Shown here in pieces: positions 1-64,000 of a stretch of 64,000 bases of DNA. This DNA comes from a virus: the IMG/VR virus record IMGVR_UViG_3300015063_000001, positions 779 to 64,778 of that record. One strand, 5' to 3'. The notes beneath the pieces were generated by a model. The model had not been told where the DNA came from and did not search any database. It saw nothing but the letters and a program-made list of their open reading frames with translations. Position 1 is the stretch's first letter; every line of letters begins with the position of its first letter. The translations under genes were made by a program, and so were the position numbers.

Positions 1-144
1 CTGATAGCGGTCGGTGTCCCCGAAAGCCGCGTAAAGGGCGCATATTTCTACGTCGCCCTGAATCGACTGCACGAGCATAACCGAATCACGATGTACGACG
101 ATGGAACCGTGGGAAAAGTTTTAGAGGCGTCTTCTGACGCCTAA
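1..144 (+). CDS. 3' end of a hypothetical protein, truncated by the window edge
   Basis: Frame 1 is open from base 1 to TAA at 142-144 (LIAVGVPESRVKGAYFY...LEASSDA*). Confidence 0.45.
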   Translation: MIAVGVPESRVKGAYFYVALNRLHEHNRITMYDDGTVGKVLEASSDA

Positions 145-394
145 ACGAAAAACCGGGGCCACTTTGGACCCCGGCGTTCTCGAACCAAGTGTAACAGCCC
201 CCTGGCAGGGGCTCGAAAGGTAGGTGGTACATGACATAGCACCAGACCCCCGAAGGGGCCCCGGTCTCGCGCAAGCGGGGCCGGGCGCTTCCTGTCCATT
301 ACATATAACCTATTGGCCGAATTGTCAATTTCGGAGAAACGCGAGCCCGCACAAGGACTTGGGCGAGTGATAGTTTTTGGCCATTTGAATGATA

Positions 395-420
395 ATAATG
401 CTTGACCGCTCAAGTATAAT
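395..420 (+). promoter_or_regulatory. imperfect inverted repeat (possible transposase operator) overlapping a TATAAT box
   Basis: ATAATGCTTGA-ccgc-TCAAGTATAAT, ending 16 nt before the transposase ATG. Confidence 0.4.
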
Positions 421-436
421 GATGCATATTATGGCC

Positions 437-1303
437 ATGAACAAATTGGACCGCGAGACCCGCACCCAAATCCTCACCCTGCTTTGCGAGGGCATGAGCA
501 TCCGCGCCATTACGCGCACGCTTGGCGTCGGCAAAAACACGGTCGCCCGATTGCTGGTCGATGCCGGTGTTGCCTGCGCTGCTTATCAGGACAGAGTCCT
601 GCGCAACCTTCCCTGCAAACGTGTCCAGGTCGATGAGATTTGGAGCTTCGTCTATGCGAAGCAGGCGCACGTAGGCAGCGCCAAAGCCGCCCCAGGTACT
701 GCTGGCGACATCTGGACGTGGACGGCGATCTGCGCCGATACCAAGTTGTTGGCGAGCTTCTATATCGGTGATCGCGGCTATGGCTGCGCCAGTGCGTTCA
801 TTGGTGACTTGAAAGAGCGCCTCGCTAATCGCATCCAGCTAACCAGCGACGGCCACCGCTCGTATCTCGTCGCGGTCGAGGAAGCGTTCGGCGGGGATGT
901 GGACTACGCGATGCTCGCAAAAATTTACGGCAATGAGCCGCAGGGTGAAAAGCGTTACAGCCCCGCCGTCTGTCTTGGTGCCGAGAAAAAGATTATCAGT
1001 GGCAGCCCTGACCCGAAGCACATCAGCACGTCCTACGCTGAGCGCGCGAACCTAACCATGCGGATGCACATGCGCCGCTTCACGCGACTAACAAATGCAT
1101 TCTCTAAGAGACTGGAGAACCACGTTTGCGCCATCGCGCTCCATGCCATGTTCTACAATTTTGTTCGCATTCATCAGACGTTGAAAATCACTCCGGCAAT
1201 GGCTGCTGGCGTAACTAAGCGACTTTGGGAAATGTCCGATGTGGTCGATATGATCGACGCTTGGGAATTTCGACAGGAGCGCCAAAGGCGTATTGCCGCT
1301 TAA
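437..1303 (+). CDS. IS1-family DDE transposase, single ORF
   Basis: N-terminal HTH (LLCEGMSIRAITRTLGVGKNTV). Catalytic-type motifs VQVDEIWSFV, LTSDGHRSY and TSYAERANLTMRMHMRRFTRLTNAFSK. Start chosen at MNKL. Confidence 0.85.
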   Translation: MNKLDRETRTQILTLLCEGMSIRAITRTLGVGKNTVARLLVDAGVACAAYQDRVLRNLPCKRVQVDEIWSFVYAKQAHVGSAKAAPGTAGDIWTWTAICADTKLLASFYIGDRGYGCASAFIGDLKERLANRIQLTSDGHRSYLVAVEEAFGGDVDYAMLAKIYGNEPQGEKRYSPAVCLGAEKKIISGSPDPKHISTSYAERANLTMRMHMRRFTRLTNAFSKRLENHVCAIALHAMFYNFVRIHQTLKITPAMAAGVTKRLWEMSDVVDMIDAWEFRQERQRRIAA

Positions 1304-1328
1304 CATCAATAATTACGATACTTTCTGG

Positions 1329-2048
1329 CTATGAGAGGTCTATAGGATGAAAATAGACGCCTTTGAGGTAGCCGAATGGCTCCATGAAAACTTCGACCGT
1401 GCCTTTCTGTGTCAAATCAAACTGTTCTTCTCCTGGAAGCCCATATTTAATTTTTATATCCATTTTCCCGTCAAGATCATCACAAACAGAGTTTTTCATA
1501 TCTATTCTGCCGTCATGAACCCACATTGTCGTATGTGGGTGAATTATCGTTGGCGGCCTTGGATATTTCACGCGCGGCGGCTCGACACCTTCAATCTCGG
1601 TTTGAGCGTCTTCGACAATTATTGAGATCGGAAAACTAGCCCGATTCAATATTTCAATTCCAAGTTGGCCGTGAACAAAATGGCGAAACGCAGGAACGGC
1701 TGGCGTGCCTCTTTTTGGGGTGGCGCGCTCTTGGTGGCGGTTTGGCGGCGTGATTGGAACCAGGTCATAGTTGAATAGTGTTTTGGTTATTTGAAGCTTG
1801 TTGAGCGGGTTTTTACGTTCGAGATACATGCTGGCGGTCAACATTCCGGCTGACACAGCCATAAAAGTTAATGCTGTAGCCATGACAATCCACATCAGCG
1901 GCACACCGCCCAGCCATCCTGAGAGGGCCGTAGTCACGGTTGCAACCGTGGGCCAGAACAGCGTGCGGAAAAACTCCGCCTGAATGATCGTATGGATTGT
2001 TTCGATATGGCCGATCCATTCGAGGACTTTTTGTACCCGCTTGAGCAT
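1329..2048 (-). CDS. hypothetical membrane-anchored protein, probable IS passenger gene
   Basis: 239-aa ORF with two hydrophobic segments near the N-terminus. AT-richer than the phage backbone and convergent with the transposase. Confidence 0.65.
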   Translation of the reverse strand: MLKRVQKVLEWIGHIETIHTIIQAEFFRTLFWPTVATVTTALSGWLGGVPLMWIVMATALTFMAVSAGMLTASMYLERKNPLNKLQITKTLFNYDLVPITPPNRHQERATPKRGTPAVPAFRHFVHGQLGIEILNRASFPISIIVEDAQTEIEGVEPPRVKYPRPPTIIHPHTTMWVHDGRIDMKNSVCDDLDGKMDIKIKYGLPGEEQFDLTQKGTVEVFMEPFGYLKGVYFHPIDLS

Positions 2049-2181
2049 GGATGATTCTCCTCTTCCAACAGTACCTCGGAAAGAGGTTCCCGCAGAACGG
2101 GTAAAAACCGTCCTGGAAAGCCGTCGTCGCTATGTCGATCTGCCTTATTCATGCGGACCCACTACCACACTCTGCGCAGGC

Positions 2182-2211
2182 TTGACACCCCGGCTCCACC
2201 GGCAGCATAAT
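2182..2211 (+). promoter_or_regulatory. sigma70-like promoter upstream of terS
   Basis: TTGACA-N18-CATAAT, followed by the hairpin TCTGAG-ca-CTCAGA. Confidence 0.6.
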
Positions 2212-2454
2212 TCTGAGCACTCAGACTTGGGAACGCTTTAACCGCCCCCAACCAAAGAGGCCAGACATGACGCCGCGCGGAGCAAAGTCCGCACCGTAAT
2301 CCGGCAGGCACCAGAACCATCATCAATCTTGAACCCCATATTAGCGGCTCTGGCGCCCCCCGTCAGGGCCGCTCCCATTTCAAGACCAGCATTGCGAAAC
2401 CACACAAATCACGGCATATTCCAGCCCGGTTTCATCTTCGCGCCGAAGACAGAC

Positions 2455-3114
2455 ATGGCCAAACTCCGCAAGCTCACAAAAAAACAGATCAGAGACGCCG
2501 CCGATCGCGCGGAGGGAAAGGCCACGCCGCCCGACGACGCCGATGCTCCCGTCATGGGCCGCCCGTCCGAATATAACGACGCATTCGCCGAGCAAGCCCG
2601 ACAAATGTACGAACACGGTGCGACAGATGCCGAAGTAGCTGATTTCTTTAGCGTTTCCGTCAGGACAATTCAGAGATGGGCGCATAAGTACCCGCTTTTC
2701 TGTCTTTCCCTAAAAGCAGGGAAGGTTGCGGCGGATGATCGCGTCGAGCGAAGCCTGTTTCATAAGGCAAATGGCTACACCTACGAGGCGGAGGAAGTCT
2801 TCCAATATCAAGGCCAAATCGTCCGCGCGAAGGTGGTGAAGCACGTCCCGCCTGATTCCACGGCCATGATCTTCTGGCTGAAAAACCGGCGCCCTGCGGA
2901 ATGGCGCGATCGGCATGAGATCGATCACAGCGGCAAGATAACCCATGAAAATCGGCCTGCAGCGGAAGTATGGGCTGAGATCGTCGGGGAAATGACTAAG
3001 CTCGGCGTTACGGCTGAAATGCTGGCGTTGCCCGAGCCGGCGCCGCCCATGGTCGACGTCAGCCCAGGCGTTGCCAACCGGCCGAACGGCAAGGGCGATA
3101 AAACCAAGCATTAG
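2455..3114 (+). CDS. terS: terminase small subunit (HTH type)
   Basis: GRPSEY...GATDAEVADFFSVSVRTIQRW...ADDRVERSLFHKANGY...PPDSTAMIFWLKNRRP is typical of phage HTH small terminases. Start taken at ATG 2455. Confidence 0.8.
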   Translation: MAKLRKLTKKQIRDAADRAEGKATPPDDADAPVMGRPSEYNDAFAEQARQMYEHGATDAEVADFFSVSVRTIQRWAHKYPLFCLSLKAGKVAADDRVERSLFHKANGYTYEAEEVFQYQGQIVRAKVVKHVPPDSTAMIFWLKNRRPAEWRDRHEIDHSGKITHENRPAAEVWAEIVGEMTKLGVTAEMLALPEPAPPMVDVSPGVANRPNGKGDKTKH

Positions 3115-3151
3115 GGCTTGCAAATTGTCCAAAAATGTCCAGAATAGTCGA

Positions 3152-3454
3152 ATGGGACTTGGCCCCAAGGAATCTCAGCGACGGGCATTGAGGGAAGCGC
3201 GAGCGTGCCATTCACCATCAGAATCTCCCGTTGCCACAAAGGGCACGAACTCACCGTCCACGCCAACCCGATTAACGATGACGAAATCAATCTCACTTGG
3301 ATCTGCGAAGAGTGCGCGACCGCGCGGCAGACCTCTAAAGAGCCAGAAGTCCCTGAGCTACGAGGCAACAAAACCGTGGGAGGCGGAAGGGATGAGTCGC
3401 GCGACCTGGTACGCACGGAAGAAGAAACGAAGCTCCACCACGTCTATGAGCTAA
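3152..3454 (+). CDS. small basic protein with a C-terminal KPW..GMSRATWY HTH-like motif
   Basis: C-terminus RGRPLKSQKSLSYEATKPWEAEGMSRATWYARKK, paralogous to 8218-8382. Confidence 0.6.
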   Translation: MGLGPKESQRRALREARACHSPSESPVATKGTNSPSTPTRLTMTKSISLGSAKSARPRGRPLKSQKSLSYEATKPWEAEGMSRATWYARKKKRSSTTSMS

Positions 3455-3723
3455 TTGATGGAAGAAGCGACTGTGTGTTTTACGTCGGAGTAACGATGAA
3501 CCCGAACGGTCGATTTTATGATCACGGCGCGCCAAACAGTCCCAGTGCCGCGTTCCCACGGATTCAAGAGATTCGGCAGTGTGGTGCCAAATATCGCATG
3601 CAAATTGTAGCCTCTTTTAGTGACCGGAGAAGAGCCGAAGCCTACGAAGCGTTGCTTATTTCCGGAACAGTAGGCGTTGTTAATCGAGCAACACCACCAT
3701 TGCGGTCGGTTGCCGCTATTTGA
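3205..3723 (+). CDS. GIY-YIG endonuclease with N-terminal Cys/His zinc-finger-like motif
   Basis: VYELIDGRSDCVFYVGVTMNPNGRFYDH...AEAYEALLI...N; N-terminal CHKGH...CEEC. Confidence 0.65.
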   Translation: MPFTIRISRCHKGHELTVHANPINDDEINLTWICEECATARQTSKEPEVPELRGNKTVGGGRDESRDLVRTEEETKLHHVYELIDGRSDCVFYVGVTMNPNGRFYDHGAPNSPSAAFPRIQEIRQCGAKYRMQIVASFSDRRRAEAYEALLISGTVGVVNRATPPLRSVAAI

Positions 3724-3738
3724 GAAAGGACTCCACCT

Positions 3739-4053
3739 ATGTACCGACAAGGCGACGTTTTGATTATCCCCGTTGGCTCTATCCCCGAGGCTGTCGAGCC
3801 GGTCGAGCGCGAGCAAGGCCGCGTAATTCTCGCTCACGGCGAAGTCACCGGCCATGCCCACGCGATCAAGGACAAGCGCGCAGCGTTGTTCCGCGATCCA
3901 AAACTAGCGGCTATTTTCATGCTCGTCACTGGTGATGAGCCGGTTGCGCTAGAACACGACGAGCATGACACGATCAGCGTGCCGCCAGGCAATTACCGCA
4001 TTATCCGTCAGCGTGAGTATGCTCCAGAAGGCCTGCGCAATGTTGCCGACTAA
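3739..4053 (+). CDS. conserved phage protein (RQGDVL...GHxH...HDEH), usual partner of DUF6745-type genes
   Basis: SD AAGGA upstream; motifs MYRQGDVL, LAHGEVTGHAH, LEHDEHDTI.VPPGNY.I.RQREY. Confidence 0.85.
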   Translation: MYRQGDVLIIPVGSIPEAVEPVEREQGRVILAHGEVTGHAHAIKDKRAALFRDPKLAAIFMLVTGDEPVALEHDEHDTISVPPGNYRIIRQREYAPEGLRNVAD

Positions 4054-4858
4054 GCTCCCTACCGTTGAGGAATTGCAGCGCCGTCACGCGGCGGCCTGTG
4101 ATCTCAAACAGCCGGTAAATCAAGAAAAAATTAAAATTGCCTTGACCGAATGGTGCTCCCAAATTGGGGCGCCGAAGGATACGAAGATCACCTTCGTATC
4201 TTCTGGGGAGGAGATTAAAATAGCCGCCAGGGCCGCCAGGGCCACCAGGGCCGCCAGGGCCACCAGGGACGCCAGGGCCGCCTGGGCCGCCAGGGCCGCC
4301 TGGGCCACCAGGGACGCCAGGGCCGCCTGGGCCGCCTGGGCCACCAGGGACGCCAGGGCCGCCTGGGCCGCCTGGGACGCCAGGGCCGCCTGGGACGCCT
4401 CTTGGATTTCGATTACCGCCATCGGCGCGGTTTCAGTCGGCGATGAAAAGCTAGCGCGGGTCTGGCTTCCTATTCTTGAAGCCTTTGAAGCAGGCGCATT
4501 TGCCTTTTTTGTGACTGACGCTGAAATATTTGTTTCGACTATTCCTGCAAAGGTAAGCGTTGACGAACAACGCCGCCTACATTGCGCTGATGGTCCAGCA
4601 TTTGTTTGGATGAACGATGTTGTCGATCATTACTGGCACGGCGTCTACGTTCAACCTTACATCATCACGTCGCCAAACAAAATAACCGTGAAGAAGATCG
4701 ACGCAGAAAAGAATGCCGAAGTTCGCCGTGTCATGATTGATCGGTACCGACACGCCGATGAAATCAAGGGCGCTGCTGCATATATTCGTGATGCTGGCGG
4801 CAAGCGTCTCGATCACGATGAGAGGTTCGGTACGCTTTGGCATCGCGATGCGGATTGA
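4040..4858 (+). CDS. DUF6745-like protein with Ala/Trp/Arg repeat, apparently C-terminally truncated
   Basis: RLHCADGPAF.W...YWHGV.V...I..EKNAEVRRVMIDRY. Ends shortly after GTLWHRD. Confidence 0.7.
   Translation: MLPTKLPTVEELQRRHAAACDLKQPVNQEKIKIALTEWCSQIGAPKDTKITFVSSGEEIKIAARAARATRAARATRDARAAWAARAAWATRDARAAWAAWATRDARAAWAAWDARAAWDASWISITAIGAVSVGDEKLARVWLPILEAFEAGAFAFFVTDAEIFVSTIPAKVSVDEQRRLHCADGPAFVWMNDVVDHYWHGVYVQPYIITSPNKITVKKIDAEKNAEVRRVMIDRYRHADEIKGAAAYIRDAGGKRLDHDERFGTLWHRDAD
4226..4396 (+). repeat. 19 tandem 9-bp units RCCWGGGMC, in frame (A/T-R/W-A/D)
   Basis: Counted unit by unit: gccagggcc, accagggcc, accagggac, gcctgggcc, gcctgggac. Confidence 0.95.
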
Positions 4859-5081
4859 ACCATATTCGAGGGGCGGCCAAATTGGATTTGTTGTCCATGC
4901 CGAGAATGAAACAGATCGTGCGCTGCTCGGGCTCGTGACTAGCGGCGAATACCTGGAAGGTAAGGAATTTAGGCTCCACGGCTCAACCTACTCATGCGAC
5001 GTCAGCGCGACGACGAGCTTTAATTTTGGTTGGGTCGATGTCGCCCCGCGCGCGGCAATCAGAAAGGCTAAACGAAAATGA
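4848..5081 (+). CDS. hypothetical protein
   Basis: MRIEPYSRGGQIGFVVHAENETDRALL...; overlaps the upstream stop and is coupled (ATGA) to the next gene. Confidence 0.55.
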   Translation: MRIEPYSRGGQIGFVVHAENETDRALLGLVTSGEYLEGKEFRLHGSTYSCDVSATTSFNFGWVDVAPRAAIRKAKRK

Positions 5082-5293
5082 GCACCACCGACAACGGCGG
5101 CCCTGCATTCCCTGTAGGGCTAGGAACTCAGCGGGACCCACTCACGTCCAGCACCGGCCTGACGCTGCGGGACTGGTTCGCAGGTCGAGTGGTGTCTTGC
5201 ATAGCGGACGCGGTAAGTGATCCCGACGAAGTAGCACGACAGTCCTACGAGATTGCCGATTCGATGCTAGCGGAGAGGACAAGGGGCGGATAA
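5078..5293 (+). CDS. conserved phage hypothetical protein (GGPAFP...TLRDWFA family)
   Basis: Motifs DNGGPAFP, GLTLRDWFAG, VARQSYEIADSML. Confidence 0.8.
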   Translation: MSTTDNGGPAFPVGLGTQRDPLTSSTGLTLRDWFAGRVVSCIADAVSDPDEVARQSYEIADSMLAERTRGG

Positions 5294-5322
5294 CGGCGCG
5301 CTGAATTTCTTCTGCCTACCCC

Positions 5323-5351
5323 TTGCAATCAGTGCCAAATGGTGCCATCTT
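5323..5351 (+). promoter_or_regulatory. promoter/operator copy 1 (TTGCAA-N3-GTGCCA-N4-GTGCCA)
   Basis: TTGCAAtcaGTGCCAaatgGTGCCAtctt, followed by SD GAGGGG and ATG 5373. Confidence 0.7.
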
Positions 5352-5372
5352 CCTTTTGAAAGAGGGGAAGTC

Positions 5373-6323
5373 ATGGACCTGGATTTCACCAAGCAATACC
5401 TGACCAGCGCACAGTTTGATCGGCTGGCGGCCGCGGTCGCAAAGCTCGAAGCGGGGATTGCCGCCGGCGCGGTCCGGAACGTGGACCTGACCGAAGCAAA
5501 GTTCACCATCAACCGGCGGATTGAGGAAATTGTTGAGACCCGGAAAGAATACGGGTCCCGCCACGTCGGCGGGGTTTCTGCCTTGAACCCAGCGATCAAG
5601 GAGGCAAAAAACAACTTCGGCCGCCATGCACTGCTTACCTCGTTGCTGCCTTTCCGGGACCTCTTAGAAGCGGCAAAGCCGCTAGTGGTCAAGCGCGGCC
5701 AGGGGCCGAAGGTGCCGACGAAGCGCGAGCTCGAGCGCTCGGCCCACACAATGACCTGCCAGTGCTGCGAACGCCAGATCTACGCGAACACCGGAACCAT
5801 CGCGCACCACGGCTACGAGCGGCCCGGCCACGGCTGGCAGACCTCGAGTTGCTTCGGCGCCAAGCGGTTGCCCTTCGAGGTGGACCGCGCCGCCCTGGGT
5901 GAAATGATTGTCTTCCTGCGCCACAGGCTGAAAGACCAGCGGGCCCACCGCAAGGCGATCGCGGACGAAATGCAGCCGATTGTCTTCGGGTACGCGGTCC
6001 AGTTCATCGGGCCGGTGCGGTACTACAACTTTGCGGCCCCAAGCTGGAGCCGGGAAAAGTGGCCGACGGTTCAACTCTGGTTCGATGTCACGCGGGAATC
6101 ATTCGACGAATTTAAGGCCGGTGTCGGGAGCGGATCGACCTACGGCGACGACTACGAGGATTACAAGGCCAAGCACGTCGCCCACCTTGATCGCCAGATC
6201 GCGGACCTGGTCAAGCACATCGCCTACGAGCAGGGTCGCTTCGACGGGTGGAAGCAGACGCACGAACGCTGCGGCGACGAGTGGATAAATCTGGCGCCAG
6301 CTATTGCAAACGGTGCCAAATAG
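5373..6323 (+). CDS. hypothetical phage protein with Cys/His motif
   Basis: 316 aa with strong SD; TCQCCE...IAHHGYERPGHGWQTSSCFG. Confidence 0.85.
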   Translation: MDLDFTKQYLTSAQFDRLAAAVAKLEAGIAAGAVRNVDLTEAKFTINRRIEEIVETRKEYGSRHVGGVSALNPAIKEAKNNFGRHALLTSLLPFRDLLEAAKPLVVKRGQGPKVPTKRELERSAHTMTCQCCERQIYANTGTIAHHGYERPGHGWQTSSCFGAKRLPFEVDRAALGEMIVFLRHRLKDQRAHRKAIADEMQPIVFGYAVQFIGPVRYYNFAAPSWSREKWPTVQLWFDVTRESFDEFKAGVGSGSTYGDDYEDYKAKHVAHLDRQIADLVKHIAYEQGRFDGWKQTHERCGDEWINLAPAIANGAK

Positions 6324-6334
6324 TGCCATATCTT
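6304..6334 (+). promoter_or_regulatory. promoter/operator copy 2
   Basis: TTGCAAacgGTGCCAaataGTGCCAtatctt, followed by SD AAGGAG and ATG 6355. Confidence 0.7.
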
Positions 6335-6354
6335 CTTTGAAGGAGAAGCACCAC

Positions 6355-6594
6355 ATGACCTCCAAGAAGCCCAAAAACTGGCTGGTTCTGTTCCAGCCGC
6401 TCAATTCGATCACGGTCGACACAATCAAGGTGATTGATTCCTGGTCCACCACCAACGGCACGAAGGCCGGCGCGGTCGCCACTATGAAGGCGAATATGCT
6501 CGAATACGGGGCCAAATACGGGGATGGCACAGTGCGGTTGGTCCAGAACGACTACGGCTGGCGATTGGCTCAGCCGAAGGCGGTCGCGGCATGA
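6355..6594 (+). CDS. hypothetical protein
   Basis: SD AAGGAG; GC3-rich codons; ATGA coupling to the next ORF. Confidence 0.75.
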   Translation: MTSKKPKNWLVLFQPLNSITVDTIKVIDSWSTTNGTKAGAVATMKANMLEYGAKYGDGTVRLVQNDYGWRLAQPKAVAA

Positions 6595-6839
6595 ACAACC
6601 CAGCCGAAGACCTCAACGACTCGCTCGACGATCTCTTGGCCTCGCCGGTGACGACGCCGAAGACCCCGCCGGCCAGCTACAACGGCGGCCTGCCAGAAGC
6701 CAAGCCATACGAGCAGCCGTGCCCGAAATGCCGTGGCTCCGGCGTCTGGCGCCCTGCCGGCCGGTTCGGCGGGATGTCGAGCTATGGTGGCGGCGGAACC
6801 TGCTTCAAGTGCAAGGGTAGCGGCAAGCTTGTGAGGTAA
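6591..6839 (+). CDS. small protein with DnaJ-type zinc-finger pair
   Basis: CPKCRGSG and CFKCKGSG. Confidence 0.7.
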   Translation: MNNPAEDLNDSLDDLLASPVTTPKTPPASYNGGLPEAKPYEQPCPKCRGSGVWRPAGRFGGMSSYGGGGTCFKCKGSGKLVR

Positions 6840-6850
6840 TCACGCGCCGC

Positions 6851-6880
6851 TTGTCAGCGGTGCCAAACTGTGCCAGTCTT
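6851..6880 (+). promoter_or_regulatory. promoter/operator copy 3
   Basis: TTGTCAgcgGTGCCAaactGTGCCAgtctt, followed by SD AGGAGG and TTG 6897. Confidence 0.7.
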
Positions 6881-6896
6881 GGGCTAGGAGGACGCC

Positions 6897-7289
6897 TTGA
6901 TACCAACAACGCGAGCGCAGAGGCGGATTTTAGAGGCTACCAATAGGAAGCAGCCGGAAGCTCTCGCGCAGCTCCCACGGTCCGCGTGGCCCGACACTTA
7001 TCGGCCGCCAGGCATCAAAGAGGTTTGGCGTTCGCGTGGGTTTTTGGTTCAGGTATTTAATGAGCCGTCTGGAATCGAGCGGTTATCGGTGTGTCGGACC
7101 TCGGTCCAGAATGGCGAGTGGGTTTCTGAAATAACGTGGGATGAGCTTCAACGCATCAAGCGCGAATGTGGTCGCGGCGACAAGGATGCAGTCGAGCTTT
7201 ACCCGGCTGACGCTGATGTGGTGAACGTAGCAAACATGCGGCATCTTTGGATCGTTGATCCATCCGTCGTCGCATTCAAGTGGAAATAG
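6897..7289 (+). CDS. conserved phage hypothetical protein
   Basis: SD AGGAGG; motif ITWDELQRIKRECGRGDKDAVELYPADADVVNVANMRHLW seen in phage proteins. Confidence 0.8.
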   Translation: MIPTTRAQRRILEATNRKQPEALAQLPRSAWPDTYRPPGIKEVWRSRGFLVQVFNEPSGIERLSVCRTSVQNGEWVSEITWDELQRIKRECGRGDKDAVELYPADADVVNVANMRHLWIVDPSVVAFKWK

Positions 7290-7293
7290 CCCG

Positions 7294-7626
7294 ATGGTCG
7301 ATGAAAAGCTTCTAGCCAAAGTCTTCCGCGCCGCCGCAGACGGATACGACCGCTTTCCGAACGGCACGACAATGGCCCGTTCTGACGCCGCTTCAATCGT
7401 GGCCACCGCAAGAGCCTTCCGCGCTATTGCGGACGTGCTCGACCAATTTGCTAAAGCTGAAACTGAGATGCAACAAGGGAGACCACACATGAACAATCAC
7501 GACCGGCTTATCGGTGAATATTTCACCAAGCATCCTGGGGCGACGTATCGGGAGGCGTTCGTGAACACCTCCGAGGCCGCCTGGGCCGCGCATATGGACA
7601 AGCAGAAGGCCGGGCAGGGCGTATGA
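7294..7626 (+). CDS. hypothetical protein (possible internal start at MNNH)
   Basis: Open frame with an internal SD AGGGAG before MNNHDRL. Confidence 0.6.
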   Translation: MVDEKLLAKVFRAAADGYDRFPNGTTMARSDAASIVATARAFRAIADVLDQFAKAETEMQQGRPHMNNHDRLIGEYFTKHPGATYREAFVNTSEAAWAAHMDKQKAGQGV

Positions 7627-7778
7627 AAATACTTATTGCCACGGCCATTTGTTTGGCGGCTTTGCCGGCGATCGCTGCCGAGCCGCTGACGCTCAACGAT
7701 CTTCCTTCGGTGCTTTCCACCATCCAGCGATGCAAGGATGGGCGCTCGTTGATTGGGGTAGCCACCACCACATGCTAA
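7623..7778 (+). CDS. small protein with signal peptide
   Basis: MKILIATAICLAALPAIAAEPLTLNDL...TC*, 51 aa, read manually; ATGA overlap with the upstream stop. Confidence 0.55.
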   Translation: MKILIATAICLAALPAIAAEPLTLNDLPSVLSTIQRCKDGRSLIGVATTTC

Positions 7779-7982
7779 TTGGCGCACGCGAACGTGTGGG
7801 CGTCTGTCCACGGATCGCCGTTGGAAATAACGATCTTCTACGAAGTGGAAGGCCTCAAGATTTACGCCAGGGGTCAGACCGTCCAGGCCGCTGTTCGTGA
7901 TCTCGCAGCCAAGATCAATAGCGCGTCTGCCGCCGGGAAGCGCACACTCGATGCGGTCACGCCGCTGTTGCCGACTAACTAG
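7779..7982 (+). CDS. hypothetical protein
   Basis: Tightly packed ORF filling the gap between its neighbours. Confidence 0.45.
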   Translation: MAHANVWASVHGSPLEITIFYEVEGLKIYARGQTVQAAVRDLAAKINSASAAGKRTLDAVTPLLPTN

Positions 7983-7984
7983 GG

Positions 7985-8221
7985 ATGCCGATGAAAACGT
8001 ATAGCGACTCGTCCGGCCTGCATACTGGCTTTCCAGCTAGCGCTAGGCCTAGCATCCAGGACAACCATATCGACGGCCCGCTCCTGTATTTCCGCGACGG
8101 CCAACTGCACTGGCTGACATGGCGGGAGCGCGTCCAGTACGCCCTCGGCCTAACCAATGCTGAGAAGCTGGAGCGGAAGCACCGGCCGAACCTCATGCGT
8201 ATCCTTGGAACTGTCCGATGA
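7985..8221 (+). CDS. hypothetical protein
   Basis: GC3-rich codons; coupled to the next ORF. Confidence 0.65.
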   Translation: MPMKTYSDSSGLHTGFPASARPSIQDNHIDGPLLYFRDGQLHWLTWRERVQYALGLTNAEKLERKHRPNLMRILGTVR

Positions 8222-8382
8222 GCAAGCGCAAGGCAAAGTCGACCGAGCCCGCCCGGCGCCGCGGTCGCCCGCTGGCGTCACAGGCCCATTTGTCGATCGA
8301 GCGGCGGAAGCCGTGGGTCGCCGCCGGCATGTCGCGCCGAACCTGGTACCGCAGGCAGGCCGAAAAGCTGAGCGGGAAATGA
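8218..8382 (+). CDS. small basic protein with KPW..GMSRRTWY HTH-like motif
   Basis: Manual translation MSKRKAKSTEPARRRGRPLASQAHLSIERRKPWVAAGMSRRTWYRRQAEKLSGK*; ATGA overlaps at both ends. Confidence 0.75.
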   Translation: MSKRKAKSTEPARRRGRPLASQAHLSIERRKPWVAAGMSRRTWYRRQAEKLSGK

Positions 8383-8675
8383 ACATGATCGAGCGCGTAG
8401 CGCGGGCTATCTGCAAAAGCCATGGCGGCGACCCCGACATGATCGTGGCTGGTGGCGAGCCTATACGGTGCCCGAATAACACCTACCTGGCCCCTCAGGA
8501 CGATGGCAAATTGAATGTGTTTCCGTTGTGGCACACTTACGCGATTGATGCTCTTGAAGCCGTTAGGGCAATGCGAGAGCCGACCAAAGAAATGGTCGAT
8601 GCTGGTTATACCATCTTCATCGGCCCATGCGAAAATGTCTGGCAGGCGATGATCGACGAGGCGTTGAAAGGGTAG
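8379..8675 (+). CDS. conserved phage hypothetical protein
   Basis: MNMIERVARAIC...AMREPTKEMVDAG...WQAMIDEAL is a common phage motif. Confidence 0.8.
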   Translation: MNMIERVARAICKSHGGDPDMIVAGGEPIRCPNNTYLAPQDDGKLNVFPLWHTYAIDALEAVRAMREPTKEMVDAGYTIFIGPCENVWQAMIDEALKG

Positions 8676-8678
8676 AAG

Positions 8679-8909
8679 ATGGCAACAGAAGCCGATCTGA
8701 CATTCTCCATCGCCAAGCTTGAACTATCGCCTGGCGATATCCTAGTGGTGAAGCATCCTCCGGACTATCCGAAGGGCCTGGTGGCGGACGGCTGCCAAAT
8801 GCTGAGCGGAATGGTTCCGGCCGGCGTCAAGGTTCTGGTTCTCCCGCCCAACGTCGACCTGTCAGTTCTCACAAAAGCGGAGATCGAGGCAAAGGAGATT
8901 GTGCCATGA
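8679..8909 (+). CDS. hypothetical protein
   Basis: SD-like AGGG upstream; LELSPGDILVV motif. Confidence 0.7.
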   Translation: MATEADLTFSIAKLELSPGDILVVKHPPDYPKGLVADGCQMLSGMVPAGVKVLVLPPNVDLSVLTKAEIEAKEIVP

Positions 8910-9187
8910 GTAGGGAAAATACCATCATACAAGAAAAATGGCGGCAAATAGTAACCCAACTTGGGGAAAATATTTACGGATCGCTGAACACTCCAGAGAT
9001 GATCGGGACCAATCTCGAGACGGGGTATTTGCTAATGTTTTTCAACGCCACAAACCATAATGGCAAAGCAACGGTTATTTCGTCAGAGACAGACAGAACA
9101 AGACTAAAAACGTTGCTGGAATGCGCAATCAAGGAAGTGAATGGGCCAAAGGCAACGATAGTTGAACCTGACAAATTCTCTAACTAA
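8906..9187 (+). CDS. hypothetical protein (AT-richer)
   Basis: ATGA-coupled ORF, 93 aa. Confidence 0.65.
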   Translation: MSRENTIIQEKWRQIVTQLGENIYGSLNTPEMIGTNLETGYLLMFFNATNHNGKATVISSETDRTRLKTLLECAIKEVNGPKATIVEPDKFSN

Positions 9188-9202
9188 CATCGGGGTAGTG
9201 CC

Positions 9203-9427
9203 ATGAGTGCGTTCCAGAATATGCTAGCCGACCGGATCGAGAAGTGTCTGCCGCCGGCAGACGCGCCGCACATCCCGCCAATCGATATCTATCGCATGGT
9301 GGATATCGGCTCGCCGGTCACCACGCGCCACGTCCTGCGGATGATGGAAGCCGCCGGCCGCGCGAGCTCGATTATCGTCAAAGGCCGCAACGGCATGCCG
9401 GCGAAGCACTGGCGAAAGCCAAAGTAG
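9203..9427 (+). CDS. hypothetical protein, possible winged helix
   Basis: 74 aa, GC3-rich. Confidence 0.65.
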   Translation: MSAFQNMLADRIEKCLPPADAPHIPPIDIYRMVDIGSPVTTRHVLRMMEAAGRASSIIVKGRNGMPAKHWRKPK

Positions 9428-9436
9428 GGACAGATC

Positions 9437-9625
9437 ATGACAACCGATGAACTCAAGGCGGCCTTCCCGGAAGGCTCAGTAGTCCTGCTGAAATCCGGCT
9501 CGCCCACCATGACAGTCGAGTGGGTTCGTAACGACGGGTTTGTTTCAGTTGCTTGGTTTAATGAACGCGAACTGATGCGCGATGCGTTCGACGCGAGCGA
9601 TTTAATCGTAGTCCACAAGGACTGA
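9437..9625 (+). CDS. DUF2158/YodC-like small protein
   Basis: GSVVLLKSGSPTMTVEWV...VAWFNE...DAF. Confidence 0.75.
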   Translation: MTTDELKAAFPEGSVVLLKSGSPTMTVEWVRNDGFVSVAWFNERELMRDAFDASDLIVVHKD

Positions 9626-9640
9626 AAACAGGAACCACCA

Positions 9641-10180
9641 ATGTCCTCAGTCACAGTAGACCTGGAAGACCTCAAGGCGCTTGTGTTCTACACCGGCGTT
9701 ATCAAGACGATCGAGGGCGTGTTGGCGTCACACCGGGCCGACCCATTTGTGCCGCCCGTCCTCGAGATTACCGCCGCGCACGATCGCCTTGCTGCGGCAA
9801 TGCGGAACGCCGAGCGGTCGACCGCCGACACGTTGATCGCGTGGGATGGCGAGCTCGACGCCGAAGAAACGCGGCTGCTCCGCGTGATCGATGAGGATGG
9901 CACTATGACACTGACCAGGGACGAAAAGGCGCCGGAGCCTGGTGAGCCGATGTCTGTTGCCGATCGCCTCGCGGCTAAGGGCTGCGTCATCATCGGCCAG
10001 CTTGTGAAGGGTATCCTATGGGCCGGCGATAAGCAGCCGACACTGGTGCCGGACCCGAGCGGCTTCCCGGTCAAGATCACGGGCCGCGGCCGGGAGAAAC
10101 TGGCGAAGATCAATCTCAACGTGAAATACAAGAAAACAGACGGGGCGATGAAAGACGCCCTTATAAATGAAGATCGATGA
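9641..10180 (+). CDS. hypothetical protein
   Basis: SD AGGA; 179 aa; GC3-rich. Confidence 0.75.
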   Translation: MSSVTVDLEDLKALVFYTGVIKTIEGVLASHRADPFVPPVLEITAAHDRLAAAMRNAERSTADTLIAWDGELDAEETRLLRVIDEDGTMTLTRDEKAPEPGEPMSVADRLAAKGCVIIGQLVKGILWAGDKQPTLVPDPSGFPVKITGRGREKLAKINLNVKYKKTDGAMKDALINEDR

Positions 10181-10214
10181 CCGGGAATGGCAGGATCCCT
10201 ACGGAGATCGGTTC

Positions 10215-10331
10215 ATGAACGATCTCGCCTACGGCCAAGGCGATGCCAGGTATTCAGGCGGTCTGTGGTGGCTTATTCCGGTTGTCCTGGTGCTCTACGC
10301 GGTCGGCGCATGGTATGGGCTGTATGACTGA
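10215..10331 (+). CDS. small single-pass membrane protein
   Basis: SD GGAG; MNDLAYGQGDARYSGGLWWLIPVVLVLYAVGAWYGLYD* (manual translation). Confidence 0.45.
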   Translation: MNDLAYGQGDARYSGGLWWLIPVVLVLYAVGAWYGLYD

Positions 10332-10497
10332 GCAACAAGACTTAGAACTGCCAAACGTTACCATCCTAACCGTCGCCACCTTCGACGACGAGATTCAGTA
10401 TGGTTTTAACAATCTGTGGATTGCGGTAAAGCGCAGCCCGCCATCTCCGGTCTATGAAAGACCGAAGATGTGGTGCGTGATTACAGAAAGCGAATGA
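10324..10497 (+). CDS. hypothetical protein
   Basis: MTEQQDLELPNVTIL...; overlaps the previous stop. Confidence 0.45.
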   Translation: MTEQQDLELPNVTILTVATFDDEIQYGFNNLWIAVKRSPPSPVYERPKMWCVITESE

Positions 10498-10506
10498 CCT
10501 CAGAAA

Positions 10507-10749
10507 TCAGGCCAACATGGGGAAGGCAGCCATCCCGAGCCGTAGCGTGTTGACGTGAATGCCGGCCATCCCGAGAAGGATCATCAGTATCCAAAGAACA
10601 ATAATCACCATAATGACGACCATGAGCACGCGGATAATGGTGCGGAACGGTTCGGCAAGAGGGACAAGAGCTAGAAGCTGCTGCGCGCCCCACCAAATGA
10701 CACCGAGAATGATACATGCGAATATGATTCCGATCAGCGTGCCAATCAT
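10507..10749 (-). CDS. two-helix integral membrane protein
   Basis: SD GGAG on the minus strand; MIGTLIGIIFACIILGVIWW...LAEPFRTIIRVLMVVIMVIIVLWIL. Confidence 0.75.
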   Translation of the reverse strand: MIGTLIGIIFACIILGVIWWGAQQLLALVPLAEPFRTIIRVLMVVIMVIIVLWILMILLGMAGIHVNTLRLGMAAFPMLA

Positions 10750-10912
10750 CGGTATCTCCATGATGAAACCTTGCCTCTAGCGGAACAATGCCGCGAATGC
10801 TAAAAAGTTCCATGGGTGTTAAACGGGCGTAAGGTGGACGGTCAACGCGGCGATTTTCCCGGTTTCCCGCCGCGGCACAACGAAACGGCAGACGAGGATC
10901 TGGCACTTTCCC

Positions 10913-11353
10913 ATGGCTATTAGAGAGATTATCCAAGGGCCGGACGACCGGCTACTGCAACCGTCCGCTCCGGTCGGTGAACTGACGGCCGACGTCCGGC
11001 GCGTCATCGATGATTTGATCGATACCAGATATCTAGGCCGTGGCGCCGCCTTAGCCGCGGTGCAAATCGGTGAACATATCCGCGTGGTGGTGACGGACCC
11101 AAAGCTGTTCTACGGCTTTAAGGGGATGATTAACCCGGAGATCATCAACCGCGGGAAGCAGATTGTCGAAGCGCTGGAGGGCTGCATGTCGATCCGGCAT
11201 GGGCGGCTGCGGTTCAAGGTGAAGCGCAACCAAGTCGTCACCATTAAATTCCGCGGCCTGGACGGCGGCGAGCACACCATAGTCGCCAAGGGCATGCCAG
11301 CGCGCCTCGCGCAGCACGAAATAGACCACCTCGACGGGAAGCTGATCGCGTGA
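10913..11353 (+). CDS. def: peptide deformylase
   Basis: Three PDF motifs: GAALAAVQIG, EGCMSI, QHEIDHLDG. Confidence 0.92.
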   Translation: MAIREIIQGPDDRLLQPSAPVGELTADVRRVIDDLIDTRYLGRGAALAAVQIGEHIRVVVTDPKLFYGFKGMINPEIINRGKQIVEALEGCMSIRHGRLRFKVKRNQVVTIKFRGLDGGEHTIVAKGMPARLAQHEIDHLDGKLIA

Positions 11354-11525
11354 CGAAAGGCAGCGAGACACAACATCAACAGCCGCTCACTATAGAATAT
11401 CTTATTTTGTCATTTGACAGGTACGAGCGCGCCTATCGTGATAGTATGTTTCAGGCGATGAACAACAATCTTTTCAGCAACAATCCAGGCGAGATTGAGC
11501 GCTGGGTTGACGATGGCGGCCGTGA

Positions 11526-13250
11526 ATGACGATCTCCGCCCCAGCCATAGCCAAGATAATTCCGGCCGAACGCCTCGCCGCCCTGCAGGCGATGGTCGCG
11601 GAATACAGTATCGCGGAAGAGCGGGAGCGCTGCGAAGACAACCTCTTGGAGTTTGTCCAAGGTGCATGGTCGAGCATTGATAGCGGAGAATTTGTATCAT
11701 CGTGGACATTGGGCGCCATGTGCGACCATCTGGAGGCATTAACTCTAGGGCATATCCCTAGACTCCTTATCAACGTGCCCCCAAGGTGCTCTAAGACGAG
11801 CTTGGTTTCTATTATTTATCCGGCATGGACTTGGGCGAGATCGGAAATATCATTTCTGAGCGGGCCACAGGTGCGGTTCCTCTGCGCCAGCTATAACCAT
11901 TCGCTGTCATTGGACAGTTCAAATAAATCACGTCGATTGTTGTTCAGTCCTTGGTTTCAAAAGTTATGGGCTGGCAAAATCATTCTACAGGCAGACCAAA
12001 ATACCAAAGCCGCATTTGATAATACTTCCGGCGGATCACGCATTACAACCTCTGTTGGAGGCAGTCTTATCGGGCTTGGCGGAGATATTCTTATTGGAGA
12101 TGATTTAAATAATACCGAACAGGTTGAATCTGAGGCTGACAGAACAAAGGTTGCAAGCTTCTGGAATGAATTTCACTCCACCCGTCTCAATGATCCGAAG
12201 CGAAGCGCCATAATCGTCGTGCAGCAAAGATTGCATGAAAGTGACGTTAGCGGAATGATACTCGATAGCGATGAGGATTGGACGCATCTTTGCTTGCCCA
12301 TGAGGCACGATGAACAGCGGCATTGCGTAACGGTTAGGCTCCCGCAATACGACAGTGATGAACCGTGGCAAGATCCTCGCACCAAAGAAGGCGAGTTGAT
12401 GTGGCCGGAACGGTTCGGCGAAATAGAAGTGCGGAAACTCGAGGCCGCACTCGGTCCCATAATGGCGAGCGGCCGGCTGCAGCAGTCACCGTCCCCGAAA
12501 GGCGGCGGCATTCTGAAGCGGGACTGGTGGCAACCATGGGACCAGGAGGAAGCCAAGCTCTACGGCCTGGAATGGTCCGGCGCCCTCAAGGAGTTTCCGC
12601 AGTTCGATCTCGTCGTCGGAAGCCTGGATACGTCCTACGGCGAAAAGCAGGAGAACGATTACAACGCATTGACGATCTGGGGTATCTGGATCGACCGCAA
12701 TAAAAACCGGCGCGCAATGCTGATGTTCGGCTGGCAGAAGCGGTTGCCACTCCACGGCAAAGTAGTCTCGGCTTATCCGACTGAGGCCAAGGTTAATTTC
12801 GAGCAGCGCCAGCGCGAGGCGTGGGGTCTAGTAGAATGGGTTGCTGACACCTGCAAGCGATACAAGGTGCGGCGCCTGTTGATCGAAGACAAAACCCGCG
12901 GTCGCGACGTTGCCAACGAAATCAATCGCCTCTACGCTCGGGAAAATTGGGGCGTCGAACTGATTAACCCGGTTGGGGATAAAGTCTCACGCACACATTC
13001 GATCGTGCCACTGTTTACCGACGGCGCTATCTGGGCACCTGACACACGATGGGCCGAAACGATTATCCAGCAATGTCAAAGCTTCCCGAAAGCGGATCAC
13101 GACGATCTTCATGATACGGTAACCCAGTACCTTAACTGGGCGCGTGATGGTGGGTTGCTGGTGCGCGCCGATGAGATGAGCGCGAGCATGCAGGAAGAGG
13201 CGGCCTACAAGCCGCAGGGGCAGTCGGTCGCGAGCATGTACGGGGTTTGA
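11526..13250 (+). CDS. terL: terminase large subunit
   Basis: Walker A region INVPPRCSKT, Walker B LIGDD, coupling motif VQQRLHESD, nuclease GSLDTSY and C-terminal FPKADHDDLHD. Confidence 0.95.
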   Translation: MTISAPAIAKIIPAERLAALQAMVAEYSIAEERERCEDNLLEFVQGAWSSIDSGEFVSSWTLGAMCDHLEALTLGHIPRLLINVPPRCSKTSLVSIIYPAWTWARSEISFLSGPQVRFLCASYNHSLSLDSSNKSRRLLFSPWFQKLWAGKIILQADQNTKAAFDNTSGGSRITTSVGGSLIGLGGDILIGDDLNNTEQVESEADRTKVASFWNEFHSTRLNDPKRSAIIVVQQRLHESDVSGMILDSDEDWTHLCLPMRHDEQRHCVTVRLPQYDSDEPWQDPRTKEGELMWPERFGEIEVRKLEAALGPIMASGRLQQSPSPKGGGILKRDWWQPWDQEEAKLYGLEWSGALKEFPQFDLVVGSLDTSYGEKQENDYNALTIWGIWIDRNKNRRAMLMFGWQKRLPLHGKVVSAYPTEAKVNFEQRQREAWGLVEWVADTCKRYKVRRLLIEDKTRGRDVANEINRLYARENWGVELINPVGDKVSRTHSIVPLFTDGAIWAPDTRWAETIIQQCQSFPKADHDDLHDTVTQYLNWARDGGLLVRADEMSASMQEEAAYKPQGQSVASMYGV

Positions 13251-13492
13251 TGATGGCGATCTCGGTTGGTCAGGTGCGAGACCTTTTGCTTCCTGGTCTT
13301 CGGGGCCATGCGATAACTTATGAAGCCATAGACGTTGCCCTCTATAGGGCGGCCTTTGATTTCACTCCTGCGGCCCCGCATATCTGGGTGCCTAAGCTAA
13401 CGGTGCCTGAGATCGCGGTTGCCACGGTTGGTGGTTTGCTGATCCGCAACCCGGTTGTCACCCGTCGTTTCTGGTCGGGGTGGTTATCGTAA
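13250..13492 (+). CDS. small protein whose N-terminus resembles the major capsid N-terminus
   Basis: TGATG coupling to terL; MAISVGQVRDLLLPGLRG versus capsid MAINVTAIRDLLLPGLRG. Confidence 0.8.
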   Translation: MMAISVGQVRDLLLPGLRGHAITYEAIDVALYRAAFDFTPAAPHIWVPKLTVPEIAVATVGGLLIRNPVVTRRFWSGWLS

Positions 13493-13690
13493 ATGGCCCG
13501 CTCGATCATGTGGCGCGTCCGCGTGAAGCGCGCGGTAGAGGACTGGGTCGAGGTGCCGGCACTCTCCGGCGCTGTGGCCGAGATCGAAGCGGCAAAGCTT
13601 CCGGGGGTAATCAGCGTGTTTGGAAAGTCTGCGGTTCGTGGGGACGAGGAAGCCGCGCCGAACCGGCCGGCTGGCGTCCGAGAGGAATAG
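13493..13690 (+). CDS. hypothetical protein
   Basis: Abuts the previous stop; 65 aa. Confidence 0.65.
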   Translation: MARSIMWRVRVKRAVEDWVEVPALSGAVAEIEAAKLPGVISVFGKSAVRGDEEAAPNRPAGVREE

Positions 13691-13693
13691 GCG

Positions 13694-13936
13694 ATGGGCT
13701 TAAATAGCGACGTCAAACCGATCGGACGCACGTCACGTTCTTTGATTTCTGGCATGTCCGAAAGAAATCGAATGGTGTTAAATCTTAGAGAAAGCGGAAT
13801 GTCGTATCGGCGTATATCCGATACAGTCTCGCGGCGGTGGCCGGATCTGCACATCTCGCGTGAGCAAGTAAGGCGGGTCATCAGGTTTTGGAAAGATGAC
13901 GTACCAGTGAAAACCAGCAAAGGAATCTCGCAATGA
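13694..13936 (+). CDS. HTH DNA-binding protein
   Basis: RNRMVLNLRESGMSYRRIS...HISREQVRRVI. Confidence 0.6.
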   Translation: MGLNSDVKPIGRTSRSLISGMSERNRMVLNLRESGMSYRRISDTVSRRWPDLHISREQVRRVIRFWKDDVPVKTSKGISQ

Positions 13937-14220
13937 GCGTCAACAACGGCGCGTCGGCCCTGCCGCCGCTCGCTATCGGCAATCCCTGCGTCCAGCTTTT
14001 GGAGCAACTGTTGGCCGAGGTGAGGGCCGGCAAGATTACGTCTGTGGCGGTCGTAGGTATTACGCCGACAGCCGGCGCCGCGGCGATCTGGGCTGGCGCA
14101 CAGATTGGCGAACTCTACGTTGGAACCGGCATGCTGAGCCGGCGCATGCTGGCCGCCATCGAGGGCCAGCCGGCGCAGCCCGCGCGGTCGTCGATCATCC
14201 CGGCCCGCTTCCAGGGATAA
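13933..14220 (+). CDS. hypothetical protein
   Basis: SD AAGGA; ATGA overlap. Confidence 0.75.
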   Translation: MSVNNGASALPPLAIGNPCVQLLEQLLAEVRAGKITSVAVVGITPTAGAAAIWAGAQIGELYVGTGMLSRRMLAAIEGQPAQPARSSIIPARFQG

Positions 14221-14223
14221 CCA

Positions 14224-14397
14224 ATGGGCCGGCCGCGCAGTCCGTGCCAGGAGTGCGGACGGCCGGTGGTGACGTTTAGGCGCGGCCGCGTTGTCAGGCC
14301 CAGGGAAGATCATGACCTCTGCCTGAAATGCTGGCGCGCATCGCGCGAACGAGAGCAACAATCTCAAATAGTGGATAGAGACGATGATCCTAAATAG
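14224..14397 (+). CDS. small zinc-finger protein
   Basis: Manual translation MGRPRSPCQECGRPVV...DLCLKCWRASRE...*. Confidence 0.5.
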   Translation: MGRPRSPCQECGRPVVTFRRGRVVRPREDHDLCLKCWRASREREQQSQIVDRDDDPK

Positions 14398-15103
14398 TTC
14401 TGCTGAGAAAATGTGCTATACGTGTTCAAGGGTTCTCTCTTTAGATAATTTTCATAAAGATCGCTCGCATAAGGATGGTCTTCGTACCAAATGCATGGAA
14501 TGTGTCTTTGAATACAATCACGCTAGGAAAGACAGATTTAGTGCCTTGGCTCGGTTCAATAGGAAAAGTAGGAAACAGTTTTTTGAAGACAGAAAATGTG
14601 ATACCTGCGGGACTATATTTAGTCCCGTCAGTCCAATTCAAATTTATTGCAGTGTGAAGTGCAGAGGTAGTTCTGTTAACGCGAAAGAATACTCAAAACA
14701 AAGACGACGTTCATATATCGAAGAAGGTAAATGTATTATCTGCGCCAAGCAGATAGATGGCGGTGGCCATAAAAATAAATGCTCAGTATGCGCGGAAAAG
14801 AGCCGCATTGCCTCAAGGGATTTTTACAGAGATCAAAGAGTAAAAGTTCTTTTGATGTACGGAGGAAAGTGTGTCTGTTGTGGTGAAGCAGAGTTGAACT
14901 TTCTATCTCTCGACCATATAAATAATGATGGTGCGGCCCATAGAAAACTAGTGAGGGCTGGAAGCCAGATGAATAAATATGTGCTTAAAAATCACCCAAA
15001 GGACATCCAAATTCTCTGCTTTAATTGTAACATGGCAAAAGGATTCTTTGGCATTTGTCCGCATCAAAGACCAAAACCGAAGTTAGTTTGCGAGGAAGCC
15101 TAG
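14384..15103 (+). CDS. HNH homing endonuclease with multiple zinc ribbons
   Basis: YGGKCVCCGE...LSLDHINNDG...QILCFNCNMAK; several CxxC pairs; AT-rich. Confidence 0.85.
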   Translation: MILNSSAEKMCYTCSRVLSLDNFHKDRSHKDGLRTKCMECVFEYNHARKDRFSALARFNRKSRKQFFEDRKCDTCGTIFSPVSPIQIYCSVKCRGSSVNAKEYSKQRRRSYIEEGKCIICAKQIDGGGHKNKCSVCAEKSRIASRDFYRDQRVKVLLMYGGKCVCCGEAELNFLSLDHINNDGAAHRKLVRAGSQMNKYVLKNHPKDIQILCFNCNMAKGFFGICPHQRPKPKLVCEEA

Positions 15104-15106
15104 GCC

Positions 15107-15328
15107 ATGAAGAGAACGCCAGTGAAAAGTAGTAATATCAGTGAGGTTGGATTCGACCCTGATACCAGTACGCTTGCTGTTTTGTATAAAAACGGCACCC
15201 TCTATCACTACGCCGGCGTCGACGCCGACAAACACGCCGCTCTGTTAAAGGCCCCCTCGATTGGCGGGTTTGTTCATGCTAACGTAAAAGGCGTGCACAA
15301 ACACACCAAGGTTGATTCGGGAACCTGA
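15107..15328 (+). CDS. KTSC domain protein
   Basis: VKSSNISEVGFDPDTSTLAVLYKNGTLYHYAGV...APSIGGF. Confidence 0.9.
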   Translation: MKRTPVKSSNISEVGFDPDTSTLAVLYKNGTLYHYAGVDADKHAALLKAPSIGGFVHANVKGVHKHTKVDSGT

Positions 15329-17817
15329 TGGCGAACGTCTTTCCGCTTGATACCGGCCAGAATTACCGCAAGCAGGAAGGCCCCGAGCCGGTGCAGGGCC
15401 ACGACATCACGATTATTACGGATGGTCCGGCCGGCCCGCAGTTCGACCAGGAAACCAACACGACCCAGATCGACTTGCCGGATGGCAGCGTCCAGATCAG
15501 CTTTGGACCGCCTCAGAAGCCCAAGAAACAGAACGATTTTGCCGACAACCTGGCCGAAGACCTAACGGATTCCGAGCTAAGCGCGATCGTCGAACGGCTG
15601 CTCCGCGGCATCGAACAGGACAGCCAGACCAGATCGGCGTGGCTGGAAAATATGAGTTCCGGCATTTCGTTGCTCGGGCTCGAGGTCAAGACGCCGCGCG
15701 GCGCCGCAGCGAGCGGGGCGACCCCGGCCGAAGGCGTTTCCACCGTCGACCATCCCCTGCTGCTCGAGGCTGTTCTGAGGTTCCAGGCCAACGCCCGCGG
15801 CGAATTGCTGCCGAGCGATGGGCCGGTCAAGGTCAGGAACGACGGCGCCGACGACTCGCTCGCGGCCAGACTGGCGCTGGCGCTGGAAAAAGACCTGAAC
15901 CACTACCTCACCAAGACGGCCAAGGAATACTACCCCGACACCGACAAAATGCTGCTGATGCTGGGGTTCTGCGGGATATCGTTTAAGAAGGGCTACCACG
16001 ACCCGATCAAGCGCCGTCCGGTCATCGCCTCGATCGACGCCAAGGATTTGATTGTCAGTAACGCGGCGACCGACATCGACGGCGCCGGCCGCGTCACCCA
16101 CAGGATTATGATGCGGCCGAGCGTGCTGAAACGCATGCAGCTTTTAGGCGCCTACCTCAACATCAATCTGCCGGCACAGGGGACGCCAGCCACGCCGAAC
16201 GCGGTGGATGCCGCAATCGGCCGTGTCCAGGGCATCGCGCCGCCGACTTACATCGAGCAGGACGACCAGGACCGCGAAATCTACGAGTGCTATTGCGAAA
16301 TCGACGTCCCCGGCTTCGAGCACACACTGAAAGACGAGAAGACCGGTGATGTGACCGACACCGGCCTGCCGCTGCCGTACAAGGTGACGATCGACAAGGA
16401 CGCCCGCAAGATATTGGAGATACGGCGGAATTGGGTCGAAGACGACGAGTTCTGCATGCCACGGAACCGGATCGTGGCCTATATCTTCATTCCAGGCCTT
16501 GGCTTCTACGGCATCGGCCTGCTGAACATCCTCGGCAATGCGACGAAGGCGGTCACCGCAGCGTGGCGCCTCATGATCGACGCCGGCATGTTCGCCAACT
16601 TCCCCGGCTTCTTGTATTTGAAATCATTGGCGAAACAGCTAACGAATCAGTTCCGGATCCCGCCTGGCGGCGGCATGCCGATCGACACAGTCGGCAACGA
16701 CATCCGAGCGTCTGTGATGCCGCTGCCATACAAAGACCCGTCTGCGGTATTCATACAACTCATTGATAACATTGCAACAACTGCGCAGCGCGTCGGCGGC
16801 ACGGCGGAATTGCAGATCGGAGAGGGCAAGCAGGATGCCCCGGTCGGCACCACCTTGGCGATGATCGAGCAGGCCACGAAATTGATGTCGGCCGTGCATA
16901 AGCGGCTGCACCATGCCCAGGGCGAAGAGTTCAGTATTTTGAAGGAGATGCTGGCCGAGGACCCGGAAGCGCTGTGGCGCCATAACAAGAAAAGCAAGGT
17001 GCTAGCGCTATTGATCGAACAGGCCGGCGGAACGGACGTCGTCGCACAAGAGCAGGCCGCCGAAGTCAAGCATCGCGCCCTATTCCTTGAAGCCTTGGCG
17101 GATTGCGAGTTGGTCCCGCGCGCTGACCCGAACACGTCGAGCCAGACCGAGCGCTATCTCAAGGTTGTGGCGATGCGGCAAATGGCTCAGACAAATCAAA
17201 GCATCGATCTCGACGCCGTCGACAAGCGCGCCTTCCAGGTCATGGGTGTGGATGACGGCGACAGCCTATTCAAGCAGGCTGCGGTCGGCCCGGCCGCGCC
17301 GGACCCGAACGCAATTACCGCACAGGCCACGCTTATCGCCGCGCAGGCGAGGCTCCAGGACAGCCAGACAAAGGCGAAGACGGCCGAGTTCGACGCGCAA
17401 AACAATCAAAGCAACCTGCAGACCAAGAAGGAAATCGCGGCGCTTGGCGTCTCGAAAGAGTTGATAATTCACCAAGCCGATCAACAGCATGCCGACCAGT
17501 TGCAGGCCGCCGCGAACTCGCATCGATCCGCCGATCGGGTTCATAAACTGGCTTTGGCGACGGCCGGCCACAGAGCGAATGCTCACGCCGCCGCCGCGGA
17601 TCGCGCGCACGCCCTGCACCAAACCGGCCTAGGAATAGCGCATAAGGTCGTCGCCGCCGGCGCCGATCAAGCGCATCAAGCCGAGCAATCAGGACTGGCG
17701 CGGACACACGACGCCGCGCTCAGCGGTCTTGATAACTTGCACGAAGCCAATCAGAATGCGCTCGATCGCTCGCATGATTCGGCCACGCCGCCGGGATCTG
17801 GGATTGCACCTTCATGA
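15328..17817 (+). CDS. portal protein (P22-like, with long C-terminal helical extension)
   Basis: 829 aa downstream of terL; FDDNLA-type start, HPLLLEAVLRFQA, FIPGLGFYGIGL, VGTTLAMIEQ, MSAVHKRLH. Confidence 0.9.
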   Translation: MANVFPLDTGQNYRKQEGPEPVQGHDITIITDGPAGPQFDQETNTTQIDLPDGSVQISFGPPQKPKKQNDFADNLAEDLTDSELSAIVERLLRGIEQDSQTRSAWLENMSSGISLLGLEVKTPRGAAASGATPAEGVSTVDHPLLLEAVLRFQANARGELLPSDGPVKVRNDGADDSLAARLALALEKDLNHYLTKTAKEYYPDTDKMLLMLGFCGISFKKGYHDPIKRRPVIASIDAKDLIVSNAATDIDGAGRVTHRIMMRPSVLKRMQLLGAYLNINLPAQGTPATPNAVDAAIGRVQGIAPPTYIEQDDQDREIYECYCEIDVPGFEHTLKDEKTGDVTDTGLPLPYKVTIDKDARKILEIRRNWVEDDEFCMPRNRIVAYIFIPGLGFYGIGLLNILGNATKAVTAAWRLMIDAGMFANFPGFLYLKSLAKQLTNQFRIPPGGGMPIDTVGNDIRASVMPLPYKDPSAVFIQLIDNIATTAQRVGGTAELQIGEGKQDAPVGTTLAMIEQATKLMSAVHKRLHHAQGEEFSILKEMLAEDPEALWRHNKKSKVLALLIEQAGGTDVVAQEQAAEVKHRALFLEALADCELVPRADPNTSSQTERYLKVVAMRQMAQTNQSIDLDAVDKRAFQVMGVDDGDSLFKQAAVGPAAPDPNAITAQATLIAAQARLQDSQTKAKTAEFDAQNNQSNLQTKKEIAALGVSKELIIHQADQQHADQLQAAANSHRSADRVHKLALATAGHRANAHAAAADRAHALHQTGLGIAHKVVAAGADQAHQAEQSGLARTHDAALSGLDNLHEANQNALDRSHDSATPPGSGIAPS

Positions 17818-18200
17818 CTTATCCAGAAAAGTTTGCGAGCTACAAGCACCAGCCGAAGTTTCTTGACCGCGCGATGGCGGAAGAGAAGCGCGCCGATGGC
17901 GGTAAGGTCTGGCCGCAGACGGAAACCACGGACGAAGAAATGCACCGGCACGCCGACATGATCAGCGCCGCCAATACGCAGCGCGACAACGCCGACGCCG
18001 AACCAGTTGTTGTGACCGATCCAGACTATGATCGATTTGACCGCAATCGGTCGGGCCCCGCCTATTCCAAAGGGTCGCAAGGCGCTCTTCAAGAAGAGAT
18101 GGAGTCCGTGCGTTCGTCAAAGGCGATGAACCAGTCAGGCAGGAATGCCGGCCAAGGCCCTACACGCCGCAGAGCGGCCAATCCAAACGAAGGAGACTGA
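17814..18200 (+). CDS. putative internal head protein (KRADGGKV motif)
   Basis: ATGA-coupled to portal; low complexity. Confidence 0.65.
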   Translation: MTYPEKFASYKHQPKFLDRAMAEEKRADGGKVWPQTETTDEEMHRHADMISAANTQRDNADAEPVVVTDPDYDRFDRNRSGPAYSKGSQGALQEEMESVRSSKAMNQSGRNAGQGPTRRRAANPNEGD

Positions 18201-18202
18201 TC

Positions 18203-19018
18203 GTGGCACATCCGATGAAAAAGGCCGGCGTTGAGGGGCACAACGCAAAGCTCAAGAGGATGACGGAAGACTACGGCTCCGCCGACCCGTCGATGAACAA
18301 GCTCGCGCCCGACGACCTCCTGAAAAACGAAGGGCCGGAAGATGCCGTCGGTTTTGGCAGCGATGCCAGCGCGCCGACCGCGCGCGCCGATCGCGCCGGC
18401 CGCGGGCGCCGCACCACGGCCGCCAATCCGGTTTCGACCTATCGCAAGGGCGGCAGGGTCAAGCGCGCCGATGGCGGCGACGTCTCCGCGATTGAGATGG
18501 CCAACAAAAACCAGGCCTCGGCAAAGCCGATGGAGCGCGCCCGTGGCGGCCGCGCCAAACACAAAGGCACCAACGTCAACGTCATCGTGGCGCCGCAGGG
18601 CGGCACCGGTGCCGCGCCGCCGCCCCCGATGCCGCCGCTTGGCGGCCCCGGCGGTCCGCCGCCAATGATGCCGCCGAAGCCGCCGATGGGCGCCATGCCT
18701 CCGGGTGGACCGCCTCCTGGAATGCCGATGGCGATGGGTGCCCCTGGCGGGGTTCCCCCTGGAATTATGCCCCCTCGTAAGAGGGGTGGCCGCGTCAAGC
18801 ATGCTGACGAAGCCGAAGACAAGGCGCTGATCCAGAAAACCTTGAAGGACGAAGGTCTGATTCGCTCCGACAAGGCGGAAAAGCTGGAAGGCCGCGCCCG
18901 CGGCGGCAAGATCACCAGCATTCACGACATGACCGCCGGCAGCATGAGTGGGCCCGGCCGAATCGAAAAAGCCGAACTGCAAAAGAATGTTGGTCGCAAG
19001 GCGCCACAGGCGGTCTAG
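18203..19018 (+). CDS. Pro/Gly/Met-rich putative internal head protein with several basic-GG motifs
   Basis: SD AAGGAG upstream; YRKGG, KRADGG, RARGG, RKRGG, RARGG. Confidence 0.8.
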   Translation: MAHPMKKAGVEGHNAKLKRMTEDYGSADPSMNKLAPDDLLKNEGPEDAVGFGSDASAPTARADRAGRGRRTTAANPVSTYRKGGRVKRADGGDVSAIEMANKNQASAKPMERARGGRAKHKGTNVNVIVAPQGGTGAAPPPPMPPLGGPGGPPPMMPPKPPMGAMPPGGPPPGMPMAMGAPGGVPPGIMPPRKRGGRVKHADEAEDKALIQKTLKDEGLIRSDKAEKLEGRARGGKITSIHDMTAGSMSGPGRIEKAELQKNVGRKAPQAV

Positions 19019-19020
19019 TT

Positions 19021-19572
19021 TTGTCAGGTCTCGATCAGGACACTTTGCGCGCGTTGGTTCATTATGAGCCAACGACAGGCGTTTTTACGTGGCTGCCGCG
19101 CAAGCCGATTAGCAAGAGCGTGAAGATGTGGAATGGAAAGTTTGCGAATAAGCCGATAACCATTCTCGACTCATACGGCTATATCCAGATCAACATCACG
19201 ATAAATGGTGTTGCAAAACACTATAAGGGCCATCGCCTCGCGTGGCTCTACGTTTATGGGGAGCATCCAAAGTCTGAAATTGACCACGTCAATCAGATAA
19301 GGACCGATAACAGAATATCGAATTTGCGGTTGGCGTCGAAAGCCGAAAATCAATACAATGTTACGCAGCCGCGTAAGCATAATATGAGCGGCGAGAAGGG
19401 GGTCAAATGGTGCCCCAGAGACAATAATTACATGGCCAGAATCGTTGCCGGCGGAAAGGAAATTTATCTTGGGAAATTCAAAGATATTGAATCCGCCAAG
19501 GCAGCGTATAGCGCTGCGCATATTAGATACGCGAAGCAGTTTTCGCCTTATTTGAATGAGGCGGCAGCATGA
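19021..19572 (+). CDS. HNH homing endonuclease with AP2 domain
   Basis: HRLAWLYVYG...IDHVNQIRTDNRISNLRLA; AP2-like SGEKGVKW...YLGKFKD. Confidence 0.9.
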   Translation: MSGLDQDTLRALVHYEPTTGVFTWLPRKPISKSVKMWNGKFANKPITILDSYGYIQINITINGVAKHYKGHRLAWLYVYGEHPKSEIDHVNQIRTDNRISNLRLASKAENQYNVTQPRKHNMSGEKGVKWCPRDNNYMARIVAGGKEIYLGKFKDIESAKAAYSAAHIRYAKQFSPYLNEAAA

Positions 19573-19799
19573 ACGAATCAATCATAGACCCATTTCACAA
19601 AAGCCTTCATGCGGTGCTCGTCGATGACATCGACAAGCGCATGGTGTCGTTGGCGGAAGGCTCGGCGGCAACTTTTGACGCCTACCAATACCAGACCGGC
19701 TATATTCAAGCCCTCAACGCCGTCGTAGCAAAGTGCCTCGAACTGGAACATGAGCGCTACGGGGCTCGGCCCGGCGCTGACGAACAACAGCAAGCGTAA
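19569..19799 (+). CDS. hypothetical head-region protein
   Basis: SD GAGG; ATGA overlap. Confidence 0.75.
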   Translation: MNESIIDPFHKSLHAVLVDDIDKRMVSLAEGSAATFDAYQYQTGYIQALNAVVAKCLELEHERYGARPGADEQQQA

Positions 19800-19811
19800 G
19801 GAAAGTCTCGC

Positions 19812-20219
19812 ATGCCGCCGATGTTGATGACGCACACCACCGACCCGCGCGACGATATCTACAAAAAGATTGGAATGAAGCGGGATCTGACAATCCCCGG
19901 CTTTTACTTGTACGGCAACCGGGTTTTGATCGGCATCTATCTGCGGCCGGAAAAAACAAAATCTGGCATCATCCTTTCCGACCAGACCCGCGATGAAGAC
20001 AAGCATCAAGGCAAAGCCGGTATCGTTCTCGCGATGGGTCATTCAGCCTTCAAATCCGACGATCATTTCAGTTTTGGGCCAGACGAATTGAAGGTCGGTG
20101 ACTGGATCATGCTGTTTGTATCACATGGCTTGAAATGTGCCGTGAACGGGCAGGAATGCCGCATCATTCGCGACCAAGACATCACCATGAAAATTCCGGC
20201 GCCTGACGCCGTATTCTAA
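19812..20219 (+). CDS. groES: GroES-like co-chaperonin
   Basis: GNRVLI..EKTKSGIILSD...GIVLAMG...KVGDWI...GQECRIIRDQDI. Confidence 0.8.
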   Translation: MPPMLMTHTTDPRDDIYKKIGMKRDLTIPGFYLYGNRVLIGIYLRPEKTKSGIILSDQTRDEDKHQGKAGIVLAMGHSAFKSDDHFSFGPDELKVGDWIMLFVSHGLKCAVNGQECRIIRDQDITMKIPAPDAVF

Positions 20220-20236
20220 TACGAGGGGAAATACCA

Positions 20237-21289
20237 ATGGCTGACAATGACGCGACCGTTACCGTGGAAGACGAGGCTGTTGTCACGGTCGACGTGACGG
20301 ATCATCCCGAGCTCGCCGCCGCCGTCGATAACGAAATTGAAGCCGCTCCGGCGCCGAAACCGGCGAAGGAAAGGGCTGCGAAGGCTTCCGGCGCCGTCGA
20401 TGAGGCCGCGGCCGCGCTTATCAAGACGGCTGACGACGCCCGTATTGCTGCCCTGGCAACGGCCGAAGCCGAGCGCCAGCGCGCGAACAACGCCGAGCGG
20501 ATCGCCACGCAGCGGGCCACCGAAGCGGAAGGCTACCGCGGCCAGGCGGAAGAGCAGCAACTCACAATCCTGACAAACGGCATCGACAGCGCGAAGCGCG
20601 AGGTTGCGTCCGCAAAGCAGGACTGGCGGAATGCCCAGGAAGCCGGTGATTTCGACAAGGCGGCGGATGCGCAGGAGCGTCTAGCGAAGGGTGCCGCCGC
20701 CGTCGATCGGCTGGAGGCGGCCAAGGCCGAGTTTGACGCGGCGCCGAAAAAGCCGACAGCCGAGGGGCGTGTCGAAGCGGCACCGGTGCCGCAGCAGGTA
20801 TCGGCGTTCGAGCGCTACGTCTCCGGCTTCCCGCCGCAGGCACAGGCGTGGCTCCGTTCCCATCCGGAATGCGTCCCGCCGCAGGTTGGCGGCAACCCCA
20901 CCAAAAACGCCGCGATGATGAAGGGCCATTACGCCGCGCTCGAGCAGAATATTGTGGAAGGCAGCCCGGACTATTTCCGCGTCATCGAAGAGACCACCGG
21001 GTACCGGGCGCCGGTTTCCGCCGCCGCTCAAGTCACTCAGGCCGGCGAAGAGCCAGCCCCGAAGCCTGCCCAGCGCCGGCAGGTACAGCCATCGGCGCCG
21101 GTCAGTCGTGACCCGCCGGCCGGCCCCGGCGTACCGCGCACGACGCGGTCTGTCTCGCTGAACCCGGAGCAGCAGGCGACCGCGAAGTTCTCCTTCCCGC
21201 ACCTACCACCGCAACAGGCGTTTGCCGAATACGCCAAGAATCTGATCGAACTCGAGGCCGAAGGTAAGCTCGGCCGGACCAGCCATTAA
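20237..21289 (+). CDS. head scaffolding protein
   Basis: SD GAGGGA; Ala/Glu-rich coiled coil; lies between portal and capsid. Confidence 0.7.
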   Translation: MADNDATVTVEDEAVVTVDVTDHPELAAAVDNEIEAAPAPKPAKERAAKASGAVDEAAAALIKTADDARIAALATAEAERQRANNAERIATQRATEAEGYRGQAEEQQLTILTNGIDSAKREVASAKQDWRNAQEAGDFDKAADAQERLAKGAAAVDRLEAAKAEFDAAPKKPTAEGRVEAAPVPQQVSAFERYVSGFPPQAQAWLRSHPECVPPQVGGNPTKNAAMMKGHYAALEQNIVEGSPDYFRVIEETTGYRAPVSAAAQVTQAGEEPAPKPAQRRQVQPSAPVSRDPPAGPGVPRTTRSVSLNPEQQATAKFSFPHLPPQQAFAEYAKNLIELEAEGKLGRTSH

Positions 21290-21300
21290 GGACCAGACCT

Positions 21301-21873
21301 ATGACCACACAGAATCAAGCCCAAGCCCCCCGCCCCGCCCGCGTCCCGCGCGCGCCGCGCGCCGCGGTTCGTACCGCCGAGCACCAGCCGGATTCCAGCG
21401 AAATGGAGCGCGAGCCGGAGCGCGAAGCAGCGCACACCGCGCCGCGCGCCAGAACCAGGCAGCGCCGGTCCGAGATCAACAACGACCCGTATGCCGTTCC
21501 GCTCGATGAAATTCCGGAAGGCTCGAGCTACGAGTGGAAGCGGCTTTCCAATATCGGCGAGGAAAACCCGTTCTACATCGCGGAAATGCGGCGCCAGGGG
21601 TGGGAGCCGGTCGACCCGAAGCGCCATCCGAACTGGGTGCCGCCTGGCTACAATCTGCCGACGATCGTCAAGGGCGGCCTGATTCTGATGGAACGCCCGA
21701 TCGAACTGACGAAGGAAGCCCAGGCCGAGCAGCGCGTGTTGTCGCGGCGCCAGATGGTCGAGGCCGAACAGCGTCTCGGCATGACGCCGAAGGATACGCT
21801 GACCCGGCAGCACACCGGCGTCGAGCCCCGCGTCGAGAAACAAATGATGCGGCCGGTCCCGATCGAAGAGTAA
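21301..21873 (+). CDS. conserved head-module protein
   Basis: PEGSSYEWKR...RQGWEPV...GGLILMERP, recurrent upstream of capsid genes in related podoviruses. Confidence 0.75.
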   Translation: MTTQNQAQAPRPARVPRAPRAAVRTAEHQPDSSEMEREPEREAAHTAPRARTRQRRSEINNDPYAVPLDEIPEGSSYEWKRLSNIGEENPFYIAEMRRQGWEPVDPKRHPNWVPPGYNLPTIVKGGLILMERPIELTKEAQAEQRVLSRRQMVEAEQRLGMTPKDTLTRQHTGVEPRVEKQMMRPVPIEE

Positions 21874-21899
21874 TCGACGTGAACTTGTAGAATTGGAAA

Positions 21900-23078
21900 A
21901 TGTTTCTGAACTATAAATATCGGCTCATACCAAACAAGCGCCAGCATAGGGCGCTTGCGGATATCTGTGAGTCTCAGCGGCAACTCTACAACGCCGCACT
22001 TGAGGAAAGAATCGACTGCTATCGCAAGACTGGCAAAGGCCGTTCCTACTTCGATCAATGCAAGGCCGTGACAGAGTGTCGTCACGCCTTGCCAGAGATG
22101 GGTGCATTGCCGGCCAATCTCCAGCGGTGGACGCTAAAGCGTTTGGACGACGCTTATGCTGGGTTCTTCCGCCGCTGCAAGACAAACGGCAAAGCTGGAT
22201 TTCCGCGCTTTCGCGGTAAGGGCTGGTGGAGCAGTTTCGGGTTTGCCACGTTCAGTGGCGTCGAGTTTGACGGTAAGCGGCTTCGTTTCAAGGGATTTCC
22301 AGGCGGCTTGCGCGTTCATATCTGCCGTCCGCTTCCACAGGATTGTAGAATAACATCCTGCGTTTTCAACCGCGACCACAAAGGCTGGAACGTCTGTTTC
22401 CAGATCGAGGTCGCGGCGGCAGAGAAAAAGGCGATTGCAAGCGAGGTCGGCATCGACGTCGGGCTTATCGCTTTCGCCTACCAAAGCGACGGCGTTGCAA
22501 TTCCTGCACCGCAGTTTGCGCGGCGCGCTGAGCGTGAAATGCGCCGTAGACAGCGCGCTTTGGCCCGCTGCAAAAATGGCTCCAACTGCCGCAAGAAGGC
22601 GAAGGAGCGCGTCGCCCGTCTGCACCGCAAGATCGTTAATGTTCGCACCACTTGGCTGCATCAGCAGTCGGCGCGCATCGTAAATTCATACGATTTAATC
22701 GCCGTTGAAGATTTGAAAGTCGCCAATATGGTTAGGAATGGCCATTTGGCGCGTTCAATATCCGATGCGTCGTGGTCTACTTTCACAAATATGCTGTCCT
22801 ATAAAGCTGAAAAGGCTGGTGGGACCTTCGTGAAGGTTGACCCAAGGATGACTTCGCAAATCTGTTCTGGCTGCGGAGTGGTTGTGAAAAAGGGCTTGGC
22901 TGATCGGGTGCATTCGTGCCCTGATTGCGGACTAACTCTTGATCGCGATCACAACGCGGCGATAAACATTTTGCACCGGGCTGGGAATCGTCCGGGGGCC
23001 GCTAACGTGATCCAAGTTTGGGATGAGCGTTGGCCCGGAAACATGCCAGAGGCTCCCGCAAGGGGGCGAGTGGTATAA
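21900..23078 (+). mobile_element. tnpB: TnpB RNA-guided endonuclease (IS200/IS605 superfamily), no tnpA nearby
   Basis: N-terminal YKYRLIPN; GFPRFR; RuvC GIDVG, AVEDL and DRDHNAAINI; zinc finger CSGCG...CPDCG. Confidence 0.92.
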
Positions 23079-23365
23079 TTTCCAACACAAAGCCAAGCCG
23101 CAGCGTCTTACGAAAGCCGGTATGCACTTGGCTTTCTGCGTCCGACTACGAAATATTTGCCAGCTTGGCCAGAGCGAACAATGTCACCGTCGCAATGTAT
23201 ATGCGCGGGATAATCGTCGACGCGATCGCCGACGAGACCAAAACCTTAAACGTGCCGCGCGCAGCATCTTGTCAAATCGCTACAGGTTGCGGTATTACTG
23301 ATTCACCGATACCAGCATTGCGCGCCGCAAGTGCTGATGGGCTGATCGCCTCGCGCCGAGATTGA
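23030..23365 (+). CDS. ribbon-helix-helix-like protein; start uncertain, overlaps the tnpB 3' end
   Basis: RKPVCTWLSASDYEIFASLARANNVTVAMYMRGIIVDAI fits a beta-helix-helix CopG pattern. Confidence 0.45.
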   Translation: MARKHARGSRKGASGIISNTKPSRSVLRKPVCTWLSASDYEIFASLARANNVTVAMYMRGIIVDAIADETKTLNVPRAASCQIATGCGITDSPIPALRAASADGLIASRRD

Positions 23366-23447
23366 TCGCCAACGCGGACCCGCCAAGCCCGAGCCGGGCA
23401 GAGGCAAAATCCAAAACCAAGTGATGGCTTCCGCGCGCCGTGGAAGC
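23313..23447 (+). ncRNA. candidate structured leader with three hairpins sharing a G-CGC-C triloop
   Basis: Hairpins at 23313-23336, 23344-23367 and 23427-23447, paired by hand. Confidence 0.5.
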
Positions 23448-23539
23448 GGAACCTCTAGGTCGATCTGCGCCGTACCGGCACAGGGACGCCAAGACTGAGG
23501 CTACTGCGCGCTTTCATAGCTGCGCGAGGGAGATTGAAA

Positions 23540-24175
23540 TTGGCAAACACGCTTGCACCCTTCGGCTTCGTCCAGGTCGGCACAGCTTCCGGCCCCCCGA
23601 ATTTTGCACGGGCTGGTAGCCCGTCGCCTTACAAGATCGCCGCCGGCTTCACCACCGCGATTTACTTCGGTGACGCCGTCAGAATGTGGGTGTCTGGCGA
23701 CTCCGGCACCTCATCGGCTGGCTACATCACGCCTTGGGTCGTCGCCGACGGCGGCTCGGCCACCAAAATCCTGGCCGGCATCTTCCTGGGGTGCGAATAT
23801 TATTCAACGGGCCAACGCAAGACGGTCTGGAACAACTACTGGCCCGGTTCGGACGCCACTGGCGACGTGACCGCCTTCGTCTGCGACGATCCGCAGTCAC
23901 AATGGATGGTCCAGGCCGGCACCGCTGCCGTTCCGATCACCGCCGCCTCGATCGGCGCCAACGCCGATATCATCACCACACCGGTCGGCAACACGACCAC
24001 CGGCATCTCCGGCATGACTCTGGGTGTCCCGACGACCACGGTCACGCTGCCGTTCAAGGTGGTCAACCTTGTGCAGTCGCCTCCGGGTGTCAACGGCCGC
24101 GACGTCGCGACGGCGTACAACAACGTCATCGTCGCATTCAACAACCAGATCTACAAAGCCGGCTTGGGGGTCTAA
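23540..24175 (+). CDS. minor capsid / head decoration protein
   Basis: SD GAGGGAG plus TTG; MANTLAPFGF start and immediate pre-capsid position; strongly GC3-biased. Confidence 0.75.
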   Translation: MANTLAPFGFVQVGTASGPPNFARAGSPSPYKIAAGFTTAIYFGDAVRMWVSGDSGTSSAGYITPWVVADGGSATKILAGIFLGCEYYSTGQRKTVWNNYWPGSDATGDVTAFVCDDPQSQWMVQAGTAAVPITAASIGANADIITTPVGNTTTGISGMTLGVPTTTVTLPFKVVNLVQSPPGVNGRDVATAYNNVIVAFNNQIYKAGLGV

Positions 24176-24178
24176 ACC

Positions 24179-25105
24179 ATGGCAATCAACGTCACAGCCA
24201 TTCGTGATCTCCTTCTCCCTGGTCTCCGTGGGGTCACCGGCGAATACAAGCAGTGGGCCTCGATCTGGCCGAAACTGTTCGACCAGGGCAAGTCCGAAAT
24301 GGCGCAGGAGCGCACCGCTTCCATGCGGTTCCTCCCGCTGGCGCAACTCAAGTCGGACGGTGGTCAGACTTTCTTCGACAACGGCAGCGGTGAGGCTTTC
24401 GTCTACAACCAGCTTCACACCGGCATCGGCCTTGGTTACGCGATCACCCGCAACACGATCGCGGACAATCTCTACAAGGCGCAGTTCCGGCCGTCGAACC
24501 TCGGCCTGCAGCGCAGCTTCGCGCAGACCAAGGAAATCTACGCCGCGGCGGTGTTCAACAACGCCACGACCTACGACAGCACGGTTGGCGGCGATGGTGT
24601 CGCGCTTCTGAGCACCGCGCACCCACTGCCGTCCGGCGGCTCGGGCCCGGCGACTTGGGCGAACGCGCCGACGACCAACGTGGACCTCAACGAGTCGAGC
24701 CTGCTCAACGGCATGATCTCGATCCAGACCGGGTTCTACGACAACGCTGGTCTCCGCATGATGGCGACCGGCAAGACGCTGGTCATTCATCCGAACAACG
24801 AGCCGGTCGCGCTGCGCCTGCTCCGCGCCGAGCGCCGGCCCGGCACTGCGATGAACGACCCGAACGTGATCCCGATCACGGCCGGCGGCGTCACCGAATA
24901 CGTCAAGGACGTGTTCTTCACCTCGCCGTACCCCTGGTACATCAAGACCGACCAGCCCGGCCTGCTATACCTCGAGCGCGAACCGTTCGAGATTGATATG
25001 CAGGTCGACTTCACCACGGACAACCTGCTGGTGAAGGCCTGGGAAAGATACTCGTTTAATTATAACGATCCCCGCAGTTTATGGGGTTCCTCTCCCACGT
25101 CTTAA
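24179..25105 (+). CDS. major capsid protein (Mu gpT-like)
   Basis: 308 aa; very strong codon bias; GLGYAITR..IADNLY, GGDGVALLSTAHP, DFTTDN..KAWERYSF. Confidence 0.9.
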   Translation: MAINVTAIRDLLLPGLRGVTGEYKQWASIWPKLFDQGKSEMAQERTASMRFLPLAQLKSDGGQTFFDNGSGEAFVYNQLHTGIGLGYAITRNTIADNLYKAQFRPSNLGLQRSFAQTKEIYAAAVFNNATTYDSTVGGDGVALLSTAHPLPSGGSGPATWANAPTTNVDLNESSLLNGMISIQTGFYDNAGLRMMATGKTLVIHPNNEPVALRLLRAERRPGTAMNDPNVIPITAGGVTEYVKDVFFTSPYPWYIKTDQPGLLYLEREPFEIDMQVDFTTDNLLVKAWERYSFNYNDPRSLWGSSPTS

Positions 25106-25114
25106 CTGATATAG

Positions 25115-25143
25115 TGCCCCGGTCTTCAACAGGAGATCGGGCA
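25115..25143 (+). promoter_or_regulatory. hairpin partly occluding the SD of the downstream endonuclease
   Basis: TGCCC(C)GGTCT-tcaacagg-AGATCGGGCA; AGGAG at 25131-25135; ATG at 25145. Confidence 0.6.
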
Positions 25144-25144
25144 A

Positions 25145-25885
25145 ATGAAAAAGGCGAAATACGAGAGCGGTATTCCTGGTGTGTATTGGGATAAGTCGCA
25201 CAACTCTTGGAGAGTTAATCTAGAGAGCGGCGGCAAGAAAACGTACCTAGGCCGCCGTAAGACTCTCGAAGAGGCGACAAAGTTAAGGTTGGATGCCGAG
25301 GTCGGTATCCTGCCAACGGATGAGGAAAAGAAGTCACGGCTTTTCGACAAGATGGCCCGCATAAGGATGCGAGCGGTTTGGAGAGAGGCGACGAATGGCG
25401 ATCACGGTTGGAAGTCGTTTGATGATTTTGTGATTAGCGTTGGCGATCGACCGAAAGTTGAGCGCCGGTTAGTTGCAAAGGACGAAAGCCGACCCATTGG
25501 GCCAGATAACTTCCAGTGGGTTCGACCGAGATACGACCATCAAACTAAGGAGGGTCGTAGCGAATACCAGAAGGCTCATAGGATGGCGAACCCTATGAGT
25601 TACCGAGACGGAGAATTTAGGAGACGGTTTGGTATAACTCTCGCTGACTACCAAGCCAAGTTTGTAGAGCAAAAGGGTGTGTGTGCAATCTGCAGTAAGC
25701 CAGAGAGTGGCACGAGAAACGGAGTTACTCGCTGGCTTTGTGTAGATCATAACCACGATACGGATGCGGTTCGTGGTTTGCTGTGCACCAACTGTAATGT
25801 CGCCGTCGGTATGATGTTCGAGAATCGGGATATCCTGCGGTCTGCGATTTCGTACTTAGAGAAGTGGGACTGTGTTGAAGCCTAA
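25145..25885 (+). CDS. endonuclease VII-family homing endonuclease with AP2-like N-terminus
   Basis: FGITLADY...QKGVCAICS...VDHNHDTDAVRGLLCTNCN. Confidence 0.9.
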   Translation: MKKAKYESGIPGVYWDKSHNSWRVNLESGGKKTYLGRRKTLEEATKLRLDAEVGILPTDEEKKSRLFDKMARIRMRAVWREATNGDHGWKSFDDFVISVGDRPKVERRLVAKDESRPIGPDNFQWVRPRYDHQTKEGRSEYQKAHRMANPMSYRDGEFRRRFGITLADYQAKFVEQKGVCAICSKPESGTRNGVTRWLCVDHNHDTDAVRGLLCTNCNVAVGMMFENRDILRSAISYLEKWDCVEA

Positions 25886-25930
25886 CCCCGGAGATCGGCG
25901 CGGGAAAACGCCGGATGAAAGGAAGCTAAA

Positions 25931-26878
25931 ATGGGTCTCAATTCCACGGCTGGTCAGAACGTCGCGAATCAGTTCGGAATGTCGCTTTTCGGCGTTGCCG
26001 GTATTGCGCCGTTCACTGGCAATTTCTTCTGGGTCGATGAGACCTATGGCTCCGATGGCAACACCGGTGGCCCGGAGGATCCGCTCAAGACTCTTGCGCA
26101 AGCCCACTCCAATTGCTTGGCCGGGAACAACGACGTTGTTTTCTTGAGCGGCACCGCTCACACGGCGGCGACAATCGCCTGGTCGAAGAACAACACCCAC
26201 CTGATCGCCCTTACGGCGCCGTCACAGAACAGCCGGGGGAGGATTTCCCAGACCGGCTCGACTGTGTTTTCGCCACTGGTCAATGTCACCGCGCAAGGCT
26301 GCATTTTCCGCGATCTCGGCACGTTCCACGGCTTTGCTGACGCCTCGACCCAGATCTGCTGGGTGGAAAACGGCGGCCGCAACTCGTACCAGAACGTTCA
26401 GTTCCTCGGCGGTGGCAATGCGACGGCGGCGGCGCAGGCCGGCATGCGGTCGCTTACCATCAACGGTGCTGGTGAGAACGATTTTATCGACTGCACCTTC
26501 GGTCTGGATACCGTCGTCCGCGCCACAAACGCCAATGCTACTCTTGAGTTCTTGGGCGGCGTGCAGCGCAACAAGTTCATCCGTCCTATTTTCCAGATGG
26601 ATAGCTCGCTCGCGACCAACGTTCACATCAAGGCTGCCGCGTCGGCGGTCGACCGCAGCCAGTATATGTATGATCCGATCTTCTCGAATGCCGTCGATAG
26701 CGGTGGCACAACTCTGAACGCGGCTATTCTCTGGGACGCGGCGGCTGGCGGCAATCTCATTATCGCCGGCAACGGCATTAGCGTCGGCGCTACGGCGATC
26801 GCTGTCGCTGGCCCGGTCTACGTTAACGGCGCGGTGCCGGTGGCGACGACCTCGAATATCGGCATCAAGGCAACCTGA
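25931..26878 (+). CDS. virion protein with probable right-handed beta-helix
   Basis: FWVDETYGSDGNTGGPEDPLKTLAQA...NDVVFL resembles pectate-lyase-like starts. Confidence 0.65.
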   Translation: MGLNSTAGQNVANQFGMSLFGVAGIAPFTGNFFWVDETYGSDGNTGGPEDPLKTLAQAHSNCLAGNNDVVFLSGTAHTAATIAWSKNNTHLIALTAPSQNSRGRISQTGSTVFSPLVNVTAQGCIFRDLGTFHGFADASTQICWVENGGRNSYQNVQFLGGGNATAAAQAGMRSLTINGAGENDFIDCTFGLDTVVRATNANATLEFLGGVQRNKFIRPIFQMDSSLATNVHIKAAASAVDRSQYMYDPIFSNAVDSGGTTLNAAILWDAAAGGNLIIAGNGISVGATAIAVAGPVYVNGAVPVATTSNIGIKAT

Positions 26879-26944
26879 TAACCTAATCGCGAGTAGGCAA
26901 ACTCTCGCGGCCGAGCCCACGGATCAGGGTGAAGGGAACTGAAT

Positions 26945-27235
26945 ATGTCGAGAGCGAGACACGCGAAGCGGGCCATGGGCGGCAAGGCGGTAGCCTACGC
27001 CGGCGGCGATTCCAACGTCATGAAGGAAGCCGAAGAGCGCAAGCGCGGCGGCAAAGTCAAAGTGGAAGGCGAGGGCGAAAAGGCCAAGGCCCGCCATGAT
27101 CGTCCGAAGCGCGCCAAGGGCGGGCGGGTGAAGGGTGCTGGGATTGGCGCGAATCTAACCCCGCTCTCGACGGCGGCTAAGATTCACGAAGTTACCAAAG
27201 GCGAAGAGCAGCCGGACGCCGACAAGGACGAGTAG
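26945..27235 (+). CDS. small basic protein with three basic-GG motifs
   Basis: KRAMGG, RKRGGKV, KRAKGGRV; SD AAGGGA. Confidence 0.75.
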   Translation: MSRARHAKRAMGGKAVAYAGGDSNVMKEAEERKRGGKVKVEGEGEKAKARHDRPKRAKGGRVKGAGIGANLTPLSTAAKIHEVTKGEEQPDADKDE

Positions 27236-27480
27236 TGGCGAGGCTCACCGCGAAGACACGAAACAGGCTCCCGGACTCCGCGTTCGCGGGGCCTGATCGT
27301 TCTTACCCGGTGAACAACGCCAGCCACGCCAGAAACGCCTTGGCTCGAGCGGCGCAGAATGCGTCTCCCGAGTTGGACGCCAAGATCAAAGCAAAGGTTC
27401 GCCGCCGGTTCCCTAATATCAAGGTCGAGGGCGAATCCTCAAAACCGCGGGCTGATCGGGCATCGCGCAAAAGGGACTGA
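27235..27480 (+). CDS. small conserved phage head protein
   Basis: LTAKTRNRLPDSAFAGPDRSYPVNNASHARNALAR, a recurrent phage motif. Confidence 0.75.
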   Translation: MARLTAKTRNRLPDSAFAGPDRSYPVNNASHARNALARAAQNASPELDAKIKAKVRRRFPNIKVEGESSKPRADRASRKRD

Positions 27481-27489
27481 GGTGCGCGC

Positions 27490-28155
27490 ATGGCCTTCCC
27501 AAAAGTCTTCACGAAGCAGCTAGCCGCCGCTTCCTCCAATTCCATAGCCCTCTCTCAATCGCCAGGCACAGCCAGTCTCACCCTTAACGGGGCTGCTGTT
27601 TCTGGCGGCGTGGCTACGATCGACGCCGCGACTGCCGCCAATTCCGCAGTCGGCCGACGTGTTATCATCACGTCAGGCGGCAACGATTCCGGCATCAATT
27701 GGACGGTTGTTGGGACGGGCCCATCTGGCTCGGCCATTAGCGACACCTTTGCCGGCAGCAACGGCGGTGCCGCGCAATCCAACCTAGACTTTGTGACGGT
27801 TTCGAGCATCACGCCGAGTGCGGCTGTGGCCACAACGGCTATTGCCGGGACCAATGGTGTCGGTTCCTCTCAATGGTGGCCGCTGAACTGGGATGTGACG
27901 TCGGTAATGAACGTCGGGTATGCGGTCGAGGTAGTTTCCGGGGCCGTGAACTTCACCATTCAGCACACCTACGACGACCCTAACAATCTTTTGGGCGGGT
28001 CTCTTTTCCCGCTTGCATTTAATAGCCCTGTTGTCGCCGCCGCGACCGCGAATGCGGATGGCATTTACACCGGTCCTATCGCCGCCATTCGCGTGCTGAT
28101 AAATTCCGGCGCCGGCGAAATCAGGGTTCGTGTTCTGCAATCTGGCATCGGGTGA
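27490..28155 (+). CDS. virion structural protein
   Basis: SD GAGG; Ala/Gly/Ser/Thr-rich beta protein. Confidence 0.75.
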   Translation: MAFPKVFTKQLAAASSNSIALSQSPGTASLTLNGAAVSGGVATIDAATAANSAVGRRVIITSGGNDSGINWTVVGTGPSGSAISDTFAGSNGGAAQSNLDFVTVSSITPSAAVATTAIAGTNGVGSSQWWPLNWDVTSVMNVGYAVEVVSGAVNFTIQHTYDDPNNLLGGSLFPLAFNSPVVAAATANADGIYTGPIAAIRVLINSGAGEIRVRVLQSGIG

Positions 28156-28159
28156 TTGA

Positions 28160-28498
28160 ATGTACTCATACCCGAATGTCTCGCTAGGTGCGGTCGGAAG
28201 CTCAGATGCAATTGTTCCGTACAGCACGCGCGGCGTCCAGATAGGCCAGTTGGTCGCACAGCCGATCACCGGGCTCGGCATGATCTGCAAGGTGTCGGCC
28301 GGGGCCTCTCTGACATACACCGTGCAGATCACCGGCGACGATCCAAACAACATTGTTAATTGGATCGACCACGATTTTCTGCGGAATTTGACGGCGAGTC
28401 AGTACGGACAAGTCATCTATCCGGTTTCTGCGATTAGGCTCAACGTGACGGTCTGGGCCAGCGGGACGGTCAACATGGGAACGGTGCAATGGCCTTAA
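28160..28498 (+). CDS. virion structural protein
   Basis: 112 aa; its C-terminal half resembles that of the previous protein (TYTVQ.T.DDPN...SAIRLNV). Confidence 0.7.
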   Translation: MYSYPNVSLGAVGSSDAIVPYSTRGVQIGQLVAQPITGLGMICKVSAGASLTYTVQITGDDPNNIVNWIDHDFLRNLTASQYGQVIYPVSAIRLNVTVWASGTVNMGTVQWP

Positions 28499-29643
28499 AA
28501 TCAATCGCTCGAATTTTGGTTGTTGCGATGGCGCTCAATTCTGCGGCCTACGGGCAATCGGCGCAGCCGGTTATCCCGCTAGTCGCGAACGCGGCGGTGA
28601 GTGCCACAAACCCAATGCCGGTGACGCCCATATCCGGCGGCACGGCACAAGACGTCAACATCACGAAAATTCTAGGTGCGGCACCGAGTCTGACTAACCC
28701 GCTGTTTGTGTCGCCGGCTACTGGCGCGACGTTCCCGGTCAGCGCGGCATCGCTGCCGCTGCCTGCCTTGGCTGCGACCTCCACGCTTCAAACTAGCGGC
28801 GCACAGAAAACCCAGATCGTTAACGGCTCCGGCAACGTCATTGGGGCCACGTCAAACGCCTTGGACGTGAATATCAAGTCTGGTTTTGGAACGACCATTG
28901 CCGTTACGCAATCCACTACGCCGTGGATCGTGGCTGGCGGCGGCACGGCTGGAACGGCGGCAACTGGCGTCGTGACCGTTCAAGGCATTGCGTCCATGAC
29001 GCCCTTGCTCGCCACGGCGACGTTGAACCAGGGCGGCACGGTTCTTAGCGCCACGAACGGGATTTTCAGCAACGTTCTGCAGGGCAATGCTGTGCTGTCA
29101 GCGACGAACGGGCTTTATTCAAACCTTGTGCAAGGCAACGTCGCTTTGTCGGCAACGAATGGCCTGTACTCAAATCTCTTGCAGGGCAACGCGGTCATAT
29201 CCGCAACCAACGGCCTGTACGGCAATATCCTGCAAGGCAACGCAGTTCTCTCGACGAGCAATCCGATTTTCATTACTGGCACTGGCACGGCTGGAAGCGC
29301 GGCGACGAACCCAATAACGGTGCAGGGCATCACCTCGATGACGCCGCTTTTGGTCACGCCGTCAAATCCTATAGGCATCACGCCGACAGATCGCACAATT
29401 ACATCGGCAACCGGATCGTCGCAAACCGTCGCCGCCTCAAATGCCTCCAGACATAGTTTGATTATCCAGAACACCGGCAACGCAAACTGCGGCATTAATC
29501 CAACCGGAGGCACAGCTTCTATCGGTGGGGCTGGTACTTTGACGCTGGTTCCGAACGGTAGTTATCAGCCTCGCATCCCAACACTAACCGCAATTACGGC
29601 GATTTGCACCGCAGGCCAACCGCTCTATGCAGAGGAAAACTAA
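28489..29643 (+). CDS. fibre-like protein with signal peptide and 17-aa repeats
   Basis: MALKSIARILVVAMALNSAAYG/Q; Thr/Gly/Asn-rich. Confidence 0.75.
   Translation: MALKSIARILVVAMALNSAAYGQSAQPVIPLVANAAVSATNPMPVTPISGGTAQDVNITKILGAAPSLTNPLFVSPATGATFPVSAASLPLPALAATSTLQTSGAQKTQIVNGSGNVIGATSNALDVNIKSGFGTTIAVTQSTTPWIVAGGGTAGTAATGVVTVQGIASMTPLLATATLNQGGTVLSATNGIFSNVLQGNAVLSATNGLYSNLVQGNVALSATNGLYSNLLQGNAVISATNGLYGNILQGNAVLSTSNPIFITGTGTAGSAATNPITVQGITSMTPLLVTPSNPIGITPTDRTITSATGSSQTVAASNASRHSLIIQNTGNANCGINPTGGTASIGGAGTLTLVPNGSYQPRIPTLTAITAICTAGQPLYAEEN
29029..29283 (+). repeat. five tandem 51-bp units (QGNAVLSATNGLYSNLL-like)
   Basis: Units start at 29029, 29080, 29131, 29182 and 29233. Confidence 0.9.
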
Positions 29644-29644
29644 C

Positions 29645-30283
29645 ATGCGTATTGCAGTAATCATTGCAACACTGCTTTGGTCGTCGCTTGCATTTGGGCA
29701 GGGGATTAATAATCCGTGCGGAAATACCGCAACGTCAACTGTTCCTGGCTGCGTCAAGCCTGACGGCACGACGATTACGAATACGGCGGGGGCGATCAGC
29801 GTCACCAATCCGGCAACTACCGTTGGTACGGCTACGGTTGGGCAAATTCCGGGGACGACAACCAATGACGATGCCGGGGTAGGAAAGGTAGGTGAATTTC
29901 TTTCCACCACAGTCACAAGTGGTTCGGCTGTCGCACTTACAAGCGGTGTGCCTATAACAATCGTAAGCAAAGCATTTACCGCAGGGGATTGGGATTTAAC
30001 TTGTGACCTATACTCTATTCCAGCCGCTTCTACCGTCGCGGGCACTTGGTATTCGAGTATTTCTTTGGTAACGAATACACTCGATGTCTCACCAGGAGCG
30101 CTTCAAACATATTTGGTAGGTTCTGCTGGCGCAACCCCCGCAGGGGGATATTTTACTATGCACATAGGCCCTTTTCGTGCGTCACTAAGCGGGACGACTA
30201 CTTATTACTGCGTAACGCAACAGGGTTTTTCAGTAAGCACTAGCTCCGCATACGGCATCATTCGTGGTCGTCGCGTTAGATAA
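29645..30283 (+). CDS. fibre/spike-like protein with signal peptide
   Basis: MRIAVIIATLLWSSLAFG/Q; GTTTNDDAGVGKVGEF and GIIRGRRVR* are typical of phage fibre C-terminal domains. Confidence 0.75.
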   Translation: MRIAVIIATLLWSSLAFGQGINNPCGNTATSTVPGCVKPDGTTITNTAGAISVTNPATTVGTATVGQIPGTTTNDDAGVGKVGEFLSTTVTSGSAVALTSGVPITIVSKAFTAGDWDLTCDLYSIPAASTVAGTWYSSISLVTNTLDVSPGALQTYLVGSAGATPAGGYFTMHIGPFRASLSGTTTYYCVTQQGFSVSTSSAYGIIRGRRVR

Positions 30284-30466
30284 TTTGAAAAATTATGAAT
30301 TATGGAAGTAGCGCGGCAATGGAAGTCGAAAATAAACCAGGCGAGATGAGGACCGGCGGATGTCCGCCACTTTGAATTTGTATGGCAACATCAGGAACGT
30401 AAGGTGATCGGGGTCTCAAGCACATATGGTTTTTTGCCGCCACACCAAGCGCCGCGCGCCGCGCCC

Positions 30467-31270
30467 ATGTGTGAGGCGGTTGTTTCTGTTGTTGTCTACA
30501 TGGCGACCAATCTTACAAATGGCAAAAAATATATAGGCGTCACTAAGACGACCTTAGAAAAGAGGTCTCAGCAACATTTTGCGAAGGCCGCCAACGGTAG
30601 CAAATATAAATTTCATTGCGCTATCAGAAAATACGGTCGCGGCTCTTTTAAGTTCGAGGTCTTACATACGTTGTATGATTATAGAGAAGCGCTCCAATGC
30701 GAGATAGAGACAATTGATTGCATAAAACCAGAATATAATTCTACCAAGGGCGGCGAGGGTGTTGTCGGGATGTTCATATCTGACGAACATCGACGCGCGG
30801 TGTCAGAGGCCAATATAGGAAACCGATATTGGGTTGGCAAAAAACATCGCCCAGAAAGCATTGAAAAAATGCGGCTAGCCCGTACTGGGACTGATGGATA
30901 TTGGAAGGGCAAAAAACGCCCACCCATCTCGGCTGAAACATCAGCCAAATTAAAGGAAAACCATCCTCGGTATTGGCTTGGTAAAAAAAGAGACAGGGCC
31001 ACTGTAGACAAAATGTTAGCAACTAGAGCCGGAACGCCAACGCACGAAAATAGCATAAAAGCCCTTATTGAAAACCATTCCGTTGGGGTAGATGCGTCTG
31101 CAAAGAAACGCAGAAAAGAAATTGTATGCCTAGACGACGGAATGATCTTTTCGTGCGCTAGAGAGGCGGCTCAGCACTATGGATTAAATTGGAGAAGTGT
31201 GCACAAGGCAATTCGTCATCCGCATAAATTGCACGGGCTGTCCTTTAGATACGAATTAGACAATGGCTAA
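30467..31270 (+). CDS. GIY-YIG homing endonuclease with NUMOD3 repeats
   Basis: VYMATNLTNGKKYIGVT...R..QH; KKHRPESIEKMR; start uncertain. Confidence 0.9.
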   Translation: MCEAVVSVVVYMATNLTNGKKYIGVTKTTLEKRSQQHFAKAANGSKYKFHCAIRKYGRGSFKFEVLHTLYDYREALQCEIETIDCIKPEYNSTKGGEGVVGMFISDEHRRAVSEANIGNRYWVGKKHRPESIEKMRLARTGTDGYWKGKKRPPISAETSAKLKENHPRYWLGKKRDRATVDKMLATRAGTPTHENSIKALIENHSVGVDASAKKRRKEIVCLDDGMIFSCAREAAQHYGLNWRSVHKAIRHPHKLHGLSFRYELDNG

Positions 31271-31946
31271 TACTAGCAACACATACAATTACAACCCGAT
31301 CCTCGGCAGTCTGTTTCTGACTGCGTTTTCGCGCATCCAGGTCAAGCGGACTGAACTGTCTCCGCAGCATATCGAGGACGCCAAGAACGAAGCCAACCTT
31401 CTCCAACAGTCGTGGCTCAATGACGGCCTGACACTTTGGACGGTCGATCTGCAGACAGTGCCTCTTGTCGCCGGTACCGCGACCTACAATGTCCCGACCA
31501 ATACCGTCATGGTGCTCGATCTCTATATCAGCATAAACGGCGGCTCCAACCGGCTCATCCTTCCGTTCTCGCGAACGGATTTCGCCTCGCTGGCAAACCC
31601 AACTCAGACTGGTTTCCCGACAAGCTTTTGGTTCGATCGCGTCGTCACTCCGACGCTGACTCTGTGGCCCGTGCCGGACGGCAACGCCACTTACGTCATG
31701 AACTACTACCGCTATCGGATTATGCAGGACGCCGTCGCCGCCAACGGCGGGCAGCCGGAGATCCCGTACCTTTGGGGTGATGCCTACGTCGCCGCCCTGG
31801 CACACCGTCTTTCGCGGAGCTACGCGCCGGCGCTCGAGGCAATCCGTAAAGCCGATGCGACCGAGGCTTATGCGCTGGCATCAAAGCAGGGGACAGAGAA
31901 CGTACCATTATACCTATCGTGCGGCCTTAGCGGTTATTATAGATGA
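31263..31946 (+). CDS. head-tail adaptor protein
   Basis: NEANLL...W.NDG.TLWT; G.P..FWFDR...LWPVPD; conserved podovirus position. Confidence 0.8.
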   Translation: MANTSNTYNYNPILGSLFLTAFSRIQVKRTELSPQHIEDAKNEANLLQQSWLNDGLTLWTVDLQTVPLVAGTATYNVPTNTVMVLDLYISINGGSNRLILPFSRTDFASLANPTQTGFPTSFWFDRVVTPTLTLWPVPDGNATYVMNYYRYRIMQDAVAANGGQPEIPYLWGDAYVAALAHRLSRSYAPALEAIRKADATEAYALASKQGTENVPLYLSCGLSGYYR

Positions 31947-32965
31947 AAACAGAAAAGTCATTCATCATTTACCTAGCGACGAACACCGTTAACGGAAAAC
32001 GGTACGTTGGCGCGACACGCAAAGGAATAGAGGGCCGGAGTCGGCAACATTTTAAGGATGCTCAGAGGAAGGGAAAGACACGTGATTGTCCTCGTTTCTA
32101 TGACGCCATTCGCAAGCATGGCCAAGATGCGTTTGAGTGGACAACATTGGCAACTCTGCCAACGTCAGAGGAAATGTACAAAGAGGAAGAGCGGCTAATC
32201 GCTTTGCTGAAACCAGAATACAATATTGCTTCCGGCGGTCTGGTCTTTATCTCTAAAGAAAAGCAAGCGCAGTTTTCTGCGTCCGGTGCGCAACGGAACA
32301 GTAAGCCTGTTATCTGTTTGAACGACGGATCCGTTTACCCAAGCGCGGCAGCGGCAGCGCTCGCCTATGGCATGGATAGGCACAACCTGGCCGATATCTG
32401 TAATAGAGAAAGTATTGCGAGGAACGGTCTATCGTTTTCTTTCATCATCGGGCCAATGACCGAGGCCGAGCGCGAGGTAATTTTCAGAGAACGGAAAGAA
32501 CGCAAGGCTGCGGCAGAATTAGCTAGAATAAAAAAGACAACCGGAACCATAAGCCGCCCCGTAACCGATCTGAATACTGGTGTGATATATACAAGCGCGA
32601 CAGCCGCCGATAGAGTTCTTAATCTTGTTGTTGGGACAGCGGAGGCTTGTTGCAGAAGGGGAAGAGCGACAAGGCGTGGTGAATGCTTTGCGTTCGGTCA
32701 ATTGTCCGAACCTGAAAGACTCCGCCTCTTGGCACTGGCAATAGAAAATAGGAGAGCCATCGATACTTCGTGGAAACAAAACCTTTCAAAGAGGCGCCGT
32801 CTCAGGCCAGCACAGCTGGTTAGATGTGACACTTATGGTATAACATTTAGCAGCGCTGAGGCCGCAGAAATTGAATATTGTATAGCGGCCAATTCAATCA
32901 GGGAGTCGTGCTCTGGTAGAGACACAATGGTTTTCGGTCTTAAGTTTTCATACGTGGAAGATTGA
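31943..32965 (+). CDS. GIY-YIG homing endonuclease with repeated NUMOD1/IENR1-like modules
   Basis: IYLATNTVNGKRYVGAT...R..QH; repeated PVICLNDG.VYPSA modules. Confidence 0.9.
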   Translation: MKTEKSFIIYLATNTVNGKRYVGATRKGIEGRSRQHFKDAQRKGKTRDCPRFYDAIRKHGQDAFEWTTLATLPTSEEMYKEEERLIALLKPEYNIASGGLVFISKEKQAQFSASGAQRNSKPVICLNDGSVYPSAAAAALAYGMDRHNLADICNRESIARNGLSFSFIIGPMTEAEREVIFRERKERKAAAELARIKKTTGTISRPVTDLNTGVIYTSATAADRVLNLVVGTAEACCRRGRATRRGECFAFGQLSEPERLRLLALAIENRRAIDTSWKQNLSKRRRLRPAQLVRCDTYGITFSSAEAAEIEYCIAANSIRESCSGRDTMVFGLKFSYVED

Positions 32966-32967
32966 GC

Positions 32968-33378
32968 ATGAGACCTCACGGAAAATACGCCAGAGTAAAT
33001 GACCACAATCCGGAAAACTTTGCGCAATGCGATCGGTGCGGATTCTGGCGTTCCGGATCGGATCTGATTTGGCAGATAGACTGGGCAGGGACGAGACTTT
33101 ATAACAAGCGCATATTGGTTTGCTCGGACCGCTGCTTCGACACGCCGCAAGAGCAGCTCCGATCGCTGGTTTTGCCTCCTGACCCCTTGCCTGTCCTAAA
33201 CGCGAGAGAACCTAACTTCGCTTACGAAGAGCAGACGGTTTTGATTGCTCAATTCGGTGGAACTGATAGTCTTGCCTCTCCGAATGCGCAGCCTCCTTGG
33301 GCGGCCGGTCCTCAGTTGATGTTGTGTGATCAAAGCGGAGAAATTCCGCTTGTGCTGCAATACCTGACATCATCGTGA
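32968..33378 (+). CDS. conserved zinc-binding morphogenesis-region protein
   Basis: AQCDRCGF...LVCSDRCFDTPQEQL. Confidence 0.8.
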   Translation: MRPHGKYARVNDHNPENFAQCDRCGFWRSGSDLIWQIDWAGTRLYNKRILVCSDRCFDTPQEQLRSLVLPPDPLPVLNAREPNFAYEEQTVLIAQFGGTDSLASPNAQPPWAAGPQLMLCDQSGEIPLVLQYLTSS

Positions 33379-33385
33379 GATTTGA

Positions 33386-33865
33386 ATGACCGTCCCTGTT
33401 GATGGCAGATTAACTAGTTTGGATCTACTGAACATTGCCTTGGCCGGCGATGAGGTGATGTACATTGTTTCGCCTGGGAATGCTGCGCAAGGCAATAGCT
33501 ATCGGGTAACAACGTCTGTTCTGGCTGCTTTCTTCGCCGCCTTCCCGGCCTTAAACACTACGATAATTACGGCCGGTGCAACGCTGGCGAGTCCGTATCA
33601 GGTCGAAACGACCGATACGCGGATATTGTTCAATAAGACGCTGAGCTCGGACAGTTACGCTGTGTTGCCGCTTTCTGGATCGATGGCGTCTCCTGGGGGG
33701 GTTTTGTTTAAGGACCTCAAGGGCGATGCCGGCACGCATCCGATAACGGTTACTTTTACCGGCGGTCAGTTGTGCGATGGTTTGTCGCAAGTGCAAATCG
33801 CAAGCGCCTATGGTTCCTTTACGATAAATCCGATTCCTGGAGGCAGCGGGTGGTTTCTTTCATGA
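33386..33865 (+). CDS. tail/fibre-associated protein
   Basis: 159 aa; beta-rich C-terminus (KDLKGDAGTHPITV). Confidence 0.75.
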   Translation: MTVPVDGRLTSLDLLNIALAGDEVMYIVSPGNAAQGNSYRVTTSVLAAFFAAFPALNTTIITAGATLASPYQVETTDTRILFNKTLSSDSYAVLPLSGSMASPGGVLFKDLKGDAGTHPITVTFTGGQLCDGLSQVQIASAYGSFTINPIPGGSGWFLS

Positions 33866-36800
33866 CCAAAACTAGGTCAATCATCTTCGCCGCTGTGGCG
33901 GCGTTTATGTTCCCCGTCGTCGCGCAAGCTGACTGCAGCGGGCAGTATGCTGCCGGCCAGGTCTGCGGCAATTCCGGCGCGGCATTAGGTCTCCCGACCG
34001 CCCAGGGCCTAAGCCCGATCCTCGATCGTAACTTTGGCGCCCCTTCCGCGCAAGGAACGATGCTCAATCGTGGCGCGTCGTTGTGGTCTGCGACACCAAC
34101 TCCGGTTTTGGGCATCGCCGGCGCGACTGACGGAACGCTTGGGCTGGCGGCGATCGGCGGCGGCGTAACGACAATTAAAGGATCCGCGGCGAGCAACTAC
34201 ACGTTCAAACTGCCTTCGTCCGGAGGGACGAGTGGATATTTTTTGACAACGGATGGTGCTGGAAATACGTCTTGGGTTAGCGCGAGCGGCAGCGTTAGCA
34301 GTGTCGGGCTTGCTGCGCCCGGTGAGTTCACCGTTTCAGGATCGCCGGTTACTAATTCAGGAACACTAACCCTCACCAAAGCCACGCAAGTAAAAAACCT
34401 TGTATGGGCCGGTCCAACTACCGGCTCTGACGCGCAGCCGACATTCCGCGCGCTTGTCGGCGCCGATCTTCCTAATCCGTCAGCGTCTACGCTTGGCGGC
34501 ATCAGGTCTCTAGTTGCCGTCTCGCATCAGTGGATCAACGCGATATCGACATTGGGCGTGCCGTCGGCGACCCAGCCGGGGTTCAGTGATCTTTCGGGAA
34601 CGGTGGCTATTAGCCAGATCCAGCCCATCTCAAACAATACCGTTATTGGGAACAACACTGGCGCTACGGCGCCGCCGATCTTGCTCTCACCGTCGAACGT
34701 GCTCGACATTATCGGCGCTGTCCAGGGCGACGTGCTTTATCGGAACGCCTCTGCGTGGGTGGCGTTGGCCCCCGGCACAAACGGGCAAGTTCTGACGTCT
34801 AGTGGCGCCGCCGCTAATCCGACATGGACTACGGTTAGCGGCACCGGCACGGTTACCAATATCGCTACCGGAACAGGTCTTACTGGCGGCCCCATTACGG
34901 CAACGGGGACTATTTCCTTCGCCTCGATCGCGGATGGGAATGTTCTCGCCAACGTCAGCGGCGGAAGCGCTGCGCCAATAGCTAATACGCCAAGCGCCGT
35001 GCTCGACGTCATCGGAGCGGTACAAGGCGATGTTCTATATCGCGGCGTTTCGGCATGGCTTGCTCTTGCTCCAGGCGCAAGCGGACAGGTTCTCGCTACG
35101 CAAGGCGCTGGTGCTACCCCGCATTGGGTAACTCAAACAGCTTCGCAATGGACCACGACCGGATCGGATATTTATTACAACACCGGAAAGGTCGGCATTG
35201 GGAATACGGCTCCTACTGCATCGCTTACTGTTGGTCCCGTATTTGCGAACACGGCAACTTCCACAACGTTCACCACGAATGCCGGCGCGCTCGGTACGAC
35301 CGCGACGAATACGCTTCGCTTGGGAAGCCTAGGCTTCACCTCGACAAACGAAGACCATCTTGGGGTTATGGCCTATCGCACTGCGAACGGGTCAAGCCAT
35401 TTCACGACCGCGATCGGTCTTGGCGTCGACGTCGATAGCACGCCGTTTACTGTGGCGAATGGTCTTTGGTTCTACGATCAATCCGGATACGTCGGTCTAG
35501 GCGTAGCCATCCCGACCGCTCGGCTTTCTATCAACGATCCAACGTCGACCTACAATGGCGGCTTGGGAAATATTCTGATTACCAATTCGGCGGATACCAC
35601 GAAGCAACTCGGTATTGGCTACGACACGGCCCTAGGTGCGAACGGCTCTGGCTGGGTTCAGGCGACTAAGACTGGGGCTGCCTTTACGCCGTTTTTGCTT
35701 AACCCGAATGGCGGCAACGTCGGCGTCGGCACGACGGCCCCACTTGCGCGGTTTAGTGTCTACGATGCGACTGCGGCTTATAATGGTGGCGTCGGCAATA
35801 TTCTCATTACTAATTCTGCGGACAATAACAAGCAACTTGAAATTGGATACGACACTGCCCTTGGCGCCAACGGTTCCGGGTGGATACAAGCCATTAAGCT
35901 TGGAACGGCGTATACGCCATTGTTGCTCAATCCTACCGCAGGCAACGTAGGCATCGGCACTATTGCGCCGACTGAACAACTACACACGACCGGCGGCGTT
36001 CGTTTTGCGAGCTTCGGCCGTGGCAATGCCATTTTTAGCGATACTGGGAAAATTTTTTCGTCGCCCAATACTTACAATGTCATTGCATATGGGGCAAACA
36101 TCACTACGCCAGGATTCAATAATTATACCGCAATTCAAGGCGCTCTGACTGACGCGGCCAATGGTGGCACGGTTTATCTGCCATGCGGCAAATATCAAAT
36201 TGACGCCGAGCTAACTCTTACAATCGCAACTCATCGCTCCGTCACAATCCAGGGCGACGGGCAGGATTGCACAATTTTGTATTTTAGCGGCACAGACGGC
36301 ATATTCATAACGGCTGTAGATATTACTAGTTCATTTCATCTCAAGGGCATGTCTATTACTACAGGCAACATCAATGCTAATACTGGCGTCTATGCCACGC
36401 ATACTACTGGATGCAATCAATACCCCGGAACCAATCCTGAAAGCACTGTCGAAAACGTAACCTTCCGTGGAGATGATGGTTATCATCAGACGGAATATTG
36501 GAATATTGGATTAGAGGTTGTTGACATATCTAACGTCAACATAAACGGCTTTGCATTCCATGGTCCATCGGCGGGTACCTATGGCGGGACCGGACTTATC
36601 TTAACCGGAAGAAAGGCTGCTGGTAGTGGTAACGCTTGTAGTCCTGGTGCTGATATCGGCGCTGTCTACAGTATCGATAGTAGCATTATTTCGTCAGCCG
36701 CGAACGGGCTTGTTTATGGTGACGAAATCCAAGGCGTGACTATTTCAAATACAAACTTTCAATTCCTGAATAATCCAGGCGGCGGCATATATCATCATGG

Positions 36801-37263
36801 CGATGGCATCGTCGCCACCGGCACGAACATGGACCAGCTTGCCGTTGTTAACACCCAATTCGGGTCGCTCGATCACGGTATCTTGGCCAACAATACAAGC
36901 AACCCGATAAACTCTCTTTCTGTTTCTAACAGCCTATTTATTCTTTACGATGGGGCATATGGGCTCACCTTAAACAGTAGCCAGTTCACCGTTGTCGGAA
37001 ATGTGTTTACTAGCGGCTCCGGTGGCACAACGCTTTGGGGGATCGACGTTCTGAAATCTACTCAAGGCGTTATTACCGGGAACTCGTTCAACAGTTTGGC
37101 GATTGGCGTCAATCTTCGCTCGGGCGTCCCTGCCGCTTATGGGATAAGCGTGAAGAATAATACATGGTACAACAACACAATCGACGTACAGGATTGGGTT
37201 ACGGCGTACCATGTAAATAACGCTGGCACTGTCGCGAACAGCATCGGGACGGCATCGCCGTAA
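33862..37263 (+). CDS. tail fibre/tailspike with signal peptide, duplicated modules and C-terminal pectate-lyase-like depolymerase domain
   Basis: ATG 33862 is coupled to the upstream stop; repeated GDVLYR..W.ALAPG..GQVL and VGIGT.AP modules; YNVIAYGA...TAIQGAL...GGTVYLPCGKY. Confidence 0.85.
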   Translation: MTKTRSIIFAAVAAFMFPVVAQADCSGQYAAGQVCGNSGAALGLPTAQGLSPILDRNFGAPSAQGTMLNRGASLWSATPTPVLGIAGATDGTLGLAAIGGGVTTIKGSAASNYTFKLPSSGGTSGYFLTTDGAGNTSWVSASGSVSSVGLAAPGEFTVSGSPVTNSGTLTLTKATQVKNLVWAGPTTGSDAQPTFRALVGADLPNPSASTLGGIRSLVAVSHQWINAISTLGVPSATQPGFSDLSGTVAISQIQPISNNTVIGNNTGATAPPILLSPSNVLDIIGAVQGDVLYRNASAWVALAPGTNGQVLTSSGAAANPTWTTVSGTGTVTNIATGTGLTGGPITATGTISFASIADGNVLANVSGGSAAPIANTPSAVLDVIGAVQGDVLYRGVSAWLALAPGASGQVLATQGAGATPHWVTQTASQWTTTGSDIYYNTGKVGIGNTAPTASLTVGPVFANTATSTTFTTNAGALGTTATNTLRLGSLGFTSTNEDHLGVMAYRTANGSSHFTTAIGLGVDVDSTPFTVANGLWFYDQSGYVGLGVAIPTARLSINDPTSTYNGGLGNILITNSADTTKQLGIGYDTALGANGSGWVQATKTGAAFTPFLLNPNGGNVGVGTTAPLARFSVYDATAAYNGGVGNILITNSADNNKQLEIGYDTALGANGSGWIQAIKLGTAYTPLLLNPTAGNVGIGTIAPTEQLHTTGGVRFASFGRGNAIFSDTGKIFSSPNTYNVIAYGANITTPGFNNYTAIQGALTDAANGGTVYLPCGKYQIDAELTLTIATHRSVTIQGDGQDCTILYFSGTDGIFITAVDITSSFHLKGMSITTGNINANTGVYATHTTGCNQYPGTNPESTVENVTFRGDDGYHQTEYWNIGLEVVDISNVNINGFAFHGPSAGTYGGTGLILTGRKAAGSGNACSPGADIGAVYSIDSSIISSAANGLVYGDEIQGVTISNTNFQFLNNPGGGIYHHGDGIVATGTNMDQLAVVNTQFGSLDHGILANNTSNPINSLSVSNSLFILYDGAYGLTLNSSQFTVVGNVFTSGSGGTTLWGIDVLKSTQGVITGNSFNSLAIGVNLRSGVPAAYGISVKNNTWYNNTIDVQDWVTAYHVNNAGTVANSIGTASP
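35518..35973 (+). repeat. tandem 228-bp (76-aa) in-frame duplication in the tailspike
   Basis: YNGG.GNILITNSAD..KQL.IGYDTALGANGSGW.QA.K.G.A.TP.LLNP..GNVG occurs twice, 228 nt apart. Confidence 0.9.
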
Positions 37264-37277
37264 CACTTGAGGTTTCC

Positions 37278-37976
37278 TTGGACTACGCAGGCTTCGTAAC
37301 GACGCTGGCAAATATGTTGGTCATCCCGCCGACGGACGCGAACTATGTACAGGTTTTGCCGGCTATCATTACGGATGCCGAGCAGCGCCTTTACCGCGAG
37401 CTCGATCTGCTCTCGACCATCGTCCGGGATACGAGCGGAACGCTTACGGCCAATAGCCGGAATTTCACCTTCCCGCAGCATTTCGTGGTGTCGGAAAGCA
37501 TAAACGTTTTCACGCCAGCCGGCACGCAGACAAACCGCAATCAGCTTGTGCCGGTGACACGGGAGTTTCTTGACGCGATTTGGGCCAATGAGGCCTCGGC
37601 CACAACGCCGTCCGTCCCGACCTACTATGCGATGATAACCGACCAGACCATTATCGTCGGGCCACCGCCGGATGCGGCATATAAAGTCGAGGTCATCGGA
37701 ACGATTAGGCCAGCGCCGCTGAGCGCCGGCAATACGACAACGTACCTCTCGCTTTATTTGGCCGACCTGTTTTTGTGCGAGGCGCTTATTTTCGGCTACG
37801 GCTACTTGAAGGACTACGGCGCCGCTGTTGACGATCCGCAAAGTTCGGCATCATGGTCGGCGCATTACAAAGACTTGTGGCAGTCGGCCAACACCGAAGA
37901 AAACCGCAAGAAATACGCATCGCAGGCCTGGACGCCGAAGCAGCCGGCACCTCTCGCCACACCGCCAAGGGCATAA
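37278..37976 (+). CDS. second head-tail adaptor-like protein
   Basis: SD GAGG plus TTG; MDY...II..AEQRLYREL; P.YYA; VGPPPDAAY.VEV. Confidence 0.8.
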   Translation: MDYAGFVTTLANMLVIPPTDANYVQVLPAIITDAEQRLYRELDLLSTIVRDTSGTLTANSRNFTFPQHFVVSESINVFTPAGTQTNRNQLVPVTREFLDAIWANEASATTPSVPTYYAMITDQTIIVGPPPDAAYKVEVIGTIRPAPLSAGNTTTYLSLYLADLFLCEALIFGYGYLKDYGAAVDDPQSSASWSAHYKDLWQSANTEENRKKYASQAWTPKQPAPLATPPRA

Positions 37977-37979
37977 GAA

Positions 37980-38945
37980 ATGTCGGACCCGCAAACAACT
38001 TCGCTAGGCGCATATGTGCCCCCAACCGGCAGTGACGTGGGCACCTGGGCGTTCCCCGTCAACGCTAATACAAGTGTGATGGACAGCCTTGCGGCGAATG
38101 TTTTTACCATCCCGCTTTCAAACATTCCCGTCACTCTGACGACGCCGCCTAATTCCGGCTCTGCATGGGCGGGACCATACAGTGCCCAAAGCGCGGTCAT
38201 CCGCTTTACTGGGGTGCTGACTGCGGACGTGACCGTGACTCTCCCGAGGTCAGGATTTTTTATCGTCCAGAACAAATGCACGGTCGGCGCCTTCGTGGTC
38301 ATCTTGGCGTCGAGCGCGCCGGGTAATGTTATCTGCGCGCCGCCTGGGGAATCCATCCATGTGTTTTCCGATGGCGTGGATATGGAATACGTCGCGCTTG
38401 GCCGGATCAACGCCTATGAGGACTTTGCCGGAAGCACAGTTCCAAGGTGGATTACGGCCTGCACCATTCCGCCATATCTGAATTGCAATGGGGCCACGTT
38501 CAGCGGGACAACATATCCGAACACGGCGGCTTATCTCGGTGGCACGACACTGCCTGACGCGCGTGGCCGCACAAGGTTTGCTCTCAATCAAACCACCGGC
38601 CGCATAACGTTGGCTGCTGGGTTCGGCATTGATGGAAACACGCTCGCCGCCGCTGGCGGGTCCCAGACCCTTACGCAAGATTCTCTGCCAGCCGTATCTC
38701 CTACATTTACCGGATCATCATCTACCTTTAACTCAAATCAGGGCGATATTCTTAGAAACCCGAGCGGTTTCCAATCGGCTGGGTTCGCTGGCAATAGCGG
38801 GTTTGGTCTAGCGACCGGATACTTCGGTGGCTTTACGATACAAGTGACTGGTATCCCCAACGGCAACATAAGCGCACTTGGTAGCGGCGACAATTTCTTG
38901 CCGCCTGGATTTGTTGGTGGCTTGACCCTGATTCGTGCGGGGTAA
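37980..38945 (+). CDS. tail fibre protein with tail-collar-like domain
   Basis: YLNCNGATFSGTTYP...LGGTTLPDARGR. Confidence 0.8.
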   Translation: MSDPQTTSLGAYVPPTGSDVGTWAFPVNANTSVMDSLAANVFTIPLSNIPVTLTTPPNSGSAWAGPYSAQSAVIRFTGVLTADVTVTLPRSGFFIVQNKCTVGAFVVILASSAPGNVICAPPGESIHVFSDGVDMEYVALGRINAYEDFAGSTVPRWITACTIPPYLNCNGATFSGTTYPNTAAYLGGTTLPDARGRTRFALNQTTGRITLAAGFGIDGNTLAAAGGSQTLTQDSLPAVSPTFTGSSSTFNSNQGDILRNPSGFQSAGFAGNSGFGLATGYFGGFTIQVTGIPNGNISALGSGDNFLPPGFVGGLTLIRAG

Positions 38946-38948
38946 TTT

Positions 38949-40982
38949 ATGTTTGGGTCGCTATCTCTTACTCCAGGCCTGAACAGCGAACGCACGCCAA
39001 CTTTATTGCGAGCGGGCTATTCGCAAAGCAGCCTGATTAGATTCAAGGATGGGCTGGCGCAGAAATACGGCGGCTGGCTGAAGCTTTACAGCTATCCTGT
39101 GGCTGGCGTTCCGCGCGATCTTCACGCATGGGAAGACCTCAACAATAAAACGCATCTTGCGGTCGGAACGACCACGCAACTCGGCGTCATTACCGGAAAC
39201 TCCCTAAAGGACATAACCCCGCAAACCTTTATTTCTGATTTTACGCCTAATTTTTCGACGACAATAAATAGCCCTATTGTCGATATCGTCGACCACAACA
39301 TAGCGAACGTCACGCTGAACGACTCTGTATTTTTCAATACGCCGGTTTCGGTTGGTGGTCTTATTCTTGACGGCCTATATCCGATTACGGAAATAACGGG
39401 ACTTCACTCTTACCAAATCACTGCAGAAAAAAACGCGACCAGCACCACTAGCCCCGGTGTTATCCCTGTATTTACAACGACAGCCGGGAGCGCGACCGTC
39501 TCTGTCGCATTCCATGCCCACGGGCAAAGTCTTCCTTCAACGGTTGTTTTTGCTATTCCGACCACCGCCAACGGCGTAACGATAGACGCCGCCTATTCAA
39601 TCGCGACTATCGTGGACGCAGATACTTTCACGATTATAGCAAGCACTCAGGCCACAGCTAGTTCATCGTTCCCGATGAACGGCGGAAATGCGGAACTGGT
39701 CTATTACATTTCTTATGGACCGCCGCCCCTTGGCATTGGTTTTGGTCTCGGTGGTTTTGGCCTTGGCGGCTTTGGCACAGGCATCGTCCCGACCGACCAG
39801 ACCGGGACAGCAATCACCGCGACGGATTGGACAAGCGACAACTGGGGCGAAATCCTTGTCGCATGCCCACGCGGCGGCGGGATTTATTATTGGGACCCGA
39901 TCGGCGGGTTTGTTAATGCCTCTTTGGTTTCGAGCGGCCCTATATTCAATAACGGCATTTTCGTTTCAATGTCGCAACAGATCCTTGTTGCTTATGGGTC
40001 GACCGTTCATCAAGGCATAGGATACCAGCAACAGCCGCTTCTTGTGCAGTGGAGCGATGTCTCGAATTTCTTTGAATACCGCGCGATCGCGGCGACACAG
40101 GCAGGTAACTTTGTCATTCCGATTGGCTCCGCAATCATGGGCGGTATGGCTGTTTCAAATCAAAACCTTATTTGGACCGATCTGGACCTCTGGGCCATGT
40201 CTTATATCGGCCCTCCGAACGTATTCGGATTTAACAAGATCGGAGCCGGCGCCGGGCTTGTGTCTTCGCATGCGGCGCAGCAATTGCGCGGCAGTGTGTA
40301 TTGGATGGGCAGAACGAATTTCTATAGCTACACCAGTAGCGGCGCGAACGTGTTGCCGTGCCCGGTATGGGACGAGGTTTTCCAAAATCTCAATACGGCC
40401 TATCTACAAAATATCAGGTCAATGCCGAATACCCCATTCAATGAGGTGGGATGGCTTTATCCTAGTTCGGCGAGCACAAACGGCGAATGCGATAGCTATG
40501 TGAAATTCAACATTACCGATCCTGGCGCCCCGTGGGATTACGGTCCGATGCAGCGCTCGGCGTGGATCGATCAGACCGTACTGGGGATGCCAGTCGGGGC
40601 TTCGCCTTCTGGACTCATCTATCAGCACGAAACTACGCCTGACGCCGACGGGCAGCCATTGGTCGCATCGTTCACCACGGGTTTTTTCTATCTGGCGGAA
40701 GGCGAGGAATACGTATTCGTCGATCAAATTCTACCGGATTTCCGCTGGACGACCATTAACGGCGGCACGTCTGCTCAAATCCAGATATCGTTCAATGTTG
40801 TGAACTACCCAGGAGACACGCCGGTAGTCTACGGCCCCTACACTGTCACGCAAGCCAATCAGTACATAAGCACGCGGTTCCGTGGCAGGCTTGTGAGCAT
40901 CACGGTTTCATCGAGCGATGTCGGAAGTTTCTGGCGCTTAGGTAGCCCAAAAATCCGCATGGCCTCGGCAGGGAGACGGTAA
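38949..40982 (+). CDS. tail nozzle / head-closure protein (P22 gp10-like)
   Basis: PGLNSE.T...RFKDG..QKYGGW; beta-propeller-like body; DQILPDF; WRLG..R...GRR*. Confidence 0.8.
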   Translation: MFGSLSLTPGLNSERTPTLLRAGYSQSSLIRFKDGLAQKYGGWLKLYSYPVAGVPRDLHAWEDLNNKTHLAVGTTTQLGVITGNSLKDITPQTFISDFTPNFSTTINSPIVDIVDHNIANVTLNDSVFFNTPVSVGGLILDGLYPITEITGLHSYQITAEKNATSTTSPGVIPVFTTTAGSATVSVAFHAHGQSLPSTVVFAIPTTANGVTIDAAYSIATIVDADTFTIIASTQATASSSFPMNGGNAELVYYISYGPPPLGIGFGLGGFGLGGFGTGIVPTDQTGTAITATDWTSDNWGEILVACPRGGGIYYWDPIGGFVNASLVSSGPIFNNGIFVSMSQQILVAYGSTVHQGIGYQQQPLLVQWSDVSNFFEYRAIAATQAGNFVIPIGSAIMGGMAVSNQNLIWTDLDLWAMSYIGPPNVFGFNKIGAGAGLVSSHAAQQLRGSVYWMGRTNFYSYTSSGANVLPCPVWDEVFQNLNTAYLQNIRSMPNTPFNEVGWLYPSSASTNGECDSYVKFNITDPGAPWDYGPMQRSAWIDQTVLGMPVGASPSGLIYQHETTPDADGQPLVASFTTGFFYLAEGEEYVFVDQILPDFRWTTINGGTSAQIQISFNVVNYPGDTPVVYGPYTVTQANQYISTRFRGRLVSITVSSSDVGSFWRLGSPKIRMASAGRR

Positions 40983-40985
40983 AAG

Positions 40986-41456
40986 ATGGCACCGCCTAAA
41001 GATACGCGATCGATCAATGAAAGATTCGATTTATCATTCATTCCAGAGCCAAACTCTGGATGTTGGATATGGATGCGCGGAATTAGTAGCACTGGGTATG
41101 GCGCTTTTTGCATAGATGGGAAAACATATGGCGCTCATCGTATTTCTTATGAGCTTTATAAGGGCGCAATACCAATCAGGAAACAACTAGACCATCTTTG
41201 CAGAGTTCGATCCTGCGTTAATCCAGATCATTTAGAGATTGTCACACGTAAAGAAAATCTACGAAGAGGCGAGTCGTTTAGTGGGCTAAATTATAAGAAA
41301 ACCCACTGCATCCATGGGCACAAATTTTCTCGCGAAAACACTATATTTTATACAAAAAAGAATGGGGGCATATCTAGGCTATGTAGAAAATGCCGAGCAT
41401 GGCAATATTTAAACGTGGAAAAATTGGTCAGAGCCAATAAGAGGCGGGCACAATGA
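40986..41456 (+). CDS. HNH homing endonuclease with C-terminal zinc finger
   Basis: PEPNSGCWIW...AHRISYE...DHLCRVRSCVNPDHL; THCIHGH...CRKC. Confidence 0.92.
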   Translation: MAPPKDTRSINERFDLSFIPEPNSGCWIWMRGISSTGYGAFCIDGKTYGAHRISYELYKGAIPIRKQLDHLCRVRSCVNPDHLEIVTRKENLRRGESFSGLNYKKTHCIHGHKFSRENTIFYTKKNGGISRLCRKCRAWQYLNVEKLVRANKRRAQ

Positions 41457-41809
41457 GTATGGACCAATCAAACCAGGGCACCGCCGGCGTCACGGATGTT
41501 GTAACCGTTTTACAGCAAATTGCCCGCCAACTCGGCGGGTGGGTATTGGCATTTACCGGCAGAATTACGCAGGGGTCGTTTACGATGGCCGCCGCCGCCA
41601 CGACGGTAGTTCTCCAGCCGGCCGTGAAGGCAAATTCTAATATCTCTCTGACGGCTAAAAACGCCGCCGCCGGGACGCTTGTCGGAAGCGCCAAATCACC
41701 GTATGTTTCCGCTATCTCGCCGGGTGTGAGTTTCACGGTTGCGACCGCCAACGCGGCGGCTGCGGCCGGAACTGAGTTATTCGACTATCAGATCACCTCG
41801 ACGAGCTAG
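41453..41809 (+). CDS. virion structural protein
   Basis: ATGA overlap; Ala/Thr-rich beta protein. Confidence 0.7.
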   Translation: MSMDQSNQGTAGVTDVVTVLQQIARQLGGWVLAFTGRITQGSFTMAAAATTVVLQPAVKANSNISLTAKNAAAGTLVGSAKSPYVSAISPGVSFTVATANAAAAAGTELFDYQITSTS

Positions 41810-41815
41810 GGGCCG

Positions 41816-42979
41816 ATGCCTTTAATCCAAAGCGATAGCCGACCGGCCTTCAAAAGCAACCTTAAGGCTGAGCTCGCGGCCGGGAAACCAAGAGCGCAAT
41901 CTTTGGCGATCGCATTCGCGGTACAAAGGCGAAACCGCGCCCGTGGCGGCCCCGTTCGCGGCTATGACGGCGGCGGAATGGTTGGTCAGGATGGGTGGTC
42001 TGCCAACATGCGTCCGCCCGGCGCCTCGCCCGCCCCCACTGGGGTTGCCGGTCCCGTGCCGATGCCCATTGGCGCTCCGTCGCAAAACATGCCGCAAATG
42101 CCGCCCCCTGCCCCGTCAGGTCCTATGCCGGTGGGACAGCCACAAAACACGACGGCGATGGGCCCTGTGCCTATGCCAACCGGTGCCCCTAGCAGCGTAA
42201 TGCCGCCGTTTCCGCCCAGCGGGGCAATGCCGAGCGTCCCGGTGCCGCCTATGCCAGTCGATGGGCCCAACGGGGTAATGCCGTCGGACCAACAGAAAAT
42301 GCTATTTCCCAGTTCTCCGGGTGGGGCACCTGGCCCTGGCGGCTCCAATGGGAATATGGCAACGCCTCAGTTGTCCGGCACATTTGGCGGGGTCGCCCCG
42401 CCAGTAGAACCAATGAACCGTCCGCTCATGAGCACGGGCGGCGCGCTCGAGCGCGCAAGCGGCGGGTTCAACATGGCAAAAGGGCCGCACATCTCGCCGC
42501 CATGGCAGCAAAGGAATGAAATCAGGGGGATGACGACCGGGCCGATTCTGAGTGCCGTCCCCGGCCGCACAGACCGGCATTCGGTTACCGTCCCTGGATC
42601 GTCATATGTTCTCCCAAGCCAGCATGTTGCATCGCTTGGCCAGGGCAATACAATAGCTGGATTCGCGTCACTAAACCATATGTTCGGCCCAGGCGGACCG
42701 TATGGGTCTCCGTCCATGAAAATATCTCATGGGTCTGGTGCCCCTCATCCTCCGCGCCCAATGAAATTTTCCGACGGAGGCAGTCGCGATGATGGTGTTG
42801 GAAAGCCAACACCGGTAATTTTGAGTGGTGGGGAGTTCGTCATCGACCCGGAATCGGTGAGGATGATCGGGAAAGGTAGCATCAAAGAAGGGCACAAGAT
42901 TCTTGACGCCTGGGTGATGTCAACAAGACGACGCGAGATAGCAACTCAAAAGAAACTGCCACCACCAGCTAAAAAGTGA
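41816..42979 (+). CDS. Pro/Gly/Met-rich internal virion protein with basic-GG motifs
   Basis: AFKSNLKAELAAGKP..Q.LAIA; RARGG, RASGG, FSDGG; GRTD...YVLP; LSGGEFVI.P. Confidence 0.8.
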   Translation: MPLIQSDSRPAFKSNLKAELAAGKPRAQSLAIAFAVQRRNRARGGPVRGYDGGGMVGQDGWSANMRPPGASPAPTGVAGPVPMPIGAPSQNMPQMPPPAPSGPMPVGQPQNTTAMGPVPMPTGAPSSVMPPFPPSGAMPSVPVPPMPVDGPNGVMPSDQQKMLFPSSPGGAPGPGGSNGNMATPQLSGTFGGVAPPVEPMNRPLMSTGGALERASGGFNMAKGPHISPPWQQRNEIRGMTTGPILSAVPGRTDRHSVTVPGSSYVLPSQHVASLGQGNTIAGFASLNHMFGPGGPYGSPSMKISHGSGAPHPPRPMKFSDGGSRDDGVGKPTPVILSGGEFVIDPESVRMIGKGSIKEGHKILDAWVMSTRRREIATQKKLPPPAKK

Positions 42980-43035
42980 TATGAATTAAACGAGGCCCGC
43001 TAAGCGCTTAGGACGCCGCGAGCCTCTAACCGACC

Positions 43036-43052
43036 GAACCGCAGGAGGGTTC
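43036..43052 (+). promoter_or_regulatory. hairpin enclosing the SD of the HNH gene
   Basis: GAACC-gcaggag-GGTTC immediately before ATG 43054. Confidence 0.5.
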
Positions 43053-43053
43053 A

Positions 43054-43716
43054 ATGGCTAAGAAAGAGCCTAAGCATGAAGTCGTTTCACGTAAAGAGGC
43101 AAAGCAAACTGGATCAAAATACTATTTTACTGGAAACCCATGCCCGCACGGGCATTTTGATTTGCGGTATGCTTCAAACTGTCGGTGCCTAGAATGCGCA
43201 AAAATAGCTAGCAAAATCTACTACGGAGTGGATAGGCCAAAGAACAAAGAAAAGATAAATGCAAAAAAGAGACGGCAGAATAGGACCACGCGAAAGGATT
43301 CGATAAGACGATGGAATAAATACTACAGCGAAAAAAACAAAGACAAAATACGTAATCGCAGCAAGCTGCGGTATGACAACAATAAAGAGAAACTCGGCAA
43401 AGAACGACGACTAGCATATGCTAAAAATCCAGAGAGATTTAATGTCCACGCAAGAAATCGAAAATCGCGCGTTCGCCATAGCGGAGGCGTCCATACAGAA
43501 ATTGACATTGCTGAAATACTTAAGGCCCAGAATGGGCGATGCGCTTATTGTCGCAAGAAAGTTAACCGCAGTTATCATGTCGATCATATCGTCGCTCTAT
43601 CGCGTGGTGGGACAAACGCCCGTGCCAATCTTCAAATTACGTGCCCTTCATGTAATAGACATAAACACGCCACCGACCCAATCGACTATGCTCGCAAACT
43701 AGGAATGCTGTTGTAA
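43054..43716 (+). CDS. HNH homing endonuclease
   Basis: YFTGNPCPHGH; QNGRCAYC...HVDHIVALSRGGTN..ANLQITCPSCN. Confidence 0.92.
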   Translation: MAKKEPKHEVVSRKEAKQTGSKYYFTGNPCPHGHFDLRYASNCRCLECAKIASKIYYGVDRPKNKEKINAKKRRQNRTTRKDSIRRWNKYYSEKNKDKIRNRSKLRYDNNKEKLGKERRLAYAKNPERFNVHARNRKSRVRHSGGVHTEIDIAEILKAQNGRCAYCRKKVNRSYHVDHIVALSRGGTNARANLQITCPSCNRHKHATDPIDYARKLGMLL

Positions 43717-43737
43717 CCAAACCGAGAGATTTGAACC

Positions 43738-44055
43738 ATGAAATCAACTGACGCCGTTGGAATCACCTTTGCGAACGCCGTTGTCGGCCGCGGCATTTTG
43801 AACGAGGTTGTGAACGTGAATTTGGCAGCGCTAAATTTCACGCCGACTGATGATGGCAAAGCCATCGACCCGGATCCTGTGATCGTCGCGCGCCTCCGGA
43901 TGGACGTGCCGTGTGCGAAACAGCTTCACGAAGCGCTCGGCCAGCTTTTGGAGATCATCGACCAGGCCAAGTCCGCTGCCGCCACCGGTGCAGCGCCGCC
44001 GCCCGCTGAAATCACCACCGATGCTCCGGCTCCCGACGCGAAAGCGATGAACTAA
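43738..44055 (+). CDS. hypothetical protein
   Basis: 105 aa; GC3-rich. Confidence 0.7.
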   Translation: MKSTDAVGITFANAVVGRGILNEVVNVNLAALNFTPTDDGKAIDPDPVIVARLRMDVPCAKQLHEALGQLLEIIDQAKSAAATGAAPPPAEITTDAPAPDAKAMN

Positions 44056-44059
44056 GCCA

Positions 44060-44620
44060 ATGGCCGAAACCGTCCGCATCGCAACAAAGGCAGACGAGCC
44101 GGAGATCATCCGGCTCCTGCATCTTATGCACGCGGAAGGCGGAATGTTGCCGCTCGATCTCGGTCGCGCCCGTGAAATGTTTGCTCAAGCGTTTGATCGC
44201 AAGGGCGGCATCATGGGCGTAATCGGCGGGCCTGGAAACATCAAGGCGATGATCTATCTGTTTATGTCGAAGTATTGGTACACCAACGCCGACCACTTGG
44301 AAGAGGTTTTCAACTTTGTCAGCCCTGAACATCGCAAGGCAGGCTACGGCAAAGACCTCATAGTGTTCGCAAAAGAATGCGCAGATAAAATATGCGTTCC
44401 TTTAGTGATCGGCGTTCTAACAAATCAGCGGATGGAAGAAAAGGTTAGGCTCTATCGGCGTGTTCTTGGGACGCCGTGCGGGGCCTTTTTCGTTTACGGC
44501 GCGAATTTTGCCAATCTTGAATTGTCGAATAACAAGTTCTGGAAAGACATTCTCGAAAGACAGCCAAAGCCTAAGAGTGCGAACGGTAGCGCGTCAGCAA
44601 CCCATAGGGCGGACGCATGA
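44060..44620 (+). CDS. GNAT-fold acetyltransferase-like protein (podovirus ejection module)
   Basis: FVSPEHRKAGYGKDLI acetyl-CoA-binding-like motif. Confidence 0.75.
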   Translation: MAETVRIATKADEPEIIRLLHLMHAEGGMLPLDLGRAREMFAQAFDRKGGIMGVIGGPGNIKAMIYLFMSKYWYTNADHLEEVFNFVSPEHRKAGYGKDLIVFAKECADKICVPLVIGVLTNQRMEEKVRLYRRVLGTPCGAFFVYGANFANLELSNNKFWKDILERQPKPKSANGSASATHRADA

Positions 44621-47600
44621 GCAAAAAAGGTTCACAGACCACAACTACCAGCAACTCGCCTGATCCGAATGCCTATCAGGCGTACCTCGATCTTTTGAAC
44701 CGCGCGCAAGGTGTCGCCGGGACCCCGTACCAATCTTATACCGGTGAGCTTGTTGCGCCGGTCAACGCGCAGCAATCCGCCGGCATTTCCGGCATCAACA
44801 ACTACGCCAATTTTGCGCAGCCATATATCCAGCAGGCCGCCGGGATGGCGACCGATGCTGCCAGTCCGATTACGGCGGCGCAGATCAGGCAGTACGAAAG
44901 CCCTTATACGCAGGACGTTGTTAACGCCACGCAAGCGCAGTTCAACAATCAGAACGCGCAGCAGATGCAGGGTGTTAAAGGCAACGCCATTGCGCAAGGC
45001 GCTCTTGGCGGGAATCGTGAGGCTGTTGCCGAGGCGGAAACCGCAAACCAGCAACAGCTTGCGCAGGCACCGGTCATCGCGAACCTGCGGAACCAGGGCT
45101 ACACCACCGGTCTCAACACGGCGCTTACCGAGCAGCAGCAGAGGGCGGCCGGCGCGTATTCGCTTGGCAATCTCGGGGTGTCTGGCCAGAACGCCGGGCT
45201 GACGGGGGCGAACGCCCAGGTCGGCGCCGGCACGCTGCAGCAAGGCACGCAGCAAGCCCAGGATGCCGCAAATTATCAGCAGTGGATGAATCAGCAGTCG
45301 TTCCCGTATCAGCAGGCGCAATGGCTTGCAGGTCTTACGACCGGGGTCGGAAGCCAGATGGGCGGGACCGGCTCGACGACTCAGCCGGGGCCAAGCGGCT
45401 TGAGCCAGCTTCTCGGCGCCGGCACCTCGGCGGCCGGCATTCTGGGCGGCACTGGTGCTTTTGGTTCGGCTGGCTGGCTTACCGCCTTGATGGCCCGTGG
45501 AGGGGCCGTCGGCCGCGCCAGCGGCGGCGTGGTGCCGGATCACGACACCCATACCATTCCAGAGCCGCACGAAACGCTCGTCGCTCAGCAACGCCAACTC
45601 GTCGCCGGCCATCGCCGCGCGCATATGTTCCCGCACGGCACCCCCGAGCTACCGCTTCCGCACGGCATGTCGCGCGTCGAGGCACACAGCGGCGTGTTCC
45701 ACTACAACCCCGACAAGGTTCATCCGGACCAAATCAGGATGCTTGCCGAGCACGGCCGCGAGAACGAATTGCTCGATCTCGGCCCAGTCTCGAAGGATGA
45801 AGTTCTGCACCGCCTCAATCGCGGCGAACTGCCGCTGGCGGTCGTGGAACGGCAACCGGACGGTACGGAAGTCCGTGCCGCTGCCGGCACGCATTTGACC
45901 GCGCACCATCAAGTTGCCGCGATGCAGCGGACGAAATCGCCTGGCAACCGCGTTCAGGTAGAGGACATTCACGAAACCATGGCCCGGCGCCTTCACCGCG
46001 CCGATGGCGGCCGCATTCAGCATTTCGACACCGGTGGCGGCGTAGCAGGCCTTGGCGACGGTGGCCCGATGTCGGGAATGCCGTACAGCGGCGCGCACGG
46101 TTGGATACCGCAGAACTCGATCTCGCGTGGCCCTGGGGCACCGCATCCTTCGGCTGGGGTCGCCAATCAGCAACCGTCTGCGGCCAAGATGGGTGAGCAG
46201 ATCGGGGCCATGGCGAAGGCGATCGCCGGCAATGGTCCAGGCCAGCCGATGAGCCTTGCCGCGCCGGGACAGAACGGGTTTGCGCCGTCGCCGGTCGGGG
46301 CTACGATGCCGATGGGTCTCGCGCCGCAAGCATTCTCTCCGACAGACATTTCCGGTAGCGCTGGAGCGGTCTACCGCCGTGGTGGTGCGGTTGGACGCTT
46401 CGCGTCAGGCGGTATCGCGAACCTCCCGGCCCATGATCGTATCATGGTGCCTCACGGTTACGCCGACGGCGGATCGCCGTATGACGACGGCATTCCGTTT
46501 GACCCGACGGCCGGCGGCATCGCGCCGGACCAGACGCAATTCAACGTCGACCCGGAAGTGAACGCGGTCACCAAGGATATTCTGCGGGCCGGCGCTCCGC
46601 TGCCGAAGTCAAACGGTTTCCATGACGCCGCCGGCGTTGCACCACCGCCTAAAGCTGACGTTGAGCCGCCGCGCGATGGCGCTTCCTTCTCGGATCGGTT
46701 CAATGGCGATGCGGCACCGCCTGCCAGCGGCATTGCAAACTTGACCCATGATGCCCCGCTCGACATGCCGCATTCGACTGGCTTCCAGGATCAAGGTCCG
46801 GCTGGTGATTCCGGCATCGGCGATCTGTCCCCGGCGCCGCTTCACATGCCACAGTCAGCCGGTTTTGCCGGGCCTGCACCGGTGGTCACCGGAACTGATG
46901 CCGTTCCGCCTGCCGCTGCGCGCAATCTCAGTTCGCCTACGGCCGGCTTTGCCGACAACATGGACAAGATTGCTGCGGCGCACCGCAGCATCGAAAGCAG
47001 CGGCAACTATCACGCGCTCGGGCCTATCAATCCGAAAACTGGCGATCGTGCCTATGGGGCCTATCAGGTCATGGGCGCCAATGTCCCTGTTTGGACGAAA
47101 GAAATTCTCGGCCACAGCCTGACGCCGTCGCAATTCCTTGCCAGCAAGGAAGCCCAGGACGCCGTCTACAAGGCGAAGATGGGCTCCTACATCAACCAAT
47201 TGGGCCTGCCCGGCGCCGTGCATGCTTGGCTTGGACCTGGCAAGAAAGATTTCACCGGCACGACCCAAGAGGATTACCTGCACCGGTTCCAGACCGCGCT
47301 CGGGATGGGGCCATCCGATGGCGTTGCCGGCGGTCACAGGCTGGCCGATGACAATTCGCGGCTGCCGCAGAACTCTACGCCGACGATCGGCAACAATTCG
47401 ACCGAACTATCGGCGCAGTCCCGTCAAGGCGTGGCACCACCTAGCGGAATCGATTGGTCGGCCAACGGTAAGCTTTGGCCGGCGCTGATTTCGGCCGGCT
47501 TCGGCATGATGGCGTCACGTTCGCCATTCCCCGGTGTCGCGATCGGCGAAGGCGGTCAGCAAGGCCTGCAGACCTATTCGACGCTGCGCCAGCAAGAGGC

Positions 47601-48339
47601 TCAGCGCGGGATGAAGCAGCAAGAAATCGATATGGAGGCGCGGAAGCTGGCGCAGGCCGCCGATATCGCCCAGCGTCCGTACAGCCAAATGACGGTGCAT
47701 CAAAAAGCAGAGGTCGAAGCCCTCGCTAATTACCGTCAAGGTATGCTCGATCGCGAGAACTCGACCTATCTCGGGCCGTCAGCGGATGGGACCGGGTCGT
47801 TGTTCCTCGATAAGAAGACCGGCACCGTTACGTCGAAACCTGTGCAGGTCGGCGCCAAGCCAGTCGGCGGCGCCACACTTTCTCTCGCGCGCGGTTTGAT
47901 GGAAGATAGGGAACGCCAGCGCGCGGCCGATCCAAGCCTGCCGGAACTGACGCTCGAGGAAGCCACGACGCTAGCCCACCGTGCGCCGAACGCCGACCAG
48001 GACACTATCCGGCGGCTGAATTTGGCTTCCAGTGCATGGAAGTCGTGGACGTCGAACCCGATCAATATGGGCAAAAAGAATGCTCCGGAGTCGACGCTCG
48101 ACTATTGGGAGCAGCGCTACGGTGTGAAGGCTGGCGCTCCGCCGAGCAGCGGCCGCGCGCCGGTAGCCCCACCACCGGCGGCACCGGCCGCGCCGGCACC
48201 ATCTGCTGCGGCCGCTCCGCCGCCCCGGCCGCCAAGCGTACCGGCAGACGCCAAACCGCAACGGAACAAAACCACCGGTGCGGTGCGTTGGTTGGCCGCC
48301 GATGGCTCGGTCTATTCTGCGGACGGCACGCGCCAATAG
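44617..48339 (+). CDS. DNA ejection/pilot protein with lytic transglycosylase-like domain
   Basis: Gln/Ala-rich helical N-terminus (GA.GG.RE.VAEAE); IESSGNY...AYGAYQVM..N...W; 1240 aa. Confidence 0.85.
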   Translation: MSKKGSQTTTTSNSPDPNAYQAYLDLLNRAQGVAGTPYQSYTGELVAPVNAQQSAGISGINNYANFAQPYIQQAAGMATDAASPITAAQIRQYESPYTQDVVNATQAQFNNQNAQQMQGVKGNAIAQGALGGNREAVAEAETANQQQLAQAPVIANLRNQGYTTGLNTALTEQQQRAAGAYSLGNLGVSGQNAGLTGANAQVGAGTLQQGTQQAQDAANYQQWMNQQSFPYQQAQWLAGLTTGVGSQMGGTGSTTQPGPSGLSQLLGAGTSAAGILGGTGAFGSAGWLTALMARGGAVGRASGGVVPDHDTHTIPEPHETLVAQQRQLVAGHRRAHMFPHGTPELPLPHGMSRVEAHSGVFHYNPDKVHPDQIRMLAEHGRENELLDLGPVSKDEVLHRLNRGELPLAVVERQPDGTEVRAAAGTHLTAHHQVAAMQRTKSPGNRVQVEDIHETMARRLHRADGGRIQHFDTGGGVAGLGDGGPMSGMPYSGAHGWIPQNSISRGPGAPHPSAGVANQQPSAAKMGEQIGAMAKAIAGNGPGQPMSLAAPGQNGFAPSPVGATMPMGLAPQAFSPTDISGSAGAVYRRGGAVGRFASGGIANLPAHDRIMVPHGYADGGSPYDDGIPFDPTAGGIAPDQTQFNVDPEVNAVTKDILRAGAPLPKSNGFHDAAGVAPPPKADVEPPRDGASFSDRFNGDAAPPASGIANLTHDAPLDMPHSTGFQDQGPAGDSGIGDLSPAPLHMPQSAGFAGPAPVVTGTDAVPPAAARNLSSPTAGFADNMDKIAAAHRSIESSGNYHALGPINPKTGDRAYGAYQVMGANVPVWTKEILGHSLTPSQFLASKEAQDAVYKAKMGSYINQLGLPGAVHAWLGPGKKDFTGTTQEDYLHRFQTALGMGPSDGVAGGHRLADDNSRLPQNSTPTIGNNSTELSAQSRQGVAPPSGIDWSANGKLWPALISAGFGMMASRSPFPGVAIGEGGQQGLQTYSTLRQQEAQRGMKQQEIDMEARKLAQAADIAQRPYSQMTVHQKAEVEALANYRQGMLDRENSTYLGPSADGTGSLFLDKKTGTVTSKPVQVGAKPVGGATLSLARGLMEDRERQRAADPSLPELTLEEATTLAHRAPNADQDTIRRLNLASSAWKSWTSNPINMGKKNAPESTLDYWEQRYGVKAGAPPSSGRAPVAPPPAAPAAPAPSAAAAPPPRPPSVPADAKPQRNKTTGAVRWLAADGSVYSADGTRQ

Positions 48340-48415
48340 CCTAAACAGCGCATTTTACCGAACCTCGGAAAACTGCTAGCCTTCCAAGTCTCGCGGCCCC
48401 GATCTGGAAGATTCG

Positions 48416-51400
48416 ATGGCATCCCTTGATGACAGTGGCGATTGGGAAGACGTGTCTTCCCCTACGCCGCCTTCTGGTCTCAGCGCTGCGGCGCCATCGC
48501 CCCAACCTGCCGCCGCGCCGGCACAGGCCAAGGCGCCGGCCGCACAGGTGGCCGGCGGCGACGAATGGGAGGATGTCCCGCAGTGGCGGGGGTATCTGCC
48601 TGTCGCCGCGTCCGCCGTGGCCCAAAGTGCCGTTTCCTCGACTGGGTCTCTGCTCGCCGGCCTACCGGAACTGAGCGGGGACTATAATACCAAATTGCTG
48701 GCGAACCTCGATCGCATCGACCGCGGCGAAAAAGTGCCGATGGCTGATGACCCGATCGGCTATCAGGACATGGATCCTGAAACCCGCAAGCACACCAGGG
48801 CTGACGTCGAGGCGGCAAAGGCGGCTTACAAGCCGCAGGAAACGATGCTCTACAAAGCCGGCCACGCGATTAAAGAGTTCGGGGAAAAGCAGTTCCCGAT
48901 GTCGCTGGACGAACAGAAGTCGATCACGGCACAGGCTGCCGGCGTAGTCGGCGGCATGGCACCTTACCTCGCCGCCGGCGCTGTGCTCGGCCCAGAAGCC
49001 GCCGTAGGTCTCGGTATGGCCGGCATGGGCCTTTCCAGTGCCCATGAACAGGCGGAAGCCGCTCGAGCGAAAAACGCCTCGCCGGAAGCGGTGGCCGAAG
49101 CCGCGCGCATGGGCTTCTACAGTGGTGCCGCCGCGGGCGCGGTGCCGCTGCATGCCGTGATGACGCCGGTCGAACGGCTGGCGCCTGGCATCGCGGATTG
49201 GGCGCGGGCGCGGCTTCAACATGCGGCGCAGACCGGCGTTGCCTTTGCCACGCTTGGCGAAGCGCAGACCTGGCTCGGTCAACAGATCGCACAGAATTTT
49301 TATGATCCGGAGGCCGGCTACTCGCTCGATATTCAGCGCGTGCTCGGCGGCCTGCTCGGTGGTGCCTTCCTGGGTGGTATGGGTCGTACACCGTATCGCG
49401 GTGCCGAACAGCCGGCCGCGGAGAAGCCGAATCAGCACTCCGATGCCATTCAGGATATTCTCGGTGGTGAACCGCCTGGACCGCCAGCACCTCCTGGTGC
49501 TCCCGCTGTGGAGCCTGGAGAGCGTCGGCCGTACCCGGCCGAAGATGACGTTTCAATTCTCGGTGGCGATCGGCCAACCGGCGTTCCAAATGTCGACGAC
49601 TACGTTGACCAGTCGATGCGTAACCTTCGCGCGACGTCGCGCACGGTTGCCGGAACGCTGGATACCTCGTCGACCCCAGGCAAGGAAGAGAAGCTTGTTG
49701 ATGGCCTGACGCCCAAGGCTGCCGCGACACAGGCCGCCTCAAATTACGAAGGCATCGTTCGCCGGCTGTACGATTACAAAGACGATATCCCGACCACCGG
49801 CCCGGAAATGGGGACGCTGGTTAATGACGTCGCCGTTGCTGTAAACAATGGCATCGTCAAGCCGGGCCAGTTGGAGCGCACGACCAACACAAAATTCCCG
49901 ATGCAGACCAGGGCGGAGGATCTTCCGATTGCCTATGGTCAATTCTCTCAGGAATTGGCCGAGCGCCTTTCAAACCCTGCTGCGGATCCGGTCGAGACCG
50001 CGGCATGGATTGAATGGCGCGCAAACATGCTGGACCATTTCTGGACGGATGGCGTCGGCAAAACGTCGAAGGCGCTGGCGGCGATTCCTTTGATGCGGAG
50101 CGGCTTGCCGCTTCCGATCTATCCGCCGATGAAAGACTTTGTTGCGTTCGCCAAGGAACAGCCGCGCGTTGATCCGCTTGAAGGTGGCGCGGCATATCTC
50201 GGGCCGGCGTGGGAAAAATTCAATGCGTTCTACCACGACATGGTTTACCCGCAGAAAAGCCTGCAGGCCGCGCTTGATCGTGGGGCGACCGCCGACGAGC
50301 TAAGTCAGCATCCCATGGTGCTCAATGCCGTGGCGGAAAACAGCAGTCGTGTTCCAACCGGAACACCGGAGGATTTCCAGAACCCGGAATGGCGCAGCCA
50401 GCGCGTTTACAACATTAGTGGTCAGCCCGTCAGGGGTTGGGATGCCGCTGTTTCTGCCCTGACGAATCAGGCCAGCGCATATTCCGGTGGTCAGGTCGAG
50501 CATGGGCGCCATGCCGTCATTGTGCTCGGGCCCCCGGCTGCAGGCAAGTCGTCCATTTCGGAACCTGTTGCGCGGAAATATCGGGCCGCGATCGTTGACC
50601 CCGACGACGCGAAAAAGATCATTCCTGAATATCACAACGGCCTCGGCACCAGTGCTGTGCATGAGGAAAGCTCTGAACTCGCGATCGACGTCCTTAAGAA
50701 CATTGCGCGCGACGGTGGCAACATCGTCTTGCCAAAAGTAGGAGCGAGTGCCGATGGCATAAAGAAACTGGTTAACCGCTTGAAACAGTTGGGGTATACG
50801 GTCGATATCGCCCATGTGGCGGCTACACCAGAGATTTCGGCCCGGCGGAACATCGCTAGATTTCTGAATACCGGACGGCTTGTTAAGCCAGAATATATCA
50901 CTGAGGTAGGTGACAAGCCGCGCAAAACGGCCTATATGTTAAGGGGAGATGCAAATGACTTCATTGACGCCGACACATCCAAAGGCCACTACGAACTCGT
51001 CGAAGGAAACGGGCCGCTCGCCGACATTTTCCGAGATGGAAGAAATTTCGGACAAGGCGCAGATTCGGGCACTGGACGAGCTCTTGGCCGAGCGGAATCA
51101 GAAAAAGGACTGACCGGGGAGCAGGTCCCCGGCATTCCTGAACATCGCGTGACCGCTGCCGACGGCACGGCTATCGATGTCGCGCCGATCGTTGTCGAGG
51201 CATCGAGTCTCAGGACCTCTCAGGATCCCGGCTACGATACCAGCCTGCAGCCGCGGCAGCGCGATCGAGCCGCCAGCCAGGCACAGGTCCGCGACATCGC
51301 CACCAATCTCGACCCAGAACGTCTTGGCTATTCGGCCGAGGCTGATCGCGGGGCGCCGATTGTCGGACCTGACGGCATGGTGGAAAGCGGCAACGGCCGT

Positions 51401-54400
51401 GTGCTCGCGCTCCGAAGCGTTTACGAGCAAGGCGGACCGCAGGCACAGGCCTATCGGGATTGGCTGACGCGCCAGGGCGTCGACGTCTCCGGCTATCAGA
51501 ACCCGGTTTTGGTCCGGAAGCGCGTCACGCCGATGTCGCCACAGGAGCGGCGGTCGTTCACGGTCGCCGCGAACCAGGCCTCAACGCTCAGTATGTCGGC
51601 GCCGGAACGGGCGATGGCCGATGCGCGGCTGATGGATGCGCGGTCGATCGGCTTAATACGCAACGCAGAAGATATCGGCGCCCCTGCAAATCGTGACTTT
51701 GTTCGGCGTTTCGTTTCGCTGTTGCCGCAGGCTGAACAGGGGGCGATGGCTGATGCGCGCGGCGCCTTGTCGGCGGAAGGTCTGGCGCGGGTGCGTAATG
51801 CTGTGCTCGCGAAGGCCTACGGCGATGCTAGCGTTTTGGCGCGCATTGCGGAGTCGACGCACGATGAAGTCCGGTCGATTTCCAACGCCTTAACTGCCGC
51901 GGCGCCTGAGTGGGCGCGGATGCGCTCCGAAGTCGAGGCCGGCCGCGTCCGGTCTGATATGGACGCCACCCCTGATCTGCTCGAGGCAGTAAAGCGCACC
52001 GCAGATATTCGCAGCCGTGGCGAAAAGCTTGAAAACTATTTGGCGCAGCAAGACGCCTTCGACAAGATGCCGGCGCAGGTCGAGGCATTCATGCGAATGT
52101 TCTACGACCCGAAGGGCAATCGGGCAGCGGCGGCGATGCGGATTGCCCGCGCGCTGCGGCTCTATGCTCAAGAGGCTGCAAAAGTTAATGCCGATGAAGG
52201 GCTTGGTTTAGGCTTGGTCCCGGTGAAGCCGCGCGATATAACGCGGCTCGCCCTAGAACGGGAGTGGGAAGATTATGAACCAGATGCGGGAGTTTCCGAC
52301 CGCGGCGGCCTTGGTGACCGCACGGGCGGCGAAGAAGCTGGCCGGGCAGTACGGGGACCTTGGCTTGGCGAGGGCCGCAAAGGATCTCGAGAAGAGGGCT
52401 ATGGAGGCGATCAAGAATCGGCAGTCCGTGCTCAGCGACCAGAGCGCCCATTCAGCCTCAAAAACCTAACGACCGTTCCTGGTGTTGAGCAAGTCGATCT
52501 TGCCGGCGGGAAAAAGGGCGATCAATACGTCTTCCCAGGCACCGAAAAGATTTCCGCGGCCGAGCTTATGCGCCGGCGCGCGGCGGAGCCGATGCGGCCG
52601 AAGGTCGAGCAGAACACTACCGCTAGTGGCCTGTTCGGCGATGGGGCACAACAGCTAAGCCTGCTCGATGCCGCGAGGAAGGCTGCCGCAGAGCCCGTTG
52701 ACAAAGGTCCCATTGTACCCCAAATAGAGGGAACGGAGGCTGCAAATGCAAGTCGCGGAGAACCCGAAAGCGGCGGCATACGCACAGGAACACAAGAGGT
52801 TCCTGGAGGAAAACCGGCCGGACGTGCTCGCCGGGCTACGCCGATCGGGCGACCTGAACAGCTATCTCTCTTCGGTGGGGGAGCAGGCGAGCGATCTGTT
52901 TTTGACGCTAATGATGCAGTACAAAAACAGCCCGGAAATACGGAAGCTCCCGCACCTGGCGCTAGTACAAGCGTTACAAAGCCGCCGGAGGGAAGCCGAC
53001 GAGTTGGTGAGGCACGACATAATCCACCAGCCGTTGAAGGACTGAACGAAGCGCAGACCAAGATTGCGCAGCGCTCCCGCTCGAATTACCGAATTACTGA
53101 TGCCGACAAGATTGGCGAAGGTGGCCCGCGCCAGAAGATTCGCGGCAACCTCGAGGCAATCCGTATCCTCAAGACCATTGAGGATGAAAACCGCGATGCC
53201 ACGCCTGGCGAAAAGGCAGCCCTTGTGCAGTACGTCGGCTGGGGCGCCTTCGCGCAAGATATGTTCGCGCCGCACAAGACGGAATTGAAAGCGGAACGCG
53301 ATACGCTGCGATCGCTGGTCACCGATGAAGAGTTCAACGCGGCTCGAGGGTCTACACTAAACGCGCATTTCACGTCGCCTGACGTCGTCCGCGGCATGTG
53401 GGATGCCATCAATCATCTCGGCTATGACGGCGGGATGGCGATCGAGCCGGCGGCCGGCGTCGGCCATTTCATCGGCATGATCCCGGATAAGGTGGCGCCG
53501 AAGACGGCTTGGACGGCGGTTGAGCTCGACCCGCTTACCGGCCGTATCGCAAAGGCGCTCTACGGAAACGCCGAAGTCAACGTTCACGGCTTTGAGGACT
53601 TGAAGCGGCCATCGAACTATTACGATCTCGCGATCTCGAACGTTCCGTTCGGCAATTACAATATTTCGGAAAAGCCGTATGGCTCGTTTCCGATCCATGA
53701 TTTCTTTTTCGTCAAATCGCTCGACAAGGTTCGGCCCGGTGGCGTCGTCGCATTTGTGACGTCGCGCTACAGCATGGACCGCGTCGACGCCAACACGCGC
53801 CGGCTACTCGGCAAGACGGCCGATCTGGTCGGGGCCATCCGGTTACCTGGCGGCAACAAGGGCGCCTTTGCCGGCAATGCCGGGACGCAAGTCACCACCG
53901 ACGTCATGTTTCTTCGCAAGAAGATTCCGGGCGAGGCGCCGTTCCCCGGCGCCAACTGGTTTGACCTGAAAGAAATCCAAACCCCGGACGGCCCGACGAA
54001 AATCAACGAATATTTTGCCGATCATCCTGAAATGATGCTTGGTGAAATGCGGTTGCAGAGCACCATGTACCGGGACAATGAACCGGTGCTTATTGGTGAC
54101 GCCGAAGGCCTGCAGGACAGGATTGCCGCCGCGGCGCAAAACATGCCGAAGGGCGCCTTTGTCGCTCGCGACACCCCGCCGCCGCCGCCTATCCACGGCA
54201 ACGATATCGCGGCCGGCATCAAGGATGGCGCCTTCTTCTTGCAGGACGGCAAGCTGCACCAGCGCCGCGAGGGGCAGGGCTTTGCTCATCCGCTCAACGC
54301 GGAGGACCACGACCGCGTTACGCGGCTCGTCGGCATGCGCGACGTCGTCAACGATCTGTTGGCGACACAGCTTGCCGGCGGTGAGAACTCGGCAGCGCAA

Positions 54401-57400
54401 GCCGAACATGGCCGCGCCAAGCTGCGGGATGCTTATGATGCCTTTGTCGCCAAACACGGGCCGATCAATAAGGAAGAGCGCACCGTAACCAGCCGGCTTA
54501 ACAAGCTTGGCGAACCGGTGACAATCACTCGGTATCCGAACATCGCTAAGTTCATGGCGGATCCTGACGCTTGGAAAGTTGCGGCGATCGAGAACTACGA
54601 CACCGAGACCGGAAAGGCGAAGCGGGCCGATATCCAGACCAAGGATGTCATCGACGCGCCGATGGAACGCCAGATCAACGGGCCGTCCGATGCTCTGGCG
54701 GCTTCGTTGGACTTCACCGGCGGCGTCGATCTCGACCACATCGCACAGTCTCTCAATTTACAGACGCAGGAAGACGTCGTTCGCCATCTTGGCGATTTGG
54801 TCTACCAGAACCCGGACGGCCGGAAATGGGAGACCGCCGATAGTTACCTGTCCGGCGACGTGGTCAAGAAGCTTGATGATGCCCGCGCCATCGCCGCCGA
54901 AGACACGTCGTATATGCGCAACGTGTCAGCGCTCGAAAAGGTCCAGCCGGAGCCGTTGACCGGCTCAGACATCACGGCGCAGTTCGGGGCGCCATGGGTT
55001 CCAGGCGACGTCTACGAAAGCTTCCTCAAGGAAATCGGCGGTCAGGGCGTCAAGGTCAAGCTGGTCCCGTTGACCGGGGAATGGCGGTCAAGCGCCACGA
55101 TGTATTCCCGCGATGCCAGAGCAAAATATGGAACGGATCGTGTTGAGACAGCAAAGATAGTCGATGCCGCCCTCAACAATAGGCAGATCACGGTTTGGGA
55201 TGAGCACAGCGATGGAAGCAAGTCAGTCAACGAAAAGTCTACCACGGAAGCCAGGGTTAAGACCGAACTGCTGAAAGAGACGTTCACCGGCGACCAGGAA
55301 CACGGCATCGACGGCTGGGTGTTCGCAGATCCGGAGCGCGGCCAACGGTTGGAGGCGATCTACAATCGCACATACAACAACCTTGTGCAGCGCAAGTTCG
55401 ACGGCACGCACCTGACGCTGCCTGGGCTCAATCCTGATTTCGCGACACGCCAGCACCGCAAGGATGCAGTTTGGCGGATCGTCCAGAACGGCAACACGTT
55501 GCTTGCACACGACGTCGGGACTGGAAAAACCGCGACAATGATTGCGGCGGCGATGGAGCAAAAAAGACTTGGCTTAATTAATAAGCCGATGATGGTTGTT
55601 CCAAATCATATGTTGGAACAGTTCTCGCGCGAGTTTATCCAGGCGTATCCAGACGCTAAGATTTTGGTCGCGCAAAAAGACGAGATGACCAGGGAGAACC
55701 GCAAGGCGTTTCTGGCGCGCGTGGCGTCCAACGATTGGGACAGCGTCATCATTACGCATGATGCCTTCGGTCGCATTAACATGGGGCAGGAGTTCCGCAG
55801 GGCCTTCATCCGCGACCAACTCGACGAATTGGATCGGGCCATTAAGGCGGAAGCCGCTGAAAGCGATAAGAAGTCGCCGACGGTAAAGAGCTTGGAAAAG
55901 GCAAAAAAGAAGCTGCAGGGGCGGCTTGAAAATTTGATGAATGAAGAGCGCAAGGATGCTGGGACCAATTTTGAAGAATCCGGCGTCGATAATCTCTTCA
56001 TCGATGAAGCGCATTGCTTCCCATACAATACGATGGTCCAGACAGATCGCGGTCCAATCAAAATTGGTGAGATCGTTGAGAGGCAACTATCGGTTTCTGT
56101 CGCCAGCATAGATCACCGGACCGGTCGCCTTATATGGAATCCGATCCACAATTATTGGCGGCACAATCGCGGCAATAAGCAGTTTGTGCTTGTAAAAACC
56201 GATAAATCTGACATACTTTGCACAGTCAATCATCGAGTATTTGTGGATGGGCGAGGGTATGTCAGGGCAGATGAAATCAAGCCGGGAGAGGCTTTGCGCG
56301 CTTTGCCAGAGGCCGTTTGTGCCAGCGTCGCGCGGCAGACTTGGGAATACCCAGAAGCATTGCTCGCGCCAGTGTGCGAAAACGGCAGCCAAGAAACTAG
56401 TAGAAAAGAATTGCGAACTGTGCGGCGAGCCGTTTCAGTTTCGCAGTTCTGGAAAGACGAACAACGACAAGCGACGGTTTTGCGGCAGTCCATGTGCGGC
56501 GTCATGGCGGATGGCGCAGCCTGGGCGGATGGAGAAGTCCGCGCCGATGTGGGCCGCTTCGCGGAAGAAATGGTTGGAGCCAGAATACAAGGCCATGATG
56601 GCGTCGGCATCATCAAAAAGAATGCTTGCCGACAACCCGATGTCAAACGCGGATATCCGGCAGAAAGTCAGCGTGTCGCTGAGCGGGCGGACTTTTCTAT
56701 CTCGCGGCGGCAACGGCCAGCCGACGAAGCCGCAGTTGCTACTGCATGGCTTGACCGGTCTTCCCATGGAATATGCAATACTGACGAAGCCAGTGCACGG
56801 TCGATTTCAGAGTCTGCCGCAATGCTACAAGGTGGATTTGGCGGACCCGGTGCGCAAGTTGGCTATAGAGGTGGACGGCAACAGCCATCGTTCTCGGAAA
56901 TGGAAGTTTCTGGACCGACGCAAGACAGAAATACTGAATGCGCTCGGGTGGTCAGTGTTGAGATTCTCGAACGAGGAAGTGATCGCGAACCCAGAACTGG
57001 TGGTTCAGAAGATAGCTTCGTTTATGATCTCGGCGTCGCCGGCGAGCACAATTATTTCGCCAATGGAGTCCTAGTCCACAACTCGTTCAAGAACCTAGCT
57101 TTTATAACTCGTATGCAGCGCGTCAAGGGCTTGGCGCAGGGTGATAGCCAGCGCGCCGAAGACCTGTTCCTCAAGATTCAATACTTGGAACAGAAGCGGC
57201 CGGGGCGAGCGGCGGTGTTTGCCACCGGGACGCCGGTCTCTAACACGATGGCCGAGCTTTGGACGATGCAGCGGTATTTGAACCTGCGTGCGTTGAAAGA
57301 GCGCGGACTGGATACGTTCGATTCCTGGGCTTCGACCTTCGGCCGCGTCGTCAACAATATGGAATTGTCGGCTGACGGTCGCACCTTCAAGGAGGTGTCG

Positions 57401-60400
57401 TCGTTCTCGAAGTTTGTCAACGTGCCGGAACTGGTGTCTCTGTATTCAGAGATCGCAGATACAAAAACGGCGGACATGCTGAAACTGCCGACGCCGGATG
57501 TCAAAACCCGCAGCGGGGCGCCCGGCATCGAGATCGTCCAGGCGGAGCCTTCTTCCCAGGAAGAAGCGCACATCCAGAAATTGGTCGAACTCGCGGAATC
57601 GCTCAAAGGCAAGCGCCCTGAAAAGGGCCAGCCGAACATGCTGAGCGTGGTGACGGAAGGCCGCAAGGTCGCCACCGATGGTCGGCTGATTTCGCCTGAT
57701 TTTGATTTCAACCCGCAGGGCAAGATCGCCCTGGGCGTCAACAATATCCATCGCATATGGGAAGAGGGCAACGCTGACCCGTCGGCGCCGAACAAGGTGC
57801 AGATGGTGTTCCTCGACATGGGCGTACCGAAGAGCAAGGCCGCGGCAAAGAAGAAGCCGGCTGACGTCGATCTCGAGGAAGGTGCCGACCCGGCACAGGA
57901 AGCGGCGCCGCGCATCGACCTGTACGCCGACATCAAGAAGCGCCTTGTCGACGCCGGCATCCCGGCGAAAGAGATCGCAGCAATTCATGACGCGACGGAC
58001 GACGACAAGAAGGCAAAACTGTTCCAGAAGGTCCGCAACGGTGAAGTCCGGGTTATCTTGGGATCATCCGGAAAGATGGGCGTCGGCACAAACGTCCAAG
58101 ACAAACTTATCGCGATGCACCACTTTGACGCACCGTGGAAGCCAGCGGATGTCACGCAGCGCGACGGCCGTATCGTGCGGCAAGGCAACAAGAATAAGGA
58201 CGTGCAGATCTACCGCTATGTCACGAAGCGCTCTTTCGACGCCTTCATGTGGCAGAAGCTTGACACCAAATCGAAGTTTATCGGGCAGGTTTTGTCGGGG
58301 GCGAAGGGCTCCCGCCACGCCGAAGACATCGACAACCCGCTGCCGGAAGCTGCGGAAATGAAGGCGGCCGCGTCTGGTGACCCGCGGATTATAGAGCACG
58401 CCGAACTCGATCGCCAGGTCCGCGCCTTGTCGGCGCAGCGTAGATCGTTTGACGCGACGAAATCGCGGGCGCAGTGGGAAACCGGAACGGCAAAAACCCG
58501 TATTCAGGGATACGAGGACGCATTGCCGAACGCCAAGGCCGATGCTGCCAGCGTGCAGGATTTGGCCGGCGACAAGTTTAGCGCTGAGCTCGGCGGCTCG
58601 GTGGTGACTGATCGCAAGGTGGCCGGGCAGGCAATCCTAGATCGGTTATTGGCTGTTGATGCCCGCACCTTCTACACGCCGAAGATTGTCACGCTCGGCA
58701 AGCTGTCCGGCTTCGATATGAACGTCGAACTGCGTGGCGGCTGGGATGGCTCGTCGGCCATTCTGCGGGCGCAGCCGTCACTCAAAGGCAAGAGCGGCTA
58801 CGGCACGCCGAACGATACGGTCATTAATGCGCAGACCGATCCCGGCGGCTTGATCCGCCGGTTTGAAAATATCCTCGGTAACATCCGGCAGAACCCGGAC
58901 CGGTTGGAACGCGAGTTGGCCGGCGAAAAGGACAGCGTTGCGAAACTCGAAAAGACCTTGGGCGAGACATGGCCGAAGGAAAATGATTACCGCGCCGCGC
59001 TGGATAAGCTTCATGCGCTGAGCGAGTCGTTGAAGGCGCCGAAGCATCCCGACGTCTTTACGGAAGAGGTGAAGGAGCGCCGCGGCGGCTGGGATCAGGC
59101 CGAAGGCCGCGACATGGGCCCGAAGCTTGGCGAGACCGCCGTTCGTATCGGGGCAAAAACGGAAGCCCATATCAAGCCGACCGAGCGCTACACGGCGGCT
59201 GAGAAAAAGATTGCCAACGCTGTTGCCGAGATCGGTCAGCGCATGGCGCCGCAGGCCGACGTCAGGGGCGCAGCCGCGCTCCGGCAGAACGGCAATCAGA
59301 TATGGGGTGCCTTCGTCAACAGCGAGGCCTTCCCGCACCTTGTCGCGTGGTCTCTCGAAAAGGGCAGTCCGGCCCAGATTGCCGGCACGGTGCGCCATGA
59401 AATTGTCCATCATCTCCGTGAGGCCGGTTTGATCCGTCCGAACGAATGGGCGGCATTACGCGATGCGGCGGTCAAGGATGACTGGCTCGGCAAGCATAAC
59501 ATCGAGGACCGCTATCCGGACCTTTCAATGGACCGCAAGGTGGAAGAAGCCGTTGCCGAACAGTTCTCAAAATGGCGCACTGAACGGTCGATCGAAAAGC
59601 CAGGCCTGATCCGGGACGCCTTCCAGCGGATCGAATTGCTGTTCCGCCGTGTGGCTGCGGCGGCGCGCAGCTTCATGGGCAAGGATGCCACCGCCAATGA
59701 CGTCTTCACTAGGATTGAAACCGGCGAAGTCGGCGCTCGCCATTCCGACCAGATCGAGGCGCAGAAGCGGTATTTGGCACAAGACAACCGCGAGGCCGCG
59801 CAGACGCCGGGCGAAGAGAACCGGAAGCGGCGCGAGTTTGCGCGCGGTTTGCCCGGCGCGGAGCCGACCATTCGTGATAGGATAGTGCAGGCTGCCGATG
59901 CTCTGCGGGCTAAGGCGGCCGAGTTCTCTGAGAAGATTGGCGTCGATCAAATCGTCCGTGACATGCAGATGCGCGTGGCGCCGATGGCGGCGCGTGACGC
60001 CACCGTGCAGTCCCGCGCGATCGCCAAGGAGTTCATCAACGCGCGCCGGCAATCCAGGCAATCCTGGAATGCCGCCGACAAATACATCATGGACAATTTC
60101 CCGCCGGAGCGCCGCAAGGCTATGTGGGATGCCGCTGACGAGCAAAGCGTTGCGATGCAGCGCGGCCGGTCGACGGTGGGGATCGGCCTCGACCGTCTGC
60201 CACCGGATGAACGGCGTGTTGTCGAAATGCTGCAGGCCCGTGGTGAGCGCAATCTGAAAGACGCCAACGATCTCGGTATGATCGAAAGCGAAGGCCTTCC
60301 GAGCTACGCGCCGCGCATGGTGGTCCGCATGGCGGAAGGCAAATACGAGCATGGGGCTGGCCCCGGTGCCGAAGTGGTTCGTGACGTCCGAACCTTGGCG

Positions 60401-63400
60401 CTCGCCAACGCACGGCTCGAAGACGCCATTGCGGCGCGGCGCCTTATCAACTCTATCGAGGAAGTCGGCAAAAGGAGTGGTAACCCGACCGTCAACGATG
60501 GCGGGGCTCCGACGCGCAAGATTGGTGCGGAAGGCCAAATCGCGAATGTTCTCGACCAGATCGGTCGCGGCGTCTCGACGTCGACGCCGCAGTTGAAGCA
60601 CCGCAAGTATCTGACGACGGAAGAAACCGAAGCGGCGGCCAATAAGGTTCCGGTGGCCGATAAGAATGCCCCGGATTGGTTCACGCTCAATCACCCGGCG
60701 TTTACGAAGCTTATGCCGCGCATGACCGACTCTGACCCGAAAACCTATCGGGATGCAGTCAAGCGCGTCAGCGGCATGACCGTCGAAAACAAGCAGGTCC
60801 CGGCCCGCGATGAAGACGGCAATATCATCTATGACCGCAAGCCGATTTACGTCCGGGCCGATTTCGAGGGTCCGCTTCGCGCCGTTCTTTCCAAGGACAC
60901 CGACCGCACCTACCGCGCCTTGATGGCCCTCAAGGGCAAGGTGATGTCGGTTATCATGATGTCGCCGCTTATCCACAATCAAGTGGAATGGGGCCGCGCG
61001 CTGCCGGTGGCACCTGGCAAGGTGGTCACGTTCCAGACCTATCTCGAGGGCAACAAGGTTGCCAACGATCCGAAACTTATGAACCGCGCCATTGCTGGTG
61101 GCGTCGTCCCGATCGGCGGACACGGCTATATGCAGGATATCGTGTCGATCGCGGAAGCGCCGACGGTGCGGCCTGGCCGGTCGTTGACGGCCAAGGGCTT
61201 GGGCTACGGCGCCGAAGGCCTCGGGTATCTGACGCGGCTTTATAACCCGCGCTCAGGCGCTAATGAAGTTCGCAATGCCGTCGATTGGTTCGGAAACGTT
61301 TGGCACAACCGGATGCTTTGGGACCGCATTCGTGACCTGCAAATGGGTCTGTGGTCGCACGTCAATGAAACTATGGTCGGTAAAGGATATGATCCTTATA
61401 GCGCCAACGTGGCGGCGGCACACTTTGCAAACCGATATGCCGGCGCACTGCCGATTGAAGCGATGTCTGGCATCGCCCGCGGCATTGCCAACGTCTTGCT
61501 GTTCTCGCGGAGCTTCACGCTCGGCAACCTAGGCGCCTACAAGGACGCCATCCTCGGGCTGCCGCGTGACGCACAGGCGATGATCCAGCAAAACGTCGGA
61601 TACGCCGAATTACAGAAGGTTCAGAGTTACGTGAAACGAAAGTCGCTGGCGATGCTGGCGATCGACGCCGGGCTTTATTACGCGACATTGTCGGCCCTGC
61701 AGAGCGCGTTCAACGTGGCCGGCGTCGGCCATACCGTCAGCACGCTCGGCGGCATGATTGCCGGCGGCGCCCTTGGCGGCAAAGGCGGCACGTTCGGCCG
61801 GTTGGCTGCGGCGGCGGGTATGGGCGCGGCCGGGTTCGGGCTTGCCAGCGTTCTCGGCGCGTCAAAGGGTACCCGCGATCTTGAGGACGAGCTCGGCCGG
61901 TACTGGACCAGGTTCTCCGATCTGCTTGGTCGTGTTGGCGAGCATCCGTTTGAAACGATTGGCAACCCGTTCAAGATGCTGGAGTCGCTCGGCTCGACTG
62001 CGGAAAATGAGCCCGGCAAGAAGAGCCGCCTGCTGATCGGCTACCAGCCTGACGGCACGGCGATCTACGCGCGCCTCGCGGTCGGCAAGGTCACAGAAGA
62101 GTTGATGGGCTACATGACCGAGCCGAACGAGATGCTTCATCGTAAGCTGAGCACCTTCGCCAGACCGTTGTCGCAACTTTATAATAACGACGCCGGCTTT
62201 GGGCATCCGGTGTATGACAAAAAAGCTGATACGCCGTACGCTGTCACGAAGAACATTATCAAAATTGCCGCCCTGATTGTCGGTGACCAGATACCGGTCG
62301 ACACCATCAAGGGTGCCATGGACTGGTACGGCGGCGGACCGGGCTCCGAAGTGTCTGGCATGAAGGCGATCGCGCCGTTCATCGGCACGACGATCTCAAA
62401 GGGCTTCCCTGGTGGGCCCGAGCTCGGCGTATTGCAGGACGCAAAGGATCGGCAGAAATACCGAGTGCAGGAAGCGTTGCCCGGCATCCGCGAGCAAATC
62501 AAAAAGGGCGATACCGAAGGCGCAGTAGCCAAGATGGAAGAACTGCATATCCCGCGCGGGCTGCAGGGCTACTACATTCGCACGACGCAAGACCCGGCAT
62601 CGCGGCTCTCCAAGCGCGAGATGCACGATTTCATGCAATACGCCTCGCCGGACGAACAGCGCGAGTATGAGAACACGCAGCGGAACAGGCCGACTACGGA
62701 CGGCTCGGCACCGAAGCGCGCCGATGGCGGAAAGGTGGAGGCTGACTACGACACCGCGCTAACGCCGGATGAAGAGGCAAGCTTCCAACAGTGGAAGGCG
62801 GACAATGCACCGCACGATTCTGGCGCGGACTATGACCTCCGTGGTGCGTTCAAGGCCGGCCTGTCGCCCGCCGCCGATGGTCATTGGGATGACACCTTCA
62901 AAAAGCCGAACCATCCGACTTTCAGCATCTATTCCAAATATGCGAAGGATCGGCCGGAGTTGGCCGGGACATGGAATGGCGATCAATACATCCCGCCCGT
63001 TCCTGCCCGCGCGCACGGCGGCCGCGTCGAGGCGGCAAACATCAATCACAATCCGACTGAGGCGCAGAAGCACGCCGGCAACTACGCAAAAGATCACGTA
63101 AGAATCCACGGCCACGACATCACCATCGAGAACGCCAAAGGCAAACGCCGGCACGGCGTTGGTCAAGACGGCAAGCCATGGTCCGCCGTGCTCGGGGCAC
63201 ACTACGGGTATTTTAAAAAATCTGAGGCCAGAGATGGCGATCATGTCGACTGCTACCTCGGCCCGCACATCAAGTCCCCGCACGTCTTTGCCATCGATCA
63301 AGTCGACCACAGGACCGGCAAATACGACGAAGCAAAAATCTGTCTTGGTTTCGCAAACGAAAAGCAGGCGTTGCGCGCCTATGAGGCCGGGTTCTCGGAT

Positions 63401-63520
63401 GGCAAAGGCCGCGATCGCATCGGCAAGGTGCACGCTATGACCGTGCCGCAGTTCCGCGCGTGGCTGAAACACGGCGATACAAAGCGGCCGTTCCGGCATG
63501 TGGAGACGGCCGAAACCTAA
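48416..63520 (+). CDS. giant (5034 aa) virion-associated polyvalent protein: Fic-like, zeta-toxin-like kinase, ddrB-ParB, N6-adenine methyltransferase plus SNF2 helicase (DarB-like, with intein), zincin metallopeptidase, InPase-like
   Basis: HFWTDGVGKTSK; GPPAAGKS; VESGNGR; EPAAGVG and NVPFG; HDVGTGKT and DEAH; RHEIVHH...EEAVA; PTEAQKHAGNY...DGDHVDCY. Confidence 0.92.
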   Translation: MASLDDSGDWEDVSSPTPPSGLSAAAPSPQPAAAPAQAKAPAAQVAGGDEWEDVPQWRGYLPVAASAVAQSAVSSTGSLLAGLPELSGDYNTKLLANLDRIDRGEKVPMADDPIGYQDMDPETRKHTRADVEAAKAAYKPQETMLYKAGHAIKEFGEKQFPMSLDEQKSITAQAAGVVGGMAPYLAAGAVLGPEAAVGLGMAGMGLSSAHEQAEAARAKNASPEAVAEAARMGFYSGAAAGAVPLHAVMTPVERLAPGIADWARARLQHAAQTGVAFATLGEAQTWLGQQIAQNFYDPEAGYSLDIQRVLGGLLGGAFLGGMGRTPYRGAEQPAAEKPNQHSDAIQDILGGEPPGPPAPPGAPAVEPGERRPYPAEDDVSILGGDRPTGVPNVDDYVDQSMRNLRATSRTVAGTLDTSSTPGKEEKLVDGLTPKAAATQAASNYEGIVRRLYDYKDDIPTTGPEMGTLVNDVAVAVNNGIVKPGQLERTTNTKFPMQTRAEDLPIAYGQFSQELAERLSNPAADPVETAAWIEWRANMLDHFWTDGVGKTSKALAAIPLMRSGLPLPIYPPMKDFVAFAKEQPRVDPLEGGAAYLGPAWEKFNAFYHDMVYPQKSLQAALDRGATADELSQHPMVLNAVAENSSRVPTGTPEDFQNPEWRSQRVYNISGQPVRGWDAAVSALTNQASAYSGGQVEHGRHAVIVLGPPAAGKSSISEPVARKYRAAIVDPDDAKKIIPEYHNGLGTSAVHEESSELAIDVLKNIARDGGNIVLPKVGASADGIKKLVNRLKQLGYTVDIAHVAATPEISARRNIARFLNTGRLVKPEYITEVGDKPRKTAYMLRGDANDFIDADTSKGHYELVEGNGPLADIFRDGRNFGQGADSGTGRALGRAESEKGLTGEQVPGIPEHRVTAADGTAIDVAPIVVEASSLRTSQDPGYDTSLQPRQRDRAASQAQVRDIATNLDPERLGYSAEADRGAPIVGPDGMVESGNGRVLALRSVYEQGGPQAQAYRDWLTRQGVDVSGYQNPVLVRKRVTPMSPQERRSFTVAANQASTLSMSAPERAMADARLMDARSIGLIRNAEDIGAPANRDFVRRFVSLLPQAEQGAMADARGALSAEGLARVRNAVLAKAYGDASVLARIAESTHDEVRSISNALTAAAPEWARMRSEVEAGRVRSDMDATPDLLEAVKRTADIRSRGEKLENYLAQQDAFDKMPAQVEAFMRMFYDPKGNRAAAAMRIARALRLYAQEAAKVNADEGLGLGLVPVKPRDITRLALEREWEDYEPDAGVSDRGGLGDRTGGEEAGRAVRGPWLGEGRKGSREEGYGGDQESAVRAQRPERPFSLKNLTTVPGVEQVDLAGGKKGDQYVFPGTEKISAAELMRRRAAEPMRPKVEQNTTASGLFGDGAQQLSLLDAARKAAAEPVDKGPIVPQIEGTEAANASRGEPESGGIRTGTQEVPGGKPAGRARRATPIGRPEQLSLFGGGAGERSVFDANDAVQKQPGNTEAPAPGASTSVTKPPEGSRRVGEARHNPPAVEGLNEAQTKIAQRSRSNYRITDADKIGEGGPRQKIRGNLEAIRILKTIEDENRDATPGEKAALVQYVGWGAFAQDMFAPHKTELKAERDTLRSLVTDEEFNAARGSTLNAHFTSPDVVRGMWDAINHLGYDGGMAIEPAAGVGHFIGMIPDKVAPKTAWTAVELDPLTGRIAKALYGNAEVNVHGFEDLKRPSNYYDLAISNVPFGNYNISEKPYGSFPIHDFFFVKSLDKVRPGGVVAFVTSRYSMDRVDANTRRLLGKTADLVGAIRLPGGNKGAFAGNAGTQVTTDVMFLRKKIPGEAPFPGANWFDLKEIQTPDGPTKINEYFADHPEMMLGEMRLQSTMYRDNEPVLIGDAEGLQDRIAAAAQNMPKGAFVARDTPPPPPIHGNDIAAGIKDGAFFLQDGKLHQRREGQGFAHPLNAEDHDRVTRLVGMRDVVNDLLATQLAGGENSAAQAEHGRAKLRDAYDAFVAKHGPINKEERTVTSRLNKLGEPVTITRYPNIAKFMADPDAWKVAAIENYDTETGKAKRADIQTKDVIDAPMERQINGPSDALAASLDFTGGVDLDHIAQSLNLQTQEDVVRHLGDLVYQNPDGRKWETADSYLSGDVVKKLDDARAIAAEDTSYMRNVSALEKVQPEPLTGSDITAQFGAPWVPGDVYESFLKEIGGQGVKVKLVPLTGEWRSSATMYSRDARAKYGTDRVETAKIVDAALNNRQITVWDEHSDGSKSVNEKSTTEARVKTELLKETFTGDQEHGIDGWVFADPERGQRLEAIYNRTYNNLVQRKFDGTHLTLPGLNPDFATRQHRKDAVWRIVQNGNTLLAHDVGTGKTATMIAAAMEQKRLGLINKPMMVVPNHMLEQFSREFIQAYPDAKILVAQKDEMTRENRKAFLARVASNDWDSVIITHDAFGRINMGQEFRRAFIRDQLDELDRAIKAEAAESDKKSPTVKSLEKAKKKLQGRLENLMNEERKDAGTNFEESGVDNLFIDEAHCFPYNTMVQTDRGPIKIGEIVERQLSVSVASIDHRTGRLIWNPIHNYWRHNRGNKQFVLVKTDKSDILCTVNHRVFVDGRGYVRADEIKPGEALRALPEAVCASVARQTWEYPEALLAPVCENGSQETSRKELRTVRRAVSVSQFWKDEQRQATVLRQSMCGVMADGAAWADGEVRADVGRFAEEMVGARIQGHDGVGIIKKNACRQPDVKRGYPAESQRVAERADFSISRRQRPADEAAVATAWLDRSSHGICNTDEASARSISESAAMLQGGFGGPGAQVGYRGGRQQPSFSEMEVSGPTQDRNTECARVVSVEILERGSDREPRTGGSEDSFVYDLGVAGEHNYFANGVLVHNSFKNLAFITRMQRVKGLAQGDSQRAEDLFLKIQYLEQKRPGRAAVFATGTPVSNTMAELWTMQRYLNLRALKERGLDTFDSWASTFGRVVNNMELSADGRTFKEVSSFSKFVNVPELVSLYSEIADTKTADMLKLPTPDVKTRSGAPGIEIVQAEPSSQEEAHIQKLVELAESLKGKRPEKGQPNMLSVVTEGRKVATDGRLISPDFDFNPQGKIALGVNNIHRIWEEGNADPSAPNKVQMVFLDMGVPKSKAAAKKKPADVDLEEGADPAQEAAPRIDLYADIKKRLVDAGIPAKEIAAIHDATDDDKKAKLFQKVRNGEVRVILGSSGKMGVGTNVQDKLIAMHHFDAPWKPADVTQRDGRIVRQGNKNKDVQIYRYVTKRSFDAFMWQKLDTKSKFIGQVLSGAKGSRHAEDIDNPLPEAAEMKAAASGDPRIIEHAELDRQVRALSAQRRSFDATKSRAQWETGTAKTRIQGYEDALPNAKADAASVQDLAGDKFSAELGGSVVTDRKVAGQAILDRLLAVDARTFYTPKIVTLGKLSGFDMNVELRGGWDGSSAILRAQPSLKGKSGYGTPNDTVINAQTDPGGLIRRFENILGNIRQNPDRLERELAGEKDSVAKLEKTLGETWPKENDYRAALDKLHALSESLKAPKHPDVFTEEVKERRGGWDQAEGRDMGPKLGETAVRIGAKTEAHIKPTERYTAAEKKIANAVAEIGQRMAPQADVRGAAALRQNGNQIWGAFVNSEAFPHLVAWSLEKGSPAQIAGTVRHEIVHHLREAGLIRPNEWAALRDAAVKDDWLGKHNIEDRYPDLSMDRKVEEAVAEQFSKWRTERSIEKPGLIRDAFQRIELLFRRVAAAARSFMGKDATANDVFTRIETGEVGARHSDQIEAQKRYLAQDNREAAQTPGEENRKRREFARGLPGAEPTIRDRIVQAADALRAKAAEFSEKIGVDQIVRDMQMRVAPMAARDATVQSRAIAKEFINARRQSRQSWNAADKYIMDNFPPERRKAMWDAADEQSVAMQRGRSTVGIGLDRLPPDERRVVEMLQARGERNLKDANDLGMIESEGLPSYAPRMVVRMAEGKYEHGAGPGAEVVRDVRTLALANARLEDAIAARRLINSIEEVGKRSGNPTVNDGGAPTRKIGAEGQIANVLDQIGRGVSTSTPQLKHRKYLTTEETEAAANKVPVADKNAPDWFTLNHPAFTKLMPRMTDSDPKTYRDAVKRVSGMTVENKQVPARDEDGNIIYDRKPIYVRADFEGPLRAVLSKDTDRTYRALMALKGKVMSVIMMSPLIHNQVEWGRALPVAPGKVVTFQTYLEGNKVANDPKLMNRAIAGGVVPIGGHGYMQDIVSIAEAPTVRPGRSLTAKGLGYGAEGLGYLTRLYNPRSGANEVRNAVDWFGNVWHNRMLWDRIRDLQMGLWSHVNETMVGKGYDPYSANVAAAHFANRYAGALPIEAMSGIARGIANVLLFSRSFTLGNLGAYKDAILGLPRDAQAMIQQNVGYAELQKVQSYVKRKSLAMLAIDAGLYYATLSALQSAFNVAGVGHTVSTLGGMIAGGALGGKGGTFGRLAAAAGMGAAGFGLASVLGASKGTRDLEDELGRYWTRFSDLLGRVGEHPFETIGNPFKMLESLGSTAENEPGKKSRLLIGYQPDGTAIYARLAVGKVTEELMGYMTEPNEMLHRKLSTFARPLSQLYNNDAGFGHPVYDKKADTPYAVTKNIIKIAALIVGDQIPVDTIKGAMDWYGGGPGSEVSGMKAIAPFIGTTISKGFPGGPELGVLQDAKDRQKYRVQEALPGIREQIKKGDTEGAVAKMEELHIPRGLQGYYIRTTQDPASRLSKREMHDFMQYASPDEQREYENTQRNRPTTDGSAPKRADGGKVEADYDTALTPDEEASFQQWKADNAPHDSGADYDLRGAFKAGLSPAADGHWDDTFKKPNHPTFSIYSKYAKDRPELAGTWNGDQYIPPVPARAHGGRVEAANINHNPTEAQKHAGNYAKDHVRIHGHDITIENAKGKRRHGVGQDGKPWSAVLGAHYGYFKKSEARDGDHVDCYLGPHIKSPHVFAIDQVDHRTGKYDEAKICLGFANEKQALRAYEAGFSDGKGRDRIGKVHAMTVPQFRAWLKHGDTKRPFRHVETAET
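50949..51113 (+). CDS. nested +1-frame ORF overlapping the end of the zeta domain (candidate antitoxin)
   Basis: SD AAGGGGAG before ATG 50949/50955; MQMTSLTPTHPKATTNSSKETGRSPTFSEMEEISDKAQIRALDELLAERNQKKD* (manual translation). Confidence 0.55.
   Translation: MQMTSLTPTHPKATTNSSKETGRSPTFSEMEEISDKAQIRALDELLAERNQKKD
52275..52469 (+). CDS. nested +1-frame ORF, small helical protein
   Basis: 53 of 64 codons end in G/C in this frame, versus about half in the host frame; GGAG upstream. Confidence 0.65.
   Translation: MNQMREFPTAAALVTARAAKKLAGQYGDLGLARAAKDLEKRAMEAIKNRQSVLSDQSAHSASKT
52746..53045 (+). CDS. nested +1-frame TnpV-like protein
   Basis: SD GGAGG with 6-nt spacer; Y...HKRFLEENRP...L..SGDL..YL..V.EQA...A.E.V..DII fits the TnpV pattern. 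Confidence 0.75.
   Translation: MQVAENPKAAAYAQEHKRFLEENRPDVLAGLRRSGDLNSYLSSVGEQASDLFLTLMMQYKNSPEIRKLPHLALVQALQSRRREADELVRHDIIHQPLKD
56015..57082 (+). mobile_element. class 1 intein (356 aa) inserted directly after the helicase DEAH motif
   Basis: Block A CFPYNTMV, block B CTVNH, block F VYDLGV...HNYFANG, block G VLVHN/S; removal restores IDEAH-SFKNL. Confidence 0.93.
56241..57074 (+). CDS. zinc-ribbon plus Vsr/DUF559-like endonuclease in the +1 frame, entirely inside the intein
   Basis: CALC, CSRQC, CELC, CGSPC; YKVDLAD...LAIEVDGNSH...DRRKTEILNALGWSVLRFSNEEV; alternative ATG starts at 56259 and 56271. Confidence 0.85.
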   Translation: MWMGEGMSGQMKSSRERLCALCQRPFVPASRGRLGNTQKHCSRQCAKTAAKKLVEKNCELCGEPFQFRSSGKTNNDKRRFCGSPCAASWRMAQPGRMEKSAPMWAASRKKWLEPEYKAMMASASSKRMLADNPMSNADIRQKVSVSLSGRTFLSRGGNGQPTKPQLLLHGLTGLPMEYAILTKPVHGRFQSLPQCYKVDLADPVRKLAIEVDGNSHRSRKWKFLDRRKTEILNALGWSVLRFSNEEVIANPELVVQKIASFMISASPASTIISPMES

Positions 63521-63615
63521 AACTGTGCCACGGACAGGGGTGCGGCCACGCGAGAAATAGGGTATTTGTCGGTTGTGATTCCGCGCCTTGTCCACCAGCG
63601 GTCAACGGGTAAATC

Positions 63616-64000
63616 GTGGCGATTTGGAAACCGATAGTCGGCCGATTTGTTGACCTCGCCGGATTTCAGGCGCACGTCGACGCGCTCAAATTCGACGGAT
63701 GGACGCCGGCCTTTGTCGTCGTCCACAACACCAGCGCGCCAACGCTGGCGAACTACGCAGAGTGGCGAGCGCATCCCGACAAGCACGGCAACTGGACGCC
63801 GGAGCAATGGGGCCGCAATCTCGCGAGCTATTATCAGGGGCAGGGCTGGAGCGCGGGGCCGCATGCGTTTGTCTGCCCGGACGGCATCCTGCTATTCACC
63901 CCATTTACGACGCCCGGCGTTCATTCGCCGTCCTGGAACCCCAGGACGTGGGGAGTCGAGACCGTCGGCGAGTTTGAGAGCGAGCAGTTTGATAACGGTG
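63616..64000 (+). CDS. endolysin, N-acetylmuramoyl-L-alanine amidase (partial, runs off the window)
   Basis: GTG start; VVVHNT, GWSAGPHAFV, GVHSPSWN, WGVETVGEF. Confidence 0.8.
   Translation, partial: MAIWKPIVGRFVDLAGFQAHVDALKFDGWTPAFVVVHNTSAPTLANYAEWRAHPDKHGNWTPEQWGRNLASYYQGQGWSAGPHAFVCPDGILLFTPFTTPGVHSPSWNPRTWGVETVGEFESEQFDNG

Follow-up and report, generated by a model that had tools for sequence, protein, structure and literature searches.

A mini-protein encoded next to the large terminase gene of an IMG/VR virus belongs to an undescribed family in which fragments of capsid proteins precede a single, conserved C-terminal module some 40 residues long. The gene was studied within a stretch of 64,000 nucleotides, here called the window, that is part of a virus record of 81.6 kb. 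Its open reading frame is a genuine, non-essential late gene. The strongly selected module would be the effector part of its product and may target membrane, DNA or protein. The capsid-derived part is tentatively read as a docking peptide that may bring the module to the assembling head, an explanation that falls short of being probable. The DNA of the window is present in soil metagenome runs from a single study, and no RNA runs carrying the sequence are listed among public runs.

The mini-protein gene occupies positions 13253-13492 on the plus strand and encodes 79 amino acids followed by a stop. Two alternative starts are available to this reading frame, an ATG at 13250 and a TTG at 13247, and the start codon at 13253 is preceded, at a distance of 6 nt, by a run of GGGG. 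The large terminase gene, terL (11526-13250, plus strand; phrog_38, E 1.3e-84), ends with a TGA at 13248-13250, and the mini-protein start either overlaps this stop or comes 2 nt later. A sequence-only reading of this DNA had proposed translational coupling to terL. The start does abut the terL stop, but the arrangement is peculiar to the window genome and is not a trait of the family. GC content at the gene (0.58-0.62) is similar to that of the adjacent genes, and its flanks show no convincing shift in composition and no convincing promoter or terminator of the moron type. A spurious reading frame is ruled out by conservation across 123 distant cluster representatives and by the dN/dS of the module, which lies between 0.05 and 0.14 in close pairs with DNA and indicates strong purifying selection. 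The AF2 model of the mini-protein contains four helices at a weak pLDDT of 64, and this low value led to its omission from fold searches.

Residues 1-18 of the mini-protein (13253-13306, plus strand) are a copy of the capsid N-arm, identical at 15 of 18 positions to residues 1-18 of the window's own capsid protein. BLASTP recovers the pair at E 5e-7, and none of 5000 shuffles reaches the score of the arm. The two N-termini are homologous, and the copy noticed in the sequence-only reading is real. That reading also singled out the peptide RDLLLPGLRG, and codon comparison bears it out: all ten residues are identical in the two proteins while 8 of the 10 codons differ. Across the six frames of the window this peptide is found twice only, once in the mini-protein and once in the capsid.

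The remainder of the mini-protein had been described as unrelated to the capsid, which proves to be wrong. Residues 18-35 (13304-13357, plus strand) copy capsid residues 86-103, forming a second BLASTP segment with 9 of 18 residues identical and a score reached by 4 of 5000 shuffles. The same capsid piece is carried by the relatives P0036, P0029 and P0051. Only residues 41-79 lack capsid likeness (2893 of 5000 shuffles reach their score). A capsid HMM matches the window mini-protein at positions 1-29 (E 2e-6) and 86-104 (E 7e-5). In all, 36 of the approximately 305 capsid profile positions are covered, the A-domain is not represented, and the protein does not amount to a complete HK97 fold.

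The major capsid gene of the window (24179-25105, plus strand) encodes a 308-aa protein with the HK97 fold and is the kind of gene that gave both copied pieces. Its AF2 model has a pLDDT of 77 and yields Foldseek matches to HK97-fold capsids with E down to 2e-11; the capsid domain borders used here are taken from this model. The counterpart of mini-protein residues 1-18, identified by BLASTP and codon comparison, is the N-arm at 24179-24232, and that of residues 18-35 is capsid 86-103 at 24434-24487, both on the plus strand. This second piece spans the junction at which the E-loop strand ends and the spine helix begins, modelled by AF2 as a strand at 81-89 followed by a helix at 91-95. More than 5600 proteins belong to this large capsid family at E below 1e-10. 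A putative scaffolding protein gene precedes the capsid gene (20237-21289, plus strand), assigned by position and composition only, whose helix-turn-helix-like C-terminal end is conserved in 19 relatives. Its product is a candidate partner of the N-arm.

The conserved C-terminal module corresponds to mini-protein residues 41-79 (13373-13489, plus strand) and consists of APHIWVPK, a hydrophobic helix at 49-64 and then RNPVVTRRFWSGW. In the family as a whole, the module often has APHIWVPK, then a hydrophobic helix rich in Ala and Gly, and then NPxV(T/S)RRFWxGW at or near the C-terminus. N66 and R72 are invariant across 65 members, and P67 and R71 are nearly so. The hydrophobic stretch and the TRRFW end noted from the sequence are both present, but they do not make a Tat signal peptide, which is N-terminal and has its S/T-R-R-x-F-L-K motif ahead of the hydrophobic region, because TRRFW is C-terminal and follows the hydrophobic stretch. 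Within the window, the module HMM matches the mini-protein reading frame alone, at 59.5 bits.

A word-based search finds 19-20 close homologues of 70-119 aa with 42-68% identity, and the 123 cluster representatives recovered by an exhaustive profile search are nearly all about 47-163 aa long. Three longer profile matches (215, 407 and 716 aa) are spurious multi-stretch repeat proteins, and the 123 matches include no full-length fusion of capsid and module and no genuine module-bearing protein above about 165 aa. The word-based search likewise places the module in no protein of 154-2000 aa, which is weak evidence. Pfam, PHROG and PADLOC contain no match for the window mini-protein or the other family members scanned, and no curated model of a known anti-defence or defence protein is matched by the mini-protein or the relatives scanned. 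A sequence search of the PDB gives no match, the best being a chance-level likeness to the N-terminus of SdhC (E 0.9). The family is not found in GenBank phages by tblastn (best E 3), and look-alikes of the mini-protein in a protein atlas are only unnamed viral clusters.

To map the capsid-derived parts, an HMM was built from 65 distinct capsids of the window's family, and mini-proteins were scanned with it at a domain iE below 0.01. In most members, the window's included, the part before the module maps onto capsid pieces. The N-arm alone (capsid 1 to about 36) is present in 65 members, spine-helix pieces (about 79-130) in 13, C-terminal P-domain strands (about 255-303) in 11, and pieces of the E-loop base in 2. 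Two members combine the N-arm with the C-terminus and two combine it with the spine helix. At the same threshold, no member carries a piece of the A-domain.

The module is not restricted to one kind of capsid. At least 13 members carry N- and/or C-terminal pieces of P22-type coats. In G032-G034, the resident capsid is a P22_CoatProtein (PF11651, E 1e-35), and the sole extra coat-like fragment is the one within the module-bearing mini-protein, which copies either coat residues 1-30 (57% identity) or coat residues 368-403 (44% identity). The two capsid families used by the module have no detectable sequence likeness to each other, and the type of peptide matches the capsid family of the phage that carries it, HK97-type or P22-type coat.

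A close relative, G035, has yet another arrangement. Its capsid is 94% identical to that of the window, and its module sits on an N-terminal part without detected capsid likeness, the first 27 residues of which recur in a neighbouring reading frame. A separate 107-aa reading frame, 0.85 kb upstream of the module gene, is a permuted capsid mosaic in which the arm is followed by the C-terminal hairpin and then by the strand plus spine helix. P0139 is this mosaic, matched with 37% identity across 84 aa (E 1.7e-15), in fusion with the module. Fusion and fission connect the capsid part and the module.

Arm-type mini-proteins have a pattern of constraint that is distinct from that of capsids. The 65 examples, which share 24-55% identity, keep R9 (0.91), L12 (0.92), P14 (0.97), G15 (1.0) and L16 (0.91), are relaxed at N4, D10, R17, G18 and G21, which are near-invariant in capsids, and have gained a proline at position 2. 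Over shorter distances the capsid-derived part is near-neutral, with a dN/dS of 0.75 (18 changes) and 1.3 (8 changes) in two close pairs. In one gene, the two parts also differ in synonymous divergence (pS 0.80 versus 0.37), which points to recombination inside the mini-protein gene.

The sequence-only reading had treated the differing codons as a sign of selection on the peptide, and had proposed that the peptide should co-vary with the cognate capsid N-terminus. Taken alone, the codon differences do not demonstrate such selection; they equally fit a fragment derived from a diverged capsid gene, and RDLLLPGLRG is the commonest arm in this capsid sub-family. As a match to its own mini-protein, the resident capsid ranks 144th, 90th, 8th, 90th and 79th of 184 in the five cases compared. 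A non-resident capsid, P0171, matches the window mini-protein at 16 of 18 positions and is closer than the window's own capsid. Co-variation consequently fails at the fine scale, and in G001 the arm derives from another capsid sub-lineage than the resident one. The mini-protein does track the capsid at the level of the family.

In three family-1 pairs, the resident capsid gene cannot have converted the mini-protein gene recently. Where the residues agree, the codon is shared at only 4 of 15, 5 of 10 and 7 of 17 positions, and synonymous sites between mini-protein and resident capsid are saturated in these pairs.

The gene is accessory and positionally mobile. Neither the module nor an extra capsid fragment is present in any of 25 IMG/VR records with this capsid, of which 7 are complete and one has a capsid 91% identical to that of the window; heads must therefore assemble without the mini-protein. 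The gene follows terL in the window, is flanked by two tail-module genes in L003, which is otherwise syntenic, follows the scaffold block in L002, is upstream of terL in G001 and G005, and follows a NeuB-type sugar gene in three lineages. This variety of sites is what marks it as mobile, and it is also the reason that coupling to terL cannot be a family trait. No conserved neighbouring gene was found across the loci compared. In every locus read that has identifiable neighbours, the mini-protein gene is on the strand of the structural or terminase genes.

How might a capsid fragment serve such a module? In 80alpha, the scaffold C-terminus binds the N-arm helix of the coat protein (PMC5644958). 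The P22 scaffold C-terminus binds the coat N-arm helix as well, and also the P-domain residue R101 (PMC9965877). By analogy, the two pieces in the window mini-protein, from the N-arm and from the beginning of the spine helix, would be equivalent inner-surface elements, and it is this correspondence that suggests docking. The arm core (L..IR..L.PGL) would bind the partner that the capsid arm itself contacts as the head is built. The C-terminal domain of the scaffold is the likeliest such partner, and a neighbouring capsid subunit is the alternative. The module brought to the procapsid in this way might be a minor head-associated component or a modulator of assembly.

Several observations argue for docking. 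The family is real, its module is under purifying selection, and the attached pieces are derived from capsids, including P22-type coats. The arm core is kept while neighbouring positions that are invariant in capsids drift. Fusion and fission link the parts, and the gene is on the structural or terminase strand. Other observations speak against it. The copied piece does not follow the resident capsid at the fine scale, and the arm in G001 belongs to a different capsid sub-lineage. The capsid part is near-neutral in the two close pairs, albeit with few changes. Members that have only C-terminal strands or spine-helix pieces misfit a picture based on arm and scaffold. Finally, the gene is missing from all of the related records, and the mini-protein is modelled at a low pLDDT.

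The capsid pieces might instead be evolutionary baggage, an explanation that is possible but somewhat unlikely. The module alone would then be functional, for example as a small membrane-active or tail-anchored protein, and the capsid pieces would be left over from a redundant capsid copy or a C-terminally extended capsid that contributed its start codon and then shrank through recombination and in-frame deletions. Single-copy members keep the order of the capsid, with N-terminal pieces before C-terminal ones, and the A-domain is never kept, as internal deletions would give. In P0009, P0024 and the G003 reading frame, the capsid C-terminus continues directly into the module. The contrast in dN/dS between capsid part and module, the unequal synonymous divergence that betrays recombination inside the gene, the G035 module with its recurring N-terminal residues and undetected capsid likeness, and the loose match to resident capsids all fit as well. 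However, the full-length ancestor is not seen, as the searches gave no module-bearing protein longer than 154 aa. The same design has been built on two capsid families without sequence likeness, and the arm core is conserved in 65 mini-proteins in which capsid-invariant positions have decayed. The permuted mosaic of G035 and P0139 is impossible by deletions alone.

An unlikely alternative to docking is that the mini-protein acts as a decoy. The module would anchor or stabilise capsid peptides that harmlessly occupy a factor that recognises capsids, such as a host sensor for abortive infection or a satellite protein that redirects capsids. A sporadic, accessory distribution and a mobile genome position are in keeping with this role. 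So is the display of different capsid peptides by different members, as different sensors would demand, together with the agreement between peptide type and the capsid family of the phage. The best 19-residue Kyte-Doolittle mean, which bears on whether the hydrophobic helix may span a membrane and is 1.74 on average in the family, is at least 1.6 in 44 of 65 members, but the window's own segment reaches only 1.47 and includes a glutamate, E54. The lack of a match to PADLOC or known anti-defence families in the searches above also counts against a decoy, as does the placement of the gene in late structural operons rather than among early genes. Moreover, free capsid peptides trigger at least one sensor rather than block it: the Gol peptide is a capsid peptide that triggers the Lit sensor.

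A broader version of this idea, which is doubtful, holds that phages repeatedly build presenters of capsid peptides. Short peptides from the periphery of a phage's own capsid protein (arm, E-loop base, spine helix and P-domain strands) would be carried on a conserved hydrophobic Arg-Arg anchor, C-terminal in this family, and displayed at one fixed site, probably the membrane. Factors that sense capsid protein before it assembles would be lured there by these decoys or baits. Candidate recognisers for such presenters are host immunity sensors, satellite proteins that redirect capsid size, and an assembly checkpoint.

It is improbable that the mini-protein is a dominant-negative capsid fragment that poisons the heads of co-infecting related phages, much as Tab and Tai act on tails. 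In favour of this reading, phage-borne blockers of rival virion assembly have precedent (PMC10884400, PMC11364771), the fragments come from peripheral fold elements (arm, E-loop base and P-domain) and never from the A-domain, and some mini-proteins, such as that of G001, carry the arm of a non-resident capsid sub-lineage. Against it, no immunity partner or conserved neighbouring gene is evident, expression of the gene appears to coincide with that of the late genes of its own phage, and an arm so similar to that of the window's own capsid would be expected to poison the phage itself.

If the docking explanation is correct and scaffold or capsid is where the peptides bind, the family would offer a naturally occurring collection of minimal tags for head targeting and would provide a handle on which capsid elements are recognised by assembly. 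If the peptides are decoys, they would represent a new type of counter-defence, one directed against the sensing of capsids. On both readings, the 40-residue module, with a dN/dS of about 0.1, is among the more tightly constrained small uncharacterised elements of soil phage metagenomes.

The separate elements of this design have parallels among known systems. Copies of terminal peptides are already known from the satellite protein CpmB, and capsid paralogues with a whole fold from Ccm and gp24. The architecture described here, in which 15-60-residue peptides of a phage's own capsid are set on one phage-borne module, was not found in the papers and libraries searched. T4 gp24 is a capsid-derived accessory protein that retains the whole HK97 fold and resides in the lattice. 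Ccm likewise has the whole fold and enters the lattice, whereas the 18 plus 18 residues kept by the mini-protein are unable to build such a fold. T7 gp10B is a full-length minor capsid protein in which frameshifting produces an alternative C-terminal extension. Some members of the family resemble it in that capsid sequence is continued by an extra C-terminal segment, but no full-length capsid with the module has been found, and in this respect they differ from 10B. The internal proteins of T4 share a short N-terminal leader that targets them to the capsid and is removed by the prohead protease. The likeness lies in a short N-terminal peptide that is present in several proteins and directs them to the assembling head. 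Unlike the mini-protein peptide, the leader in T4 does not reproduce the capsid arm, and it is cleaved by the prohead protease; no such protease was seen among the window head genes scanned, and no cleavage is evident.

Other parallels involve satellites and prophages. SaPIbov5 Ccm is reported to be encoded by an extra gene descended from a major capsid protein gene (PMC8569155), a descent that resembles the origin of the capsid pieces discussed here. Tab and Tai are phage- or satellite-borne accessory proteins that block tail assembly (PMC10884400, PMC11364771). They are similar to the mini-protein in being accessory proteins aimed at virion assembly, but they target tails, are not copies of their target, and are expressed from prophages or islands. 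CpmB of SaPI1 copies the terminus by which the 80alpha scaffolding protein binds the capsid arm, and uses it at that contact (PMC5644958). The mini-protein may be comparable to it as a small accessory protein that carries a copied terminal peptide of an assembly protein and would act at the contact between N-arm and scaffold (PMC5644958). The two differ in which side of this contact is copied and in who carries the gene: CpmB reproduces the scaffold C-terminus and is encoded by a satellite, whereas the mini-protein reproduces the capsid arm and is encoded by the phage itself.

The close relative G035, whose capsid is 94% identical to that of the window phage, encodes a 107-aa ORF on its minus strand (52750-52427; stretches L175, L176 and L179) that consists of permuted capsid pieces, with the module absent. 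The pieces run from the arm to a segment resembling the C-terminal hairpin, a likeness judged by eye and by way of the related protein P0113, and then to a strand plus the spine helix. This ORF looks like a stand-alone mini P-domain. The same mosaic recurs in P0139, where it is joined to the module.

The converse arrangement is also found in G035. No capsid likeness was detected in the N-terminal part of its module protein, P0122 (51623-51168; L175/L176). Residues 1-27 of P0122 recur with 78% identity as the opening of a nearby 80-aa ORF (51023-50781), and the module can therefore also be carried on the start of another gene.

Comparison of P0009 with the corresponding ORF of record G003 (stretches L181 and L016) gives a synonymous divergence of 0.37 in the module versus 0.80 in the capsid-derived part. 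Such unequal values show that the mini-gene's two halves have separate histories, which points to recombination within it.

In three lineages, a NeuB-type sugar synthase gene lies immediately 5' of the mini-gene, inside a block of sugar-modifying genes. Sugar-gene neighborhoods occur in L016 (848-1833), L181 (156-1069), L182 (2330-3252) and L002 (10001-13386); in L002, glycosyltransferase-like and sugar-nucleotide genes come after the mini-gene. This placement hints that the mini-gene is tied to auxiliary glycosylation cassettes, or that the two merely share an insertion hot-spot.

Several other genes of the window deserve mention. A GroES-type co-chaperonin (Cpn10) gene (19812-20219; E 3.7e-10) sits within the head-gene block. 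Upstream of the capsid gene are a 190-aa conserved protein (21301-21873), with homologues in L002 and L003, and a 213-aa conserved protein (phrog_37556; 23534-24175), either of which could be an additional partner in head assembly. A 392-aa ORF (21900-23078) that follows the scaffold block and precedes the capsid gene resembles, by eye, a TnpB/OrfB-type transposon protein. The 239-aa Cys-rich ORF between terL and the portal gene (14384-15103) looks like an HNH-type endonuclease. It has a GC content of 0.38-0.42, versus about 0.58-0.68 in its surroundings, and probably represents a homing element that the phage acquired recently. The product of 10913-11353 looks, again by eye, like a peptide deformylase.

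The module also extends to phages with P22-type coat proteins (PF11651; capsid genes at L165:1495-2721 and L168:1480-2721). Module-bearing mini-genes occur at L156 2248-2478 and in L159 and L161. In these phages, the same C-terminal module is joined to the N-terminus or the C-terminus of a P22-type coat.

Follow-up and report, generated by a model that had tools for sequence, protein, structure and literature searches.

Six proteins encoded in the window, the 64,000-nt stretch of viral DNA analysed here (positions 779 to 64,778 of IMG/VR record IMGVR_UViG_3300015063_000001), share a short Gly-Gly motif that looks, on its sequence pattern, like an apparently undescribed, portable address for packaged cargo and not like a site of cutting. 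The consensus runs basic or aromatic residue, Ala/Lys, any residue, Gly-Gly, Lys/Arg, Val/Ile. Among the readings weighed below, the one that we favour is a tag that is left uncut and gives head-internal proteins a docking element or address, a tentative proposal that falls somewhat short of probable. To our knowledge, detailed understanding relevant to head-cargo selection in short-tailed phages comes only from T4, with its cleavable N-terminal signal, and we know of essentially nothing on how cargo is selected for protease-less T7/P22-type heads or for huge polyvalent anti-defence proteins. Our literature search, including the papers on HTVC027P, HTVC023P and CRP-901, found no Gly-Gly motif described for the packaging or cleavage of internal proteins of podoviruses.

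Enrichment was assessed over 58 proteins (19,848 aa) against 2000 within-protein shuffles. RAxGG occurs 12 times where 1.0 is expected, GG[KR][VI] 9 times where 1.75 is expected, and the full motif [RK][AKR]xGG[KR][VI] 8 times against an expectation of 0.04; none of the 2000 shuffles reached any of these counts. Plain GG is not enriched (189 observed, 171 expected). All 19 loose matches in the window fall within the six proteins, and none lies in a portal, capsid, tail, fibre, early or replication gene. The 17 kb of the genome outside the window (81.6 kb in total, 98% complete) contain only 3 loose matches, the level of chance. A preliminary description of this DNA had assigned the motif to six head or ejection proteins and noticed none in portal, capsid or tail proteins; the distribution is as described, every instance that it listed lies in frame, and the motif is not equally frequent in proteins read as non-internal.

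It is very improbable that the motif arises by accident of composition, from low-complexity proteins that are basic and rich in Gly and Ala in a genome of high GC content. The host proteins are indeed rich in Arg, Ala and Gly, with favoured codons running CGC-GCC-...-GGC-GGC, but composition-preserving shuffles never match the observed counts, and the tag is conserved in alignments and is found again in HTVC027P, a pelagiphage of low GC content, and in hundreds of proteins from metagenomes. Codons vary from one tag copy to the next, which rules out a DNA-level repeat and, together with the presence of the tag in this low-GC relative, marks it as a feature of the protein. A signal-peptidase-like A-x-G-G site, cut between the glycines, was also ruled out, since Lys is as frequent as Ala at position -3.

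Table 1. Tag-bearing proteins of the window and their individual tag copies.
Feature	Positions	Strand	Remarks
128-aa post-portal protein, one tag copy	17814..18200	+	start overlaps portal stop codon
KRADGGKV, 128-aa protein	17886..17909	+	in frame
271-aa multi-tag protein, 5 copies	18203..19018	+	disordered; Pro/Met/Gly-rich middle
TYRKGGRV, 271-aa protein	18437..18460	+	GG invariant in family
KRADGGDV, 271-aa protein	18461..18484	+	conservation lower in family
ERARGGRA, 271-aa protein	18533..18556	+	R-A-x-G-G-R almost invariant
PRKRGGRV, 271-aa protein	18773..18796	+	R and GG invariant
GRARGGKI, 271-aa protein	18890..18913	+	GG invariant
96-aa protein, three tag copies and acidic tail	26945..27235	+	downstream of capsid gene
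KRAMGGKA, 96-aa protein	26966..26989	+	in frame
ERKRGGKV, 96-aa protein	27035..27058	+	in frame
KRAKGGRV, 96-aa protein	27107..27130	+	in frame
387-aa protein: leader (residues 1-43), tag, Pro/Met-rich linker, C-terminal domain	41816..42979	+	phrog_2423
NRARGGPV, directly behind leader, 387-aa protein	41933..41956	+	in frame
ERASGGFN, 387-aa protein	42449..42472	+	in frame
MKFSDGGS, weak variant, 387-aa protein	42764..42787	+	no Ala/Lys at the A/K position; membership doubtful
1240-aa ejection/internal virion protein, six copies	44617..48339	+	phrog_4287, phrog_24990
LMARGGAV and GRASGGVV, adjoining, 1240-aa protein	45487..45534	+	in frame
HRADGGRI, 1240-aa protein	45994..46017	+	in frame
VYRRGGAV and RFASGGIA, 1240-aa protein	46369..46419	+	in frame
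GYADGGSP, variant, 1240-aa protein	46456..46479	+	in frame
5034-aa DarB-like polyvalent protein	48416..63520	+	Pfam and PHROG matches
KRADGGKV, residues 4767-4774, before 90-aa module	62714..62737	+	pLDDT <55 (AF2)
ARAHGGRV, residues 4863-4870, 11 residues before InPase	63005..63028	+	pLDDT <50 (AF2)

Homology and gene position indicate that the six tagged proteins are probably packaged and head-internal. The class here consists of a DarB-like polyvalent protein, a homologue of a 'DNA ejection protein', small proteins encoded behind the portal and capsid genes, and a member of a leader family. The largest of them is very large, multidomain and encoded within the virion gene block, features that by sequence make it a DarB-like polyvalent protein. 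It matches phrog_10089 ('DarB-like antirestriction') with E = 0 and the Pfam families ddrB-ParB (5e-35), Zeta_toxin, ResIII/SNF2, Helicase_C and InPase (8e-43), and its modules comprise a zeta-toxin-like kinase, ddrB-ParB, a methyltransferase/helicase with an intein, a glycine-zipper hydrophobic segment, a 90-aa module and the InPase.

The preliminary description had further placed the motif at module junctions, which proved true of part of the set. In the giant protein the only two copies, both near the C-terminus, precede the last two modules, and the copies of the 1240-aa protein cluster in the central linker (residues 291-620) between two recognised domains, one matching phrog_4287 ('DNA ejection protein') over residues 3-283 and the other phrog_24990 over residues 775-897; the remaining junctions of the giant protein, at least eight, carry no copy. 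The counterpart of the 1240-aa protein in MW202675.1, annotated as internal virion protein D, also bears the tag. Among homologues of the 90-aa module, 9 of 51 have the tag just upstream, and RAxGGRV stands at the same spot before the InPase in 30 of 72 homologues, mostly the closest ones. In related phages the InPase also occurs as a stand-alone protein, with RAAGGRV at residues 6-12 or RATGGRV at residues 45-51. We considered and rejected the idea that RAxGGRV belongs to the InPase fold as one of its strands: the motif lies outside the Pfam domain, is predicted to be disordered and is missing from distant InPase homologues.

In the family of the 128-aa protein, the N-terminus M-x-Y-P...P-K-F...E is invariant and is followed by RADGG in 6 of 8 members. 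Homologues of the 271-aa protein number more than 500, and none of them contains a Pfam domain. In an alignment of this family, 9 of the 20 invariant columns fall in the tag cores, which make up 35 of 267 positions (p = 2.5e-4); from these columns the tag is under selection. Modelling of the 271-aa protein by AF2 with an alignment returned a pLDDT of 58 and a pTM of 0.18, and the tags are disordered both in this model and in that covering the two tags of the giant protein. A tblastn search of deposited phage genomes with the 271-aa protein gave no match, and sequence searches of solved structures with its family profile and with the 387-aa protein returned low-complexity noise or nothing. Homologues of the 96-aa protein with 2-4 copies occupy the same place in relatives (contigs L012, 13146-13763; L019, 18345-18617; L079, 21382-21795).

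The same restriction extends across the lineage. In 80 related viral contigs, tag density between the portal gene and a GroES-like gene is 4.45 per 1000 aa, compared with 0.04 upstream of the portal, 0 in the portal itself and 0.33 downstream of the GroES-like gene; the interval is thus some 100-fold denser in the tag than the region upstream. The opposite strand of these contigs yields few matches. Tagged post-portal proteins of relatives contain ART-PolyVal, LPD23 and phage-lysozyme domains, with tags between the domains. The tag is portable from one protein architecture to another. Relatives have several copies no more than 25 residues from the C-terminus (for example at 945 of 970 and 1224 of 1250); in the window no copy is C-terminal. 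Post-portal proteins of some relatives lack a recognisable copy, and Caulobacter phage RW and Roseobacter phage CRP-902 share the head module with no recognisable copy, so the tag is not obligatory for this type of head. Of the earlier proposal, the half that names a head-targeting signal is supported: specificity to presumed head-internal proteins, disordered linkers beside appended domains and lineage-wide conservation all fit it.

The 387-aa protein connects the tag to a wider family. Its residues 1-43 match phrog_2423 (E = 1e-10), a leader of about 45 residues with the pattern MPL..S...AF..N.K.E..AGKP..Q.LAIA that forms the N-terminus of at least 681 protein cluster representatives with variable cargo; members elsewhere are annotated 'virion protein'. 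The tag stands directly behind the leader in 129 of 146 leader proteins, where its core is hydrophobic-A-x-G-G-x-V/I. Across 404 instances of this wider family, position -3 holds M, Y, F or L, position -2 holds A, and V or I occurs in 73% two residues past GG; M, E and D predominate among the residues following GG, and 171 of the 404 carry either no net charge or a negative one. The conserved hydrophobic positions and these uncharged or negative instances argue for recognition by protein and not by charge.

This bears directly on whether the tag is a DNA hook, an AT-hook-like, non-specific contact in which the GG backbone and Lys/Arg side chains would hold on to packaged DNA and so tie internal proteins to the genome and neutralise charge. 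In this phage the flanks are markedly basic (net charge +17 for the 271-aa protein and +8 for the 96-aa protein), and multi-copy motifs in disordered protein resemble the AT-hooks of HMGA. T7 gp7.3 contains RKKARAGG-KK, of which K84/K85, right after GG, touch the end of the DNA within the tail channel (PMC11784390), and the C-terminal end of T7 gp6.7 is RKSAFGGKK. Both are small, basic, ejected virion proteins encoded beside the portal gene with ARAGGKK or SAFGGKK near the C-terminus, but each has a single copy, gp14-16 show no enrichment, and no homology of either to the present proteins was detected. A DNA hook accounts neither for the conserved A at -2 and V/I nor for the mostly M, E or D residues after GG and the many instances without positive charge, and it leaves unexplained how proteins would enter the procapsid ahead of the DNA; we regard it as unlikely.

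PB1-like phages have the leader without the tag, and given these tagless leaders the leader rather than the tag could be the true address. A broader possibility, which we consider doubtful, is that the leader and hydrophobic-A-x-G-G-x-V/I together form a general portable cargo-addressing code of tailed phages, read by a conserved head component. Such a code might, at the same level of doubt, be used by HTVC023P-like podoviruses, by phages with P22/SU10-type portals and perhaps by crAss-like phages, the domains so tagged being loaded and injected. If true, phages would have in it an equivalent of encapsulin loading peptides or secretion signals.

The preliminary description had also named a processing site. 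A phage or host protease would then cut at or after Gly-Gly, releasing the InPase, the 90-aa module and the leader cargo and dicing the tag-only proteins into small basic peptides, much as happens when T4 heads mature or adenovirus cores are processed. Several features would suit such a site: the tag occupies exposed, disordered linkers immediately N-terminal of folded modules, the leader, tag and cargo follow in this order in most leader proteins, and x-G-G forms P2-P1 for adenain, ASFV pS273R, C39 peptidases and ubiquitin-like proteases. The host protease OpdA also trims the P22 ejection protein gp7, just before KGGKGG. The evidence weighs more heavily on the other side, and we judge cleavage improbable. 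The S78, S77, ClpP, S49, C39, C48, C5 and MPTase-PolyVal families were not found in the 98%-complete genome, six-frame searches with PF00770, PF02902 and PF03412 gave no matches, and the head-module proteins match no protease. The capsid protein is short and the scaffold separate, as in T7 and P22, whose heads mature without a head protease. Residues flanking GG are conserved on both sides over about 9 positions, and in PB1-like phages, where a head protease is present, the leader comes without GG. Separately encoded cargo keeps its own tag, in stand-alone proteins as little as five residues from the start, at residues 5-12, and a protein of 5034 residues offers only two sites. For these reasons, and because a look-alike motif lies inside a modelled chain of phage PhiCrAss001 (below), we favour the uncut tag; on such sequence comparisons its cleavage is disfavoured.

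In T4, the capsid targeting sequence (CTS), about 10 residues long, occurs once, at the N-terminus, ends in L/I-x-E and is removed by the prohead protease gp21. Like the present motif it is a short peptide on unrelated, injected head-internal proteins (IPI-III, Alt), and it is portable to foreign cargo; the present tag differs in its position, which may be internal, N-terminal or C-terminal, in being often repeated, in its Gly-Gly core and other consensus, and in that no S77/S78 protease was found. The tag is not a single copy at the extreme N-terminus, being near the N-terminus only in some stand-alone proteins, and it has no L/I-x-E end removed by a prohead protease of the head module. Adenovirus protease sites, (M/I/L)-X-G-G-X cut after the second glycine, occur in core and cement precursors and require the packaged cysteine protease adenain. 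They share with the tag an x-G-G common to many virion-interior proteins, but P4 is hydrophobic there and A or K here, and no Peptidase_C5/C48 relative, and hence no cognate cysteine protease encoded by the element itself, was found in the searches above.

The parallel with PhiCrAss001 is one of motif resemblance only. PhiCrAss001 cargo protein C1 (gp45) has five A-x-G-G copies and a C-terminal KKAKGGKVR, and residues 214-245 and 425-552 are built in the virion model (Bayfield et al. 2023, PMC10172136). From these limits, the copies flank the ordered segments and A-F-G-G 425-428 lies inside the chain, which is hard to reconcile with cutting there. The paper does not mention the motif (PMC10172136). 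Like the proteins described here, gp45 is a packaged and ejected podovirus protein, with copies flanking its portal and tail-barrel segments; unlike them it belongs to an unrelated phage order, and its inner copies have F/Y at -1 and lack basic flanks.

Placement of gp45 copies around those parts of the chain that sit in the tail barrel and on the portal, and of the tag in disordered linkers between folded modules, would also suit a hinge or threading point at which cargo unfolds or bends to pass module by module through the portal-tail channel. We think this quite unlikely, more so than a DNA contact or a cut: glycine alone would suffice, leaving the conserved flanking residues unexplained, as are proteins that are nearly all tag and the tagless junctions of the giant protein.

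Under the favoured reading of an uncut address, the tag would be a short linear motif that can be moved between proteins, an 'interior address tag' with the core (hydrophobic or basic)-A/K-x-G-G-x-V/I, probably folding as a tight Gly-Gly turn between two short strands and always set in disordered linkers or termini. A repeated site within the assembling head would read it without cutting; the portal barrel or wing, the scaffold and the inner capsid face are candidate readers. That the tag is bound rather than cut, and by which of these, we infer with hesitation. Polypeptides bearing it would be recruited into the procapsid and held in a portal-proximal core until ejection. Ejection proteins and cargo enzymes each carry one to six copies, the nearly all-tag 96-aa and 271-aa proteins may act as multivalent glue or matrix of this core, and in many phages a conserved 45-residue N-terminal leader comes first, then the same tag, then interchangeable cargo domains. 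In weighing this reading we counted for it the confinement to six proteins, the lineage pattern, selection, disorder, cargo diversity and the hydrophobic core; counted against it were the leader-tag-cargo order and the position N-terminal of domains, which also suit a removable propeptide.

Uncut docking has a precedent in encapsulin cargo-loading peptides, which contain Gly, lie in disordered extensions and dock inside an HK97-fold shell. The tag is likewise a Gly-containing short motif in a disordered extension of cargo; encapsulin peptides differ in being C-terminal, with a consensus of roughly GSLxIGSLK, and in belonging to bacterial nanocompartments, and docking of the phage tag to capsid is putative. 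No tag in the window holds the C-terminal position after a flexible linker. Anchoring of the MuF/SPP1 gp7 type uses a folded MuF domain, described in the study that defined the ddrB-ParB and InPase domains (Iyer et al. 2017, PMC5512222); no such short motif is described there. Those systems also have portal-adjacent genes, packaged products and interchangeable effector domains, but the shared element here is a motif of 8-10 residues, and no MuF domain was found.

If the portable tag is real, packaged cargo would become predictable from sequence in uncultured phages, including abundant marine and freshwater lineages related to HTVC023P-type pelagiphages. It would also account for the way in which the injected set acquires new effector domains, and would offer a means of loading phage particles with reporters or enzymes.

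Two smaller points concern the multi-tag gene. In related contigs the homologue of the 271-aa gene lies directly upstream of the GroES-like gene, and because the latter always comes after the multi-tag gene we considered the tag as a mimic of the GroES mobile loop (K-S-A-G-G-I-V-L); the absence of a hydrophobic tripeptide after GG ruled this out, and the phage GroES-like protein has a normal loop of its own, KSGIIL. Finally, the multi-tag protein of MW202675.1 carries the automatic label 'yenB', which we treat as an artefact and think arises from the likeness of its Y-x-x-G-G-K-V repeats to YD repeats.

A short Gly-Gly peptide with the core (hydrophobic or basic)-A/K-x-G-G-x-V/I, referred to here as the tag, recurs in six proteins of the window, namely the 128-aa post-portal protein, the 271-, 96-, 387- and 1240-aa products and the giant 5034-aa protein, and its pattern is confirmed to be strongly non-random. 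Every copy listed in the preliminary description is present at its position. Against 2000 shuffles preserving composition protein by protein, RAxGG is observed 12 times (1.0 expected) and [RK][AKR]xGG[KR][VI] 8 times (0.04 expected), counts matched by 0 of the 2000 shuffles; plain GG is not enriched (189 observed, 171 expected). All 19 loose matches lie within the six products; none falls in the window's portal, capsid, tail, fibre or early proteins, and the 17 kb of contig beyond it hold loose matches at chance level only. Codons vary synonymously between copies and a low-GC relative also carries the tag, indicating selection at the protein level.

The window makes up the greater part of an 81.6-kb viral contig (completeness 98%, CheckV). 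Its closest deposited genome is the uncultured MW202675.1 (portal identity 48%), and further-off relatives include pelagiphage HTVC027P, Roseobacter phages CRP-901 and CRP-902, and Caulobacter phage RW. Homology and gene position suggest that the six tag-bearing proteins are packaged.

Features of the window, in window positions
Feature	Position	Remark
Large terminase	11526-13250	
T7-type portal	15328-17817	
Portal C-terminal region	17250-17817	residues ~640-829
Invariant N-terminus of 128-aa family	17814-17840	M-S/T-Y-P-E-K-G-A
GroES-like gene	19812-20219	
350-aa protein	20237-21289	acidic, coiled-coil; probably scaffold
Capsid protein	24179-25105	308 aa
Tail and fibre genes	within window	
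Insertions between structural genes	19021-19572, 21900-23078, 25145-25885, 40986-41456, 43054-43716	four HNH/EndoVII homing-endonuclease genes and one TnpB-type transposase gene
GNAT acetyltransferase	44060-44620	
1240-aa protein	44617-48339	matches 'DNA ejection protein'
5034-aa DarB-like polyvalent protein	48416-63520	zeta-toxin-like, ddrB-ParB, methyltransferase/helicase (intein-split) and InPase domains
Intein	56054-57082	residues ~2547-2889 of 5034-aa protein
Gly/Ala-zipper segment	61670-61900	residues ~4420-4490 of 5034-aa protein
90-aa module	62738-63004	residues 4775-4863 of 5034-aa protein

The same motif occurs in the equivalent proteins of MW202675.1, namely large post-portal proteins, a 382-aa protein with six copies, a homologue of internal virion protein D and the protein next to it. 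Across 80 viral contigs chosen for their related portals (44-75% identity), the tag occurs 4.45 times per 1000 residues from the portal to the GroES-like gene, 0.04 times upstream of the portal, 0 times in the portal itself and 0.33 times downstream of the GroES-like gene, with few matches on the opposite strand. Immediately 5' of the GroES-like gene, related contigs encode a multi-tag protein (220-710 aa, as many as 11 copies), of which the 271-aa protein is the window's member; the counterpart of the 96-aa protein is a small multi-tag protein 3' of the capsid gene. Some post-portal proteins of relatives lack a copy, and RW and CRP-902, which share the head module, show little or no enrichment. 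The GroES-like gene (seen also in compared sequences L001-L005) is a constant head-module member in every relative examined, including tag-less ones, the order being portal ... GroES-like, scaffold-like, ~190 aa, ~200 aa, capsid.

The residue profile of 364 distinct instances reads R at -6, R/K/Y/H/L/M at -3, K/A at -2, G-G, R/K, V/A/I and K/H/G. Mean column identity in a 53-homologue alignment of the 271-aa protein is 28%, and 9 of its 20 invariant columns fall in the 35 tag-core positions of 267 (p = 2.5e-4). AlphaFold2 predicts from this alignment a disordered protein with unstructured tags (mean pLDDT 58, pTM 0.18). In a model of giant-protein residues 4760-5034 (51 sequences), the InPase core is predicted with confidence (pLDDT above 90), the 90-aa module shows two helices, and pLDDT is below 55 at both tags. 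As the tags lie in disordered stretches of both models, the tag is predicted to be a short linear motif of linkers and no part of a fold.

The tag travels with different cargo. RAxGGRV stands immediately upstream of 30 of 72 InPase-module homologues, mainly the closest, in differing architectures, and distant InPase proteins lack it. Of 51 homologues of the 90-aa module, 9 have a tag before the module. In relatives, ART-PolyVal, LPD23 and phage-lysozyme domains occur in tagged post-portal proteins, with tags in between. Residues 1-43 of the 387-aa protein match phrog_2423, and this leader forms the N-terminus of at least 681 representatives (50%-identity clusters) of 46 to 1359 residues, one of them leader-tag-InPase. 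The tag directly follows the leader in 129 of 146 leader proteins and is often repeated (11.5 per 1000 aa). One leader-protein gene sits between terminase and P22/SU10-type portal genes; the leader of PB1-like myoviruses takes the form of a 68-aa 'virion protein' that lacks the Gly-Gly tag and whose gene follows those for portal and MuF. Where a protein has both, its true address might be the leader instead of the tag.

The preliminary description took the tag for a head-targeting signal or a processing site. Cleavage would suit its location at domain N-termini and the leader-tag-cargo order, and many proteases cut after Gly-Gly. We nevertheless disfavour it as unlikely. Six-frame searches of the 98%-complete genome found no S78, S77, ClpP, S49, C39, C48, C5 or MPTase-PolyVal family, and no head-module protein matches a protease; the short capsid protein and separate scaffold resemble protease-less T7/P22-type heads. 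Moreover, both flanks of GG are conserved, the giant protein has two copies only rather than one per junction, and stand-alone cargo retains the tag, with InPase proteins carrying it at residues 45-51 or, in a related phage that has its cargo block divided among several genes, at residues 6-12. The targeting half of the proposal stays plausible.

DNA binding by the tag, another doubtful reading, would draw on its basic flanks in this phage and on T7 gp7.3, whose ARAGG is immediately followed by K84/K85, residues that contact the DNA end (PMC11784390). The wider leader family (404 instances) instead conserves M/Y/F/L at -3, A at -2 and V/I after GG, GG being followed by M, E or D in most cases, and a positive net charge is missing from 171 of the 404, so the basic flanks appear to be a local variant of a recognition core that is itself hydrophobic. 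A passive hinge is quite improbable, leaving both conserved flanks and tag-only proteins unexplained. We tentatively favour an uncut docking tag, read by a putative repeated site in the head interior. The cargo protein gp45 of PhiCrAss001, a phage of another order, contains A-x-G-G five times and has KKAKGGKVR at its C-terminus. Its residues 214-245 and 425-552 are included in the published virion model (PMC10172136), so that tag look-alikes flank ordered segments and AFGG (425-428) lies within the modelled chain, which may, by motif resemblance only, be an experimental hint of an uncut tag. The literature searched yielded no description of the motif, which plausibly belongs with already known virion-cargo address peptides.

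Several neighbouring features merit mention. The 128-aa family's N-terminus resembles residues 17-23 of P22 gp7 (S-Y-P-E-K-G-G; gene 7, L093 9369-10058), exactly the place at which OpdA, a host protease, trims off the first 20 residues, ahead of KGGKGG; a resemblance this short does not establish homology. The 90-aa module (helices at pLDDT 73-88) recurs in at least 51 metagenomic proteins at 60-75% identity, with widely differing lengths and positions, and, having no Pfam family, represents an undescribed portable domain. The Gly/Ala-zipper hydrophobic segment (GGMIAGGALGGKGGTFG...AAGMGAAGFGLASVLGA), ~280 residues before the first tag, resembles the kind of element that inserts an ejected protein into a membrane. 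The last ~110 portal residues form a periodic His-rich stretch, probably a long barrel helix, with units ADQQH, ADRVH, ADRAH, ADQAH, ARTH, DNLH and DRSH; close relatives end in comparable DRQH or DRAH units, and His adjoins many of relatives' tags (HHADGG, GGKVHG). Conceivably, the portal barrel and the tags make contact through His or a metal. Selfish elements have heavily invaded the virion module, namely the four HNH/EndoVII genes, the TnpB-type gene and the intein that splits the giant protein's helicase domain (Pfam Intein_splicing, E = 7e-11). Finally, the GNAT acetyltransferase gene lies directly 5' of the ejection-protein gene, as in MW202675.1 and CRP-902, and Lys-rich tags would be possible substrates of this enzyme.

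Follow-up and report, generated by a model that had tools for sequence, protein, structure and literature searches.

How are the capsid genes of a tailed phage silenced, or kept in proportion, when they lie behind a promoter of the host type? Outside a few models this is poorly known, and the question is raised by the capsid region of the window, i.e. the whole 64,000-nt stretch of DNA analyzed here, which is part of an 81.6-kb virus record. The gene order in this region (the leader and the genes with coordinates from p190 to the major capsid gene are on the plus strand) is portal, co-chaperonin GroES, a scaffold-like protein (so assigned by its position and composition, with no database match), p190, a solo TnpB, an RHH-like ORF, a structured leader, a gene for a 211-aa protein (23540–24175) and the gene for the major capsid protein (24179–25105; phrog_371, with annotated capsid homologues). 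The unit opens with the gene for the 211-aa protein, whose structural model points to a capsid decoration (cement) protein: the best matches of this AlphaFold model are decoration or stabilising proteins (FCWL1, Z 7.5; HFTV1, Z 7.3; TW1, Z 6.4), with middling Z-scores and agreement among the top matches. The comparative analysis identified the leader as a member of a real, conserved and apparently undescribed family of cis-regulatory RNAs.

The leader spans about 205 nt (23308–23513), from just 3' of a conserved, predicted sigma70-type promoter to the ribosome site of the decoration gene, and comprises five hairpins (P1–P5). The first-pass annotation had described three stem-loops (23313–23336, 23344–23367 and 23427–23447), each with the apex CGCGCCG, and these were found exactly as written. 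They correspond to P1 (23313–23336; pentaloop GCGCC closed by C23321–G23327), which probably sits near the 5' end of the transcript, to the bulged P2, here extended to 23340–23370 (loop GCGCC, C23352–G23358), and to P4 (23427–23447; loop GCGCC, C23434–G23440), the counterpart of a hairpin found at about -85 in the relatives. P3 (23376–23412), with two internal loops and the loop GAGCC (C23390–G23396; apex CGAGCCG), had been overlooked, and the "weaker fourth GCGCCG" reported at 23467 turned out to be a stem strand of P5 (23452–23500), a long imperfect hairpin with the loop GTACC (C23471–G23477; apex CGTACCG). In most relatives the loop of P5 is GCGCC; at the base of the hairpin, the helix involves the G-rich, SD-like tract found in the relatives, and its columns are of the pyrimidine:G type, with 31/36 paired. 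A further stem proposed just before the SD does exist (P6, 23504–23528), but it lies beyond the conserved family model, which stops at 23513, and forms with the SD (GAGGGAG, 23526–23532) and the TTG start codon at 23540 a window-specific segment (23504–23542). Extra segments with a stronger SD after the conserved element are also seen in other leaders with a TTG start (L001, L107 and L116), and may have been left behind by earlier insertions.

Three identical 7-nt hairpin apices within a 235-nt stretch arose in 3 of 3000 dinucleotide shuffles. The folding stability of this stretch as a whole is ordinary (z -0.01), so the signal resides in the repeated apex and its conservation, and not in the folding energy. 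A second set of identical hairpin apices in the window (4300–4385) has no relation to the leader; it is a short tandem repeat in what is probably coding sequence.

Searches of viral, metagenome and genome collections led to a set of 147 distinct leaders. The family is present in most of about 150 distinct loci; the phages concerned come from soil and fresh water and belong to the HTVC023P-like head lineage. Each leader has two to five hairpins. The close class, to which the window belongs, consists of 42 leaders from phages whose capsid proteins, where present, are 84–94% identical; these leaders contain 86 hairpins topped by C-R-N-G-C-Y-G, while shuffles predict 2.9, and the same count yielded a single hairpin for the opposite strand and 5 in coding controls. 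In a test free of any assumed stem, the pair adjoining the motif was Watson-Crick in 85% of cases, with all four pair types represented. Both covariation and conservation of the loop, which the first-pass annotation had proposed to look for in homologous leaders, are present: when 12 leaders were aligned by plain MAFFT, double changes were seen at 28 of the 56 pairs (including 8/10 pairs in P1 and 6/9 in P4), a number matched by 0 of 500 shuffles, and control alignments that had been slid pair at just 30–46%, below the real stems. An alignment fitted to the family model, and hence biased toward it, supports stem covariation as well. The G-U pairs in the stems indicate that the element functions as RNA encoded on the plus strand. 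A pattern built from the P3–P4 linker produced matches at chance level, with none of 79 tested loci scored by the family model.

The family model detected a single copy of the leader in each of six near-complete genomes (6/6). Its position is constant, before the decoration gene; in L116 (2402–2870) an HNH gene is inserted between the two, exactly at the start codon of the leader; judging from this arrangement, the inserted gene would come under the leader's control. A predicted sigma70-type promoter-like site, TTGTCA - 18 nt - TATTAC, precedes P1 in the window (23269–23298). It was not called by a scanner for strict consensus promoters; its arrangement is conserved, TTG-N17/18-TA being found 5–18 nt 5' of P1 in 25 of 28 relatives, where shuffling leads one to expect 1.7. 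Transcription therefore probably starts at the leader, which would form the 5' end of a transcript of its own. Comparison with the covariance models of Rfam 15 revealed no match to the leader, either of the window or of 20 relatives, the best permissive hit having an E-value of 5.8; no family reached the gathering threshold, in agreement with the novelty suspected earlier. No description of the leader was found in the literature, though the catalogue of about 10,000 viral RNA candidates by Fremin and Kyrpides may include the motif unnamed. Together, the covarying stems, the constant position, the promoter-like site conserved ahead of P1 and the lack of an Rfam match lend good support to one of the two proposals of the first-pass annotation, a novel cis-regulatory RNA.

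Leaders were also found in more distant phages, with about 60% capsid identity. Leaders of this distant class are shorter, often lie 3' of a terminator-like hairpin and a promoter-like site, and possess two hairpins at about -85 and -45 from the start codon, as do P4 and P5 in a typical close relative, with loops of the form YCGGY. A 20-nt pattern for one of these hairpins recurs on at least 120 viral contigs; of 78 independent matches checked, 76 end 23–32 nt 5' of the start codon of the decoration gene. When the pentaloops at the two conserved positions were read in both classes without any assumed sequence, the third base was G in 217/254, and in 188 of these 217 loops positions 1 and 4 can pair (tally for positions 1-4: C-G 98, G-C 56, U-G 33, A-C 17). 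The two loops of one leader belong to the same class, G1-C4 or C1-G4, in 83 of 83 cases. With respect to its sequence, the switch between the classes looks like a compensatory swap within the loop, on the basis of only 2–4 evolutionary events. The identical CGC triloop of the first-pass annotation thus holds for the three apices of the window, but the relatives vary, and a pentaloop RNGCY closed by C-G fits them better; for copies of the window's class a CGC triloop is still a possible description, because the switch comprises so few events and because the pair between loop positions 1 and 5 finds weak support there as well (Fisher p 0.04). The last hairpin of the distant class (e.g. L062, 860–900) contains in addition a conserved internal loop, UAR opposite UGAN, with an apparent resemblance to the UAA/GAN motif of tertiary contacts.

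The distant class also offers a view of how the ribosome site may be governed. Opening of this site costs 12.6 kcal/mol, compared to 9.1 kcal/mol for the capsid gene, and a helix hiding the start codon is conserved (-6.5 vs -2.1 kcal/mol in letter-shuffled sequences), yet lacks covariation of its own (p 0.10). The start-codon helix competes with the last hairpin, whose lower stem covaries (p 0.0005) and overlaps it; an anti-SD hairpin is kept, too. In the window's class, the SD (0.68) is not more paired than that of the capsid gene (0.63), and occlusion of the SD in the close clade is no better than in shuffles and controls.

The repeated loops on unrelated, covarying stems give the leader the look of a protein-binding array, as in the targets of CsrA. 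The reading that we prefer, with roughly an even chance of being right, is that the leader is a multivalent protein-binding element controlling translation of the capsid genes. According to this model, the 5' leader of the decoration-plus-capsid transcript would present one loop fold, in two to five copies, to an oligomeric or multiply bound protein, and the bound protein would control initiation of translation of the capsid genes. An array of binding sites for one protein, the other proposal of the first-pass annotation, is on sequence grounds the most likely mechanism. In the distant class, the ligand may stabilize the last loop-bearing hairpin and thereby free the start codon, i.e. act as an activator. 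If the ligand were a head-assembly protein, with p190 the first candidate, scaffold or capsid protein the next and the decoration protein the last, capsid synthesis would be coupled to assembly. The most detailed version, in which free head-assembly protein (p190 or scaffold) binds an array of pentaloops similar to the Smaug element and turns on capsid translation, so that coat protein would appear only in the presence of its assembly partner, with a loop code (G1-C4 vs C1-G4) that shifts in all copies together, is a more venturesome guess to which we assign a small probability.

Analogy with known systems suggests that, in its mode of action, the leader comes closest to a translational operator or switch bound by a protein. 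The leaders bound by CsrA/RsmE, and likewise the CsrB/RsmZ sponges, present a single loop motif on several hairpins whose stems are unrelated, as does our leader. However, its loops are RNGCY/YCGGY and do not expose GGA, which argues against a CsrA/RsmE target or sponge, and it is cis-located and single-copy, without a terminator before the gene. The Smaug recognition element, CNGG(N), is a pentaloop in which positions 1 and 4 pair, G3 is recognised and the fifth base bulges out (PMC2275152, PMC4253089). CCGGY loops of the distant class literally fit CNGGN, whereas in the loops of the window (GNGCY, i.e. GCGCC and GAGCC) the pair is swapped and CNGG(N) is not matched. The Smaug element is eukaryotic and bound by SAM domains, no match to SAM_2 (PF07647) was detected in five phage genomes, and the likeness concerns the loop pattern only. 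In the mom gene of phage Mu, a leader hairpin carries a loop motif and binding of Com melts the structure that hides the initiation site (PMC6483171). The two alternative helices of the distant class are compatible with a switch of this kind; the motif, however, differs, mom is not a capsid gene, and here two to five repeated loops are present. No Com-like zinc finger was found among the genes common to the complete leader-bearing phages compared. In phage P22 the scaffolding protein reportedly regulates its own synthesis post-transcriptionally (Wyckoff and Casjens, 1985, cited in PMC2115188), which is similar in that a head-assembly protein governs expression of head genes after transcription, and different in that the scaffold controls its own gene; we know of no multi-hairpin leader before coat genes. 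The features compared here and below place the leader outside the Csr, put, Smaug-element and omega-RNA families.

Which protein could be the ligand? The genes common to all complete leader-bearing genomes compared are exclusively virion-building ones. The KTSC protein, named as a candidate by the first-pass annotation, is unlikely as a required partner, because it was undetected in several close relatives and in every distant leader-bearing phage examined, while scaffold and capsid protein, also named there, remain candidates. To these we add p190 (21301–21873; 190 aa), a conserved protein with an Arg-rich N-terminal stretch, on account of its gene, which lies upstream in all complete leader-bearing genomes and normally directly upstream of the leader. 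The p190 position is also filled in leaderless relatives: among cultured phages, HTVC023P, Caulobacter RW and others whose capsid proteins are about 35% identical keep the gene order and lack the leader, with 14–82 nt in its place. p190 exhibits no match in Pfam or the PDB and no named match in the Atlas, and structure searches returned nothing above Z 4.3, only uncharacterised phage proteins, which is no proof of a new fold. The type of its Arg motif does not track the type of loop, as all four combinations occur. The loop class changed 2–3 times on the tree of p190 and likewise on that of the capsid protein, and 4 times on the decoration tree. These events are too rare to settle the ligand; the trees fail to separate p190 from the capsid protein as ligand, and the decoration protein appears slightly disfavoured. 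A host factor is possible as well. Should p190 prove to be the ligand, the leader could tell us what a phage protein that is very common, yet without a name, does, and it may reveal a new loop-binding fold.

Or perhaps the loops bind a host RNA-binding protein or a component of the ribosome, or simply stabilise the mRNA and enhance its translation into the two virion proteins of highest abundance, with no phage-encoded switch? The phage genomes share no dedicated regulator, and 5'-terminal hairpins are known to protect bacterial mRNAs, so this explanation has its merits; we consider it rather unlikely, since plain stabilisers need no fixed loop, while here G3 and the 1-4 pair are kept, both loops shift class together, and the number of hairpins varies across the family.

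Control could also be exerted at the level of transcription, with the nascent leader binding the host RNA polymerase or a Nus-like factor in a put- or nut-like manner and rendering transcription of the structural operon processive. A long late operon lies downstream, and the Arg-rich stretch of p190 invites comparison with the N protein of lambda. The put RNA of HK022 is likewise a structured nascent RNA directly behind a phage promoter; it binds the zinc-binding domain of the beta-prime subunit, suppresses pausing and termination, and serves the early operons (PMC9378689). Nevertheless, put consists of two dissimilar adjacent stems without repeated loops (PMC9378689), which places the leader, with its five hairpins and one repeated loop, outside the put family. 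Moreover, the last two hairpins keep their spacing from the start codon (about -85 and -45) and not from the promoter, there is one copy per genome, and in the distant class a start-codon helix overlaps the last hairpin. A role in transcription is thus distinctly unlikely.

Contacts between RNAs are less probable still. GCGC, GGCC and YCGG are self-complementary, and 63% of the close-clade loops could form 4 bp with themselves, so that loop-loop kissing, be it inside one leader, from one leader to another or with an antisense RNA, might yield a compact or multimeric RNA. However, the remaining 37% are limited to 2 bp, complementarity within leaders (0.34) is not above that obtained by permutation (0.29), the family model finds neither a second copy nor an antisense partner, and no kissing-loop covariation was found. 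That the repeats are DNA operators of the adjacent RHH protein, or a TnpB omega-RNA, or a product of chance is suggested by the RHH and TnpB genes that adjoin them in the window, and is largely refuted by the motif counts, by stems that covary with G-U pairs on one strand, by the same loops in phages in which RHH and TnpB were both undetected and, for omega-RNA, by the start of the leader about 230 nt past the tnpB stop and its retention in relatives without tnpB, which makes this explanation exceedingly improbable.

The intergenic site is crowded by mobile genes. The solo TnpB insertion of the window (21900–23078) lies outside the leader element and is missing from most leader-bearing relatives; in L008 and L017 a solo TnpB occupies a different position, just upstream of the leader. 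The RHH-like ORF (23093–23365) was identified by a match of a relative to RHH_7 (E 2e-4) and is confined to the close clade, none being detected in the distant class; its tail overlaps the promoter, P1 and P2. In the window (23073–23095) TCC replaces the start Met of the relatives, next to the end of TnpB, and the ORF may be broken or started elsewhere. Comparison of L128 and L139 with L159 revealed that the decoration gene apparently recombined between loop classes, with the leader staying with p190 and the capsid gene. The window also contains a copy of the Rhizobiales sRNA Atu_At1 (Rfam; 10807–10915, 85 bits), which, together with the occurrence of relatives in Rhizobiales genomes, suggests an alphaproteobacterial host. 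Rhizobium sp. BK316, which is in culture, carries in a prophage-like region a short, two-hairpin version of the leader (L246), which makes the system testable at the bench.

Follow-up and report, generated by a model that had tools for sequence, protein, structure and literature searches.

The window, that is the whole stretch of 64,000 nucleotides analysed, belongs to an uncultured, short-tailed phage from soil with an 82-kb genome (81.6 kb for the whole genome). Three open reading frames on the plus strand of its tail module encode proteins with N-terminal leaders, here named A (28489-29643), B (29645-30283) and C (33862-37263). Directly upstream of A-type genes lies a conserved gene for a leaderless 221-aa protein (27490..28155, plus strand), with synteny in the loci L004, L005, L006 and L013; the protein had no Pfam or PHROG match, and an Atlas search was uninformative. 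A weak paralogue of its C-terminal half is encoded at 28160-28498 (BLASTP P0329 vs P0330, E 4e-5).

Protein A (28489..29643, plus strand; 384 aa) consists of the leader, a variable N-terminal part, beta-strand repeats around residues 175-262 and, at the C-terminus, a jelly-roll (residues 295-384, nt 29371-29640) that is highly conserved and holds both cysteines of the protein (334 and 373). Searches against Pfam and PHROGs yielded for A one PHROG of unknown function and nothing else. The AF2 model was poor (pLDDT 61), and the structural matches of the jelly-roll were weak and mixed (Ena pilins, PirA, PM2 P1). A lead to XepA (score 0.75, with PF27453 on one A homologue) was unsupported for A itself. 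Protein B (29645..30283, plus strand; 212 aa, four cysteines) has behind its leader a cysteine loop (C25-C36), a short fibre segment and a tail-fibre tip domain (residues 66-212, nt 29840-30280). It matched the C-terminal end of phrog_11393 'tail fiber protein' (E 2e-14, profile positions 383-538 of 538) and, in tblastn, the 3' ends of tail-fibre genes in six or more cultured phage species; relatives of the tip include Burkholderia phage BcepC6B gp19 and Pectobacterium phage PPWS1. The pair of A followed by B travels among phages of unrelated types, with no constant leaderless gene beside it, and beyond this phage family no partner was found for either protein.

Between B and C, two genes for GIY-YIG homing endonucleases (30404-31270 and 31943-32965) enclose a tail adaptor gene (31263..31946, plus strand; Pfam PF24175 SU10_adaptor, E 2e-12). 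After them come a conserved protein of 138 aa with two cysteine pairs of the CxxC type (32962..33378, plus strand), always situated just upstream of the fibre slot in phages with one-piece and with two-piece fibres, and a leaderless 159-aa protein, the stub (P0327; 33386..33865, plus strand), directly before C.

Protein C has six cysteines, compared with two in A and four in B. Its mature N-terminal module (33931..34092, plus strand; residues 24-77) occurs only in the leader-bearing class and has an invariant Cys25...Cys35 loop, which makes it a candidate docking module; one-piece fibres align with C from residue 78 or later only. The following repeat shaft (34093..35127, plus strand; residues 78-422) is conserved and common to the leaderless one-piece fibres, and the C family shaft had weak matches in Bdellovibrionales and Oligoflexia bins. 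The distal part (35128..37263, plus strand; residues 423-1133; Cys 775, 803, 851 and 926) is hypervariable, with an identity of 0.21 among homologues. Within it, residues 735-833 (nt 36064-36360) bear a weak likeness to a polysaccharide lyase (PDB sequence match 9ozd, E 0.0055). PF12708 was present in some C homologues only; C itself, whole or in parts, had no Pfam or PHROG match at E values up to 1. The earlier note had described all three proteins as fibre- or spike-like. This applies to B, with a tip homologous to the tail-fibre tips of cultured phages, and to C, with its fibre shaft and variable end; A is better described as a beta-repeat protein with a jelly-roll end only.

Leader peptides of A, B and C

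The N-termini were found where the earlier note had placed them. In each, a basic n-region precedes the hydrophobic core, and a small-x-small cleavage site comes after it. The predicted signal peptide of A (28489..28554, plus strand) comprises 22 residues with two basic residues, a core of 8-9 residues and the junction AYG/Q; in the AF2 model residues 3-15 form a helix. For B (29645..29698, plus strand) it comprises 18 residues with one basic residue, a core of 10-11 residues and the junction AFG/Q, and for C (33862..33930, plus strand) 23 residues with K and R in the n-region, a 15-residue core and the junction AQA/D. Cleavage is accordingly predicted after residues 22, 18 and 23, exposing Gln in A and B and Asp in C at position +1. 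All three have the layout of Sec substrates of signal peptidase I (n-region, h-region of 7-15 residues, polar c-region), with small uncharged residues at -3 and -1 and no proline at +1.

Mis-called starts were ruled out, because homologues open with the leader and the start-codon contexts fit. A begins at the first start codon in frame, with an overlap of 10 nt with the upstream gene. The ATG of B at 29645 is preceded by GAGGA 9 nt upstream, and the alternative ATG at 29627 merely extends the basic n-region. The ATG of C at 33862 overlaps the stop codon of the stub gene (ATGA); from an alternative GTG at 33850, with GGAGG 6 nt upstream, the leader is retained, and in C homologues the leader stands at the very start of the protein. 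A lipoprotein reading was rejected: the lipobox [LVI][ASTVI][GAS]C is absent, A and B have no cysteine at +1, and in C a cysteine follows at +2 after the aspartate. The sole lipobox protein of the genome is encoded at 65202. The twin-arginine motif S/T-R-R-x-F-L-K is missing from all three leaders, which excluded a Tat reading.

Leaders were called with a home-made heuristic. Across the whole 81.6-kb genome it flagged 9 of 102 ORFs, among them A and B, four more in the lysis cassette and two apparent false calls; the longest ORF of C (GTG 33772) was left unflagged, and C passed only with the start at 33862. In the related loci compared it flagged 16-18% of ORFs. With this heuristic a leader was found in 86 of 119 C homologues (72%), 96 of 119 A homologues (81%) and 30 of 83 B homologues (36%). 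In these families the leader is kept as a feature, its sequence is not: among C homologues the mean pairwise identity was 0.33 in the leader vs 0.58 directly after it (residues 24-77). Alanine occupied position -1 in 82 of 86 C-family leaders, 84 of 96 A-family and 24 of 30 B-family leaders. The small-x-small/Gln junction was present in 83/86, 67/96 and 16/30 leader-bearing members of the C, A and B families, respectively, for a glutamine background of 3.7%. In some relatives Tat-type leaders replace the Sec-type in the same slots (e.g. L006 4395-7310).

Cysteine signature

Leader-bearing members of the C, A and B families had about threefold the cysteine density of the relatives that the heuristic did not flag: 1.24 vs 0.46, 1.40 vs 0.53 and 1.30 vs 0.45 cysteines per 100 aa (p 2e-11, 3e-7 and 5e-6, in the same order). 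In 17 clearly one-piece fibres of the C family the density was 0.16 per 100 aa. About 90% of the mature proteins had an even number of cysteines (77/86 in C, binomial p 1e-14; 88/96 in A, p 7e-18; 27/30 in B, p 5e-5). One cysteine pair covaried perfectly within the leader class, with 49 CC, 24 LG and no mixed cases; the one-piece class had 12 LG and no CC. As read from the sequences, enrichment, even parity and covariation are marks of exported, disulfide-bonded proteins.

A probable split-fibre slot

The stub combines an N-terminal fibre-anchor motif with an XD1-type beta-sandwich (residues 55-159) and has nothing beyond this domain, thus it is an anchor without a receptor-binding part. Its AF2 model (pLDDT 83) matched residues 79-175 of CBA120 TSP4, which correspond to XD1 (VIA Z 12.2), a chain of the T4 baseplate entry 5iv5 (Z 10.1) and T4 gp9 (Z 9.5); the Pfam/PHROG search gave a baseplate PHROG at E 0.06 only. 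A designation as 'T4 gp10-like docking domain' in the sense of XD2/XD3 was dropped, the TSP4 match being to XD1 and not to XD2 or XD3. XD1 is common to gp9, gp10 and TSP4, and the authors of the TSP4 study regard it as a spacer with a function not yet understood; XD2 and XD3 are the domains known to bind partner spikes (PMC8825819). The stub family is leaderless and cysteine-poor. The N-terminal part of the stub homologues in the loci L007 and L008 matches that of one-piece fibres (E 3e-13 and 5e-9).

In all 13 of 13 non-redundant loci a leader-bearing gene followed the stub (p 3e-10), often with overlapping stop and start codons, and eight related contigs had the same gene order. In the sister phages L012 and L016 one leaderless tail fibre fills the slot held here by the stub and C. 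A new arrangement was observed, in which C and a leaderless stub occupy the slot of the sister phages' one-piece tail fibre. On the sequence evidence, the best reading takes C as the outer half of a split tail fibre and the stub as the inner half. L012 has no leader-bearing protein at all, therefore the set of A, B and C is not essential to the particle plan.

The lysis cassette is headed by a leaderless amidase endolysin (PF01510 and PF01471; plus strand), whose gene starts within the window (63616..64000). Past the window the cassette encodes a leader-bearing protein, a lipoprotein and membrane proteins, with hydrophobic N-termini at 64495, 65202, 65486, 66388 and 66992.

Probable export and a proposed assembly in two compartments

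Very probably A, B and C are genuinely exported. The earlier note had offered three outcomes for the leaders: export with attachment to the particle at or after lysis, a role as secreted depolymerases or host-surface adhesins, or a reuse of the leaders as anchors. The comparison strongly favours real export, through the conservation of the leaders, the small residues at -3 and -1, the common glutamine at +1, the even cysteine numbers, the covarying pair and the Tat-type leaders of some relatives. Repurposed anchors are disfavoured, because the leader is conserved as a feature, the cysteines are even in number and covary, and Tat-type leaders stand in some relatives. For C, attachment at or after lysis gained from the obligatory pairing with the stub and from the shared slot of the one-piece fibre; the option of a secreted enzyme has to be weighed beside it.

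According to the textbooks, tailed phages assemble all their virion parts in the cytoplasm. Here, part of the host-recognition gear seems to mature outside the compartment in which the particle is built, because the leaders are accompanied by paired cysteines, C appears to be the outer half of a fibre and the inner half is leaderless. From the computed features, namely leaders, family-wide conservation, cysteine signature, split-fibre synteny, stub fold and stub-leader pairing, we infer translocation, cleavage, oxidation, docking and the time of docking as follows. A, B and C would be made late, together with the virion proteins, with N-termini acting as cleavable Sec leaders for signal peptidase I. 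They would be translocated into the periplasm of a host with two membranes, cut after the small-x-small site and folded there with disulfide bonds; the new N-terminus would be in most relatives a glutamine able to cyclise. The split tail fibre would have C as its distal half, which determines specificity, and the 159-aa leaderless protein as its proximal half, mounted on the particle in the cytoplasm. Both halves would meet only after a holin and the leaderless endolysin have joined cytoplasm and periplasm at lysis, C docking via its mature N-terminal module with the cysteine loop. A and B may constitute a mobile pair of exported fibre-like modules that dock likewise or have the envelope as their target. 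In vitro, long fibres made apart from the particle can be added to complete T4 particles. Fibres that dock only after lysis are subject to dilution, with which attachment has to compete. A, B and C are candidates for a presence on the virion. For the whole chain, an exported distal fibre docking on a particle-borne socket once lysis merges the compartments, we see an even chance. A wider form is more tentative and somewhat short of even: an assembly in two compartments, with head, tail and gp9-like socket cytoplasmic and the distal fibres passed through Sec, trimmed, oxidised and added at lysis, may be used by large groups of uncultured phages of soil and water and provide oxidised, environment-proof fibres.

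The main competing explanation has A, B and C exported yet never part of the virion, as free periplasmic or released proteins that bind receptors and cut polysaccharides. They could strip or mask the receptors of the infected cell, so that progeny escape the debris and later phages are excluded, or loosen the envelope or the capsule during release; in that case the stub would be what is left of a fibre, or would pair with something else. We consider this rather unlikely, at roughly one chance in four. It accounts for the export signals and the cysteine signature, it poses no topological problem, and it agrees with the weak polysaccharide-lyase-like stretch in C and PF12708 in some relatives, with a B that has little beyond a receptor-binding tip behind its leader, with an A-then-B pair that is mobile among unrelated kinds of phage and has no constant leaderless gene beside it, and with a particle that dispenses with such proteins in L012. 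It leaves unexplained, however, why in 13 of 13 loci a gene with a leader comes after an anchor with XD1 that has no distal part, and why stub and C stand where sister phages have a one-piece fibre. Nor does it explain why C is conserved over its first 420 residues in the manner of the structural part of a fibre, with variation confined to the far end. The record of leader-bearing proteins in virions of phage phi18:3 speaks against it as well.

Two further explanations keep the attachment of C, or the leaders themselves, inside the cell. Many phages produce both a virion-bound and a free depolymerase, and a dual fate of C is conceivable, in which export is partial, uncut cytoplasmic C docks on the stub inside the cell and the exported pool serves as free enzyme or decoy. 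Such a scheme would reconcile the stub pairing with classical cytoplasmic assembly, but an internal start codon for a leaderless C is absent, the even cysteine counts and the covarying pair imply an oxidised functional form, and a buried, uncut leader would hide the conserved mature N-terminus that resembles a docking module; we regard it as improbable. Least probable is that the hydrophobic N-termini never leave the cytoplasm and serve there as helices for docking or trimerisation, as in the second tailspikes of some Klebsiella podophages. A precedent exists in KP34-like phages, where secondary receptor-binding proteins are attached by conserved N-terminal peptides that are short and in some cases hydrophobic (MALxxLV) (PMC6872550), and C adjoins a candidate socket. 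Docking peptides are conserved within their group, though, whereas the leader is the least conserved N-terminal part of C homologues at 0.33 identity. The full n/h/c layout with alanine at -1 in 82 of 86 leaders and the substitution by Tat-type leaders in some relatives are further arguments against it, and a cytoplasmic fate does not explain the cysteine parity or the contrast with leaderless relatives.

If distal fibres do mature in the periplasm, the host range of these phages would depend on the Sec, signal-peptidase and Dsb machinery of the host. The fibres could bear disulfides and perhaps other periplasmic modifications, which would be relevant to stability in soil. To produce such receptor-binding proteins recombinantly, or to engineer them, one would have to express them in the periplasm. 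Annotation pipelines that count a signal peptide against a virion role would misfile the genes. The leaderless socket and the leader-bearing fibre offer a concrete two-protein system for testing the idea. If A, B and C are instead free exported enzymes or decoys, they would represent a widespread, undescribed class of late phage products on the envelope of the infected cell.

Comparison with known systems

A cultured model for this phage family was not found: in tblastn against cultured phages, A and the 159-aa stub had no relative, and C had only 50-residue repeat matches. A scan of genome contigs for homologues led to metagenome bins of many phyla and to two named isolates with weak partial matches, thus to no reliable host. 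Our literature search found no paper on tail fibres or virion proteins with such leaders; Matrishin et al. 2023 and the Q-rule paper come closest. Porphyromonas phage genes with Sec leaders that expose a glutamine on cleavage have been read as an adaptation to host export, in line with the Q-rule of Bacteroidetes (PMC10367356, PMC10653852). Glutamine at +1 is shared by A, B and most relatives of A, B and C. The Porphyromonas phage list differs in containing capsid proteins, spanins and unknown genes and no tail fibres (PMC10367356, PMC10653852). Moreover, according to its description the Q-rule holds for Bacteroidota alone, but Bradyrhizobium records are among the relatives of the present proteins.

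The cultured Cellulophaga phage phi18:3 (NC_021794) encodes with gp085, gp086 and gp087 likewise three adjacent late podovirus proteins with canonical leaders, two of them ending in A/Q; in the record, MS/MS is the basis for their annotation as virion or tail proteins. They differ from A, B and C in having no sequence similarity to them, a host of the phylum Bacteroidota and few cysteines; we found no paper that discusses their leaders. The mosaic adhesive trimer (MAT) fibres of Bdellovibrio bacteriovorus resemble the proteins in layout: behind a signal peptide they have a conserved N-terminal domain rich in beta structure, a long trimeric fibre like that of phages and a tip at the C-terminus that can be swapped (PMC10769870). 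MAT fibres are cellular and sit on the predator's own surface, whereas the genes of A, B and C lie in a phage tail module and C is paired with an anchor stub of the particle type.

[quoted passage not shown] They share with the locus a short anchored protein and a separately encoded, anchorless distal fibre or spike with a conserved N-terminal module. Partner genes adjoin in both, and those of C and the stub even overlap (ATGA). In both, some phages have anchor and specificity part in one protein where related phages encode an adapter and a separate protein, and the XD1 fold of the stub recurs in TSP4, gp10 and gp9. Beyond the fold, stub and C have no sequence homology to the branched RBP proteins. 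The stub has anchor and XD1 only and lacks the XD2/XD3 jelly-rolls with which the adapters bind partner spikes. In the branched systems neither partner has a leader and both are assembled in the cytoplasm, whereas the distal protein C carries a Sec leader and the marks of disulfide bonds.

Genome setting

The window corresponds to positions 779-64778 of one contig of 81,621 bp, a phage genome with a capsid-like gene (24179), a tail adaptor of the SU10 type (31263, PF24175), virion structural genes (37278 and 38949) and an ejection protein (44617). Inserted in the virion module are four genes of the homing-endonuclease type: two GIY-YIG genes on either side of the adaptor gene (30404-31270 and 31943-32965), one HNH/EndoVII gene (25145-25885) and one HNH gene (40986-41456). 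In relatives some of these slots are occupied and others empty. A phrog_506 transposase precedes the capsid operon (21900-23078), and an IS1595-family DDE transposase lies within or beside the lysis region (67568-68554 on the window scale). The genome also holds many homing endonucleases and a giant gene of 5,034 codons. The lysis cassette behind the giant gene encodes an amidase endolysin without a leader, a protein that has one, a lipobox protein and small membrane proteins, a composition suggesting a two-membrane host that is lysed by the classical holin-endolysin-spanin route. Outside the virion module and beyond the window, three further proteins have canonical leaders (window scale 64495-65181, 71985-72788 and, on the minus strand, 77891-77619); one of them directly follows the endolysin, and family matches were obtained for none of the three.

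Probable export signals of the fibre-like proteins

The fibre-like proteins A (28489-29643, 384 aa), B (29645-30283, 212 aa) and C (33862-37263, 1,133 aa) have the N-termini proposed in the earlier note, and their start codons are credible: the start of A lies within the end of the gene before it, a GAGGA precedes that of B by 9 nt, and the ATG of C overlaps the stop of its preceding gene. An alternative GTG start four codons upstream of this ATG, with GGAGG, retains the leader. In all three N-termini basic residues are followed by an uncharged hydrophobic core, and positions -3 and -1 hold small residues; lipobox and twin-arginine motifs are absent. Leaders were called with a home-made heuristic applied to 102 ORFs of the genome. 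Nine were positive, among them A and B, four in the lysis cassette and two apparently false calls; the longest ORF of C (GTG 33772) was not flagged, C passing only from the 33862 start.

Homologue searches with A, B and C yielded hundreds of metagenomic relatives. The same heuristic detected a leader in 86 of 119 relatives of C, 96 of 119 of A and 30 of 83 of B; the leader is a feature of these families. Among 30 aligned leader-bearing C relatives it was the least conserved part of the N-terminal region, with a mean pairwise identity of 0.33 against 0.58 for the next 54 residues and 0.67 for the shaft. Alanine occupied position -1 in 82 of 86 C-family leaders, and a small-x-small/Gln junction was present in 83 of 86 (C), 67 of 96 (A) and 16 of 30 (B) leaders, at a glutamine background of 3.7 %. 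Such exact conservation at +1 makes sense if this residue is the new N-terminus. N-terminal glutamine can be converted to pyroglutamate, as described for exported Bacteroidota proteins (PMC10653852). In some relatives, proteins in the neighbouring slot carry Tat-type leaders instead. Large proteins with twin-arginine leaders were found in the same late slots of two related contigs (L006 4395-7310 and L031 13151-14431; S-R-R-S-F-V.. and S-R-R-K-F-I..), thus the export from these modules seems to include folded proteins.

The strongest indirect evidence for export of the three families is their cysteine signature. Mature leader-bearing members contained 1.24 (C), 1.40 (A) and 1.30 (B) cysteines per 100 aa, whereas relatives not flagged by the heuristic had 0.46, 0.53 and 0.45 (Mann-Whitney p 2e-11, 3e-7 and 5e-6), and clearly one-piece fibres of the C family 0.16 (n=17). 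The mature cysteine count was even in 77 of 86 C, 88 of 96 A and 27 of 30 B proteins (binomial p 1e-14, 7e-18 and 5e-5). Two columns of the C-family shaft covaried perfectly: 49 repeats had Cys/Cys, 24 had Leu/Gly and none was mixed; in leaderless one-piece fibres they were Leu/Gly in 12 cases and never Cys/Cys. A has two cysteines, B four and C six; the capsid protein and the ejection protein (1,240 aa) lack cysteine. Paired cysteines are expected of proteins folding in an oxidising compartment, and we consider a genuine export of A, B and C highly probable.

Architecture of A, B and C

B opens with the leader and a cysteine loop, continues in a short fibre segment and finishes in a tip domain homologous to the C-termini of annotated tail fibres from cultured phages, for example those of Burkholderia phage BcepC6B and Pectobacterium phage PPWS1. 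In the family the tip is placed either on classical leaderless fibre N-termini or straight after a leader. In A, a variable N-terminal part is followed by beta-strand repeats and a C-terminal jelly-roll of 90 residues; about 80 relatives share this end at 70-90 % identity. In several phage contigs that are otherwise unrelated, an A-type gene again precedes a small leader-bearing gene, and the pair therefore has to be seen as a travelling module. The 112-aa gene before A (28160-28498) is a weak paralogue of the C-terminal half of the preceding 221-aa gene (27490-28155; 31 % over 62 residues, E 4e-5). Two unrelated phage contigs (L021 9374-19267 and L026 9719-12048), one of them with a myovirus-type baseplate gene set, also encode two to four leader-bearing fibre-like proteins in a row beside their lysis genes. 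C shows the polarity usual for a tail fibre, with 420 conserved N-terminal residues and hypervariability in the distal part, and contains a weakly lyase-like stretch.

A fibre probably split into stub and exported part

The gene order around C is common to eight related viral contigs: adaptor, an optional homing endonuclease, a small cysteine-pair protein, a protein of about 155 aa (the stub), the leader-bearing fibre and three conserved structural genes. Two further members of the phage group, L012 and L016, encode a single leaderless fibre in place of stub and leader-bearing fibre; its shaft aligns with C only from residue 78 or later. The N-terminal domain of the stub in two of the contigs (L007 and L008) is that of the one-piece fibres (E 3e-13 and 5e-9), and the window stub (33386-33865) is homologous to these two proteins over the full length. 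In an AF2 model of the window stub (pLDDT 83), residues 55-159 superpose on residues 79-175 of the CBA120 tailspike TSP4 (Z 12.2, rmsd 2.4 A, 95 residues). The model also matches T4 gp9 (Z 9.5) and a chain of the T4 baseplate entry 5iv5 (Z 10.1), which is gp10 according to a table in the TSP4 paper (PMC8825819). The matched TSP4 region is XD1, which follows the baseplate anchor and is distinct from the partner-spike-binding XD2/XD3; its role was called unclear (PMC8825819). Because of this fold match and the N-terminal homology to one-piece fibres, the stub is predicted to be an anchor plus XD1, resembling the first 180 residues of TSP4 and the fibre socket gp9; no distal part follows XD1.

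A profile of the stub family matched 13,201 representative clusters. Adapter-sized members have few cysteines and no genuine leader. In the loci retrieved, a gene starting with a leader directly followed the stub in all 13 non-redundant members, often with overlapping codons (p 3e-10 versus the local background), including distant members whose downstream protein is unrelated to C. In two giant metagenomic proteins the XD1-type domain occurs in tandem, 24 times in P0331 (3,238 aa) and 40 times in P0384 (7,147 aa), a repeat role not expected of a fibre-socket domain. Directly upstream of the fibre slot, every relative, one-piece or split, encodes a counterpart of the 138-aa protein at 32962-33378 with two CxxC-type cysteine pairs. 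It had no family match and may be a fibre assembly factor.

Possible docking on the virion and alternative roles

Residues 24-77 of C, with an invariant Cys25...Cys35 loop, are confined to the leader-bearing class and, judged from sequence, are the obvious candidate for the part docking on the stub. Stub and C, with opposite compartment signals, could come together only once lysis has joined the cytoplasm with the periplasm. Uptake of separately made fibres by finished particles is classical in T4. We give virion docking of C an even chance. The main rival is that A, B and C act as free exported factors that cut or mask receptors; this fits the export signals no less well, but accounts neither for the stub pairing nor for the fact that one-piece fibres fill the equivalent slot. 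A leader serving purely as cytoplasmic docking helix is unlikely: its sequence varies, it has a cleavage motif, Tat variants occur, and the cysteine contrast speaks against it. A natural control without exported proteins is L012 (IMGVR_UViG_3300026911_000003), which encodes no leader-bearing protein at all: its fibre is one-piece and leaderless, and an A- or B-type gene is missing between the 27490-like gene and the adaptor.

Comparison with known systems

The docking of C on the stub would resemble adapter systems, in which a phage with an anchored spike has a relative that uses an adapter together with an anchorless spike whose N-terminal module is conserved (PMC6872550); unlike these, stub and C carry opposite compartment signals. 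Our literature search found no paper on leader-bearing tail fibres of tailed phages; the nearest one notes that capsid, spanin and unknown genes in phages of Porphyromonas have signal peptides (PMC10367356). In the cultured Cellulophaga phage phi18:3, gp085, gp086 and gp087 have canonical leaders and are listed in the GenBank record as virion or tail proteins from MS/MS; they are a precedent for A, B and C, not relatives. The nearest cellular analogue is the MAT fibre family of Bdellovibrio, with signal peptide, conserved N-domain, fibre and variable tip (PMC10769870). The present analysis adds the division into socket and fibre, the one-piece fibres in the equivalent slot and the covarying cysteines.
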